Of a stretch of DNA of 64,000 bases, positions 1 through 64,000 are shown one piece after another; the first letter of the stretch is position 1; the number at the start of each line of letters is the position of its first letter. Both the position numbers and the translations under genes were made by a program. The stretch comes from Bugula neritina. Lineage: Eukaryota; Animalia; Bryozoa. Under the pieces are notes generated by a model. The model had not been told where the DNA came from, did no database searches, and worked only from the letters and a program-made list of their open reading frames with translations. The DNA lies in the NCBI GenBank assembly GCA_964035545.1, contig OZ037772.1:2666001-2730000 (forward strand), given 5' to 3'.

Positions 1-129
1 TGGTGTCTGTAAAGAGGGCTGTCAGGTGAGTAGTCGCTATGACCTACACTGCGAGTTATTGATGACTTTCATACTATGAGTTGTGACTACCTACTATAAT
101 TTATACTGCGAGTCCAAGTAGCTGCTGTA

Positions 130-243
130 ACTTATGCTGTGAGTCATGGCTAACTGAAATCACTTATACTGTGAGTCATGACTAACTGAAATCACTTATA
201 CTGTGAGTCATGACTAACTGATATCACTTATACTGTGAGTCAA
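130..243. repeat. 32-bp intronic minisatellite (CACTTATACTGTGAGTCATGACTAACTGAAAT), ~3.5 copies
   Basis: Unit recurs at 161 and 193. Confidence 0.85.
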
Positions 244-497
244 TTATCAAAAATAGCAAAGAAGTAGAGATATGTTGTGTATGTGAGATATGTGAGGTTA
301 TTTAGTGACTAGTTCGCTATTTATAGAGTTTTGTTTCTATTAATAGACTGTACTGAAGATGAACAATGTAGATCTGAGTTTACTGAATGCATATCCAACA
401 TATGCTATCAGCTTTATCCTCTCAACAATTCAGATCTTTCTGATGCTGAGCAGGACAGACTCTTTGATGATCCGCTGGACATATAGAATGATGGTAA

Positions 498-740
498 GTT
501 ACTCTGTTAGTACAGTTACTCTGTTAGTACAGTTACTCTGTTAGTACAGTTACTCTGTTAGTATAGTTACTCTGTTAGTATAGTTACTCTGTTAGTACAG
601 TTACTCTGTTAGTACAGTTACTCTGTTAGTATAGTTACTCTGTTAGTATAGTTACTCTGTTAGTATAGTTACTCTGTTAGTATAGTTACTCTGTTAGTAT
701 AGTTACTCTGTTAGTTTAATTACTCTGTTAGTATAGTTAC
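498..740. repeat. 17-bp intronic minisatellite (GTTACTCTGTTAGTAYA)n
   Basis: About 14 near-perfect tandem copies. Confidence 0.95.
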
Positions 741-984
741 AGTAGCAGTTTGCTAGTCATAATAACTTGCACTGTTAGCTGCTTAACTAGTTATTCTACA
801 TCTCTTGTAGCCACAACCAAAGTGGTGTCTATATATCCTGCTAGTGACTTGAGTAATGACTCATATGTCTCCTACAGTACGAGTGGTCAGCTTGCGGCAG
901 TGTTGGAAGAGAGTGGAGACAACTTGGATCAGAGGTATAGGTATTGCTTAGTATAAGTTATACCATTACCATATATAAGCAGAG

Positions 985-1029
985 TGACAGATGAACTGAC
1001 TGACTGACGGACAAACTGACTGACTGACT

Positions 1030-1060
<31 letters not shown>

Positions 1061-1095
1061 GGACTGGCTGACTGACTGACTGGACAAACAGACAG
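985..1095. repeat. (GACT)n microsatellite
   Basis: gactgactgact run with gacg/gaca variants. Confidence 0.9.
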
Positions 1096-2611
1096 ATAAA
1101 CAGATAGGTAAATATTGATCACATATATACTGAAGCTACCAACTGAGACCCATACTGTGTTTTGATTTAGCATATACTGGTATATGATATCTTTCTACAA
1201 TGTGTTTACAGTTTACTCTACAAAGGATAGTTCCATCAGATGGACTCACTCTACTCACGTGTAAGACTCATCAAGAATGTTTACCCAATCAGATCTGTGG
1301 TAACGAGGTGTGCACACTGACATGTAAAAGTGACTCTGAGTGTACATTCAACCAGGTTAGATACTGCATACATGTCTCTATCCTAGCAGCTAATTGTACG
1401 ACCATATATGGAAGTGTTCAATTCAATGTCTATATATGGGATTATTTATCTCTGTGGCCATATATGGTAGCGAATGTCCTTGTGCATGTCCGTATTTGGC
1501 AATATGTATATCCGTGACCATATATGGTATGAACATATTTTATGACAAACTGTTTCTATGATGCATGTAGCTGTATGCGTTTTTATGACTATATTATATA
1601 ACAGCAATGTGAATAGCAGTTGATGAATGTATGCATTTCTATGACCTTATAGCTGTATATTTCTTCATGACTGTATTTAGTAGTAAACTATCTCTATGAT
1701 CATGATATAATATCTATTAAGCAAACTTTCTATTACACATCAGGTCTACTCTGACAGTAGCCTGTATACGTATAGATATCATTTACTGACTGGATGTTTT
1801 TCCTAACATTGCCCATAGCTTTTTTCGTGGCTCGAACCTATCATTTCGTGTTTACTAGGCAAACCCTCGAAAACCCCTAGACCATGTCTGCCACATGTTA
1901 TTTATTTATATGGGTGTCAGTGTGAAGTTCCGGTTTGTAGGAGATCCTGGTTAAATTGGACCACAAGGACCCAGTGGACGAGACGGAGAAAATGGAGCTC
2001 CTGGTTTACAGGTATTTCACAAACTATTCTGAAACTCATACTTTTATTGTTCATTTTCTATGTATTCTCCACCATGTTTTTACTAGAAGTAGACTTTAAT
2101 TCAGTAATAAGTTCAAATAAATTATTGTTTTGCATTATGCAGTTTATTATTGCCTGAATCTTGTAATAAGAATATTGACAATATTAGAGCAGCAATGTGA
2201 TTGGCTTAACAATACCAGAGCAGGGATTTGATTGGCTTAGCAATATCAGTGCAGCGATGTGATTAGTTTTACAATATCAGTGCAGCGATGTGATTGGCTA
2301 CTCTGTTCTGTTCTGCAGGGCTTCAGAGAAGATGAGGGGAAACGGGATTGCCCTGTGCTGTAGGAGATGCTGGAAAACCCGGACCTCAATGTCCAATGGG
2401 AGAGAGCCGGTCGACTGGGCTCAAGAGGTTCCTCGGACCAGTCGGTGCTCCTGGTTATCCTGACCTGCAAGGACCGAGGTTGGTGAATAGTATCTTTGTG
2501 GGGCTCACTGCTTGTGTGGGAGTTGTTTCCTCTGAAATATTTGGAAATATAGCTTGAGTTCCTTGCCTTGTGTTATCAGTTAGCCACGCCTAGGTGTTTC
2601 ACAGTTTATTA

Positions 2612-3099
2612 CAGGGTTGGGGTAATTGTAATTTGTAATTGTAATTTGTCGTATTTAATTACATTTCTTCAAGTAATTGAATGTAATTTGTAATTGACGT
2701 ATAAAAATGTAATTGTAATTGTAATTAATTACATATCTAATGTAATTGATTTTTACAATTACATCTCATACTTAAGAAATTCATACTTTTTTAACATGCC
2801 TACTGTTAAATAACAAGTTCAGGTTAAGTCAATGTAGTATAGTATCAGTGTTGAGAACAAAGCACGTTCACCACTGTCAAAATTGCCCCTGCTAGTTGGA
2901 CCCTAGAAGTGAAATTGCATAACTTCTATTTGTCCTTTGTGAGAACAAAAGTAATTGTAATTGTAATTAATTGCTTTACAATGTAATTTTGTAATGTAAT
3001 TAATTACATTTATTTCAACTGTAATTATAATTGTATTTGACAAATTCTCATGTAATTGTAATTAATTACATTCACATGTAATTGACCCCAACAACCCTG
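2612..3099. mobile_element. hAT-type MITE with 8-bp TSD GTTTATTA
   Basis: Termini CAGGGTTGGGGTAATT ... AATTGACCCCAACAACCCTG; GTTTATTA at 2604-2611 and 3100-3107; many internal GTAATT/AATTAC repeats. Confidence 0.9.
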
Positions 3100-3740
3100 G
3101 TTTATTATGGAGCTCATACTTTTATTGTTCAAGGTCTAGATGTATTCTCCACCATGTTTTTACTAGAAGTAAACTTTAATTCAGTAATAAGTTTAAAATA
3201 AATTGTTTTTTCATATTTTGCTGTTTATTATTGCCTGAGTATTGTAATGAGAATATTGGCTTCACAATTCCAGTGCAGCGATGTGATTGGTTTGACAATA
3301 TCAATGCAGCGATGTGATTGGCTTGACAGTATCAGTGTAGTGATGTGATTGGCTACTCTGTTCTGTTCTGCAGGGCCATGCCTACTTGTATTATGTGTTA
3401 GTCTTGTTTTGCAGTGAACAGAAAGGGATAATGGGTCATAAAAGACACCCGGGATCTTACAGAACTGATGGTGAGGAAGGGTTCATCTGATGTTGATGGC
3501 CTGCCTGGTATATCCGGCAATCCTGGAGATGCAGGAGAAAGGAGACCACCTTGTTTCCCAGGAGATACCGGACTTTTTGGAGAACCAGGTGATGTTTACG
3601 CTCAATTGAGTTTAATCTGTCAAGGTGAGTTGGGATCTTTTTCGTTTTCATTATTTTATGTTTGTTATGTGGAAAACGGGAAAACTCTGTCTCGGAGCAT
3701 TTTTGTTTTTTCAGAGAGCTTTGGATTATTTGATTATGGT

Positions 3741-4022
3741 CTACACAGGGGTGTAGACAGACTAAACTACACAGGGGTGTAGACAAACTAAACTAGACAG
3801 GGGTGTAGACAAACCAAGCAACACAGACGTGTAAACAGACTGAACTGCACAAGGTGTAGACTGACTAAACTATATTTTGGTTTAAACAGACTAAACTACA
3901 CAGGGGTGTAAACAGACTAAACTACGCAGGGGTGTACACAGACTAAATTACACAGGGTTGTAGACAGACTAAACTACATAGGGATGTAGACAGACTAAAC
4001 TACATAGGGATGTAGACAGACA
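3741..4022. repeat. 26-bp intronic minisatellite (CTACACAGGGGTGTAGACAGACTAAA)n
   Basis: About 11 diverged tandem copies. Confidence 0.9.
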
Positions 4023-4635
4023 AAACTTACTACAAACTTATAACTACCTTGCGTCATGCTGTCTCTATTCTCTCCTATAATTTCACCTTTATTTAGGGAG
4101 TAGATTTCAAGTGGGCTATTCTATAGTGACCAGTCACACTGTTTATTATAGCAACATAGAAATCAAGTTGAAAACTAGTTGCACCTGTTGTGATGCTATC
4201 AGTGGGTGCTTACAGGTAGAGACGGAGTACCTGGACCTGTTGAGATCGGATATCAGGGTAAACAAGGAGATCAAGGTCCTGCAGGTAAAAATGAGGAGTG
4301 ACTCACCCTTGCTTGTGTATTTCTATTCTTTTTAGGTATTCTATAATATGCTGGGGTTGTCAGATTGATCTAGTGGAGTTACCTCCTCTTAAGTGAAAAA
4401 TACTTGAATATTATAATTTGCTCATCAATCTCACTGATTAAAGCTACTGCTGTCAAAAAAACAAGATTGTTGCAGTCTAAAAATGAACGCCAGCTATAAA
4501 CTATACACAGCAAATTTTTTAGCTTGGAGTAAATTGACCAATTTATGATAATCAATTTTAATTTTTTAGCTTTTATAGTATGGATGTTGATGAGTGTTGC
4601 TATAGTAACATGTTGGTTTCCTGTATGGATTGTAG

Positions 4636-5473
4636 TTTGAGTATCAGGCAGAGTTTTCCCAACTCAACTTCCTTCAAATTCACTCTGAGAGAGCAAAGCA
4701 AACCCTGACTCACAGGTAATAGTCACTGCTAGCAGCTTATCAAATAGTCACTAGTTGCTAGTCACCAGATACTAAACCTCTACTATGTTGCTAGTCACTT
4801 GATACTCTGAACAATCACTGGCTTCTTCTTAAGCTGAGTGAGTTGTTGGTATGACTGTTCCTTTTGCTGATTGTAGATGTATAAACTCAGTGGCGGTAGA
4901 AGACGCATGCGAAAGGAAGAATAAGTCAGTCATTTTATATACAGCTGGTGATAAAGAATACACAGCAACAACAGATAGCAGGTCCCAATATCCAGTGCTG
5001 CAGGTTGATTGCAGGATTTTTACAAGGTATCTAAATCTGACCTATATACTGTAAATCTGACCTATATACTGTAAATCTGACCTATATAGTGTAAATTCTA
5101 CCTATATAGTGTTAACCTGACCTATAAAGTGTAAATCTAACCTATATAGCATAAATTCGACTTGCACTTGAACATGATTGCGATAGTTGCATCTTTTTTT
5201 GTATTGATATACAATATAGCTTGCCTTTGAGGCTTTTTAACGACTACTAATGAGTTCAACCCAAAAGCCACTTTGATTTCTGTGCAAGTTTAGAATTTTG
5301 AGTTTGCCCTCTGCCATTTTGTAGTATTCCAAATACTATCAGAAGCTCCGACAGGGATTGAGATTGACACCAAGACCCCCACCCACTTGCCTATTATTGA
5401 CATCGCTCCTGGTGACATTAGGACCACTCACAAAGAGTTTGGGGTTCAGCTTGGAGAAGTCTGCTTTTCATAG
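4636..5473 (+). pseudogene. Last three exons of a fibrillar collagen C-propeptide (COLFI) domain
   Basis: 4636-4715 FEYQAEFSQLNFLQIHSERAKQTLTHR splices in phase 2 to 4877- CINSVAVEDACERKNKSVILYTAGDKEYTATTDSRSQYPVLQVDC. The final exon reads IEIDTKTPTHLPIIDIAPGDIRTTHKEFGVQLGEVCFS* (TAG 5471-5473). These match the COLFI motifs QLxFL..S..AxQxITYxCxNS and LPIxDxAPxDIG...EFGxxxGxVCF. Confidence 0.9.
5031..5160. repeat. 20-bp minisatellite (GTAAATCTGACCTATATACT)n
   Basis: About 6 tandem copies in the last collagen intron. Confidence 0.9.
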
Positions 5474-6136
5474 ACTCATATCTAACAACAGTGTTATTTG
5501 GCTGATTTTTTAAAACTGTCCCTGATTAGATTTTTATATAACCTAATTTTAAATGAAATATTTGATTACTCTAAATAAATTTATCCGAGACTTCTGAGGC
5601 AGTGATGGTGATTTTTGTACATATAAATTTGAAGGAGTTTAGCTATAGGGTTTATGCTGTTTTTTAATTATTCCACCATAACCTGAGATTGTGAGTAGGG
5701 ATTCTAGAATGAGGTAGGGAGGGTGTTATGCCTCTCCCTATGACTTTATGTATTTAGAAACTGTTGTTAATTTAGTAATTCTGTTGATGGTACATTTTTA
5801 AATTCATTTAATCCAATCATTTCTCTGATATTACAAAATATATTTTACCATAAGGTGCTACACAACTTATTTCTCAGCTTGTAAATTTCATCATCAAAAT
5901 TATTATAGTACTAAAGTTGGTCACAGATTTCTGATAAGCTGCAGTTTTCAGATCTGATTATTTGACTTATTTATCCTGAAATTAGACATTGTTAGTTTAA
6001 AATGGAATTTAACATATATTTTAGTTACTTAGTTTCAACTGTGTTGACCATATCAACATTTTAAATTTTACTTTGGCTGCTATGAAGTATAATATAAGCA
6101 AATGGCATTAAGTTATTAATATATAATAAGGTTTGC

Positions 6137-6290
6137 AAAGACTTAATATACCAAGCAACTGTGACAAGACATGACAATAACTCCAGCCAATCATACATAG
6201 GACTCTGTTCAACTACCTTCAAAGCCAGACTCAGCAACCATAAAGCCTCTTTCCTACATGCAGATAAAACCAACAGCACACAACTCAACA
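6137..6290 (+). mobile_element. Penelope-like element GIY-YIG endonuclease fragment
   Basis: [50 protein letters not shown] carries the IY...YIG...FKxRxxNH motifs; runs directly into (TA)n. Confidence 0.85.
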
Positions 6291-6471
<181 letters not shown>

Positions 6472-6742
6472 GCGGCCCAGAGAGGAACTCAGTCATCATG
6501 AACTCCAATGTCAATAATTTGAATATACTACAATAATACATATAGTATATTATTATTACTCTTTCAGGATAATCATTCTATTTATATTAACACCTGTTTA
6601 TTTGAAGTAATTTAATAAGTTTTGCTGTAAATTTATTTCTCAAACCAGCATGTCAGTTAAATATAAAAGTACAATCACACATACAACATGTAGACATGTA
6701 GTTATATACATTATAAAACATAATTATTATGTTGGTGAAATG

Positions 6743-7771
6743 CTATACAGTATATTATGTTATACATTATATTATGTTATACAGTATATTATGTTATACA
6801 GTATATTATATTATACAGTATATTATGTTATACATTATATTATGTTATACATTATATTATGTTATACAGTATATTATGTTAAACAGTATATTATATTATA
6901 CAGTATATTATGTTATACATTATATTATGTTATACATTATATTATGTTATACAGTATATTATATTATACAGTATATTATGTTATACATTATATTATGTTA
7001 CACAGTATACTATGTTATACAGTATATTATGTTATACAGTATATTATGTTATACAGTATACTACGTTATACAGTATATGTTATGTCATACAGTATAATAA
7101 GTTTTACAGTATATTATGTTATACAGTATCTTATGTTATACAGTATATTATGTTATACAGTATATTATGTTATACAGTATACTATGTCATACAGTATACT
7201 ATGTTATACAGTATACTATGTTACACAGTATATTATGTTATACAGTATATTATATGTTATACAGTATATTATGTCATACAGTATACTATGTTATACAGTA
7301 TATTATGTTATACAGTATATTATGTTATACAGTATATTATATTATACAGTATATTATGTTATACATTATATTATGTTATACAGTATACTATGTTATACAG
7401 TATACTATGTTATACAGTATACTATGTTATACAGTATATTATGTTATACAGTATATTATGTTATACAGTATACTATGTTATACAGTATACTATGTTATAC
7501 AGTATATTATGTTATACAGTATATTATGTTATACATTATATTATGTTATACAGTATACTATGTTATACAGTATACTATGTTATACAGTATACTATGTTAT
7601 ACAGTATATTATGTTAAACAGTATATTATGTTATACAGTATATTATGTTATACAGTATACTATGTTATACAGTATATTATGTTATACAGTATATTATGTC
7701 ATACAGTATATTATGTTATACAGTATATTATGGTATACAGTATATTATGGTATACAGTATATTATGTTATA
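6743..7771. repeat. 17-bp minisatellite (TATACAGTATATTATGT)n, ~60 copies
   Basis: Direct tandem array; produces the spurious MLYSILCYTVYYVIQY ORFs. Confidence 0.97.
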
Positions 7772-9076
7772 GGGGTAACGGGGGCACAACGGGCCGAATT
7801 TTGCATTTGTTGCTCTCATTTGTCTGTTTTTCAAGTTACTAGTTCAATAATCTCTAGTCTTAATGCTGCATATGTTGTCTATTACAGGTATCAGTTTGTT
7901 GTTTCTATCTCTCTCACAACTTTTAGAATAATGAAATGTTCAAGACCCATTGTGTCCCATTGTACCCATTGTACCGGGGTACAATGGGACACAACAAATC
8001 TATTGAAATTTTGCGTATATTTTGTTACATCTGATCTTTATTTATTTAATATTACAAATAAATAAAGATTCTCTTTCAGATCTACAGCAAAATTCATGTT
8101 TTAGCTGTACAGTTTGTGTTACTTCGGTTAGCAGAGGGAGGCAAAATCAAACGCACGTCACTAGGTTCTGCAGTGCCATTATCATTACTGTTTAGAACTA
8201 AAAATGTTCTGTTATTTTCACTTCAGAGCAACATTTATCAAAAAAAACTTTAGTAACGTGTACTACAAAAATCAGAGTAGACTTTTTTCTATGAACTGTA
8301 GCTAAGGTGCATGGCTGAGGTTTGTTACTGGAGTAAGGAGGAGAGAGGGGAAGCAAATGAGCAAATCACAATTTATTTCAGTCAAATACATGATGTATAT
8401 TCCCTCAATGGTGTAATATATAATGAATATCAATGACTATTTACTAGTAGCAACAGCAGAGTGTTTTGTATTATGTATAAAATTGCAAAGCTTTAACCTC
8501 ACCAGATGTATATATTAGGGGAGCTTCAACTTGTAGTTTTGTAGTCTTACCATGATGTCTTTGATATTTTACAAAAAGGTCAGAAATGGCTATATCTATA
8601 GATTTTAGTAACAGTTCAACCAACTTTTTATGCAAACAAACTAATAACAGTGATCAGGGTGCAATAATCAGGTGGCCCATTGTGCCCCGGTCAGCGTGGC
8701 CCATTGTGCCCCGTGTGGCCAAATTGAGAATAAATGTGCCCCAAGAAAAATTTATTTCAGTGTTTGCTGTTATACTAGTTAAGCATTGTAGAGACAAGCA
8801 ATGGCAACAATATTAGTAAAATCTAGGCTTCTTGCCTTTGAGTGTAAAAAGTTATGAGGCTTTAGCGACGTCCTAAAAAATTTACAAAAAGTAGGTAAAA
8901 ACAGTTTTTTACTCGCCTTTTCAACACGTATATTCCGCAAGTGTTGAAACTACAAAAGCTGAATAATTATGTCAATACCTTTTTATGAAAAAAAAATCAC
9001 AACTCTAAGTTAATAAGTTCTCTCACAATTTGGCCGGCTTTTTGTACCCCTATGACCGTTGTGCCCCCGTTACCCC
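7772..9076 (+). mobile_element. Full-length 1.3-kb non-autonomous DNA transposon, 21-bp TIR GGGGTAACGGGGGCACAACGG, flanked by TA (Tc1/mariner-pogo-like target)
   Basis: TA|GGGGTAACGGGGGCACAACGG ... CCGTTGTGCCCCCGTTACCCC|TA; internal TGGCCCATTGTGCCCC repeats; no transposase ORF; three further partial copies in the window. Confidence 0.9.
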
Positions 9077-9769
9077 TACTGTGTAGGTATATAGTGTAAG
9101 TATACTGTGTAGGTATATAGTGTAAGTATACTGTGTAGGCACACAGTGTAAGTATGTATTGTGCAAGTATATAGTGTAAGTATATACAGTAAGTATACAG
9201 TATAAGTATACTGTGTAATTATCAGAGCAAGTAATTAAGTAGAAATATCAGTGTAGCTATCTAAGAGTTATGAATCACCTTAAAATAACTATTTGCAGGT
9301 AAAAATAAATTAAAAGTGAAATTCAAAGCCAATATATTAACTGTAACATACAATATAGTATAATATTCAATATAAAATAAAATATAATACTTGATATAAT
9401 GTTAAATTTGAAATGTTATATATGTGTTATATAACATAATGTTTAATATATTGAAAAAGAAGAGAATAACCTCAAGACTCCCTGACACACTTCACTTATG
9501 TGGTAATAAAATATTCTCATATACATACTAGTTTTCATTTACATACTCACTCCATAATCTCTGAGCACAGGCTTGTCGCTCATGCATTCAGATAAGCTTT
9601 GATCTGAACAGACAACTCTTAATCTACAGAAAAAATTTAATATTTGTGACACAGAATAATATAAAATAATCCTGCAGCATCCTGTTTCACAGAAATCTCA
9701 TGGTTTTGTATTTAGGAATGAGCAAAGTAGAAATGGAGGAGTCTAAGCTACTCATTTACCTTGATATAA

Positions 9770-10148
9770 GCCTAGGGCCACACTGTGCGTATTTTCGCAT
9801 GCGAAAATTGAAACTACAAGTAGCAAAGGCGTCCACTGTAACGTCAGTGATGCGTGATAAATAACGCTTTCACTTTTAAATCGCACTCGCTTTCAATAAA
9901 ACGCAATTTACTGGAATTTGGCACTAAAATAAAGAAATTGGGCTCGCTTAATAACTACCAGCCAATTAGGTGGCGACGGCAGAGACGATTCGCACTTGCG
10001 TTGAAAATGCAGAGCGACAAGTGCGAATGTTTTCTCTGAGAAAACATTCGCACTTGTCGCTCTGCATTTTCAACGCGCACAGTGGACACCTTTGCTACTT
10101 GTGATTTCAATTTTCGCATGCGAAAATACGCACAGTGTGGCCCTAGGC
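9770..10148. mobile_element. PIF/Harbinger-type MITE, TIR GCCTAGGGCCACACTGTGCGTATTTTCGCATGCGAAAATT, TSD TAA
   Basis: TAA at 9767-9769 and 10149-10151; the paralogous site at ~51030 is empty (ttgataTAAcac); internal perfect hairpin at ~9997-10077. Confidence 0.93.
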
Positions 10149-10459
10149 TAACACATTGAATAAAACACAATAATTCTCATCACAGATTGTAGACTAATAA
10201 TTATGATTTTCATACAAAATTAATTTGTCAGCAACTTCTTCTAGTTTGAAAAAAGCAATAGATTTTACTAAATTTACTACTAAACTGTTAATCTAAATAT
10301 GGAATGGAAAATTCAACATCCCGTAGCAAACAAATCATAAAGAAATACAAATATTTTGCAAAAAAAATTGCATTTATACTTTCAAAGTTTTCAGTCAGAA
10401 ATTCAATTTGACCGAGCTAAAATTTCACCAAGTTACATTGCATCTTAAAAGAATAGTAA

Positions 10460-11114
10460 GTGTGATCACAACTAGACTAGTATGAGTCATAACAACTAAA
10501 CTATTATGAGTCACCACAACTAGAATAGTATGAGTCATCACCACTAGAATAGTATGAGTCATCACAACTAGAATAGTATGAGTCATCACAACTAGAATAG
10601 TATGAGTCATCGCAACTAAACTATTATGAGTCATCACAACTGGAATAGTATGAGCCACCACAACTAGAAGAGTATGAGTCATCACAACTAGACTAGTATG
10701 AGTCATCACAACTAGAATAGTATGAGTCATCACAACTAGAATAGTATGAGTCATCACAACTAGAATAGTATGAGTCATCACAACTAGAATAGTATGAGTC
10801 ATCACAACTAGAATAGTATGAGTCATCACAACTAGAATAGTATGAGTCATCACAACTAGAATAGTATGAGTCATCACAACTAGAATAGTATGAGTCATCA
10901 CAACTAGAATAGTATGAGTCATCACAACTAGAATAGTATGAGTCATCACAACTAGAATAGTATGAGTCATCACAACTAGAATAGTATGAGTCATCACAAC
11001 TAGAATAGTAAGAGTCATCACAACTAGAATAGTATGAGTCACCACAACTAGACTAGTATGAGTCATCACAACTAGAATAGTATGAGTCACCACAACTAAA
11101 CTAGTATGAGTCAT
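10460..11114. repeat. 24-bp intronic minisatellite (AGTATGAGTCATCACAACTAGAAT)n, ~27 copies
   Basis: Tandem array without spacers; paralogous array at 51340-51880. Confidence 0.97.
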
Positions 11115-11122
11115 AGACCTAC

Positions 11123-11269
11123 CTGCTTTTTGCTTTTCACCAGCCGGGTGTCTCCCAGCATAGATGAAGTGGTTGATATTGTCAGGGTAGCTGCGCGGTT
11201 TCTCTCTGCATTTCTTGTATGCTTCTTCATCAAACGTCTTACATGGACCAAACTCAAACACTTGGTTTA
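11123..11269 (-). pseudogene. Orphan 147-bp exon of an unidentified minus-strand gene
   Basis: Bounded by ttacAG and GTaggt; open frame NQVFEFGPCKTFDEEAYKKCREKPRSYPDNINHFIYAGRHPAGEKQKA; the paralog at ~51889-52036 is 1 bp longer; another small exon lies at ~9551-9622. Confidence 0.6.
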
Positions 11270-11841
11270 CTGTAACACAATATACTAGAACATGTTAGTC
11301 TATACTATACTAGGGTACACTATACTATACTAAGAACATACTAGAATATACTAAGTAATTGTAAACATTTGGTTCGCTGTAACATAATATAAAAATATAT
11401 TAGTTGCTGACAGACAGACAGACAGACATTGCATAGTTTGTTAAGTCCTACTAATCAAACTGTAAATTTTACCGGAAACATTGTTAGAAGGTACATAGTA
11501 TATTAGGTGTTCACCTGTATATAGTACTATATGTATATAGCGTTTTGTATTTTTTTCAAACTGCTACAAATGCTCATAAAGAAACAAGCAATACAAGCCG
11601 CTAATATACTGCGTATACCAGCTTCATGCTACTTTACCTGAGCCATTCTATGCTATTGAATGTTTATTTTCTGCAATATTTCTAGCTGTTATAGCTTTGA
11701 ATTTAACATTTCTATGGTGTTTGTGATACAAGTTTCATTTTTTAATAAAGGTGTGCATTCTTTGGCTGAAATGTGGTTTACTTAGCTAGACTGATCCTAG
11801 TGACTTCCAATATTACTATATTTATGATGCTGCTATTGTAG

Positions 11842-14641
11842 TAAACTGAATGGTGAAGACGTGACTAGGGAAGGAGACAGCACATCACAAGACCGCTGTA
11901 TACAGGAGTCCTTGCCGAAGTGACTCCCCTCTCAACTACCGCATAGCATATTAACTCTACACCACCATCTTCTGTCCTACAGTCTCAGTCTAACCAACCA
12001 ATGGTAAGTCATAACCAACTTCTGTCAGTCACTCATTCAACATGGTGCATTCTGCTTGCATCAATTATACATCTGTTGAGTACTACTGCATGCTGTAGAA
12101 CGGTCCTGACCTGGAAGGAGCGGAGGGTGGTGAGGAGTTTCTGATTGACGATTCAGATGAAGATATGTCCCTGGACCCCCTGACTCCGTCTGTAGAATAC
12201 TCAAAGAGCTGTCCAATCATGACGAGAGGTTAGTCTTTCATCAAATAGTTGCTTTCGGCTTGTTAAATAAATAAACGCTGCTGACATAATGAACAGTTTT
12301 AAAATAGTGCAGACTAACTTATCCCGATGTATACATGTATGGTGTGCTATATGGTCAGTGTCAAATGTGTATGTATAAACATAAATAAAGATACTCTTTT
12401 AGATCTACAGCAAAATTCATGTTTTAGCTGTACAGTTTGTGCCACTACAGATAGCAGAGGAAGGAAAAATCAAACGCACGTCACTCGGTTCTGCAGTGCC
12501 ATATATTATCATTACTGTTTAGAACTAAAAATGTTTTGTTATTTTCACCTCAGAGGAACGTTTATTAAAAAAAAAACTTTAGTAACATGTACTACAAAAT
12601 TCCGAGTGGACTTTTTTCTATGAACTGTAGCTAAGGTGCATGGCTGAGGTTTGTGACTAGAGTACGGAAGGGAGAGGGGGGAGCAAATGAGCTAATTACA
12701 ATTTATTTTAGTCAATTACATGTATATTCTCTCAATGGTGTAATATATAATGATTATCATGACTATCTACAAGTAGCAACAGCAGAGTGTTTTGTATTAT
12801 GTATAAAATGGCAAAGCTTTAACCTTACCAGATGTATATATTAGGGGAGCTTCAACTTGTAGTTTTGTAGTCATACCATGATGTCTTTGATATTTTATAA
12901 AAAGGTCAGAAATGACTATATCTATAGATTTTAGTAACATTTCAACCAACTTTTTAGGCAAACAAACTAATAACAGTGATCAGGGTGCAATAATCAGGTG
13001 GCCCATTGTGCCCTGGTCAGCGTGGCCCATTGTGCCCCGTGTGGCCAAATTGAAAATAAATGTGCCTCAAGGAAAATTTATTTCAGTGTTTGCTGTTATA
13101 CTAGTTAAGCAAAGTAGAGACAAGCAATGGCATCAATATTAGTAAAATTTAGGCTTCTTGCCTTTGAGTGTGAAAAGTCATAAAGCTTTAACGACATCCT
13201 AAAAAATTGACAAAAAGTAGGTAAAAACAATTTTTTACTCGCCTTTTCAACACCTATGTTCCGCAAGTGTTGAAACTACAAAGACTGAATAATTATGTCA
13301 CTATTTTTTATGAAAAAAAAAATCACAACTCTAAGTCAATATGTTCTCTCACAATTTGGCCGGTTTTTTGTTGTACCCCTATGACCGTTGTGCCCCCCCC
13401 CCCGTTACCCCTATCATACAAGCTCATAAGGATGCCAGTAAGTGGGTGAGAACTTTGTCCTCCAGTAATCCTGCTCATTGAAATAGACGTTACAGTACTG
13501 GTGATTCATATTAAAATATATTTCTTGTTTTAAGCTTTTAGTACTGTTGCTTGTGATGGTGAGAGAACTGTGTTGACTATAAAGCTTTAGGTGTACCGAG
13601 CTGCTGAGGAGTGTGCTATAACACTGGCCATGTCACTGAAGCCCGAGCACTCTGTCGTGGTACTGGCTAAACTAACGGGCAGTCTTGAGTACCCACTATC
13701 TGTAGTCGCTATATAATAAAGACACTCACACATGTTATTGACCGAATAAGTGAAGAATCCTTAATCAAAGTTATTCAACAGCTGATACCAGGTCTTATTA
13801 AGGTATTATGCTATGGCTCTGGTAAAGTTTACTGACTAACGTTAAGTCATCTGTTGAGATATGTCACTAGTTTCTAGGATTTTATTTCTACTCGGTGTAA
13901 AAAATGTTGTAAGTTGGTCTCACTAGTGTAAACTGTAGTTGTGATTAACTCCTATGGCTTTTACAGAGCTATGAGCATGAAGAGTGCAGGTGCAGGAAAG
14001 CTAGTTACTCCGCTTTGGTCGCTCTTTACATGAAAATAGGAGATAATCTCAAGCCATATTTGTCTGTAATAACTGGCAGCAAGGTAGGCCATCAGTTCTT
14101 CGCAAAAAACATGTTTGAAACTTTAAACTATAAAGATCTGCTGAGAATAAGTGCCTGTTACTTGCACTTTAGTAAACAGTAAATCTAATGGATTTATATT
14201 TTATCTAAAATCGTATGTTTTGAACTGCCCCTAGCACATTTATAACCAATGAGTTTTGGTAACAACATTTTTGTTTTAGTCATTTTTATATGATAGTTTT
14301 TATACTTAGCTCAATAGTTGAATTTACTACTGATGTCTAAATAATACATCAGAAAAATGCAAAATAAATGTTATTTTCAATATTAAAAGTATATTTCACC
14401 TCCCACGTCTAACATCACACATTTATAGAGTTGGCTATTAAATGACCAAGTCTTTGGTATGAATAAACTGGACAGTATTTGGCTAATGACTATACACTGT
14501 ACCATCATTATTGACTCTGTGGTTGGCACCACACTTCCCTGACTATTCTATCTTTTGTAGCTGAAACTTCTCAATCTATATATTAAAAGAGCAGAAGAAA
14601 AGCGTGCAGAGCTTCACCACGACACTATCACAAAGAACTAA
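11842..14641 (+). pseudogene. CLASP: CLASP (CLIP-associating protein) 3' exons, copy 1, disrupted
   Basis: Exons 11842-12003, 12099-12228 (ILKELSNHDER), remnant 13412-13445, 13591-13802 (VYRAAEECA...LIPGLIK; 5-bp insertion), 13967-14083 (YEHEECRCRKAS...IGDNLKPYLSVITGSK), 14561-14641 (LKLLNLYIKRAEEKR...*). One exon is deleted and replaced by transposon sequence. Confidence 0.9.
12381..13411 (+). mobile_element. 5'-truncated copy of the 1.3-kb GGGGTAAC-TIR transposon inserted in a CLASP exon
   Basis: Matches 8058-9076; right TIR is followed by TAtcatacaag, and the uninterrupted paralog reads caaTAtcatacaag (~53535). Confidence 0.92.
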
Positions 14642-15983
14642 ATTACTTAAGAATTACTTCCCTATATTTACAAGAATTAGACGTCGAGAGCCAGCTATGC
14701 CTCAGTTGACAACAAGATGGGAGACGCCCACGGTTCTACCGTCAACGCTAAGGGTGCCATGAAAAATATGAAGAAACATCTCTTCAACATGTAGGCATTA
14801 CATCACCAGTCAGAGCAAATGTCAAGGTTAAACTCTGTTTCCTGTTGATGGACTTCCTTCTTGAATATCAGCTGTACCTTTATCTTGTATCTTGTATAGA
14901 TATTTTAATTATATTCTCTTTGTATGATTAGGAAAATAGTTTGGATACAAATGTCACAATTTACTCTTTATTGTTTATGTGCTTTTGAAAATCATGTTTG
15001 ATAATTTTTTTATGTTGCTGTGATTAATTGTTTAATAATAATAGATAATGATTATTCAATAATTACTTCTTCTGAAATTCCCTCAGGGCGTCGCATGTTG
15101 TCTATTTTAAAGAGAAAGTAAAGCATTGCCTATAAACAAACAAATGGAGCAGCCGTGGTTTAGGGTAAACACAATGTCAATGATTTGAATCTCTGGTAAA
15201 CAATAAGACATTTTCATAATGACCAGAAAAAGCTCTATTTAGCTGTTTATCACTAAACAATAGTTCTATATACTTCAAGTGGTCAATTTCATGATCAAAA
15301 TTTAGCATCCAAAAAAAAAGCTATTGATAAGTAGTCTATGAGAACGCAAGGAAATAGATTTGATATGAGGAACACAATTAGAGTAGAAAAACAAAAACAA
15401 TAACGATAATTAGTAGTGAATTACCAAACAGCCATTTTGATTAGAGAGAGGACTGAGAAAACTTCATAACTCTGTTTATAGTTGTCTTCTTAATTTTGAG
15501 CTCATGGCATGTGTATGTGCTACCTAGCAGCAGTACTATAATATAAACAAGAAACAATCTCTGTTATATGCCCATCATTGACATCTTTGATGCATCTATT
15601 GATTATATTATTAGGTATTAGCAGTTAAATTAGTTCTTTCAACTCTTTCTAAAATAGTTAGCTCAGCTAACAGACTGGTTTTATAAATTACACTTTGAAA
15701 TATTTTTTTTTTTTGTAATTTTGTTCTAAGCAAATTGTCCTACAGTGGCAAATTCTCAAGCCTACTTTTAACAGTCAGCTGTTGGAGCAGCAAAGTAGTT
15801 TGGGTTGAATAGTGTATATTAATAACTTTCCTTTTAATGACTGACAGTCTAGTAGCAATACAAACAATACTTTTACAAAACTTTTCATCTTTACCAACAA
15901 CACAGCTAAATGCTGAAACAGTTTTGCAATTATTTGATTTATCTCGTTGCACATGACATGCTATTCATGCTAATGCCTAATAG

Positions 15984-15988
<5 letters not shown>

Positions 15989-16066
<78 letters not shown>
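15989..16066. repeat. (TA)n microsatellite (empty paralog of the ribozyme-element site)
   Basis: Left flank aatagtcac matches aatagtccc at ~55872. Confidence 0.95.
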
Positions 16067-16070
<4 letters not shown>

Positions 16071-16937
16071 CACTGTATATTATGTGGCTCCGTCAGGTCG
16101 GCCACCATTAGCTTTATACAAATTCAAATCCAGAATATTGAGGTGTGTCTATTTATTCTGAAAGTCGTATGTAGTATTATTTATAAACTTTGCATGTACC
16201 ACATTAAAATTTATTTTATTTTAGAAAATTCAACATTTTTTATGCAAATTTTGCCAGCAAATGACTAAAAAATTATTTGATTTTTTTAAAAATTTAGCAG
16301 GAAAAGTAACTCTTAAATAAAGTGACTGGCCTGTGCTATGTCCTATTGATTTTAATATTGAACAGATGATGTAATTATGTAATATTTAGCATGTAAACTA
16401 TAATCCCTTGTTTGTAAACAGGCACAATGTGGTCTTCAGTCTCTACTGATGTTTTATTGGTAAAACTGTCGTGAAAACTACAATTAATGAAATTGTAAAT
16501 ATGCCATAATGAATGATAATATTTGATAAAACTGTCAGATCAGAAAATGCATAGTGTTTTGTGTTATACAGAATAGATACTGCACAATAATGTAATACAT
16601 TTTTTTAGAAAGTTTAGATTATTAATTATTAATAACATGAACAGTAACGCTTTTGACCTCTTCAAAAAAATCGCAAGAGAGGCAATTGCTAATACACAAA
16701 AAGAAAACAGGAATAATGTTGCTGAAAAATAAGTTTATACAACAGTGTTTAAATTAGGCCATAATAAAGTATAATAATATGAGAGGTAACAATGGCACAG
16801 TTAATAATATAATGCCACAGGAAATAATGGCACATGCAGTAATATAAGGACACAGGTGATAATGTCACGGGTAAGAATGTCCATATTGCATTTATTACAC
16901 TGCAATATAAAACCAAAACCTATACTGAAATTTATAC

Positions 16938-18806
16938 CTGCGACTGAAGATCAGCCTCTGGACTTTTACACTGGTCTAGAAGGGTGTTGACTTGTGGGTC
17001 TCTTTCTTTAGCTGAAGCTACGTAATAGTTGTTCTTCCAAAGTCTACAATAAGTAACGCAAAAATACATACCTAATTGTGTGAGGAAGTCATTGTGCAAA
17101 GAGGGCCACGTTAAATGATACTGCTATAAAGACAAACTATGCACCAACCACAGAAAGAAGTGGGTTATAAGTGAACATTTCTAGAGCACTCAAGTAAAAG
17201 CGTCTACACCTGGATTACTTTAAGAAGCAAAATGACTGACTGATTTATACCTTTACAATTTCCTCATACTCTTTGAGTCTTCTTTCATACTCTGACTGTA
17301 ATTGAACATTTTCTGTTGCAAGTTGGCTGTTCAAAGTGATCAACTCTATAACAACACATGCTTTCTCAGACAACTAAAGGCAATAGGCTTCTATCCAACT
17401 TACACTGTGAGATTGGGATAAATTAAGTGAGCATTTCAACACCACAATAAGCAGTATTAGAACTATGCACTTTCGTGCAAATAGTTTCATTGAATCCATT
17501 GCTGCATGAATGTAATGGAAAACAGAAAGATATGGAAATTGAAAAAGAGACATAGGCTATAAATTTGATGGGTTTAGTGAAACCAACACAGAACCCACAC
17601 TTCAAGTCGCTATTTTTATTATTACAACAGAATAAGGAACATCAGTAAGTAAATATAAAAAGTATCCGTTCTCAAGTCCAAACCTTCATCTGCCATCTTG
17701 GAGTCAAAACTTTTCTTTTTCTCGTGTGGGATAGTTGTGCCTGCATTTCCACAGGAAAAAGCAGTATTAACATTACTGGCTCCACCCACATTACTGGCTC
17801 TATCCACATTACTGGCTCCACCCATCTTACTGGCTCCACCCACCTTACTGGATTCACCCACATTACTGGCTCCACCCACATTGCTATCACCTGAAACAAT
17901 AATTTATAATATATAACACAAAAACAATTTTATTAAAAACTTATTGATGTTATTGATGTTGAGTTCTAGTCTGTACTTCTCCTTTAGCTGTTCATCACAT
18001 CTCAACAGTACAATAGATCAATAATTTAAAACCTATCAGTATATTACTGAATAATACATAGCTTGAAAATGAAACTACAACACAATAATTTTTAGCTGTG
18101 TGTCAAAGTTCTATGAAATAAGTTATATATAAGCAGCAGAATTAGGCAATCTAAACCTGAGTCTCTGTATAACTTGGTTTTCTCTTCACTTTATTGTAAT
18201 GGTACAAAAATAGGAAGCATATTGTAAATTGATCTCAAAAAGTTTTTAGTGTTCATTTGAAATAATAACTTTAGCCGAAAACTCTGTCAAGAAAAAAGCT
18301 TTTTCTAGTAGGTGCAGCATTGCACAAGTTTTATTTCTTTAGGTAATCTGAAAACCCAACTTAGGCTATGTGGAGACAACTCTTATTTATTTGAATTTAT
18401 GACATGGTTACTTGAGAAAGACATTCTTTCAACTTTTTAGGAGTACTTTGATAAAATTTATCTAAATTACACAAAAATTCTGCTGATTCTTATATAATGG
18501 TAAGACAACAACCTGACTGGTACTTCCTATCAGCTACAAGAGTTTGGACTTCATCAGCCATGTTGATGGTAGACTTGTGTTCTTGTAATACAGAAGGCAG
18601 TATATCAGCTCAACTAACCAATGACTTGCAGCACAGAGCAGGCTAAGACTGTAGGCGTTGTCACAGCTTTTAGTGAAATGTTCTTGATGAAAGCTTTTGG
18701 CAATAGCTTTCTGGCTGTTAGCTTTTTTGTTAAGTTGTCATCCTGCATCTGTGCATCTACACCATTCAGCATTTGCACTCACATTAACAATTATTTTGCA
18801 CCTTTT
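16938..18806 (-). pseudogene. Decayed exons of an unidentified minus-strand gene, including an 18-bp coding repeat (VGGASN)n at ~17768-17885
   Basis: AG/GT-bounded segments at ~18513-18806, ~17250-17890 and 16938-17043 (LWKNNYYVASAKERDPQVNTLLDQCKSPEADLQSQ), with stops and frameshifts; product not recognised. Confidence 0.45.
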
Positions 18807-18889
18807 AATTAAAGCAAAAGGAATAGAGAAATGAGTAGTACAGCCAACTAAGTCTGCCTCAATTCTGTTTCTACTAAAACCTGATTGCA

Positions 18890-19032
18890 TACAGTGTAAG
18901 TATACTGTGTAGGTACACAGCGTAAGTATACTGTGTAGATATATAGTGTAAGTATACTGTGTATGTACACAGTGTAAGTATGTAGTGTAGGTATATAGTG
19001 TAAGTATACTGCGTAGGTATAGAGTGTAAGTA
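18890..19032. repeat. 26-bp minisatellite (TACTGTGTAGGTATATAGTGTAAGTA)n, left half of the array that continues at 50236
   Basis: Same unit at 9077-9220 and 50236-50485. Confidence 0.9.
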
Positions 19033-19286
19033 GGGGTAACGGGGGCACAACGGTCATAGGGGTACAAAAAGCCGGCCAACTTGTGAGAGAACTTATAGAC
19101 TTGGAGTTGTGATTTTTTTTTCATAAAAAGATATTGGCATAATTGTTCAGCCTTTGTAGTTTCAACACTTGCGGAACATACGTGTTGAAAAGGCAAGTAA
19201 AAAACTGTTTTTACCTACTTTTTGTAAATTTTTTAGGATGTCGTTAAAGCTTTATAACTTTTTACACTCAAAGGCTATATTTTACT
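19033..19286 (-). mobile_element. First half (right end) of a split, inverted GGGGTAAC-TIR transposon
   Basis: Reverse complement of ~8813-9076 with a small 8-bp deletion; ends at ATTTTACT (19279-19286). Confidence 0.9.
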
Positions 19287-20035
19287 CAGTATATATTTTC
19301 CTAGAATGTTGTTTAGAGACATAAAAAAACTGCCTATGCACAACATACTTTGCATCTGTTTAGTATCTCGTAATTAGACATAAAAAAATCAAAGCCAATT
19401 ATAAGGCAAAAGACCATAATACTGTACTATCATTGGATAGTTCTTCATCAATAAACAGGTAGTCGCCAGTGGTGGATATGAACCCCTCCTAGATGTTTCT
19501 CGTACTTCTTCCTCAAAAAACATTTTCATTAAGCCAAAAAGAAATAACAATACACTTTTTTAGTTGACACTTTTTAATTTCTGACTGATATTTCACCTTA
19601 TTTCCAATTATAATTAACTTTTAACCGGCACTTTTCTTTGTAGTAATTCCTACCCTTTAGACTGTGTACTTTGAAATGAGTCTGTTTTACTCGTTACATA
19701 AAGTATAGTTGCACTGGCTACAGGTTGACACAAAAGCAAGCCTATCTTGATAAAATCATGAGCAAATGTAGAAACTACCGAGGAGTTTGTTCCTCATAAT
19801 TAGAAATTGACAAATTATTTTTAATCCGTTTAAAAGCATCTGCACAGAGAGAAATATTAGTGTTAGAGTGAACATAAGCTGACAACTAAAACCTCTCGTT
19901 TTTTGGATCCCTAAATTGACCAGCAGTGAATAGAAATTAGTGTCAGGTACTGTTCACAGTGAATAGTATGTTAGATCAATGTTGATATAAAGAGTTGTGA
20001 AGTTGATTCTTTGTATTTATCACAATGAGCCAAAT

Positions 20036-20310
20036 TATGTTCAATGGTGATCTTATATATGTTCAATGGTGAGCTTATATATTTTCAATGGTGATCTTAT
20101 GTATGCTCAATAGTGATATTATATATGTTTAATAGTGATCTTATTTATGTTCAATAGTGATATTATATATATTCAATGATGATCTTATTTATGCTCAATA
20201 GTGATATTATATATGTTTAATGATGATCTTATTTCTGTTCAATGATGATCTTAGATATGCTCAATGCTGGACTAAGTTATATTCAAAGCTGAACTTATAA
20301 ATGTTCCATG
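20036..20310. repeat. 22-bp minisatellite (TCAATGGTGATCTTATATATGT)n
   Basis: About 12 diverging tandem copies. Confidence 0.9.
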
Positions 20311-23300
20311 CTGCTCTAATTTTCGTTGGAAATAAGCTTCTGCAAAAATTATTACTGATCACTTTGAACTAACTTGTCATAACTTCTAACCAGTATGAGA
20401 GTATAGTAATGTGGATTTTATTGTATATGATAGTTGAATATAAGAAATGCAACAAAAAAATAACTTCTAAAGATTAAAATAAGAAAAGAGAAACATGAAA
20501 ATAAACATTTGCAGAGTTTTTCTACGACTGTAAATTCAGTTAACTTTTCTCAATATTTGCAGAACTGCCTAAGACCATAGTGTGTGTCGTTACATTCTTG
20601 CTCTGTAGTGTAGCGATAACCAAGCAGTTGTGGTGTGTAATGGTTAGCACACCTGTGTGCAAGTCCGAGGTCCGTGATAGTAACCCAAGTACGGGAGGGG
20701 GGAGGGGGAAGTTTTATAACTAATTCCAGCAGTTAGTAAAGTGTGGTAGTACTCCAAGAGGAGTTGAGTGGCCAGGGAAGCCTGAAGAAGTAGTATAAAA
20801 AGGGCAGCTGGGTTCTTGAGAAGTGGGTGAGGTGTAGTGTCGAGAGCACCCAGTGACGCTTGTAATGTAGTGGTGAGTGCGCCTGCTTGCAGGCTGAAGG
20901 TCTCAGCATGATTCAAAGTTTTGTAGCGGTCAAATTCTTTTTTGTGCTCCTATTTAGCATCTTTGAGTGCATGGTCTTAAAAAATGTTATGGGATCTACA
21001 ACAAAAGATAAAAGTTGGGTAATATTTAAACTGTATTAGTATGAACAGTAAACATTTGGTTAAGATATACAATCACAAGCAGCTTATAAATTAAGTTCAA
21101 CTTTGAAAAAGCTGAAGTCTAAGGCCAAAACTAATAGTATCAATGATGTTAGCTATGAATCTTTCAGCATATTTTCAGCACCACCGTACCAATCGTTTGG
21201 TTATGAATAACCATACAGGCTTTGGCAAACTTATGATCATTATGTTGCAAAGTGTTTGGGTTAGTTTGAGCTTATCAAAATTTAGTAACAATTTTGGCCA
21301 TCATTTTATTTTACTTCTTGCTTAATTACAAATGCAAGAGCTGTTGGGCATAATTAGTTTAGTTAATAGAAGCTTCTCTGCATTGAAATTAATTCAAAAT
21401 GTCAGTGAACCACAATTTAAGCTAGAGTCAGCATTTTATATGGACCCCTCATATCGAGATAACAGATATTGATAAATTTCAGTATGTCTATAAATTAAAA
21501 AACAAATAACGTACTACCAAGAAAAATATTGCTACTTAAACATGTTTTTATATTTAATTGTGCTGTGCAAAGATAAATAAAAGAATAAACTGGTAGCACG
21601 GAAGTTAAAAAAAATTTTTGCCAACTCACCACTAATATTGGCATTTTGGTACTTGGCTATAAAACAAGAAGCTAGCTTGGCAGCTGCTTAAGGCTAATAA
21701 CTACTTGTAGGCTGCTAAACTGCATTATTAACAATATGAATACTTCTACAATGGGGGGGGGGGAATTCAAATTAATGAATTTAGCACAAATTGCTAGAAG
21801 GTGAAGTGGAAATAAAACCTACATTTTTTGAAAATATATTGTTGCAGGAAAACTTGTATCAAATTAATATAGGAATAGAGTAGTTTGGGAAATATCAGTT
21901 AATGTGGTCTCTTAAAAGTTATAGTTGCACAAATTCAATTATCTGTCTACAGCAATAGTCATACTGTCATTGTGATTGTGATATAAAATCAAAATGACAA
22001 CGTTAAGCAAATGATTGAGCTTACCTTTTGCTGCAATGACAACTTCAGTTTCTAACTCTGAAAGAAAGTGATCATCTTCTATCTCTGAGAGGTAGCTGCA
22101 ATCTTCACCCATGTGATGAAATGATTCAATGTTTTCCATGTTGTGAGGTTGTTTGGAAGCACAAATTCACTGAATCTCAAAGCACAACCTCTTAGTCTGA
22201 GCCTCTGGTGTTCACTATGCCGGCAGAATATTTCTTCTGTCAATAGCCGTAAATGAAAACTATGTGCTGTTATGTAACAACCTTTGTTTTGCTCTTTCGA
22301 TGCTTGGTAAGCCAGTTTCTTGCCTTTGAATTATAATTTAAATATTTCCTTACTATAGCTCTGTTATGCAACATCTTCTTTTGTTCCACCAGGTAGTTTA
22401 CAAAAGTTTACACAAGGCTTTTGAAGTGGTTCACCTGATCCACAATTGACTATTCAGTAGCTTGTTTCATTGTTAATTTTAAGCTTCTTGTTTGAAACAC
22501 ATTTGCTGATAACTGAGTACATTGGAGTTTAATGGTGCATCTCCCTGATTTCTCTTTTACACACATTTTAAATTAGTTGGCTTTCCTTTCCATGAATGAA
22601 AAATACTAGTAAAGCCTAAACTACCCATGCAAGAGATATTGTGCAGTTGAAATTTTTTGTTGATAAATATAACTTAAGTCTTTGATAAACGGAGTGGGGC
22701 AATATTTAATAGTAGTCTGGTAACAAGCTATTTGAAAATGTCTTGGGTTCAAAAAAATTTCGAAATCATAAACAGCTAGTAGGTTGAAGGAGTTTCATTC
22801 CACTTATATGCTCCCCAGTTAGGTTGTATTTTTTGTTTTGGTACTAAGTATTATATATCTATATACCCTTATATAACTTTCATATCAATTGCTAAACATA
22901 AAATAACCATTAATATGATATATTTGCAATAATATTTAAATTTTTCCAAATTTGTGTTGAAAAAAAAGCATTAACTGCATTAATAATATCATTTTTTCAA
23001 AAAACAAAAAATATAGAAAATGCAAAATTAATAGGTTTATGCAAAGCAAAAAAATTTATTTGTGTGCCAATTATAAAACGCAATTGACTCAAATTTATTT
23101 AAATGCACATATATTTCAATAGTATTTAAATAAATTGCACGTAAAATGTATAAATAGCATCTAACTGGGAAGCACCAATCGAAATGACCCAAATGTAGGG
23201 TTCAACTCTATCCTAGCTTCCTATAAAGGTTTGTGATCATCATTAGTGCACATGTGAACGAATAATGTTGTTAGGTGAACAACTGCCGATTGTTCCATAA

Positions 23301-26300
23301 TTCTTATGTAAATAAAATTTTGCTTGAACATATGTAGTTGTAGCATTGATCTCACTTTCTGCTCCTATCAATTACTGTTTAGCTTCATTAAGACCTAGGG
23401 ATGATAATTACGTAATACTTGTGAAAAGTAGCGTTGACTTAACAACTACGTGGTTTCAGAGCTACTACAAAATATTTTTCAGCTTACACTAATCAGATTA
23501 ATTTTCAATTTCATCAAAATAAGTGCAGGTCTAACAACTATTAGAGGTGTGGTGCAGGCTATACCGACAATAAAAGGCTCTTTGAACAACTTTAGTGCAA
23601 GCACTGCACTAATATTTCTCTCTGTGTGGTTAGGGAAGCATATGCCGTGTTCATTTTGTTATTCTAGCATTAACAATAACAGAATGCAATAATTATAAGT
23701 TTATGAAAGTAATTTGTTTTCTTTCTAATTACAAATATAATATTTTAGTATATATTGTAAATTTATAAGGCTTGCATTAGGAATAACGCAGCTAAAACAT
23801 CATTTTCCTTAAAGTCTTAAAAATATATAAGTATAACATAATACACTATGCCAATAAACTTATTAAAGTACCAAGCAAGCTTAGCTAGTTTAAAAAAAAT
23901 TACGCTAGGTAAATTCCCATTATTTATAGAATGCTTGCTGATATTAGCTTTTGATGTAATTAAAGTAAATTATTATTTATCTTTCTAGCTAAGGATTTCT
24001 TGCCGTAAGTTTTGCTTTTATGCAAATGTCGTAACAAACGAGTTAAATTTTTATAGCACATAAAAATGTAATCTATAAGTCGAAGATATTTAAACTTAGC
24101 CATTAACCCATTTTAATTAGCAATGTAGCCTAAATATAATACAATACAAAATATATACCAGTATATATAATATATTTTTACCATATGCTGTTAATTACAG
24201 TATTTGTAAAACAAATTTTATGCTCAATAATTAAATGCAACAAATATTTATAAAATACTAATAATGTTGAATAAATAAATTCAATAATTCCTTTTCTATT
24301 CAAATGGCTGCATAATTTCTTGCAAGGTTGTATAAAGGAGTTGTGGCCTACAACTTATTATGTGTTCAATTGCCACATATGTCTTAGGAAGAAGAAAACT
24401 CCCCAAAAATTCTTAGTTTGAAAATTCTAGTATAATTAAAATCACTTAATATATGTCTTTGAAATGCATTTTGCCACTCTGCAAAATTGCAGGAACAAAT
24501 ATTGCATGAAGTAATAAATGATTTATGAAGTAATTAACAAACCAATGTAAAAACTGTTGTTGTATATAGAACACAACAGATTGATTTTCTTCAATTTCCA
24601 CATCAAATCTATATATTCAGTTATATCTAACCAATGCTAATAAACTAAACATGCATGCATACAAATATTTGCATCATATGCAAGTAATATTAGCTAATTA
24701 GCAACTATAGCATTTTTTTCATTATCTTTATTGCTTGCATATGTCTAAGTATTATTAAAATAAGGTTTTTATTTGCAACTTTGCACCACAAATTACATAA
24801 AATCTAAAAACTTGAGTTGTGACATAGGGCTACCTATACACAAATAGACCTTCATAAAACTCTCAATGATTTTATTCAACTCATGTATGCAAAAGTTTTG
24901 CTTTAAAACAATTCTTCTAAACCACTCAAAAGGGGAATTATTACAAAAACAGCTTCTCATATATAATTTTTCCCCAGATTAATTTTTTTCCTGTATTTAA
25001 ACTAACTTAGCAAGTGAAGATTGTGATATCACTCAGGTAATCACATACATATTATTCATAGCTGTAATACTTTAGCAATGAATAGATCATGTTTAATTTC
25101 CACTTTACCTAGCAGTTTTTCAGAATTATAGAGCTATGTATATCGTGAAATTGGAATAGCCTAATAGTTTTACATGTGTTTATAGCTAGACAAATTAACT
25201 TAAAAAACTTACAATAATTAGATGATATTTGCATTCTTTTGAAGGTTATGGTGAAGCTACTGCAAAACTGGCCATTAGTTTAGCATAATATGCAATGCCA
25301 CGCAAAAGCATGCCAAACAAGCAATGTTTATTTACCTTACCAGTGCAATTTTATCACCTTAAACACAAAAGCAAGTATAAAATACACATCCATATTAGAT
25401 TAACTGTCAAGTTAAAAAAAGACAACATATATTCATGAGCTGGTTCTGTTTGCACAAGTACAATTTAGACCAGCTTATAATTTAGATTGCCACAAAAATA
25501 TGACGTAAAATATGTCTTTAATCACTATTTTGATATTCACTGGTTGAAGATATTTTTTATATCCTAATATGTAAATATTGTACATAAATCTTAAAAATTA
25601 ACTAGGTGAATAAGGAAAACTGCTAATTTTATGAAACTGTTATGTTAATAAAGACAATGGCTATCAACAAATCCCACCAGACCACAAACTAATTGTAAAT
25701 ACTAAAGCAATTATATAGTGCTATGTGTTGATCTAGCCTAGTCAATACACCACAAAGATGTATTATGACATACCACATTTTATGTACTGGGTTACCACTT
25801 ATTCTAATGGGTATTTGTTTAAACTGTTATATACAGCTTTTTGCACTACCAATATACAAGCCAGTTGTTATTCTGTCACTTTTTATCTACATCTCTTTTT
25901 AATGCCAGTTACTTGTTAGCTTCAGTACAAACAGCTAAACATTCTACTCTACAGCCAATCTTACTGTTAACTCTTGTTTAACAATATTACAAGAATCTAA
26001 AAATTTGAGTGTGTTTTAAGTATAATATTCTATCATTATAACTTTTAAATGAAACAATAATATGATAAATGCATTATAACTTTCTGAAAAGTTTTTTTGC
26101 AAAGTATATGTTTTTGGAAAATAGTTTTACAACATTTGCTAGGAGCATTATATTTATTCCTATCTAAAATAATTTTGTTTGAACTGCTATGTTTGTAATC
26201 ATGTAATCAGAAGTAAAGCATCAGTAAAATGAGTATAAGTAGAAGCTTGACAGCTACATTAGGCATTGCTACATAGTACATAAATATATGGTCGTATTAA

Positions 26301-27890
26301 ATACTTAGCTGCATTCACAGATAAATGCATGGCTTGGAATTACAATACCATGAATACATTATTTATTTAGCTGGGTAACTATACAATTATGCCAAAGTGA
26401 AAAGCTTTTGGTTATTAATGCCTGAAATGTCTAACAATCTACTTGGGAGACCACCTTGTTGTTACAGAGTGAATGAGTTATTTGTTTGGCATTTGGATGA
26501 TGGCACAAAGAAAGGCTATTTGGTTTGTTACTTGAGACTAGTAGCAAACTGCTACAGTCATAGCATCTTAGAAGATTTTGCATCACTTGCTAGAATTGTA
26601 CATTATTTTAATGTAGCTATTGAAATTAATATCGCACTGAAAACACAGTATTGCAAAATCTTAAGCTGTACATAATTATATTATGCATCAAAAAGTACTT
26701 CTGCTATTCGACTATCCCAGGTTTATTTTAAACTAGCACTGCCAAAGTGCCTTGACTCTATTACACTGTTTACTAGCTAATTTTGTTCTTCTCAATAGTG
26801 AAATAGATCTATTGCAAGAAATTAATGACTAGATATAACAATAATGATTTTTAGGCAAGACTTTTGCATCTATATTGCTCATCTGCTAGCTTGAAATACC
26901 CCTCTCCTTGGACTAATCTCAGGCTTTTCATTGTTGTTTAAACAGTTTTTAAACTCCTATTTCAATAAACCATTACCAACACTGCCTGCATGTATTAATA
27001 TTCATTAGTGCCATCAATGCACTGTGGAGACAGCACCTGATGTTCTGTATATTACATTATAGTACAGAGATACTAAATCCAAAACATCTAAAATAATTGA
27101 TGCTTCTACCAGATTTTCAGCACACCTATAATATGTATTCCTGTAGTAAATATTAATAAGATGTTTTAACTGATAGTTTTTATGCCATTATAATAGTTTG
27201 ATACTATAACTACAACTTGAAACTCTTTAACCAGCACATTGGTTAGTAATATTGCTTCTTGATATTTAATTGCTGGTTCACAAACTATCAATAATAGGGA
27301 GGCATATCAAAACTTGACTGCATTCATAATATGATTTTAATGCTAGGTAATGACTAAGCATGTCTGGCTGATATGAGGTGACTATTTTGTACACTGTTTA
27401 ACAACATCAGCTTTTTGGGTTCATTTTAAGCATCTGCAAATCTGTATTATACATAATTACTGTTAGGGCCAATTAATTAAATTGTTAACCCTGAAATGCT
27501 TTTTACACTGTAATACTAAGTAGTAAAAGATATGTATATATATATATAAACTGATTGTAATTTATACATAACATTGTACATTTAAAAAAAATCACAAAAT
27601 ACATAATTTATTAGCTAAATTTCAAGGCGTTTTGTAGGTAGTGGGTTAATGTCAATAAAATAGAATCCGGGAAGTTGAGTAGCTTTATTCAAGAGGAAGG
27701 CTCTCCAACAGTTCTACCAAAGCCTAAATAACATGTATAAAATAAAGGTTATATGCACAATTTTTTTTCCAAAACAGCCTGCAACTGTTTTGCTATTGCA
27801 TATGCCCTATGCCATTCATCAAGTAGAACAATTTTAACCAGGATATCTAGAAAAGTTGACACAAGGGCTTTATAAACTATGTAACAGTAA

Positions 27891-28233
27891 GCCTAGGGCC
27901 ACACTGTGCGTATTTTCGCATGCGAAAATTAAAATCACAAGTAGCAAAGGTGTCCACTGTAGCGTCAGTGATGCGTGATAAATAAAGCTTTCATTTTTAA
28001 ATCGCACTAGCTTTCAATTAAACGCAATTTACTGGAATGTAGCACTAAATAAAGAAATTGGACACGCTGAATAGCTACCAGCCAATTAGGTGACGACGAC
28101 AGAGACGATTCGCACTTGCGTTGAAAATGCAGAGCGACAAGTGCGAGGGTTTTCTCAACGCGCACAGTGAACACCTTTGCTACTTGTGATTTCAATTTTC
28201 GCATGCGAAAATACGCACCGTGTGGCCCTAGGC
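27891..28233. mobile_element. Second copy of the GCCTAGGGCC Harbinger-type MITE
   Basis: Same TIRs as 9770-10148; lacks one arm of the internal hairpin; flanks TAA and TTA. Confidence 0.92.
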
Positions 28234-28459
28234 TTAAACTGTGAGTAGAAATTAATTGACACTAATGAATAATGCTTTAGGTGCTGGCAACAACCATAAA
28301 AGAAAAGTTATATAACAAACAAATAGAAAAAGCACTAAACAAATCAACAGCATTATATACAATTGGGGCACATACATGAAAACAGCAGCTAGTGTCATTT
28401 TCTTAAGACAGCACTATTTTAGGTATAAATTTAAGAAGTATTAGAAAATGCAGAAATTT

Positions 28460-28880
28460 ACTGCAATTGATTCATTTTATTTAAGTTAGTACATACTGAA
28501 GATCTCAAGTTTTTGCTAATGAACATGAGTTTTGGCCCGAAACTAAAAAAATATCAATAAATACACCTAAATAATCAAGGCTCTTTTTAATTTTCTTTGA
28601 TTTCCTATGCTTTTTTCTAATTACAGCAACTTCTGACTGGGGATTGCCACGGTTAGTTTGTAACAGTAGGCAATCCAAATGAAATGAATAAATAGGAAAA
28701 AACATGAGAAATCATGCAAAATTAAGAAGAACCTTGATTATTTAGGTGTATTTCTTGATGTCTCACTAATTTTAAGCAAAAAGCATTGTTCATTAGCAGC
28801 TAAAATGTAAAAATGGCTAAAAACTGCAGATTTCCAGTGTGTACTAAATTAAATAAAAGGACTCAATCACCTTTGCAACA
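28460..28880. mobile_element. Old palindromic (fold-back) MITE
   Basis: Arms ~28460-28625 and ~28690-28880 are diverged reverse complements (e.g. AATACACCTAAATAATCAAGG / CCTTGATTATTTAGGTGTATT). Confidence 0.7.
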
Positions 28881-30924
28881 TAATTCAATAATTGCATGGT
28901 CAAGCAGAATAAACTACAATTAACAGCAACAACAGTGTAATAGTTGCGTAGAAAAGTTGTACTGCAAAAAACTAAAAGAATGCAAAATTTATAAATGTGT
29001 GCTACCAAGTAAATGCTGAACAGACATCATGAAATAGTGTACGAAATACAAACTATTAAACTTACCTGTTGATCTAATGCAGCCAAAACCTCAAGCTTAG
29101 AGTAGTGGAATGGTGCTGTTCGATGTTGATATGCTACAAGTAGCTAAGATGACTCAAATTCTTGCCTTTAGGAGTAAGAGGCCTCAGCTCAGTTTCAACA
29201 AAACTTCCAATAATCTCAACGGATGCGCTCAATTAGGAGCCACAACAAAGCACACCCATGTCATTTTAGTAAACTCTAAAAAATGAACGGAAATAAAACT
29301 GTTAGAGAGTAAACAGAGAAACATATAGTGATGGGGGAAAAACCTGTCAGCAAAGGTTATATACACTCATAGCCATAACACGAAGAAAAAGATAATGAAT
29401 AACAACCTATTCAAGATGACACAAGAAACCAAACAAATTTCTTTGACTAAAAAATTTAATTAATACTATATTACTTGGCAAAAAATATTTGTTTTGAACA
29501 ACGTATTATTGGGAAGAATTGCCAGTGTCTTAAATTTTGAGATTAAAGTTTCTGCCTTATAGCGGAAATAGAGAGGCAATCAATAGTGTACAAAACATGT
29601 TTTCAGTCATTGGCTGTTGACTAAATTGACAAAGTTAAAGAAAGCTTCCATATCATTATTTATTTTGTTCTCAAGTGTGTGGTTACAGTTTCATGAGTCA
29701 GAAATATAATTATTTGAGATATGAAATCAAATGTAGTCAAAAGAGTGTCATACAATTTAAAATGTAGTAATAGAGCTTTGACAATAATTTCTTCTGCTAA
29801 GTAAAACAGGTACCATTATGTGCTACTTATCTTTTAGAGATGAACATCAAGGATGTTGAAAACAAAATAGTTGTAAATTACAGCAAATACCTTTCTACTT
29901 ACCTAACCAGAGAAAATAAGTTTTCAACCTTGCATGCACTCAGCTGGTTTTCAATGTTTGGATCAGTGACATCTTTATAACTGATAGCAGCATTATGTAA
30001 TAGCTTTAGGAATTGTTACCTTAAATCTAAATTATATAGAACAAGAAGTGCAAAAATATGGCATTAGTACTCATTGCACAATACACACTTGCTAGAGTAG
30101 CTAATCTAGCATCACATTAATTTAAGAAAGACAAAATTTTATTACTGTTCACAAATGATGAATATTAAAAGTTGAATAATTAGACAAATTAACAATGACA
30201 TTGATGTTACTTCAAACATTACTAATGGTAAACACCAAAATACTAATAGGAATAGTCATGTTAACATCAATTAGAAAAGTAAAGATAATTTGAAAATGAG
30301 ACAGTTTATAGGTCTAACTCTTATAGTTGACAAGCAATTACAGGGCAGTCATATTGATGTAGGCTACCCTCAAAATGTAGCACTTTAAAAATATTAAAAA
30401 GACAGCACATATAAGAACATAATCTTAAAAATAGGCATATGTGACACCTATATTTTGATTAACAAAGAAGTCTTCTTTACTTTATTAATCTAGCTCATAT
30501 AATGGTATTCTGTCTTAGTATGTTATTTTAATACTTGAAATCTAATCAGCTACAGAAAAGTACTTCAATTCAAAGGCCTTCATAATTATTCTTTAGTTTG
30601 CTATTTAAATAGACAGTAAGGTTGATGAATAAAATAAAAGTTAGTAAAGTAAAAACTAAATAAATTGAGAATAATATCTCCACTCTAAGGTTATAATCCT
30701 TATAAATTAACATTTTAATACTCCTGTTATCCTTAGGTATAGTTGTTAGCAATTTAACTATGAGCTCGAAGCCAAATGTCAGTATCAGCATCCCCATTAC
30801 ATTGACTAAGACTGACTTTATAACCCTCAAGCTGTGGCACTCAATTTCTATAAGTAGTAACTAATAACAAATATAAAATTATTTATTTGCTACTGATAGT
30901 GATAATAATAATAATTAAAAATAA

Positions 30925-33828
30925 TAATATGATCCATTAAAATAGAACTAATAAAGCCAACGACGTTAATGGTATGTCTAACTAAACATGGCATGTCTCG
31001 TCTGGCAGTGGGTATGTGGAGGGCCAGGCAACCTACGGCCGTCAACCCGTTAATGGCACAACTAGAAGAAGATACTCAAGAGAAGATAACAAAGTTGTCA
31101 TGAAATGCTGCTTCAAAAGTACACCCAAATTGAGAGGTTATAGAAAAACAATGTATGAGCTCTGTAGACCCGAATTAAAGAATTATTTAAAAAGGATGTG
31201 CAAACGCTGGAAAACAGAGGAGAGTTTAACATCAGCGAATAGAGACTAGCGGATTAAGCAAGAACTATGAAGAAACACAAGCATTTTATGGAAGAAGAAC
31301 TCCATAAGATTGAAGAAGGAACCTTGCAAGAACTAGGCACATCAATTGGTGAAGAAGATAATGAAGAGCTAAATTTGCAAATAGAGGATGTTATAGTACA
31401 ACATGAGATAGCATATAAATCAGCCATGAGAATTTTAAGAGTACCTAGTTCAGAGGTAGAAAAAGTGTTAGTAGAAAAATTATAAATGAGCATAACAAAC
31501 TATCTAATGATCGACCAACACTAAGAGCCCTTAGGCACATTGAGAGGGTCAAATTACTACAGGCAGTAAAACAGAATAATGATGTGCTAAACTGTGTTGA
31601 GATTATTAATACCATTGAGCTTAATAACACCACCATGGCTTGTGCGAAAAATAGTAACAGAACAAGTGTGTAACAAAAAGGAAAAAGAAAAACTGACAAT
31701 GTACAAGTATGGAAAATACGACTGCAGAAGAAATAAAAAGAAATTAGATCAGACTTAAGTAAAATAGCAGAGTGAAAAAGTAGAGCTTACAATGATTCAT
31801 CGAGAAGAATGGTTGAAGAAAAATATAGGATAAAGAACAAAGAGTGTGGTGTAGTGATTGAAAAACTGAAGCAAACCTGAGAGCTGTAAGCCAGAAGATA
31901 AACAGATATACAGAATGAGTTGATCAATATAATCAGAACACAATGTTTACAATGATAAGCGCTTTTATCAAGAATTACGAGGAAATGAATGTACATTTAA
32001 AGAGGCACCTGACAAGGAAATCAAAAGCATTCTGATAAAATATATAATTGGAGCATATGTAAAGACAAGGAAATTAGATCTTAGAAACGATGCAAACAAC
32101 TGGAATAGCAATTAATGTCATAAGGTTGATAAGAAAAAGCATGAAACCTGGAAAACACAACTGAAATACCTGGAAGAAAAGATAGGAGAAATAAAGATCA
32201 AACTAAGAATTTTCCAAGGAGACTCTTTATCTCTATCCCTTTTCTCCAACTACCGATTCGCATGACAGAAGCGGCTCAATGATGCAAATTTCGACGAGAC
32301 AGAAAACAAACCATCTCCTATATGTGGATGACCTGAAGGTAAATAGGAAATCGAAGTCAGAACTGGAAGCTTTGGTAAACACTGCCGGGATCTTCACAAG
32401 GAATATAGAAATGAAATTTGGATTAAAAAATGTGCCACACTGGTTATGAGAAAGGGAAAGAAAATCAAGGACACAGGAATCAGTTTGCCTGATGAACAGG
32501 TAATCAAAGATCTGGGTGAGAAGCCGTATAAATATCTAGGAGTTCTTGAGATTGATAGAATACAAATATATGAAATGAAAAATAAGATCAGGGAGTACTA
32601 CAAACAAATAAGAAAAGTTCTAGATTCAAAACTGAATGGTGAGGACACAATCAAAGCAATAAACACATGGGCAGTAACAGCAGTGCATTACACAGCTAGA
32701 ATACTTGACTGAACTGTTTCATGAGCTAAAAAATATGGACTGAAAGACAAGGAAGCTAATGACAACAAACCGTGCACCCTATCCGAGAGCAGATGTAGGC
32801 AGGCTGTATTTTAGCAGAAGGGAAGGCGGTAGAAGAATGTTGTCAACTGAAAAATGCATAAAGATTGAAAACTGCAGCATGTCAGACTACATAAATATAA
32901 CATAGACTGATAGAAACACCACACTGATTACCTTCCTAAAAGACAGAACAGCGGTAGAACTAAATAATGATAAAGTGATAGAAAGAACTGATGAGTGTAA
33001 AGAAAAGTTTCACGTGGTCAATACATCAAAATGGTGGAAGACATGAAAGCATTTTCCTGGAACTGGTTGAAGTATGGTTGGCTGAAAAAGGAAACAGAAG
33101 GACTGCTGACAGCTGCGCAAGATCAACTATTCACTACTAGAAATTATAAAGTGGCTGTGATGAGAGAACAGGGTAGCAAGAAGTGTGGAATGTGTAACGC
33201 AAGAGACAAAACTTCGATGCACGTATTGAGTGAGTTTGAGAAGGTAGCAGAAGGAGAATATAAGAAAAAACACAACCTTTTGGCATTGATAATTTCAATA
33301 GTAGTTGTGTGAACTTCGTGGGTTTCAGAAAAGTAAGAATTGGTACGGCCATCAAGCAGAATAAGTACTGGAAAATGATAATGTGAAAACCTTGTAAGAT
33401 TTTAACATACACACTGACGTAGTCATCAAAGTTAGGAGACCCGATATATTAGTAGTTGACAAGCATAATGCTGAAACAACGATAATTGATATTACAGTCC
33501 CTGTTAACTACAGAGTAAAAGAAAAAAATTCGAAAAGTTAGGAAAATATCAGAATTTAGCACTAGAATAAACCCGCCTTTGGAAAACATCAAAAAAGTCA
33601 TCCCGTTGTAACTGGAGCCTTTGGAGCTTTATACAAGATTGTAGACTGGCTGACACTACTTGGAGTAGCTGAAAACAAATGCTCATTAATTCAGCAGACA
33701 CCCTTACTAGGATCAGGATAAGCTCACATCCTGAGGAAAGTTCTATCCATTTCAGCCTAGTATAACTAGGCCAATGGTAAAAGGTTACACCAGCTAAAAA
33801 ACTACGGTCAATCAACAATAATAATAAT
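30925..33828 (+). mobile_element. Degenerate RLE-type non-LTR retrotransposon (R4/Dong-like), internally deleted
   Basis: RRRYSREDNKVVMKC N-terminus; RT motifs IFQGDSLS (~32209), HLLYVDDLK (~32312), YKYLGVLE, SKLNG..TIKAINTWAV; WLK.GWLKKETEGLLTAAQDQ; CxxC...H knuckle (~33184); RRPDILVVDK / IIDITVP / EKLGKY endonuclease; (AAT)n on both sides; many stops. Confidence 0.9.
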
Positions 33829-34884
33829 ATACAACTATATTAGTGCAGTTGGTTCTATTATTAGATTAGCATATCGATTATGACTTTTCGATTGCCACCC
33901 TGATACTATGAGTAAAATGTACAAGCATACGTGAAAGTATAGATATGATCATAAGTATAAAAATAGGTATAAGTATAAATATAAATATAGGTACAAGTAT
34001 AAAACGAATGATTATATTATTAATAATATTAGTCAGTGATACCTATAACCGTAATGGTTTTTAGACTTACAGTTATCATTAACATTAGCTGAGTAATATG
34101 ATTAGTTAAAATAATGGTATTCATTATTATATCATAGTTATAAGTTATAACTCTAGTCTCTAAAGAGCAACAGCAAGTGTAATTGGGATATTCATATTAA
34201 ATTTCATATTCACATAGTGAAATGTTTATGTTATGAACTAATTTATTCCTTCAACATTTAACTATAAATATGATTAACACTAACTTTGACCATCAGTATT
34301 ACTAAAAGAAGCGTATTACAAATATAAGATAATAAAATTCTAGTAGTAGGACTAATAGTATTACTAGGTCCAGTATTATTCTTGTTATCTTATTCATCAT
34401 TCATGAGTTATCAAATTTAAAACTACTACTTATTAGCATCAGCATATAAAAAGTAAGATCATTAGGAATAATTATCATGAGGTATGATCTATGATTTGCA
34501 TTATCCATATATAGTTTAATATCAATATGATATATTATTATTGCTGATAGTCTATGTTATAGTTAAATTTATACTTATCTTTACAGTTACCTATAGTAGC
34601 ACTTATTAGTTATTTGTGGTAGCCAAACTAATGTTTAATATTAATAAATTAAACTGAGTATCATAAAAGTGTTACTAAGAATTTTAATTATAATCGTAAT
34701 GGTGATCATATTACTTTATTATAATTATTATATTTTATCATTAATGCTAAACTGAGTTAATGTATATACTTTGAGTTTTACTATTACTCATTATATTTAC
34801 ACTTATAGTAAAACTAAATATGTAAAAGTTATACTTATACTATTATTATTCGTATTTCATTAGACTTACATCTAAGGTCGCAGT

Positions 34885-35030
34885 CCTATTACTACTACCA
34901 CTGATACTAGTACTACAACTAGTACTAGTACTGCTACTAGTACTAGTACTAGTACTAGTACTACTACTACTACTAATAGTACTGTTACTACTACTACTAC
35001 TAGTACTACTACTAGGTCTACTACTGTTCC
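34885..35030. repeat. (TAC/TAG)n trinucleotide repeat
   Basis: ctactagtactagtactactactac run. Confidence 0.9.
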
Positions 35031-38000
35031 AGTACAACTACAAACTTTGAAAATAACTGCAAGAAAGGTATGACTTACAGTTACTCTTTTTCTTAGTCTT
35101 ACTGTGACTCTCAGTCGTAATGTAAAATAAAATTGTGAACTGTAAAGTTAAACCCAAGGCTGAAATTTATTTAATTAAATTTAGACAATCTGAATCATTG
35201 GCTCAATCCTTGAGTTTGACTATTACTATTATTATTAGTGCTACGATTGTGATTATCATTGGCATTATGCCATTATCATTATGATTGTAATTGTGGTAAT
35301 TCTAACATTAATTATAATCATAAATTAAAAGGTAATGATTAATGATAATTATTTTCATTTTGTAATCATAATGATAATCATAATGATGTAAATTTTGATG
35401 TAAAACCAAAATACTAAAACTAAAAGTAAAAGTTATAAAATTAAATGATAAAATATTATAATGATAATTATTATATTTATTATATTATTATTGAATATAT
35501 TATTTCATTAGAAAATAGGTTGCAGCTTAGCATGATTAAAATTCAGTAAAAATTAGTTTACCAACAGCAAACATGCATGCGTCTTGTCAACATTCAATTC
35601 GTAGTGCCATAGCGAAGCCAGATTACTGGTAGTACGACTACTAGAACTACTACTACTAGTGATGGATTACAGATCCTTGGCGATTTTAGCTGTGAGTGAC
35701 CTTCACCTCACATTCTCATCATGTGCGCGGCATTAGACTAAGTAGAGGGTATGAAGCACTGAGCTGGAAAAGAAAGAATATATTTTAATTATAGGTAATA
35801 CTAATAGTAATATAATTTATGGTAATATATAGGTAATATTATTGAGTTCATTGGTATGGAGTATAGACCTACCCTGATAGTATCAGTATCAACTACCACT
35901 TACGTACTACTTCAACTTATAACTTACCTTCAACTCAAACTCAAACTGAAACTGCTTGGAATCATTTGACATTTGTCTTTGATCATATTGGCATTGTCAT
36001 TGTGATTGTAATAACTATTAATATTTTTAGTTCAACATCAATGCCGAACATATTGTAATAACTAATAAGATAATCATAAGGTTGATATATTTTGCTAATA
36101 CTAATACTAATACTAATAGTTATAGTAATAGTTATAGTAATTCAGTGTCACTCTCACTCTGGTGGAGTGAGACTCAGACTTAGAGTTAGAGACAGAGTGA
36201 GTCCGAGTAAGTCTGAGTGTTGGTAATAGTAATAGTCATATAAATTTAAATTATATTTACTTATTTCTAGCAATCACAATGGCAATAGTTATAGTAACTT
36301 TCACTTACTCTTAAATCATTGAACCTGAACTAAAAGTAAAATTAAGCATTATGATTATGATTATCATTATGATTATACCTATGATTTTATTATGTTTAAA
36401 TTAAAAATCAATATCATGATAATATCATAGTGATAGACATATTATTGATAAATGATAATATAAAAGTAATTTGATAAATTATACATTGATTTTGAATTAA
36501 GGTGATACTCATACTGATACTAGACCGGTACTGAAAGTGATAGTAATACTAATAGTAATACTAATAGTCATATAAATTTAAGTTATATTTACTCATTACC
36601 GGCAATCACAATGGCAATAGTAACTTAAACTGTAACAGTAATGGTATGGGTATGTTTGAAATTGTCACTATCAGTATTGCTATGAATCAAAATATAATGC
36701 TATCATACCAATAATTTAAAATAATATTACAAAGCTTCAGTAGCAACTTTTACTTGTACCAGTTTGGAATTTTGAATTATACATATTCTTAGTTAAAGTC
36801 TTCAAGTTTATTGTCAAAATGAACTTGAAATTAAAGACTTAGTAGTAAAAATTAAACTAAGACTGACTGTAAGTGACTAAGATTAAAAATAAGTAATTTT
36901 AAATATCGATTTAGTATTTTTCTTACTCTTTGTCTTAAAATTGACTTTTATTTTGCACCTACTCCTGGTCAATGATTCTTTTTTCTATTTATATTACTAT
37001 TGCTATTAGTATAATTGACTTAAATTTAATAATAGATATGATTATATCTTTATAAATGTGATATTTGATTTTATGAATAGTAATTCGAAAACTCTTTGGT
37101 ATTATTTATTTTTGATCATTGTAGTTATTATCATTATATTTGTATAATAATTATGATTATCAAATTCAATATCGATATTTGTATTATGGTATGGATATCT
37201 GCCTCCGTCCCATGTTCTGTTTTGCAGTGCCTTTTTACATTCACGTCTAGGTTCACATTGCGGTGGTCATACTGATAGCACTTGGGGACAGTGATGAGCA
37301 TAATGATTATCACTAATATTAAGATTTTCGTTATTAGGATTTAGAATAATTTAATAAACAAGCAACTTAAAACAAATGTTTTTACTAATATACATATGAA
37401 TTACTAATATAAATATACTACTATGAATATTATAATTATTATACTTTACAATTCAAAGTAAGATAATCATAATACGAACTGGTAAAACTAAATATAAAGT
37501 AAATGTAATAATACTAATAGTAGTTATCCATTCCCCTTTGGTTTCACATACTAATAATTGGAAACCTCTGTCCTAATATTATTTCTATTAATATTGCTCA
37601 AAGTTTGATCCCTATTTAATTTTATAGTTCACTCACCAGCTACATAATTTTATTAAAATACATGTGGTATTGGTTATAGTACTAGTGAAACTTGAAGTTG
37701 AATAGCATGCTTATTACTCACTGCTCTTTGCTTACATTATTAGGGTTACTCTTTAGTCTTAGAGATACCCTAACATAAACTTGAAAGCTGGAGGTAGTAC
37801 TAGTCTAGTGCTGTGTTAATCCTACACTGTTGACTTATCAACACTGTGACTATAATTATGACTCCTAAGTCAAAGTCATTTTCATATAGTAGTAATCACT
37901 ATGACAGACTGAAAGTCAGGAAGACTAAATATAATGGTAAAGTGTGTAAGAATAAATCATACTTAATCAATTACTTTTAGTTTTGTTACCAGTGTTGGGT

Positions 38001-39602
38001 CAACTTTCAGAATAAAGAATAAATATAATTATAAAGATAAATGGATAAAAATTCCAATCATGGTTTAATGTGCCTATTTTAAGCTGTTAATTTAATTACT
38101 ATAATATAAGTGCTCAAAATACAACTTTTGATTTTCATAATTATGTTTTAATTTAATACAGATACCATAGTATCATATACAGTAGAATCAGTTGTATCTT
38201 ATTTAATAATGAAGTAACTTATTGGAGCTTTCACAGTTATTAATTATTTACTTGTTAGTCTTTGAACTGGGACAATGTTTGAAACTTGAAGTAGAATGAA
38301 GTTTGATTTCAGTTACGGCAATGGTATCTGCAGTCACAATAGGAATACGCATATAACTATGTTTATATTTGTGAAAAATATATAGTCAAAACTAGATAAG
38401 GTAATAGTAATTATAATTGGTTTCACTTTTAATATATTCCTATAAACTGGAAAATAGACAGAAGCATTTAATCATGAAAGTAAACCTAGTGGAAGTAAAT
38501 CAATTCACTAAGTATAGTAAAATATTTACTATTCAGTAAGTTTATTTACTTTAGTTAATTGTACTTGATTATTTCTGTCGGTTTTTCAGTTGATTTTTCT
38601 ACCTTTTGCTATAGCATATCAAACTACCACAAAGTCATGCTTCCGTATTACAATTATAAACATAGTGTTACTGTGTAATGTTATAGTAATGTAATAGTAA
38701 TATTTGGATCATTGTAAGTATTTCTGTTGTTGTACTGATTGATAAATATTTTTTAGCTTGCATGGATATTTGCAACGATCAAGATGTCATTTGAACCTGG
38801 ACTGGAATAAAGATGGCAAATCGAGAAGCTAGCTACAATTATTCTGCAGAAAGAAACTTGGTAAGCAAAAATAAGCTGCAGCATTAAGCAGTAAGCAATA
38901 TGACGATGAACTTTGCTTGATTTTGATTGACCTTAAAATATCTGGTCACCTTTCACCAACGTGGTCCTGCGCGGGTGGCGGGTGACCTTAAAATATCTGT
39001 TGCGCGTAAAATAAATTTTGTGACAGTCAAAAGTATGCTGATCTTTTTCGTATTTCAGTGCATCGGTGTCTTAGCTTAAGAGCTGAACCCAACAATTATG
39101 ATCTAAAGCTGTTTTTTACTAGAAAGTGATTTTACTGTCTTTCTGATTATTCTTGGTTTTTCAGCTTGATGAATTGAATAAATGGATTTGATTTCGGGTA
39201 TTATGTAATGGATGAAAGAAATTTTTCTTAAATTTGTACTGAGCAATTTTTGCTATTGCTATGATGTTTAGTGATAAAATTGCACCCTTAATAACCCTGA
39301 AAACTTTCATTACTAGCATTTGTTTATGCTCATTTTTAGGAAATTAAAATGAAGACACAACTCACCGATGCTATCTCACTGTGCCTGCATGCAGTTTATC
39401 TAAAAAGGTACTCCTATTAGCTGGCTCTTGCCCAATACCTGGTTGTCTCTGTAACTATTTTTTGCTCGCAGATGAGTTTTTTGAACTTGACATTTTATTG
39501 ATTTTGAAAGTTATAGTGAGCTTTGAACTTGCTAGCATCGTTTTTAAAGACTTGCTGCAGTTTTTATCAACATTTTTTAAGTCAATGGTGTTAGTTTGGA
39601 AG

Positions 39603-39918
39603 CTCTCTCACTCCTCTCTCTGTCTCTTTCTCCCACACCTTCCACTCAACCTCTCTCTCTTTCTCCCCCTCTCTCCCACCCTCCCTCTCTCCCACCCTCC
39701 CTCTCTCCCACCCTCCCTCTCTCGCACCCTCTGTCTCTCCCACCTTCTCTCTCTCCCACTCTCCGTCTCTCCCACCTTCTCTCTCCTAACCTTTCTCTCT
39801 TCCCTTTTCCACTATCTCTCTGACTCTCTCCCTTTCTCTCTTCTACCCCATCTCTCTTCCATCCTCTCTCCTAACCTTTCTCTCCCACCCCCCCTCTCCC
39901 ACTCTCTTTCTCTCTCTA
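39603..39918. repeat. CT-rich polypyrimidine low-complexity tract
   Basis: Loose (CTCTCTCCCACCCTCC)n. Confidence 0.9.
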
Positions 39919-42900
39919 GTTTGCATGGCTTTACCCAATTTTGGTTTATTTTTTTATTTTGTTTCAGAGTATCCAAAAGGAAAGCTAAAATTTATTTAAT
40001 ATATATTATACCAACTTGAGCTTTACATATAATATCAAATAAATGCTGTGTTTTGTTAAAACAATGTTTGCAACTTTGTAGTATATTCAAATTCATAATT
40101 TATTTGTAGAGTCACACAACAAGACACTACTCTGACACACTCACAAGTTGCCACTGATCCAGCAGTATAGATGATTGTTTTCTCCACTGGCTATGCTGTC
40201 ACGCTTTACTGTTGTGGTGTTTGAAACAAACCAATTGTTTGCCTACGCAGATTAGGGTGAGAAAAAAAGTGAGAAATGAAAGCTGTTTTTAATACCAACT
40301 ACACTTAGTTTTTATTGAATGAAAAACAAAGTGAAATCATTAGTTATCCGTTAAATGACTAAATCATTGTTTATAAAGATGAAACACAAATAATCTTATA
40401 ATATGCTAATGAAATTTGGCTTTCAAATAGCTTTTTTCTGTATATTTGTTGAGGAAGTTTATCTTCAACAAAACTTCGTAGCTGTTGAATATGTGGAGAG
40501 TATTTTATATTGCATAAATTTATAGAGTAAAAGGTTCTCATCAAACTTTTACAACTTAGCTCATCGACGGTTTAAAAGTGTGAGTCACCCTTCACACTAG
40601 AGTTTTATAAAGTTTTAATGAATGTGCAGTATTTTATAAAATATTGTGTGTCTCGTAAATTTAGCTATTTCTACCTTTTCAGTAAGATTGGAGTAAACAC
40701 ACCTCAAAATTCACATCTGGTATCACATTGATTTATCGCAAGTCAAAGTACACCTACTAACTCTTCCTTCCTTAATACCTGCTTGCTTTTGCACTTCTAC
40801 TCATTTCATATACCTAACATTTCTCTTGCAGATGAATTACATCTTTTAAGTTGTAAAAGCCTTAAATAGCATGAAATTAATGAGGTTTAAACCGTGGCCA
40901 CACTAACTATTGATGCGTTTATTGATGGGTCAAATTACACGAAAATATTGTCTCTTTCTTTTTAGTTTCACCTAAAGTATTACATACTATCGATGGAGGC
41001 TTTGCTGAAGTTTTTGGGTGATGATTTGTCAATAATTTTCCAGAGAAGATGATGCCTCGGTGGCTGGCATCATTATGCAGTTTCCAAATTTCTTTCGGCT
41101 TTGCTCTAGTGAAAATGTTGGAAAACAATCAACAAAAAGGTTTGTACCATAAACGAAGTTATTGTGTGCGTGTTGTCAAAGCATAAAGTGTGCTGGAAAT
41201 TTTTAGGTTTCTGTTGAGATGCGTTTTTGCTTTTCCTGCATGAAAAAAGTTCCAGTTTCAGTTAATATCACTAGCAGAGTGCCCACCTATATTTTAAATC
41301 ATATTGATGCATAAGTTCTTTTTGTAATATTAAAAGTATAACTTGCTTAATTGCTATTCAATGCCCTTTGAAGTTTCCAACTGTAATTAATTAGTTGATT
41401 TGGCAGCATAGTATCGATGATTGATGAAGGCAGCCGATATAATTATAAGCATAAATATCTATATCTACATGAAGATGTCATTCCCAATGATTGTTATTCT
41501 GAAATCAGCTGATTAAGTTATCACAAACTAAACATTTTGACCAGCGGCTTGCAATGCAACTCGGTGAAATTTCAGACCTAGATAAATTGAATTTCTTACT
41601 GAAAATCGTGAAGGTATTAAAGTTTAAAGTGAAAGTTTAAACATCGTAGGCATCCAGGTTATTTTGATAAAATCAATTACTGTTAATTGAAAGATCATAC
41701 TTTTTTAGTTACATTCACAAAATATATAAAAAAAATCTCAACTCAATATACCAGAAAAAATGAATTAAAATATATGTGCTAATAGCACTGATATTGACGT
41801 GACCGTGGCGCATGAAAAATCTGAAAGAAGAGTTGTCTTCTTTTTTTCTATATTATTATATAGAGCTTGTCGTGAAAATAAAGATTTAAAAAAAAAATAT
41901 TGTGACCCTCTGGTAACTTCCAGAATTTAGAAAATTGGCTCATATATTTCCTTTCATGTGGACAACAGCTCACTTTTTTTTAAATTTATTTTGAAGCTCT
42001 TTTCGTAAAAAATATTTAAAAGTAAAAAATCCAAAATTTTTACAAATTGGTTCGGGGCTTGATGTGAAAGGCATTTAGACGAAGATGTCAAGGTCACCAT
42101 TAATAAATTAATTTTATCACAATACTGCACGGAAAGTTAATGAAGTGAGCTGAAAATTAGGTTGCTAGCATATTGATATACATTATATTGATTGTTGCAG
42201 TATTATTTTTTAAACTTGTTTTATCAGTTATGTTTAACTTCTTCATAAAGCTGCTGTTAGACTAAGAGTAAGACATAATATTAGCAACAATGATAATAAT
42301 AATAATATTAAATTCACGAAGAAGTATCACTATGACTATGAGTATGACTATCACTATGAGTGTCGTAATCGTATAAATTAATTATGAGTATGAGTATCAC
42401 TATGACATTAACTCAAACAGTGATTGACTAATACTGTGAATATGACTATGCATAACTCAATGAGAATATCAATATGAATATGGCTTCTAATTCTTGTAAC
42501 TTTTTACTATGACGATGCTGATAGTGATAATCAGTGCCAGCCCAAGTCTCATACTCATAGTGATACTATTACTATTGTTTATTAGTATTAATAATTAGTA
42601 TTACTATTAGTACAACTACTAGTATTACTCATAGTCATAGTGATAGTTCTGTTAATGTTGCAGATGATAGTTTTAGAAGTTCTACTTCTACTTTTATAGT
42701 ACGCTAGATTCAGATTGTATATGTTGAACTCTACTCATTTTTTACTACTAATGCTAATAGTAATAGTAATAATGATTGTAGTTGTTATAATGATAGTAAT
42801 ACAAATGGTAATAATAACTATTTAAATTTGATAATTTATGTTTTACAACAGCATTATCACTTATCAATTACATTGGTTCATAATATGCTTATTTTAATTT

Positions 42901-45900
42901 TGCTTTGTGTGTTTTGTCATGTTATAAAATTAAGTTCGTATGGTTATTTAATGAACTAGAGAACTAGCCAAATGTTATGTAACAGTTGCAATAATTTACT
43001 ATAAACTCAGTGAAATTTAAAACCTAATTGATATTACTATGACATTGATTGTACAGAGGTAGCTAAAATATACATTAAATTACCAATAATTTTAACTCGC
43101 CAATACACTATGAGTAGAACAATCAAATGCAATGATAGAAAATTAATTAGTCATAGCAGCCCGTTGCTTGAAGAACATCGAGCTACAGGTCTAAAATTAT
43201 GTAGTTTTGTGATCCATTACATAACAAAATAATTTTTTTCAAACTGGTTTAATACTTTTATTATGAACACGCTTATCAAAGTAACATGTTTGTAATGTAT
43301 ATTCTATTAAAAAAGCAATCACATCAGGTTTTCAATTTGTATGTTGTACAATGTTTATTATGGTGACAAGTTACTAAATCATATGGTTCAGCTTTGTAAA
43401 GTAAAGCTGATAAAATAAATACAAGTATGTGATTGTTTTACTGCTATATATTAAATTTAAATGAGTTGAATAATATCCTAGTGCAGTGAATTAGATATTT
43501 TTTAGCTTTGGTACACCTGTTTGTTATAGGCTAACATTCCACCAATAGAAGAATGGTGCAAGTAGAAGAAATTTCAGGCGCAGAAAGCTAAGGAGCAGTC
43601 AGAATGCTGCCAGAGTTGTGAAGAGGCACTTAAAAAAAGCTGAATTTCAATAATGACATGACATTCGTAACATATCACCCTGGTGTATTTGAACTGACAT
43701 GGCCAGCAGAGTTCTCGAAGTCACATTCAACAGCTATTTACATCATCATGGTTAGCTTAAATTTAATTCCTTTATCAGTCTCTAATATATAGTTTGATAT
43801 CTGCTGTAAATTCGCTTAAGGAGCATACACATAACCAAAACTGAGTTACACTATAGTATTTGTTCTTGAATATATTTACCAAGATAAGTAGATAATTTGC
43901 TAATTCATTAACAGTAAAATTATAATGATACAACAATTTTTCTTTTAGATGATTCAATCAATAACACAAGACACTACAACATGGTTTTGCAGTTATAGAG
44001 TATTAATTTTCTGGCTCTTTCCAAATCTTCATAGAAGGCAAAGAAAACCACCGTCAGCTTGCCTTTATAACTGAGTGCAAGCTTCTTCCACCTACAGATG
44101 ATGATAAACAATTTGCTGATGTGGAACTTTCTAATTTTGTTTACAATGAAGATAGATTATAGGACATTATTCTTTATGTAAAGATTGTCAAGTTTTGTTA
44201 TAATTAAGAACAGTTTTAGTTTCAATTAATCAGTTCAACATTATGGACATCATTGCACAAACATTTTAATCTTTACTACCTACAAAGGTATCTGATGGAC
44301 TACTTGAAAATACAAAACTATGCTCCAGATACACAATGAACTGACCAGCAAAGTTAAAATGAGTTGGAGATGTAGAACATAATATCTTGTTCAAGGCTTT
44401 TCCCTGCTGTTGGAACCTTCTACTTTAGAACACTGAATTGAACAAACATATGTAGATATATAAAACTTTGCAAACAATAATAATGTGAAATTAGTTGCTA
44501 AGTATCACATTGCTAATAAATACAGCGTTGTGTAATGTTTTATTTAATTTTTTTTTGAGCCATTTGATCTATAGGCCCGCATAGTATTTACTATATTATA
44601 ACTAATAAATGGCAGACACATTATGTCAGACCAGTCTCCATTTAAATAGAATAGTGTAGGCTATCAAATTTGTAGAAGTAAAAAACCGCATTCTTATTGA
44701 GTAAAATACTTACCTTTTTTTTCATGATGCCTCTACTGCTAAAAGGAGAAGTTTTTATCAATACAGCTCCATCAATCTGTATCCCGATGAAGCTAGTAGT
44801 TTAGGAACATTTGTGGCGGGGAGTGTAGGCTGAGCTGCAGTATAGGAAGAACCCCAACATATGTAATCTATTCAGCACATTATATGTATTGTAGAAATTT
44901 AATCAAAAAAGAATTTAGAAAATGCTTTATGAAGCATGAACAAAGTAAAAATTAATGCTGGTGAAAGTAATATTATTACACCCATTAGAGTTACTAGCAG
45001 CTATAGCATTAAAATTATGTATTTTTATAAAATGTGTCTAATTTATGCTACAAAGTTATTACTGCCAAAGGTTACAAAATTTACCAGTCGCATTCATGCA
45101 GCTGATGGAGAATAACTAACCTTCACATGCAATAAATACAATTAGTAGCTCAATCTAAAACTAATGTTATGAGTATAAGTTATAGTTATTCTAAGGAATA
45201 ATTGCAAAAAAAGTTACTTAGAGGAATTTAACTCTTATTATAATGTAATTATCTTCCAAGATATATTACAACATCACTACTTGGATGCATACAATGTCAT
45301 TTTTATATTGGCATCAACATAATTTTCAATAATTTCCAATCTATTAACTTGAGCATTATGATTGTGATTATTTTATAAATAAGGCGATGATTAGGCACTA
45401 TGGGTATTTTGGTTCAATTTATTTATAGCTGTAACAGGCAGAGTTGTAAATATAATGGATATATCAAAATTCCAATGGGTATAGTACTCTAACACAACAT
45501 TGATACTAATAATTGTAGTCACTTACTCTTAGAGTTAGTGAATGATGATACAGTCATAACAATTTGAATATCAATCAGCATTAGAGATAGACTGACTGCT
45601 TTATAATATTATAGTTATTATGTCAAATTGAATTTATTCACTATAACTAAAAAAATTATGATTATAATTATAAATTAAAATAATTTAAATATTATATAAT
45701 ATATTGATAATTATTGGAATCATAATTATATTTATTGTTATGATCATTATGATTATAATTATTTAATATTATCTTTATGTTTGTATTTAAAGTTGTTCCT
45801 TAAATCTAAAGTTGTTTAAGTTTTATAAATTTATTATAATTATATTACTGTATAAGTATTGCTATTAGTATTAGTATAATTAAATTATTATAATTTATAT

Positions 45901-48900
45901 TTTATTATTTATATTTATTTTACTTTTTATTTTAAGACCAACAGTTCAAATTAATACTTGTGTCGTTTGCTTTATATTATAACTTACAAGTATAACTATT
46001 AACATAATAATATTAGATTTGCTATTAGTATTACTATGAATATAAATATTTATGTTAATATAGCTATCGGTATAACTTATACTTATAGTTATAACTAATA
46101 TTACAAGTATTACTATTAGTATTACTGTATTAGTTTCGAAACTGATCCTGCTCCGTAACATTAACATACTGATACTGTCATATGATTATCATTATGACTA
46201 ATAATGGTATTAATAAATATAACCATTGAATATTATTAATAATAGTTCACCAATACTAATAGGCGATAGTCATAGACTTAGAGTGAGAGTCATAGAGCTA
46301 GACATAGACTAGTGATACTCATACTGATAGTCATACTCATAGTGATACTGTGATTCACTGATTCAATTACAAATTTTAAAACTTGGTTTTACGTAGACAA
46401 CTACTAACCTATAGTTCATCACAAAACGGTTGAAAATCATCATTTACTGCATATTTAAGAGTAATTTTCTGGTAGTGTGGTCGACATGATAATTGAAATT
46501 AAAATAGGAAAAATAATTATTTTGTGATTTACAGCAAGTTACAAACTAGCGAAATGGAATAGTCCATTTGAAAATAGTCAAATTAGTTACCTTTCTTGAT
46601 GTTGCGTAGCTAACGTTAGTTATTAGTAGCCGCCCGAAGAGTAACATTCATGTGATTTGAGCTACGAATAACGAGAATCTGTGACAAACCCGCTTCTTAA
46701 TAACTTTACGCGATATAAACTCACGCTACAATAGGGCTATTTTGCCATCCCTACGTCAGAATAGGACACGGAGGGCAAGCTCGCGGGCAAGTCTGGGCAA
46801 GTCTAAGACACCTAATATGACCACTTTTACTTGCACTTTTGTAGTGTTTTCGTATAAGAAATTGAATAAAATGCTGATAAAACAGTTGAAAAGCATGCAA
46901 ACTTTTGCTCAAATGTAATAAATAACCTGGATGCTTACGGCCTTTAAAGGGTCATCTCTCTGCGAATTTTAATAGCATGGTGCCAATTAGACTTGAAAAA
47001 ATTTCAAGGCACTACAAAGCACTAAGCCCATTCTTACAAGTAGTTTCAAAGTGCACTGGAATTTCAGTTTACTTGTCATTGTATAGAATCCTGATCTACA
47101 CTATATAGCATTCACTATTGCCTGCTTCTTCTAAGCATCTATAATGTATTAACTACAGTTTGCTTTGAGAAGTGAATTTCTACTTGGTATTTTTTCCTTA
47201 TCGTTCTGTTGTTTGCCAGTAGTCTTAATTTAATGGATTTTCCCTTTTCAAAAGTGGTTGTGACAGTCAAAACACATCATGCAGCCTGCAACTACACAAT
47301 CAGTCAGTAATTTCTTCCATTAAAGTAGCTCTTCTGGTTACTCTTGCTCACCTAAAAGCCTGAGCCTCATTCAAATTGCAATTTTTTAGAGTTGTTAGTT
47401 TTTCATGCAGTCTTTCATTTTTTTTTTTTGTTAGGCACAAAATTAGTATTCACTAGACCTAATCTTTCATCTGCATGTATGCCTATTGTTTGTTCATTAA
47501 AGAAAAACCTCTGCTGAATATTGAACTAATAATGAAAATAAATTCCCTAAACTAAAAGTAGCAGTGTGATTTTGGTATTACAATTAGTTGTTAGCATAGA
47601 GTCAAGTTATTGACAGGAATTTTCAAATTGAAATGAATGAATTTCATTGTAAGTCAGCAAGATTTAGTCTAAGTAAACATAGCATTACATCGTGTTTTAT
47701 TTAGCATTTGCAGAAGGCAACATATATTTTAAGGATTATTGTAAACTTAAATGTAATTTTAAGTACTTTCCATGTTTGTTATTGTAGATGGTCTTGTTCT
47801 TTAGGATGGATGTGACAACTCCTTGTGTCAAGCTTAACTGATTGACTACTGAATCCCAATCATATGTTTTGCCAAAAAATGTGAAAATGGAGTGCATGTC
47901 TACTTTATTTGAGAAAATATTAAAAATACTTTTGAAACTTCATCTAGCCAAACAATACAACAGTTTGATTTTATTAAAAAATATCATTTGCACAAAAATG
48001 TATTATGTAATCGAACAATTTCTAGAAAAAAAGTGCTTTCCTCCAGTTTTGCTAATGAACTACATTTTTCATTATATGCTTGTCTTTATAATTTTATTAA
48101 TTGTTTTTTCTGGTGAGTCAATTAAAGTCAATTCAACCTAGAAAAGTCTGAATTTCAGACTTAATTTCAAGCTAGAATATTCACATTTTTAGGTCTGCGT
48201 TTGCAAACATTGTTGTGTGACTTTACTTTTTATATTTTTTGAAATAAATATCTTTTTAGCTTGTGCCTATTCATGATTAGAATAGTATAATAATATTTAA
48301 CTTTTCTTCAATTTCAATAGATGAAAATGTTGATCAGTTGGAGTATTCAGTTTAGCTGAATTTTACTTGCTTCTGCGAAAACAATCTTTTGGAGTTGTCT
48401 GCCCTCTCTTTAGGTAATTTTTTTGACCTATGGTCAACGCAATAATTATAACTTTTTAAAGATGCTCGTGAACCTAACAATATAGCATAACTATCAAACC
48501 ACATTATTCAATATCTGCATAAAATTTAGCCGATAAGCTGCCACCCAATGAGCTTGAAAAGATATTAGAATTCTAGCTCAGTGCTGCCATTAATGTAGAT
48601 ATTTATAATGATATAAAGCCAAAACTCATTTATATAATGATATAAAGCCAAAACTCATTATTGCATGAAATTATCTAACCATTCCTGACAAAGAATCGAG
48701 ATAATAACTCCAAAGTTGGTCAGTTAAAACCACAGCAATAATACTTTAATCATTATAATTGTCAGGTTTAATTTTATACCAAGCCCCAATAAGTACATAT
48801 AACTATGACAACACAGCCTAAGCACCTCCAATGCAAGAAATTTAGTATTGTGGTGCTGCAAATCCTCCAGTTACAAATGAGTAGAGCTTTCATGATTATT

Positions 48901-49173
48901 GGTCTACCATAATGTTTATTTAGTTTTAAGGACTAGCATAAATGCTATTATATGCGGGAGGTATTTGAAAAGCTTCCAACTCCATCTTCAACTACGGGCT
49001 ATTATAATTATGCCGATAAACGAGATACTACACTCAGGCTGCCCTGTTATAGTACTATGATTGGCTACTGCAAAATTTTTGCCGATAGACAACATTTAAT
49101 TATGATGTAATGTATCTCGTATTGGTACATAAGTGTTATGTCTGAGGACGAGATACTGTGAAATTATGCCCTG

Positions 49174-50235
49174 ATTTTACTAATGTTGTTGCCATTGCTT
49201 GTCTCTACATTGCTTAACTCGTATAACAGCAAACATTGAAATAAATTTTCCTTGAGGCACATTTCTTTTCAATTTGGCCACATGGGGCACAATGGGCCAC
49301 GCTGACCGGGCACAATGGGCCACCTGATTATTGCACCCTGATCACTGTTACTAGTTTGTTTGCCCAAAAAGTTGGTTGAAATGTTACTAAAATCTATAGA
49401 TATAGCCATTTCTGACCTTTTTGTAAAATATCAAAAACATCATGGTAAGATCACAAAACTACAATTTGAAGCTCCCCTAATATATACATCTGGTGAGGTT
49501 AAAGCTTTGCCATTTTATACATAATACAAAACACTCTGCTGTTGCTACTATAGTAGATAGTCATGATAATCATTATATATCACATCATTGAGGGAATATA
49601 CATGTATTTGACTGAAATAAATTGTGATTTGCTCATTTGCTCCCCCCTCTCCCTTCTGTACTCCAGTCACAAACCTCAGCCATGCATGCACCTTAGCTAA
49701 AGTACATAAAAAAGTCGACTCGGAATTTTGTAGTACATGTTACTAAAGTTCTTTTTAATAAACGTTCCTCTGAAGTGAAAATAACAGAACATTTTTAGTT
49801 CTAAACAGTAATGATAATGGCACTGCAGACCCGAGTGACGTGCATTTGATTTTGCCTTCCTCTGCTATCCGTAGTGGCACAAACTGTACAGCTAAAACAT
49901 GAATTTTGCTGTAGATATGAAAGAGTATCTTTATTTATTTGTAATATTAAATAAATAAAGATGAGATGTAACAAAATACGCAAAATTTCAATATATTTGT
50001 TATGTCCCACCCAGTGGCCCATTGTACCCCGGTACCGGGGCACAATGGGCCAATTTTTTCGTCATGAAAATTTCACTATTCTGAAAGTTGTGAGAGAGAT
50101 AGAAACAACAAACTGGTACCTGTAATAGACAACAGATGCAACATTAAGACTAGAAATTATTGAACTAGTAACTTGAAAAACAGACGAATGAGAGCAACAA
50201 ATGCAAAATTCGGCCCGTTGTGCCCCCGTTACCCC
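49174..50235 (-). mobile_element. Second half (left end) of the split, inverted GGGGTAAC-TIR transposon
   Basis: Reverse complement of ~7772-8822; ends CCGTTACCCC|TA; complementary to 19033-19286. Confidence 0.92.
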
Positions 50236-51339
50236 TATACTGTATATGTACACAGCGTAAGTATACTGTGTAGATATATAGTGTAAGTATACTGTGTATG
50301 TACACAGTATAAGTATGTAGTGTAGGTATATAGTGTAAGTATACTGTGTATGTACACAGTGTAAGTATACTGTGTAGGTATATAGTGTAAGTATACTGTA
50401 TAGGCACACAGTGTAAGTATGTATAGTGCAAGTATATAGTGTAAGTATATACAGTAAGTATACAGTATAAGTATACAGTGTAATTATCAGAGCAAGTAAT
50501 TAAGTAGAAATATCCGTGTAGCTATCTAAGAGTTATGAATCACCTTAAAATAACTATTTGCAGGTAAAAATGAATTCAAAGTGAAATTCAAAGCCAAGAT
50601 ATCAACTGTAATATACAATATAATATAATATTCAATATAACATAAAATATAATACTTGATATAATGTTAAATTTGAAATGTTATACAGTATGTATTATAT
50701 AACATAATGCTTATTATATTGAAAAACAAGAGAATAGACTCAAGACTCCCTGACACACTTCACTTATGTGGTAATAAAATATTCTCATATACAAACTAGT
50801 TTTCATTTACATACTCACTCCATAATCTCTGAGCACAGGCTTGTCACTCTGCATTCAGATAAGCTTTGATCTGAACAGACAACTCCTAATCTACAGAGAA
50901 AATTTAATATTTGTGACACAGAATAATATAAAATAATCCTGCAGCATCCTGTTTCACAGAAATCTCATGGTTTTGTATTTAGGAATGAGCAAAGTACAAA
51001 TGGAGGAGTCTAAGCTACTCATTTACTTTGATATAACACATTTAATAAAACACAATAATTCTCATCACAGATTGTAGACTAATAATTATGGTTTTCATAC
51101 AAAATTAATTTGTCAGCAACTTCTTCTAGTTTGAAAAAAGCAATAGATTTTACTAAATTTACTACTAAACTGTTAATCTAAATATGAAATGGAAAATTCA
51201 ATATCCCGTAGCAAACAAATCATAAAGAAATACAAATATTTTGTAGGAAAAAATTGCATTTATGCTTTCAAAGTTTTCAGTCAGAAATTCAATTTGACCG
51301 AGCTAAAATTTCACCAAGTTACATTGCATCTTAAAAGAA

Positions 51340-51880
51340 TAGTAAGTGTGATCACAGCTAAACTAATATGTGTTATCACAACTAAACTATTATGAGTCAC
51401 CACAACTAGAATAGTATGAGTCATCACAACTAGAATAGTATGAGTCACCACAACTAGACTAGTATGAGTCATCACAACTAGAATAGTATGAGTCATCACA
51501 ACTAGAATAGTATGAGTCATCACAAGTAGAATAGTATGAGTCACCACAACTAGAATAGTATGAGTCATCACAACTAGAAGAGTATGAGTCATCACAACTA
51601 GACTAGTATGAGTCATCACATCTAGAATAGTATGAGTCACCACAACTAAAAGAGTATGAGTCACCACAACTAGAATAGTATGAGTCATCACAACTAGAAA
51701 AGTATGAGTCATCACAACTAGACTAGTATGAGTCATCACAACTAGACTAGTATGAGTCATCACATCTAGAATAGTATGAGTCACCACAACTAAAAGAGTA
51801 TGAGTCACCACAACTGGAATAGTATGAGTCATCACATCTAGAATAGTATGAGTCATCACAACTAAAATAGTATGAGTCAT
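51340..51880. repeat. 24-bp minisatellite (AGTATGAGTCATCACAACTAGAAT)n, ~22 copies
   Basis: Paralog of 10460-11114. Confidence 0.97.
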
Positions 51881-52652
51881 AGACCTACCTGCTTTTCTGC
51901 TTTACACCAGCCGGGTGTCTCCCAGCATAGATAAAGTGGTTGATATTGTCAGGGTAGCTGCGCGGTTTATCTCTGCATTTCTTGTATGCTTCCTCATCAA
52001 ACGTCTTACATGGACCAAACTCAAACACTTGGTTTACTGTAACACAATATACTAGAACATGCTAGTCTATACTATACTAGGGTACACTATACTATACTAA
52101 GAACACACTAGAATATACAAAGTAATTGTTAACATTTGGTTCACTGTAACATAATATAAAAATATATTAGTTGCTGACAGACAGACAGACACTGCATAGT
52201 TTGTTAAGTCCTACTAATCAAACTGTAAATTTTTACCGGAAACAGTGTTAGAAGGTACATAGTATATTAGGTGCTCACCTGTATATAATACTATATGTAT
52301 ATGTACATAGTATATTAGGTGTTTACCTGTATATAGTACTATATGTATATAGTGTTTGGTATTTTTTTCAAACTGCTACAAATGCTCATAAAGAAACAAG
52401 CAATACAAGCCGCTAATATACTGCGTATACCAGCTTCATGCTACTTTACCTGAGCATTCTATGCTATTGAATGTTTATTTTCTGCAATATTTCTAGCTGT
52501 TATAGCTTTGAATTTAACATTTCTATGGTGTTTGTGATACAAGTTTCATTTGTTAATAAAGGTGTGCATTCTTTGGCTGAAATGTGGTTTACTTAGCTAG
52601 ACTGATGCTAGTGACTTCCAATATTACTATATTTATGATGCTGCTATTCTAG

Positions 52653-54762
52653 TAAACTGAATGGTGAAGACGTGACTAAGGAAAGAGACAGCACGTCACA
52701 AGACCGCTGTATCCAGGAGTCCTTGCCGAAGTGACTTCCCTCTTAACAACCGCATAGCATATAAACCCACAAATTAATCTACACCACCATCTTCTGTCCT
52801 ACAATCTCAGTCTAACCAACCAATGGTAAGTCATAACCAACTTCTGTGGGTCACTCATTCAACATGGTGCATTCTGATTGCATCAATTAAACATCTGTTG
52901 AGTACTACTGCATGCTGTAGAACGTCCCGACCTGCAAGGAGCGGATGGTGGTGAGGAGTTTCTGATTGACGATTCAGATGAAGATATGTCCCTGGACCCT
53001 CTGACTCCGTCTGTAGAATACTCAAAGAGCTGTCCAATCATGACGAGAGGTTTGTCTTTCATCAAATAGTTGCTTTGGCCTATCGCTTGTTAAATAAATA
53101 AACGCTGCTGACATAATGAACAGTTTTAAAATAGTGCAGACTAACTTATCCCAATGTATACTGTTATATGGTCAGTGTCAAATGTGTATGTATAGACATA
53201 AAGAAAGAATACAAGCAATGGAAGACCTGATTTGTATGGCTAGAAAAGGTGGTAATGATGCCAGATGGGATGAACATTTTGAGACATTGCTCTTACTGTT
53301 GATTGAGACTCTACGAGACAGAGATGTAAAACAAGTTTATTAAATTAATGAAGTTTTCTCCTGTCATGTTATAAATAGCAATCAGTTAGTTGTTGTTCTG
53401 CTGTTACAACTTAGTTAAGCTGATACATGTTGTATTTAGGAATTGATAAGAACCCGGGCCTTGAAAGTGCTCCGAGAGCTGATCAAGTGGGAGAAACACC
53501 GATTTGATAGCTATGCTGAACTCACCATATACAATATCATACAAGCTCATAAGGATGCCAGCAAGTGGGTGAGAACTTTTTTGTCCAGTAATCCTGCTCA
53601 TTGGAATTGACATTACAGTACTGGTGATTCATAGTAAAATATATTTCTTGTTTTAAGCTTTTAGTACTGTTGCTTGTGATGGTGAAAGAAATGTGTTGAC
53701 TATAAACCTTTAGGTGTACCGAGCAGCTGAGGAGTGTGCTATAACACAGGCCAAGTCACTGAAGCCCGAGCACTCTGTCGTAGTACTGGCTAAACTAACG
53801 GGCAGTGTTGAGTACCCACTATCTGTAGCCGCTATAAAGACACTCACACATGATATTGAACGGATGAGTGAAGAATCCTTAATCAAAGTTATTCAACAGC
53901 TGATACCAGGTCTTATTAAGATATTACGCTATGGCTCTTGTAAAGTTTACCGACTAATATTAGGTCATCTGTTGAGATGTGTCACTAGTTTCTAGGATTT
54001 TATTTCTACTCGGTGTAAAAAATGTTGTAAGTTGATCTCACTTATAGTGTACACTGTAGTTGTGATCAACTTCTATGGCTTTTATAGGGCTATAAACATG
54101 AAAAGTGCAGGTGCAGGAAAGCTAGTTGCTTCGCTTTGGTCGCTCTTTACATGAAAATAGGAGATAATCTCAAGCCATATTTGTCTGTACTAACAAGCAG
54201 CAAGGTAGGCCATCAGTTCTTTACAAAAAACATGTCTGAAACTAAACTATAAAAATCTGCTGAGAATAAGTGCCTGTTCCTTTCACTCTAGTAAACAGTA
54301 AATCTTACGGATGTATATTTTACCCAAAATCGTATGTTTTGAACTGCCCCTAGCACATTTATAACCAAAGAGTTTTGGTAACAACCTTTTTATTTTAGTT
54401 ATTTTTATATGATAGTTTTCATACTTAGCTCAATAATTGAATTTACTACTTGTCTAAATAATACATCAGAGAAATGCAAAATAAATGTCATTTTCAATAT
54501 TAAAATTAATGTAGATTTCACCTCCCACGTCTAACATCACACATTTATAGAGTTGGTTATTAAATGACTAAGTCTTTGGTATAAATAAACTGAACAGTAT
54601 TTGGCTAATGACTATACACTGTACCATCATTATTGACTCTATGGTTGGCATCACATTTCCCTGACTATTCTATCTTTTGTAGCTGAAACTTCTCAATCTA
54701 TATATTAAGAGAGCAGAAGAAACGGTGCAGAGCTTCACCACGACACTATCACAAAGAAATAA
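52653..54762 (+). pseudogene. CLASP: CLASP 3' exons (C-terminal TOG-like / CLIP-interacting domain), copy 2
   Basis: Exons 52653-52825 (in-frame TGA), 52921-53049 (DMSLD-frameshift-DSVCRILKELSNHDER), 53196-53325 (WDEHFETLLLLLIETLRDRD), 53440-53568 (RALKVLRELI...YAELTI...AHKD), 53714-53920 (donor mutated GT>AT at 53921), 54088-54204, 54683- (LKLLNLYIKRAEE). These match the characteristic CLASP1/2 C-terminus. Confidence 0.92.
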
Positions 54763-55877
54763 GTTACTCAGGAATTACTTCCTTATATTCACAATAATCA
54801 GGTGTCGAGAGCCAGCATTGCCTCAGTTGACAACAAGATGGGAGACGCCCACGGTTACCCCATCAACGCTAAGGGTGCCATGAAAAATATGAAGAAACAT
54901 ACCCTCAACATGTAGACATTGCATCACCAGTCTGAGCTAATGTCAAGGTTAAACTCTGTTTCCTGTTGATGAACTTCCTTCTTGAATATCAGCTGTACCT
55001 TTACCTTGCACCTTGTGAAGATTTTAATTATATTCTCTTTGTATGATTAGGAAAATAGTTTAGATACAAATGTCACAATTGACCCTTTATTGTTTACGTG
55101 CTTTTGAAAATCCTGTTTGGTAATTTTTTATGTTGTTATGATCAATTGTTCAATAATAATAGATAATGATTACTTCTTCTAAAATTCCTTTGGGATGTTG
55201 CATGTTGCCTATTTTAAAGAAGAAAGTAATGCATTGTTTATAAATAAACAAAGGAAACAGCTCTGGTCTAGGGTAAACACAATGTCAATGATTTGAATCT
55301 CTGGTAAACAATAAGACATTTTCAATTTTCATGATGACTAGAGAAAGCTCTATTTAGCTGTTTATCACTAAACAATAGTTCTATATACTTCAAGTGGTCA
55401 ATTTCATGATCAAAGTTTAGCATAAAAAAAGCTATTGATAAATAGTCTATGAGAACGCAAGGAAATAGAATTGATATGAAGAACACAATTATTGACATCA
55501 TTGACATCTTCGGTGCATCTATTGATTCTATTATCAAGTATCAGCGGTTCACTTAGTTTTTTCAACTCTTTGTAAAAATGTTAGCTCAGCTAACAGACTG
55601 GTTTTATAAATTACACTTTGAAACATTTTTTTTTTGTAATTCTGTTATAAGCATTGTGCTACAGTGGCAAATTCTCAAGCCTACTTTTAACAGTCAGCTG
55701 TTGGAGCAGCAAAGTATTTTGGGTTGAATAGTGTATATTAATAACTTTCCTTTTAATGACTGACAGTCTAGTAGCAATACAAACAATACTTATACAAATT
55801 TTTTAGCATTTAGCTGTGTTGTTGGAAAAGTTTTGTAACTATTTGATTTATCTTGTTGCACACCAAAGCCCAATAGT

Positions 55878-56280
<403 letters not shown>

Positions 56281-56385
56281 TAGAGTCACTTGAGCTCTCT
56301 GGCTTGAGTTTACACACCTTTTAAATATGCTTTAGTAGAAACATAAGTTTCTACTATTGCGAAGGTGTGGGCCATGGTACTCTGT

Positions 56386-56432
56386 TCTGTGCTGATGAGG
56401 GGACAAACCCCGAAACAGCTGCTGTCCACAGA
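56386..56432 (+). ncRNA. Type I hammerhead ribozyme
   Basis: TCTGTG-CTGATGA-GGGG ACAAA CCCC-GAAA-CAGC T GCT-GTC^-CACAGA: complete core, stems I/II/III; predicted cleavage after 56426. Confidence 0.93.
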
Positions 56433-56657
56433 TTGAGGTATTATGCTCTCACTTAATGCTCAGCAATGACATTCAGTGATTGAGCTCTCTCACCATGGTC
56501 ACAAACTCAAGCTGCTAGCATTTTGCAAGGCTCGTGACTCTTAGGTGACCCCTAGAGTCACTTGAGCTCTCTGGCTTGAGTTTACACACCTTTTAAATAT
56601 GCTTTAGTAGAAACATAAGTTTCTACTATTGCGAAGGTGTGGGCCATGGTACTCTGT

Positions 56658-56704
56658 TCTGTGCTGATGAGGGGACAAACCCCGAAACAGCTGCTGTCCA
56701 CAGA
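56658..56704 (+). ncRNA. Type I hammerhead ribozyme
   Basis: Identical to 56386-56432; predicted cleavage after 56698. Confidence 0.93.
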
Positions 56705-56707
56705 TTG

Positions 56708-56848
<141 letters not shown>

Positions 56849-56975
56849 TGTATACATATATATATATATATAGAGTCACTTGAGCTCTCTGGCTTGAGTT
56901 TACACACCTTTTAAATATGCTTTAGTAGAAACATAAGTTTCTACTATTGCGAAGGTGTGGGCCATGGTACTCTGT

Positions 56976-57022
56976 TCTGTGCTGATGAGGGGACAAACCC
57001 CGAAACAGCTGCTGTCCACAGA
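56976..57022 (+). ncRNA. Type I hammerhead ribozyme
   Basis: Identical to 56386-56432. Confidence 0.93.
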
Positions 57023-57247
57023 TTGAGGTATTATGCTCTCACTTAATGCTCAGCAATGACATTCAGTGATTGAGCTCTCTCACCATGGTCACAAACTCAA
57101 GCTGCTAGCATTTTGCAAGGCTCGTGACTCTTAGGTGACCCCTAGAGTCACTTGAGCTCTCTGGCTTGAGTTTACACACCTTTTAAATATGCTTTAGTAG
57201 AAACATAAGTTTCTACTATTGCGAAGGTGTGGGCCATGGTACTCTGT

Positions 57248-57294
57248 TCTGTGCTGATGAGGGGACAAACCCCGAAACAGCTGCTGTCCACAGA
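57248..57294 (+). ncRNA. Type I hammerhead ribozyme
   Basis: Identical to 56386-56432. Confidence 0.93.
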
Positions 57295-57483
57295 TTGAGG
57301 TATATATATATATATATATATATATATTACATCTTAACATTTTATCTGATGATTGTGTACATTCTATGCACATGAAACTAGTAGTAAAAAAGTGTTTTAA
57401 ATCAAATTTTATCGTTCTTTACTTTTATTTATTTACTCTGCTCTGCACTGCATTGAGCTCTCTTTAGTGGTAAACTATACACC

Positions 57484-57571
<88 letters not shown>

Positions 57572-60500
57572 AATGATTTTTTGGACTTTTCAATCAGCAT
57601 ATGGAAAACTGTAGTCAAAAAACAAGTGATCAAAATATTTATTTTATATAAATAAAAAGTGAAAAAAAATTTAAACAATTATTGCAAAATAATACTTGCA
57701 TAGACTTGCATGCCATATTAATTACAAGTGTAGGCTAAATAACAAAAGAATGTGATATATACCATAACAGTTTATAAAGTAGAATTTGTGACAACAATTT
57801 ATAGAACAGAATAATATTATAAATTCAACAACGCTGCAGCACTTTGAAACACAAAGCGTAAAGGTGCAGTCAGTACACAGAGTTTGTTGATGTAATATAG
57901 TGTTATATCAAAGTTTTAATGCTATATATGGGCTGACAGTCAAGCAGCAACCTACAAATAATTATATATATATGTGACCAAACACTACAATCTATACAAT
58001 CTATTCAATTGATTACAGATTGATAATAACAATAAAATTATATATATACAAGCGTTATAATTTCATTGAAAAAAATTGGTAAAACTGCTGTTTAATAAAT
58101 ATGATTCAACTTTTGATGAATAGTTTCAAAAATATTTTTAGAAAGTTTAGATTATTAATTATTATTAACATACACAGAATTGCTTTCAACCTCTTCAAAA
58201 AATCACAAGAGAGACAATTGCTAATACACAAAAAGAAAACAGAAATAATGTTGCTGAAACATAAGTTTATACAACAGTGTTTAAAGTATCATACTTTATT
58301 ATGACATAATTTAGTATGATAATATGAGAGGCAATCATGGCACAGGTAATGATATTATGGCACAGGTGATAATGACATGGTAAGAAGGGCACACAGCGAA
58401 AAGTAGGAAAACATGGCACACTTATGTTCAATTTTTCTAAACACCCATTCTCACCCTTATACCCTAATACTGAAAATGTGCCATTCTTACCTATTTTTCC
58501 ACTTGTGCCATAATAACCTGTATGTGCCATTTTAACCATAGACACCACCCACAATGCATCAATTGGAAAAGATTCAAATCAACCTTTATTGCTGAATTAT
58601 GAACCAACTCAAGGAAATCCTCCTGTAATTCTCCTGGAATCTTTTTGACAAAGCGTTGGAATTTGTCACATGTCAAGCTAAGAATCTAGCTCTTTCTTTT
58701 TAAGAGATAGCTCAGAAAAATATCGTTAAAGCTCTATTGTGCTCTAGTGTGCAATTTTACTTATGACATTTTTATTTATTATCGGCACTTGTTCTCCTAT
58801 AAAAGTTTATTAAGTGTGTGGAAAAACACCACAATTTAGAAAAAGGCGCCACCACTTTAGTGTAACTTTAGAAACATTGACGCTGCTATGAAAAGCAATG
58901 ATATATGATGATTGCACTCCTGCATGTTTAGGCTCAGATTATTTAGAGTAGCAAATATATTTACAAGGTAAATGTAGTATACAGTTTATAGAGATTGACT
59001 TGCATGGCTGCTAAAAGTTGGCCTGTTAGTTCAAGCAGCAAATTTTTTGACCTCCATTTGAAAGTAGCACAGAAAGCAGTTAGGGTAGAGTAATTAATAA
59101 ACACATCCATGTCAAAGTAAACTGATATTGCAGAATATAGTTTTGCTAAATAAGGGAGCTAAGATAAAGGTTTACAGAAATATACACATATAAATGTAAC
59201 TTGCCAGAACCCAAAAAGCCTTCATCAAACCTTGTGAATTTTTCAAATTTCAAATTCTTCCCTAAAATGTCGAATATTTCCCCTAGGAGAAATCTTCTCC
59301 CAGGTTGGGAAACTCTGAACAAGACATGTAAACATGAATATTACCAAGTGCATGCATTGCTATAGTTACTAGACTGTTGGGTTACAACTCACAATATTTG
59401 TAAGCTGAAGAGCTATTAATAGAGATGATGATAATGCAGTATAAATTAGTCAGTCTATTATCATGAGTTAGTCACTGCTGATATTATGCTATGCAATGGC
59501 TAACAGTCACATAGCAACTTACAAATAATTCTACTATTTATTATGATTATTATGACATCTATGATGAGGAAATAAAATGTGCCTTTACATACACATCATA
59601 TTTTGTGTAAACAAGTGTTTAAATACAGTTGAACATCTGGTGTTCGAAATTTGTTTTTTTTTTGTTTCAAATGTTGATAAAATACAAATCAAAAAATATT
59701 TTTCAATAAATAATAGTAAATTATGCTGAAGAACTAATGTGGACTTGTAGAATAAGTTCGCAAGAGAAGTAACTCCTGATTAACATGATTAAACAGTCAC
59801 AATAATATTCCTGAAAGATTCCTAGAGCCTAAAGTTCATACACTATTGTGATGCAGTAAGTATTCTATAGAGTTGGTATTGATATTGCAGTACAATTAGG
59901 TCATGAGCTTTCACCAGGCATCAAGTTTTTACCTCCACTGATGGAGTAATCTTAGGTTTGTAAATAATGGCCACTGTAAAGTAGCCATATCCAAAAACTC
60001 AGTTTTCTAACCATCTCAACTGATGGACATGTGATGTGTGTGACACCAGGAGGTGTAGAAGTAATAAATGGAGACACTCTGGATACTATCAGCTCAGTGA
60101 AACACACCAACACTACATGGTGGTGGGAGATAATCCAACCTGAAGGGTTGGTGGTTGTCAGCTGGTATAACAGAGCGGAGAATACAGCTGGTTTTAAGAC
60201 AAAGGCATTCCTTGGTGTTGAGTTACTCAATATATACAATGCAAATATTTTGTAGAAAGGTGTCAAATAGTTTTTGAAGCCCTCAACAATTTTTTTATTT
60301 GAAATAAATTTTATAAATGCTTGAAAACAAATGTTAAAAATGTTACATGAATTTTTATTCGGAATCAATAATTAAAATAAACAAAAATGATGTTGACTTC
60401 TACAAAAATTTTAGCAGAAGAGGCAACTCCTTATAAACATCTAATTCAATAAATAATAGTACTATAAAATACTCATAACTGTACAAAATAAGTATTGATA

Positions 60501-60690
60501 TAACATCAAATGTAAATTGCCATATAAATAATGCTGTATATATTACACGTATATATACATGCATCGCATCAAAACCTATCTATGCATGATACCAATAGTG
60601 GCCTTGCAGCTAATTAGGGTAAATAGAGCACTTTTCAAATACTCTTTATGTGGCAGAACATATATGAAAATTCTTCTTCATGACATGATC

Positions 60691-61030
60691 GGAAGTATTT
60701 GTCCAAATATTCAAAGCTAGTTTTGGAGTTATGGCCTTATTCATCCTGCCTAGTATTCTTTTGCTGATGATGCCTATTTTAGTTTTGCTTGGGTTTATTA
60801 GTCTGCACTTGAGGTTATTCATAAAATTAGGCTTGTGGTCCTTTAGTGTTATGTATGCCTCAGTTGTGTTGATGGTCGTGATTCTGTCTTCGATTTGTAG
60901 AGATTTGGCAATATGTTTAGCTTCTAGGTTTATTTCTTGGGGCGTGTTTCGATCAATTTTTTTGTAATCCTTAGTGATGTTGTTGTGCAATAGTTCTCTG
61001 TAGTTGGTAATTTCCATGTTGTAAAAATTA
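60691..61030 (-). mobile_element. Penelope-like element reverse transcriptase N-terminal fragment (Neptune-like), inverted
   Basis: Y..MEITNYRELLHNNITKDYKK...AYITLKDHKPNFMNNLKCRLINPSKTKIGIISKRIL...WTNT. Confidence 0.85.
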
Positions 61031-61275
61031 TTATATTATATATACCAAGCTACAGTTACAACCAAAGATGGCAGCCAACCCCAGACTTTTGTGGGAACAT
61101 CAGAAACAGAATTCAAAACTAAATTGTATAACCACAAAACAAAAAAGAACCATACTGAATTGAGCAAATATATCTGGAAACTAAAAGACAAGAACACCCA
61201 TTTTGACATAACATGGAAAATTATGAAAAAGACCAACTCATACAACAAAGTCACTAAAAGGTGCAACCTCTGCCT
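61031..61275 (+). mobile_element. Penelope-like element GIY-YIG endonuclease fragment
   Basis: IIYQATVTTKDGSQPQTFVGTSETEFKTKLYNH...TELSKYIWKLKD....ITWKI....SYNKVTKRCNLCL, followed by (TA)n. Confidence 0.88.
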
Positions 61276-61293
61276 ATATATATATATATATAT

Positions 61294-62030
61294 CACCGGC
61301 TTTCCATGTACCGATCTCAGATCGATCTTAGCGAGATCGATCCATGGAAAGACGCCAAAGATCGATCTCCGTCGATCTGAGCTGGTCGGTCTGTAAAGCT
61401 CGAACTCAGATCGATCTCATGTCAATAAGACCATGGAAAGACGCCAGATCGATCTGAGAAGTAAAAAAAACTGCTCGCTACAATGTTGTCTGCTAATAAA
61501 AATGATAACTTATTGATAATTACTAAGCAAAGTATTAAATAATCATGATAGCCACTTTTTCAGATGCCAAAACTTTAACTTTCAGTACAATGATTAAGAA
61601 AACTCAATTATATGCAGTAGAAGGTAAAAAAATAGCAAAATTTAAATTGAATTTAAATGACTATTAAAACTTAGTTTCATTAGCTATTTTCTTTGTAATT
61701 TTAAGCCTAACAATCCTGTAAGTTTATTAATAATCTGCAAGACAACCATTAATTTTATATAAGCTGTCAAACTAAAAAATTAAAATTAATTATTTTAAAT
61801 TGGCCAAATTACCATACACTGAAAGCTTTGCTGCGTATATTTTATAGCTGGGATTAAATTTTAGACTACTACCATCTTGTTTTCAACAGTAGTAGCTTTA
61901 ATCACTCAAATAGGTGAACAAATTATACTTTTAAAGTATCCTTCACTTAAGAGGAGGCAACTTCGCGAGATCGATCTGACACTCCCATGGAAAAACGATC
62001 GATCTGAGATCGGTACATGGAAAGCCCGTG
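61294..62030. mobile_element. MITE with CAC-ended TIRs (CACSGGCTTTCCATGTACCGATCTCAGATCGATC), TAT flanks; possibly CACTA/EnSpm-type
   Basis: 34-bp near-perfect TIRs, TAT at 61291-61293 and 62031-62033, internal AGATCGATCT repeats. The superfamily is inferred only from the CAC ends and short TSD. Confidence 0.8.
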
Positions 62031-62107
62031 TATGAAAACTCTTCTTCATGACATGATCAGAATTGATGATATCAAAGGTAAAAGGTCATGACCTTCAAAT
62101 AATATAA

Positions 62108-62251
<144 letters not shown>

Positions 62252-62405
62252 CTCAATCTGTGGACAGCAGCTGTTTCGGGATTTGTCCCCTCATCAGCAC
62301 AGAACAGAGTACCATGGCCCACACCTTCGCAATAGTAAAACTTATAGTTTTACTAAAGCATATTTAAAAGGTGTGTAAACTCAAGCCAGAGTGCTCAAGT
62401 GACTC
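62252..62405 (-). mobile_element. Solo terminal repeat of the retrozyme-like element, with hammerhead
   Basis: Reverse complement of 56283-56437 with a few differences; (TA)n on both sides. Confidence 0.9.
62257..62303 (-). ncRNA. Type I hammerhead ribozyme (stem II G-U variant)
   Basis: Minus strand: TCTGTG CTGATGA GGGG ACAAA TCCC GAAACAGCTGCTGTC CACAGA. Confidence 0.9.
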
Positions 62406-62479
62406 ATATATATATATATATTTAAATATATCTTTTTGAGCTAGCAATTTGATTATAAATAGGTATACGAGAAACATTG

Positions 62480-63055
62480 TTATTTATTACTTTATTAGGT
62501 AAAGTAATTACACTGATATTTCGGGTACCACTGTACCCATCTTCAGAGTAGCAATGAATGAAATTCAAAAATTATTATGTTACGTTAGACGTTATGCATG
62601 ACACAAAGAATAGAGAGTGGCAGTTATTGTAAATTATTGAAACTTAAGGAGATAATCTTATTTTATATATTACGCAGGTCAAAAATTATACTGATTTTTT
62701 TGCATAAAAATAAATTAGAGTTGACAAAAAAAATAGATATCCAAATATAAAAACAGCAAGAATTAGTGAAACTATGTAAGAGTTGAGTAGTGTGGAGCTA
62801 TCGATATAGTTTTAGTGGTATGGAGTAATTTTGTTTATTGTGTTGCGGGTTTTATTTGTTTAATGTAGAGAGCTTCGGCTACTTTTCGATGGTGGATTCC
62901 TTTAAATGAATGATTTAAAACTGTTGCATTGTCTATTGATATGTTTCGATAATTAGTGGTAGAGATGTGTTCCAAAATTTATCAACACATCTCTACCACT
63001 AATCATGGAAACATATCAATAGACAATGTAACAGTTTTAAATCATTCATTTAAAT
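62480..63055 (-). mobile_element. 3' end of a second Penelope-like element (GIY-YIG C-terminus plus 3' UTR/pLTR) with a short inverted 5' copy
   Basis: ~62980-62800 translates as ILEHISTTNYRNISIDNATVLNHSFKGIHHRKVAEALYIKQIKP-(frameshift)-NKQNYSIPLKLYR*; 62984-63055 is an inverted copy of ~62903-62972. Confidence 0.8.
62511..62550 (-). ncRNA. Minimal hammerhead ribozyme of a second Penelope-like family
   Basis: Minus strand: TACT-CTGAAGA-T-GGGTAC AGTG GTACCC-GAAATATC-AGTG; stem III is reduced to a palindromic ATAT; AATAAA motifs lie just downstream. Confidence 0.7.
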
Positions 63056-64000
63056 ACAGTTTATCGAATAATTGCAAATTATTTTGTATATACAATGCAA
63101 ATTTCTTATAGAAAAGTGTCCAATTTTTGTTGAAGAAATTACTAAGATTTTTCTTTGAAATAAATGCTATATAATATGTTTAAAAATAAGATTTTAAAAT
63201 TAATGTATCAGCTTTTATTCATAGAAAAAGAATTAAATGTATATAACTGTATATAACTGTATATCGCTGTTGATATTTATAAAAGAAGCGAGAGATGCAA
63301 CTCCCAATAAATATTGAATCCAGAAATAATATTGAATAATAAGGACCATAAGCTAAAGATCATACAGCACTGTCAGCTTGTAATAAATAATATAGTATAA
63401 GATTACTCAAATGAAAATACTATAAATTAAGGTACATTTACATACAAAACATATTTGTGTAAGAAAGTATTTGAATTACAGTTGAAAAAACTACTCAGTG
63501 TTAAAACAACATTTTATTGTAATTAAAGCTTTATTGTAACATATATACAAAAACCTGTTGTTAGTTACTAAAAAATTACGCTGAAAAAATAATAAAGGAA
63601 GTTTGCAGGGGAAGTAACTCCTAATAAACATAAATGTACCAAAAAAAGCAATTTGATTGAAAATTTTAGTTTGACATTCACACAACACACCACAGCAGTA
63701 AGTAATACTCATTGCTGTATAATCAGATAATTTACTTCTGTTACAACTAAAATTTCAATTATGTTACACAATGCTGGTGCTAATTGAGCAATGTTATACA
63801 ATTTCATGATATCAACGGCACCAGTGAAGTAGTCGTATCCAAATAAAACATGATAGACACTCTTCACATGTGCCTTTAGGACATTAGCGTTCTTCAGTGT
63901 TTAGTTACTCAATATATACAATGCAAATATTTTTGTAGAAAGGTGCCAAATAGTTTTTGAAGCCCTCAACAATATTCTGTGAGGATAGGGTTGTGGGGGA

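Follow-up and report, generated by a model that had tools for sequence, protein, structure and literature searches.

With a probability of roughly 85 %, the insertion at positions 19287 to 49173 of the window (the whole stretch of 64,000 nucleotides from Bugula neritina analysed here) is a non-autonomous DNA transposon of the cut-and-paste type and belongs to a young family of giant elements (20.4 kb) present in many copies. It is 29,887 bp long, lies on the forward strand and is one member of a young family of about 70-80 elements sharing a canonical length of 20.4 kb, the canonical unit being interrupted here by three nested insertions. At this position the first-pass annotation had proposed a DNA transposon of very large size, non-autonomous, ending in CAG...CTG and flanked by 8-bp target duplications; this proposal was supported.

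Insertion site and genomic family

The giant element was found inserted in a 1.3-kb TA-duplicating transposon of reverse orientation, one half of which lies at 19033-19286 and the second at 49174-50235. This splitting had already been suspected, and removal of 19287-49181 indeed rejoined the halves end to end. The joined sequence (19033-19286 and 49182-50235; 1,308 bp) aligned from 1 to 1308 with positions 1305 to 1 of an intact, forward-oriented paralogue located at 7772-9076, with 90.9 % identity, and this paralogue provided the "empty site" reference. The split element, whose terminal repeats are GGGGTAACGGGGGCACAACGG, was confirmed to be set within a 26-bp minisatellite with a TA duplication. 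The 8-mer ATTTTACT, described by the first-pass annotation as duplicated at the breakpoints, occurred on both sides of the 29,887-bp insert (19279-19286 and 49174-49181) and as a single copy in 7772-9076, as expected of a target-site duplication. The left junction reads ...aaaggctatATTTTACT/CAGTATATATTTTCC and the right one GAAATTATGCCCTG/ATTTTACTaatgttg; the positions and sequences given earlier for both breakpoints were borne out. Position 19286/19287 was bridged by none of the contigs from public read data, which derive from short reads only and are hence uninformative on this junction.

Genome-wide, 84 left and 82 right family ends were detected, all of them on C1-C9, while reversed-pattern controls returned none. 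Our own pairing of left-end and right-end coordinates yielded ~73 same-strand left/right pairs, 30 of which spanned 20.2-20.8 kb. In the flanks examined (30 left ends, 28 right ends), no kinship was apparent from the first base beyond CAG/CTG onwards. Both flanks were in hand for 12 pairs: identical, copy-specific 8-mers bordered ten of these, one more matched at seven of eight positions, and discordant duplications were encountered in one pair (C6:1621754-1643197). Positions 2-6 of the duplications were 83-91 % A/T. The pairing of the same termini elsewhere, with different 8-bp duplications and a common interior, had been put forward as a check on the initial reading and was clearly observed; such a recurrence of both termini (84 and 82 against 0), among unrelated flanks and with duplications of their own, is far beyond chance.

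The family alignment combined three copies, namely canonical copy A (G000:C8:1008054-1028521; 20,468 bp), copy B and that of the window, with 58 end loci and with two contigs from metagenomes. The window copy aligned with copy A in five collinear blocks of ~98 % identity, and a common internal order was displayed by copy A, copy B and the two independent metagenome contigs. The same family sequence was present in two independent metagenome assemblies and in four studies. Divergence among copies was low (1.1 % in pairwise mean; 0.6 % from the consensus) and the distance of the window copy to the consensus was similar to that of the other copies. Altogether, the family accounted for ~1.7 Mb of the 216-Mb genome (~0.8 %). 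Copy B (28.3 kb) was composed of the canonical unit and of a nested LTR retroelement, which supplies its extra 7.8 kb; the idea that a longer copy might be the autonomous form was consequently rejected for copy B, the one long copy read, and hAT, KDZ or P domain matches were found in none of the long family copies.

Ends, interior and nested elements

The left terminus CAGTATATATTTTC (19287-19300, forward strand) was the same in 81 copies, with flanks diverging directly outside CAG. The right terminus GAAATTATGCCCTG occupies 49160-49173 on the same strand, and its reverse complement matched the left terminus at 10 of 14 bases. A two-part motif, AGTATCTCGT-N5-AGACATAA, was confined to the neighbourhood of the two ends. 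It appeared as AGTATCTCGT-AATTA-GACATAA at 19362-19383 on the forward strand (element positions 76-97) and, in reverse complement, as AGTATCTCGT-CCTCA-GACATAA at 49136-49157 (17-38 nt from the right end), and is a candidate transposase-binding site. Within the outermost 160 bp, four occurrences of the 8-mer CGAGATAC/GTATCTCG were counted, and AGACATAA was encountered three times at the ends; both were absent from the 19.6-kb interior. The palindromic pair GTATCTCG-N15-45-CGAGATAC was found at 74 places of the genome and, among the matches listed (100 of 148 strand matches), all corresponded to family right ends. Two variants of the ends were identified. A left-end variant with two mismatches, on C9, was a 119-bp solo end; a right-end variant formed a 6-copy family (C2:17533583, C2:24081493, C6:6338180, C7:12185067, C8:5802995 and C9:4809696) that resembled the giant over the final 24 nt of the right end alone, and no recognisable gene was detected in the 14 kb upstream of it. 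Several isolated matches were discarded: a right 14-mer at C8:4890166 was attributed to chance and adjoins a host LRR-Roc gene, left 14-mers at other places (126 against 30 in the control) were judged to be at chance level, and a facing pair of left 14-mers on C4 was part of a longer inverted repeat and not a terminus.

Within the canonical part of the window copy, positions 30986-33309 (forward strand) form a decayed reverse-transcriptase region with broken reading frames, the remnant of a non-LTR retrotransposon. A YVDD motif is located in 32207-32446, and homologues of a 121-aa frame at 32347-32709 contain PF00078 (E down to 1e-20), while the Pfam search of the reading-frame pieces of this region itself returned nothing. 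Across the 30 kb, none of the 169 reading-frame pieces of at least 45 aa displayed a credible Pfam match, a threshold that a transposase with exons shorter than 45 aa could escape; neither an Rfam family nor a tRNA was found in the element. The interior of the canonical unit was limited to the decayed reverse-transcriptase remnant and simple sequence, with no recognisable gene, and the "cargo" of the first-pass annotation was in this respect overstated.

The additional 9.4 kb of the window copy consist of three separate elements with their own ends, their own duplications and their own genome-wide families. The first (19840-23624; 3.8 kb), which is absent from canonical copies, has perfect terminal repeats of 18 bp (CAGAGAGAAATATTAGTG), and a 22-bp tandem array lies within it at 20036-20317. 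The element belongs to an independent repeat family (583 first-look candidates), relatives of which were present in other giant copies at different offsets and in opposite orientation; at position 19842, moreover, contigs of other runs continued as canonical sequence. The second, a miniature element of 345 bp (27891-28235), has a TA duplication and terminal repeats of 73 nt (AGCCTAGGGCCACAC...), and its inverted repeat is 96 % complementary. The third (41642-46942; 5.3 kb) is flanked by the 6-bp duplication TTTAAA and is likewise absent from canonical copies. It is a member of another independent family (1,027 first-look candidates), whose scored relatives were all situated outside copies of the giant, and it must be very recent since a twin at G000:C8:11557088-11562385 was 100 % identical. 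A single 30-kb move and growth in place by nested insertion had initially been opposed to each other. Each held in part: the 20.4-kb unit moved as one and the other 9.4 kb were acquired through three independent nested insertions, so that ~20 kb, not 30 kb, would have been displaced in one event.

Three other accounts of this structure were weighed. Transposition of the whole 29.9 kb here in one event, nested elements included, would be conceivable if some of these elements had already sat in the donor copy, and the window copy is as near to the family consensus as the others. This is nevertheless very improbable: the insertions were found at these positions in no other scored copy, the relatives of the first one inside other giants occupy other offsets in another orientation while contigs of other runs cross its site uninterrupted, and the third one has its scored relatives outside the family and an identical, hence very recent, twin. 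An assembly artefact or segmental duplications in place of transposition would be scarcely tenable. The copies at C7:14.86 Mb and C7:12.25 Mb do have the same left flank and 8-bp duplication (in the second copy, for the left flank only), which means that at least one duplication exists, and the window junction was bridged by no contig, only short-read contigs being available. The unrelated flanks with ten different perfect 8-bp duplications, the precise empty site obtained by restoring the host element, and the presence of the same sequence in two independent metagenome assemblies and four studies nevertheless argue for transposition. A further alternative concerns only the origin of the unit and is compatible with a giant non-autonomous transposon: the left and right ends of two smaller elements may have bracketed ~20 kb of genomic DNA, the block being amplified afterwards. 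Such an origin would suit an interior resembling ordinary junk DNA (the reverse-transcriptase remnant and simple repeats), the dissimilarity of the ends (10/14), the unequal distances at which their common motif lies (76 nt inside one end, 17 nt inside the other), and the 6-copy family whose likeness to the giant is limited to the final 24 nt of the right end. It was however considered doubtful, as the 19.6-kb interior of canonical copies contained neither end copies nor subterminal motifs, and neither an end-less source locus nor a small element bearing both ends was identified. Macrotransposons built from two separated ends are known from Ac/Ds in maize and from the foldback-flanked "transposing elements" of Drosophila. 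Like the giant, they consist of tens of kb of ordinary DNA moving as a unit between two transposon ends; they are however rare single events, whereas the giant was amplified to ~73 copies and is devoid of internal element ends. Because of this lack of internal ends, a composite, which the first-pass annotation had mentioned as an alternative, was not supported in the form of two complete smaller elements.

Superfamily affiliation

The hAT label initially given to the element was derived solely from the 8-bp duplication and the CAG...CTG ends and could not be proven. The terminal pattern of hAT elements is YARNG, which is matched by the right end (CAGGG) and not by the left one (CAGTA), the two ends agreeing at 10 of 14 bases, and the target sites of the giant did not display the hAT tendency nTnnnnAn. 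The hAT dimerisation domain (PF05699) had 14 matches in the genome, none of them inside family copies, and no hAT remnant was found in the element by tblastn or HMM. The search for a hAT transposase between paired ends that had been suggested thus revealed neither an enzyme nor a remnant in any copy. Near the left end, tblastn gave a weak match to a hAT protein (E 0.002), which was dismissed: it is interrupted by stop codons and gaps, the catalytic D is missing and HMM searches did not support it. The termini and the subterminal motif of the giant were absent from the stretches read of four hAT elements (L064, L071-L073), and the termini of L064, the only one of these with defined ends and the source of a 563-aa candidate hAT transposase, differed from those of the giant. 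Repbase assigns non-autonomous elements when their duplication has the same length as that of a classified element and their terminal positions 1-11 differ from it by no more than one mismatch (PMC4455052). Over these positions the giant matched L064 (CAGGGTTGGGG) at five of 11 and the P-like element described below (CAGGGATGTAG) at six of 11, in both cases with more mismatches than a rule of this type allows.

Non-autonomous hATs (Ds-type derivatives and hAT miniature elements) and large hAT-like cargo elements resemble the giant by their 8-bp duplications and CAG/CAGGG ends, by short imperfect terminal repeats and short subterminal repeats, by the lack of a transposase of their own and by precise insertion into other repeats. 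Non-autonomous hATs are however mostly shorter than 2 kb, whereas the giant is represented by ~73 complete young copies of 20.4 kb, with a left end (CAGTA) and target sites departing from the usual hAT patterns. From the cargo elements, among them ToxhAT (14 kb) of fungi pathogenic to wheat (PMC12506042), it also differs in having no protein-coding cargo.

A live, although unlikely, rival is that the family is a decayed or non-autonomous one of the KDZ/Zisupton type, moved by a KDZ transposase of the same genome. Zisupton elements generate 8-bp duplications and Kyakuja elements have CA..TG ends without inverted repeats (PMC12730594); the giant likewise duplicates 8 bp at its target, its CA...TG ends form a very weak inverted repeat, and it is very large. 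Zisupton genes are composed of many exons (PMC9297572), so that a decayed copy would be long and without open frames. The genome further contains KDZ genes with intact 451-aa frames, and, in our reading, a KDZ-plus-helicase element at C8:6195062 starts with CAGT and has AATATTTA on both flanks. Scoring of all 20 first-look candidates for PF18758 gave ten matches, however, none of which fell in the ~73 family copies; credible Pfam matches were absent from the reading-frame pieces of the giant, and no KDZ domain was found in or near any of its copies. The two C8 KDZ elements whose ends were read also displayed other terminal repeats (TGTGGTGGCTCGTGGAGCTAC and TAGGTGCAGWAATGGAGAT) and did not have the subterminal motif. 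Affiliation with the P-element superfamily, with mobilisation by the young P family (THAP9-like) that the genome contains, appeared quite improbable. P elements, like the giant, make 8-bp duplications and have non-equivalent ends. Eight near-identical P-type exon matches (PF12017) are indicative of a young family, and the ends of a 6.5-kb copy (L078:1110-7616; duplication ATCTTACT) start with CAGGG as does the right end of the giant. None of these eight matches lay inside family copies, however, and no P-like or THAP9-like protein remnant was found in the canonical unit. Past CAGGG the termini diverge (CAGGGATGTAGTGG against CAGGGCATAATTTC), the subterminal repeats of the P-type copy (GGCCATAC and CCATACG) are unlike AGTATCTCGT and AGACATAA, and no 10-mer is common to both, so that nothing terminal or subterminal is shared beyond these five bases.

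According to our own estimates, a hAT-like affiliation of the giant stands at about even odds, the KDZ/Zisupton type is an appreciable minority prospect, some other superfamily is rather improbable, and the P type still more so.

Proposed mobilisation and significance

Since the canonical unit harbors no recognisable gene, it would be a giant cut-and-paste element that is non-autonomous and mobilised in trans, probably by DDE-type chemistry. The search having yielded no autonomous partner, both the superfamily and this mode of mobilisation are what we infer here. A transposase encoded elsewhere would recognise the two non-identical ends, CAGTATATATTTTC... and ...GAAATTATGCCCTG, possibly by binding the subterminal motif AGTATCTCGT-N5-AGACATAA, and would excise the whole 20-kb segment. 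On reinsertion, a cut staggered by 8 bp would be made at an A/T-rich site, and its repair would generate the 8-bp duplication. The window copy would have landed in this manner in the 1.3-kb transposon, itself within the minisatellite, and the three unrelated transposons nested in it (3.8, 0.35 and 5.3 kb), which may have entered before or after its arrival at this site, bring it to 29.9 kb.

High-copy non-autonomous DNA transposons are normally tiny, and transposition efficiency usually drops with length. The family described here is a natural counter-example, with a gene-less element of 20.4 kb present in ~73 complete copies that are only ~1 % apart. It is conceivable, though rather unlikely, that the mover is a transposase outside the recognisable hAT, KDZ and P copies (highly diverged, many-exon or host-retained), for which the two-part motif replaces a true terminal inverted repeat and which operates essentially without length penalty. 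If this is true, it is through such an enzyme that a 20-kb segment devoid of genes could have reached ~73 copies. Identification of the transposase would provide an enzyme with a very high natural cargo capacity, together with the minimal sufficient end sequences; enzymes of this kind, namely piggyBac (PMC3239208) and Tol2 (reviewed in PMC8151067), serve as tools for the transfer of large gene cargoes. Within the genome itself, the giant family is a landing pad for other transposons and, as regards annotation, it accounts for a set of repeats, some of them inverted, that measure 20-50 kb and lie on C1-C8 of the assembly.

Insertion site and nested anatomy of the window copy

The 29,887-bp insert at 19287-49173 (+ strand) split a 1.3-kb TA-duplicating transposon, and both junctions read as the first-pass annotation had described them (...aaaggctatATTTTACT / CAGTATATATTTTCC at 19286/19287 on the left, GAAATTATGCCCTG / ATTTTACTaatgttg at 49173/49174 on the right). 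Joining 19033-19286 to 49182-50235 restored 1,308 bp that aligned over the full length, in reverse orientation, with the intact paralogue at 7772-9076 (90.9% identity), in which the 8-mer ATTTTACT occurs a single time. The split element displays GGGGTAACGGGGGCACAACGG as terminal repeats and is itself located, with a TA duplication, within a 26-bp minisatellite. The junctions, the rejoined host element and the minisatellite with its TA duplication thus give the nesting order: minisatellite, 1.3-kb element, 29,887-bp insert.

Comparison with a canonical copy of 20,468 bp (copy A, G000:C8:1008054-1028521, in the window's own assembly) revealed five collinear blocks of ~98% identity, broken by three segments specific to the window. 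Insertion 1 (19840-23624, 3.8 kb) is bounded by 18-bp perfect repeats CAGAGAGAAATATTAGTG and belongs to a family with 583 first-look candidates; insertion 2 (27891-28235, 345 bp) has 73-nt terminal repeats and a TA duplication; insertion 3 (41642-46942, 5.3 kb) is flanked by a 6-bp duplication, TTTAAA, and its family comprises 1,027 first-look candidates. Insertion 3 is without Pfam match and has a 100% identical twin at C8:11557088-11562385; with such a twin and more than 1,000 candidates, its unclassified family is very young and abundant. Relatives of insertion 1 were present in other giant copies at differing offsets and orientations and hence represent independent hits. Contigs from other sequencing runs, short ones being the only read evidence, read as uninterrupted canonical sequence across the insertion-1 site (contig sets X1 and X5, with loose ends at 19842; record 30 of set X7).

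In the window, insertion 1 is accompanied by four filler bases, a clear duplication being absent. Five of the 46 matches to this CAGAGAG-ended family lay within giant copies and at least eight lay within 0.3-5 kb of one, while giants make up only ~0.8% of the genome; both families may accumulate together where repeats are dense, or may prefer the same kind of target.

A second long copy (copy B, C6:3700020-3728275, loci L075-L077; 28,256 bp) consisted of the canonical unit enlarged by an LTR retroelement of 7.8 kb nested in it. The latter, at ~14,990-22,780 of that copy, is of Ty3/gypsy type, its long open frames covering protease, RVT_1, RNase H and integrase, plus a 549-aa frame that has no match in Pfam. 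Size variation is due to nesting in both of the long copies examined; therefore, the 20.4-kb unit moved and the other 9.4 kb of the window copy accreted in place. The earlier proposal, which left open whether ~30 kb moved at once or grew by nested insertion, holds in its second form for these 9.4 kb; the first gives way to the 20.4-kb unit delimited by the collinear blocks of copy A.

A young family of paired ends

Either terminal 300 bp of the insert gave 40 scored matches of 99-100% identity in the 216-Mb assembly (93 first-look candidates for the left, 85 for the right). Exact-pattern scans allowing up to two mismatches located 84 occurrences of the left 25-mer and 82 of the right 24-mer, all on contigs C1-C9, and the reversed-pattern controls for both were never encountered. 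Paired by hand from their coordinates, these ends formed ~73 same-strand left/right pairs of 11.0-52.4 kb, 30 of which measured 20.2-20.8 kb; together they amount to ~1.7 Mb, nested DNA included. Copies were clustered: 11 pairs, for instance, fall within C3:14.78-15.84 Mb and 19 within C6:0.4-6.5 Mb. Ends of the family were also mapped around C8:1.19-1.30 Mb.

At the 58 fetched end loci, flanks were unrelated from the first base outside CAG/CTG. The terminal sequences thus do not run on in other copies; had they done so, this would have refuted the proposal on the first-pass annotation's own terms. Among 12 pairs with both flanks, ten displayed identical copy-specific 8-mers, one matched at 7/8 and one was discordant. 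Three full copies and the 58 ends were read; mean pairwise divergence, measured over 550 bp at the left end and 1.8 kb at the right, was 1.1%, or 0.6% from the consensus, a lower bound since the best-scoring copies were used. Parts of the unit were present in runs of four studies (two of the runs bear the label 'symbiont metagenome'), and two metagenome contigs from other samples matched it in the same order over 18.7 kb and 15.9 kb, at 97-99%.

The 21.4-kb pair C6:1621754-1643197 (L017, L032) has unlike flanking 8-mers, CGTCATTC and ATATAACA, suggestive of a rearrangement or of recombination involving two copies. Copies at C7:14860517-14880962 (-) and C7:12251519-12271962 (+; left flank alone fetched), 2.6 Mb apart, have a common left flank and 8-bp duplication AAATTATG; this looks like a segmental duplication in inverted orientation that includes the element, or like a duplication arising in the assembly. 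The two metagenome contigs, of JGI samples 3300002729 and 3300003318 (L079, 18.6 kb; L080, 15.7 kb), consist almost entirely of the giant element; L079 begins with an inverted copy of its first 114 bp, probably an assembly fold-back.

Ends, content and candidate transposases

The termini form a weak repeat (CAGTATATATTTTC versus CAGGGCATAATTTC, 10 of 14 positions matching), and long inverted repeats, terminal or internal, were not found in the unit. The two-part motif AGTATCTCGT-N5-AGACATAA occurs at both ends and points inward at each, at a distance of 76 nt on the left and 17 nt on the right. The 8-mer CGAGATAC/GTATCTCG was found four times, each time no farther than 160 bp from an end, and is missing from the 19.6-kb interior; the interior likewise lacks AGACATAA, which the ends contain three times. 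The two-part motif is the best candidate transposase-binding site. Target sites are A/T-rich (83-91% at duplication positions 2-6), with T at -3 and A at +3; the hAT-like nTnnnnAn tendency was not seen.

Only one frame of at least 100 aa, of low complexity, was encountered in 30 kb. None of 169 stop-to-stop pieces of at least 45 aa, on both strands, displayed a credible Pfam match (best single E-values 0.0003-0.008, chance level for 169 tests), and no Rfam family or tRNA was found in the element. The A-rich stretch at 30.9-33.4 kb contains broken + strand frames with a YVDD motif, and homologues of its 121-aa frame are annotated with a reverse-transcriptase domain (E down to 1e-20); it reads as a decayed non-LTR retrotransposon, in agreement with the LINE proposed earlier. 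Simple repeats occupy 34890-35025 and 39645-39800.

Exon-level scans of the whole assembly yielded 14 hAT dimerisation-domain, 10 KDZ and eight near-identical P-element matches, none of them inside the ~73 giant intervals. Neither the termini nor the subterminal repeats of the giant were found in any transposase-bearing element with readable ends. A ~3-kb hAT (L064:478-3526; G000:C1:30459877-30462925) with an intact 563-aa frame has terminal repeat CAGGGTTGGGGT, 8-bp duplication ACCTACAC and dense subterminal repeats TAATTGTAATTG; at three further hAT loci the giant's termini and motif were absent. A 6.5-kb P-like element (L078:1110-7616; G000:C5:1104809-1111315) carries CAGGGATGTAGTGG as its terminal repeats of 14 bp, ATCTTACT as its 8-bp duplication and GGCCATAC as subterminal repeats; with eight near-identical PF12017 exon matches across the genome, the family appears young and possibly active. 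Two KDZ elements on C8 display terminal repeats TGTGGTGGCTCGTGGAGCTAC and TAGGTGCAGWAATGGAGAT. The transposase moving the giant family was thus not found among the hAT, KDZ and P elements examined.

The L064 hAT sits in a short tandem repeat, as an insertion, and two more PF05699 matches, on C3 and C5, have an equal score and the same 563-aa frame. A KDZ-plus-helicase element on C8 (L067/L068; G000:C8:6194900-6195250, 6210250-6210600) has inner repeats TAGGTGCAG(A/T)AATGGAGAT and apparently the 8-mer AATATTTA on both sides, which would be an 8-bp duplication as expected of Zisupton-type elements.

Six loci (C2:17533583, C2:24081493, C6:6338180, C7:12185067, C8:5802995 (L070, L074) and C9:4809696) end in CAGATACTGTAAAATTATGCCCTG and agree with the giant in the final 24 nt of its right end but nowhere else; at the C8 copy, 14 kb of upstream sequence contains neither a recognisable gene nor a left end. 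On C9, a solo 119-bp left end (L069, G000:C9:10388880-10392900, positions 42-176; 93% identical) carries TATTCCGT on both sides and has lost position 120 through the right terminus, flush with the duplication; it may well be what an aberrant excision or repair left behind. These relatives are uninformative on the mobilising enzyme.

Classification

Duplications of a fixed 8 bp, defined ends that recur in many copies amid unrelated DNA, exact empty sites and the lack of coding capacity indicate, with a probability of roughly 0.85, a non-autonomous cut-and-paste element mobilised in trans. The best guess for its superfamily is hAT, given that the duplication is 8 bp long, the ends read CAG/CAGGG and the subterminal repeats are short. 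The hAT label given previously thus stands as regards duplication and ends, but not as regards a partner, the left-end pattern, which is poor, or the target tendency. A serious rival is a KDZ/Zisupton-type element, as Zisupton also gives 8-bp duplications and its relative Kyakuja is without inverted repeats (PMC12730594); however, all KDZ matches lie outside giant intervals and the two C8 elements have different termini. P-type mobilisation is less likely, the L078 element differing in termini and subterminal repeats. Searches of the canonical unit with tblastn, phmmer and a small hAT profile detected no hAT or P protein remnant. The unit may have originated as a macrotransposon, or from an autonomous ancestor whose interior was replaced; the absence of internal ends excludes a composite made up of two complete smaller elements.

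Large cargo-bearing hAT-like elements are on record, such as the 14-kb ToxhAT (PMC12506042), and engineered transposons carry very large inserts (PMC3239208), which makes the present family notable but not revolutionary. Unlike ToxhAT with its cargo, the giant is gene-less at 20.4 kb. As a non-autonomous DNA transposon it is of a known kind, but it marks an unusual extreme: long, devoid of genes, present in ~73 complete young copies and repeatedly struck by other transposons.
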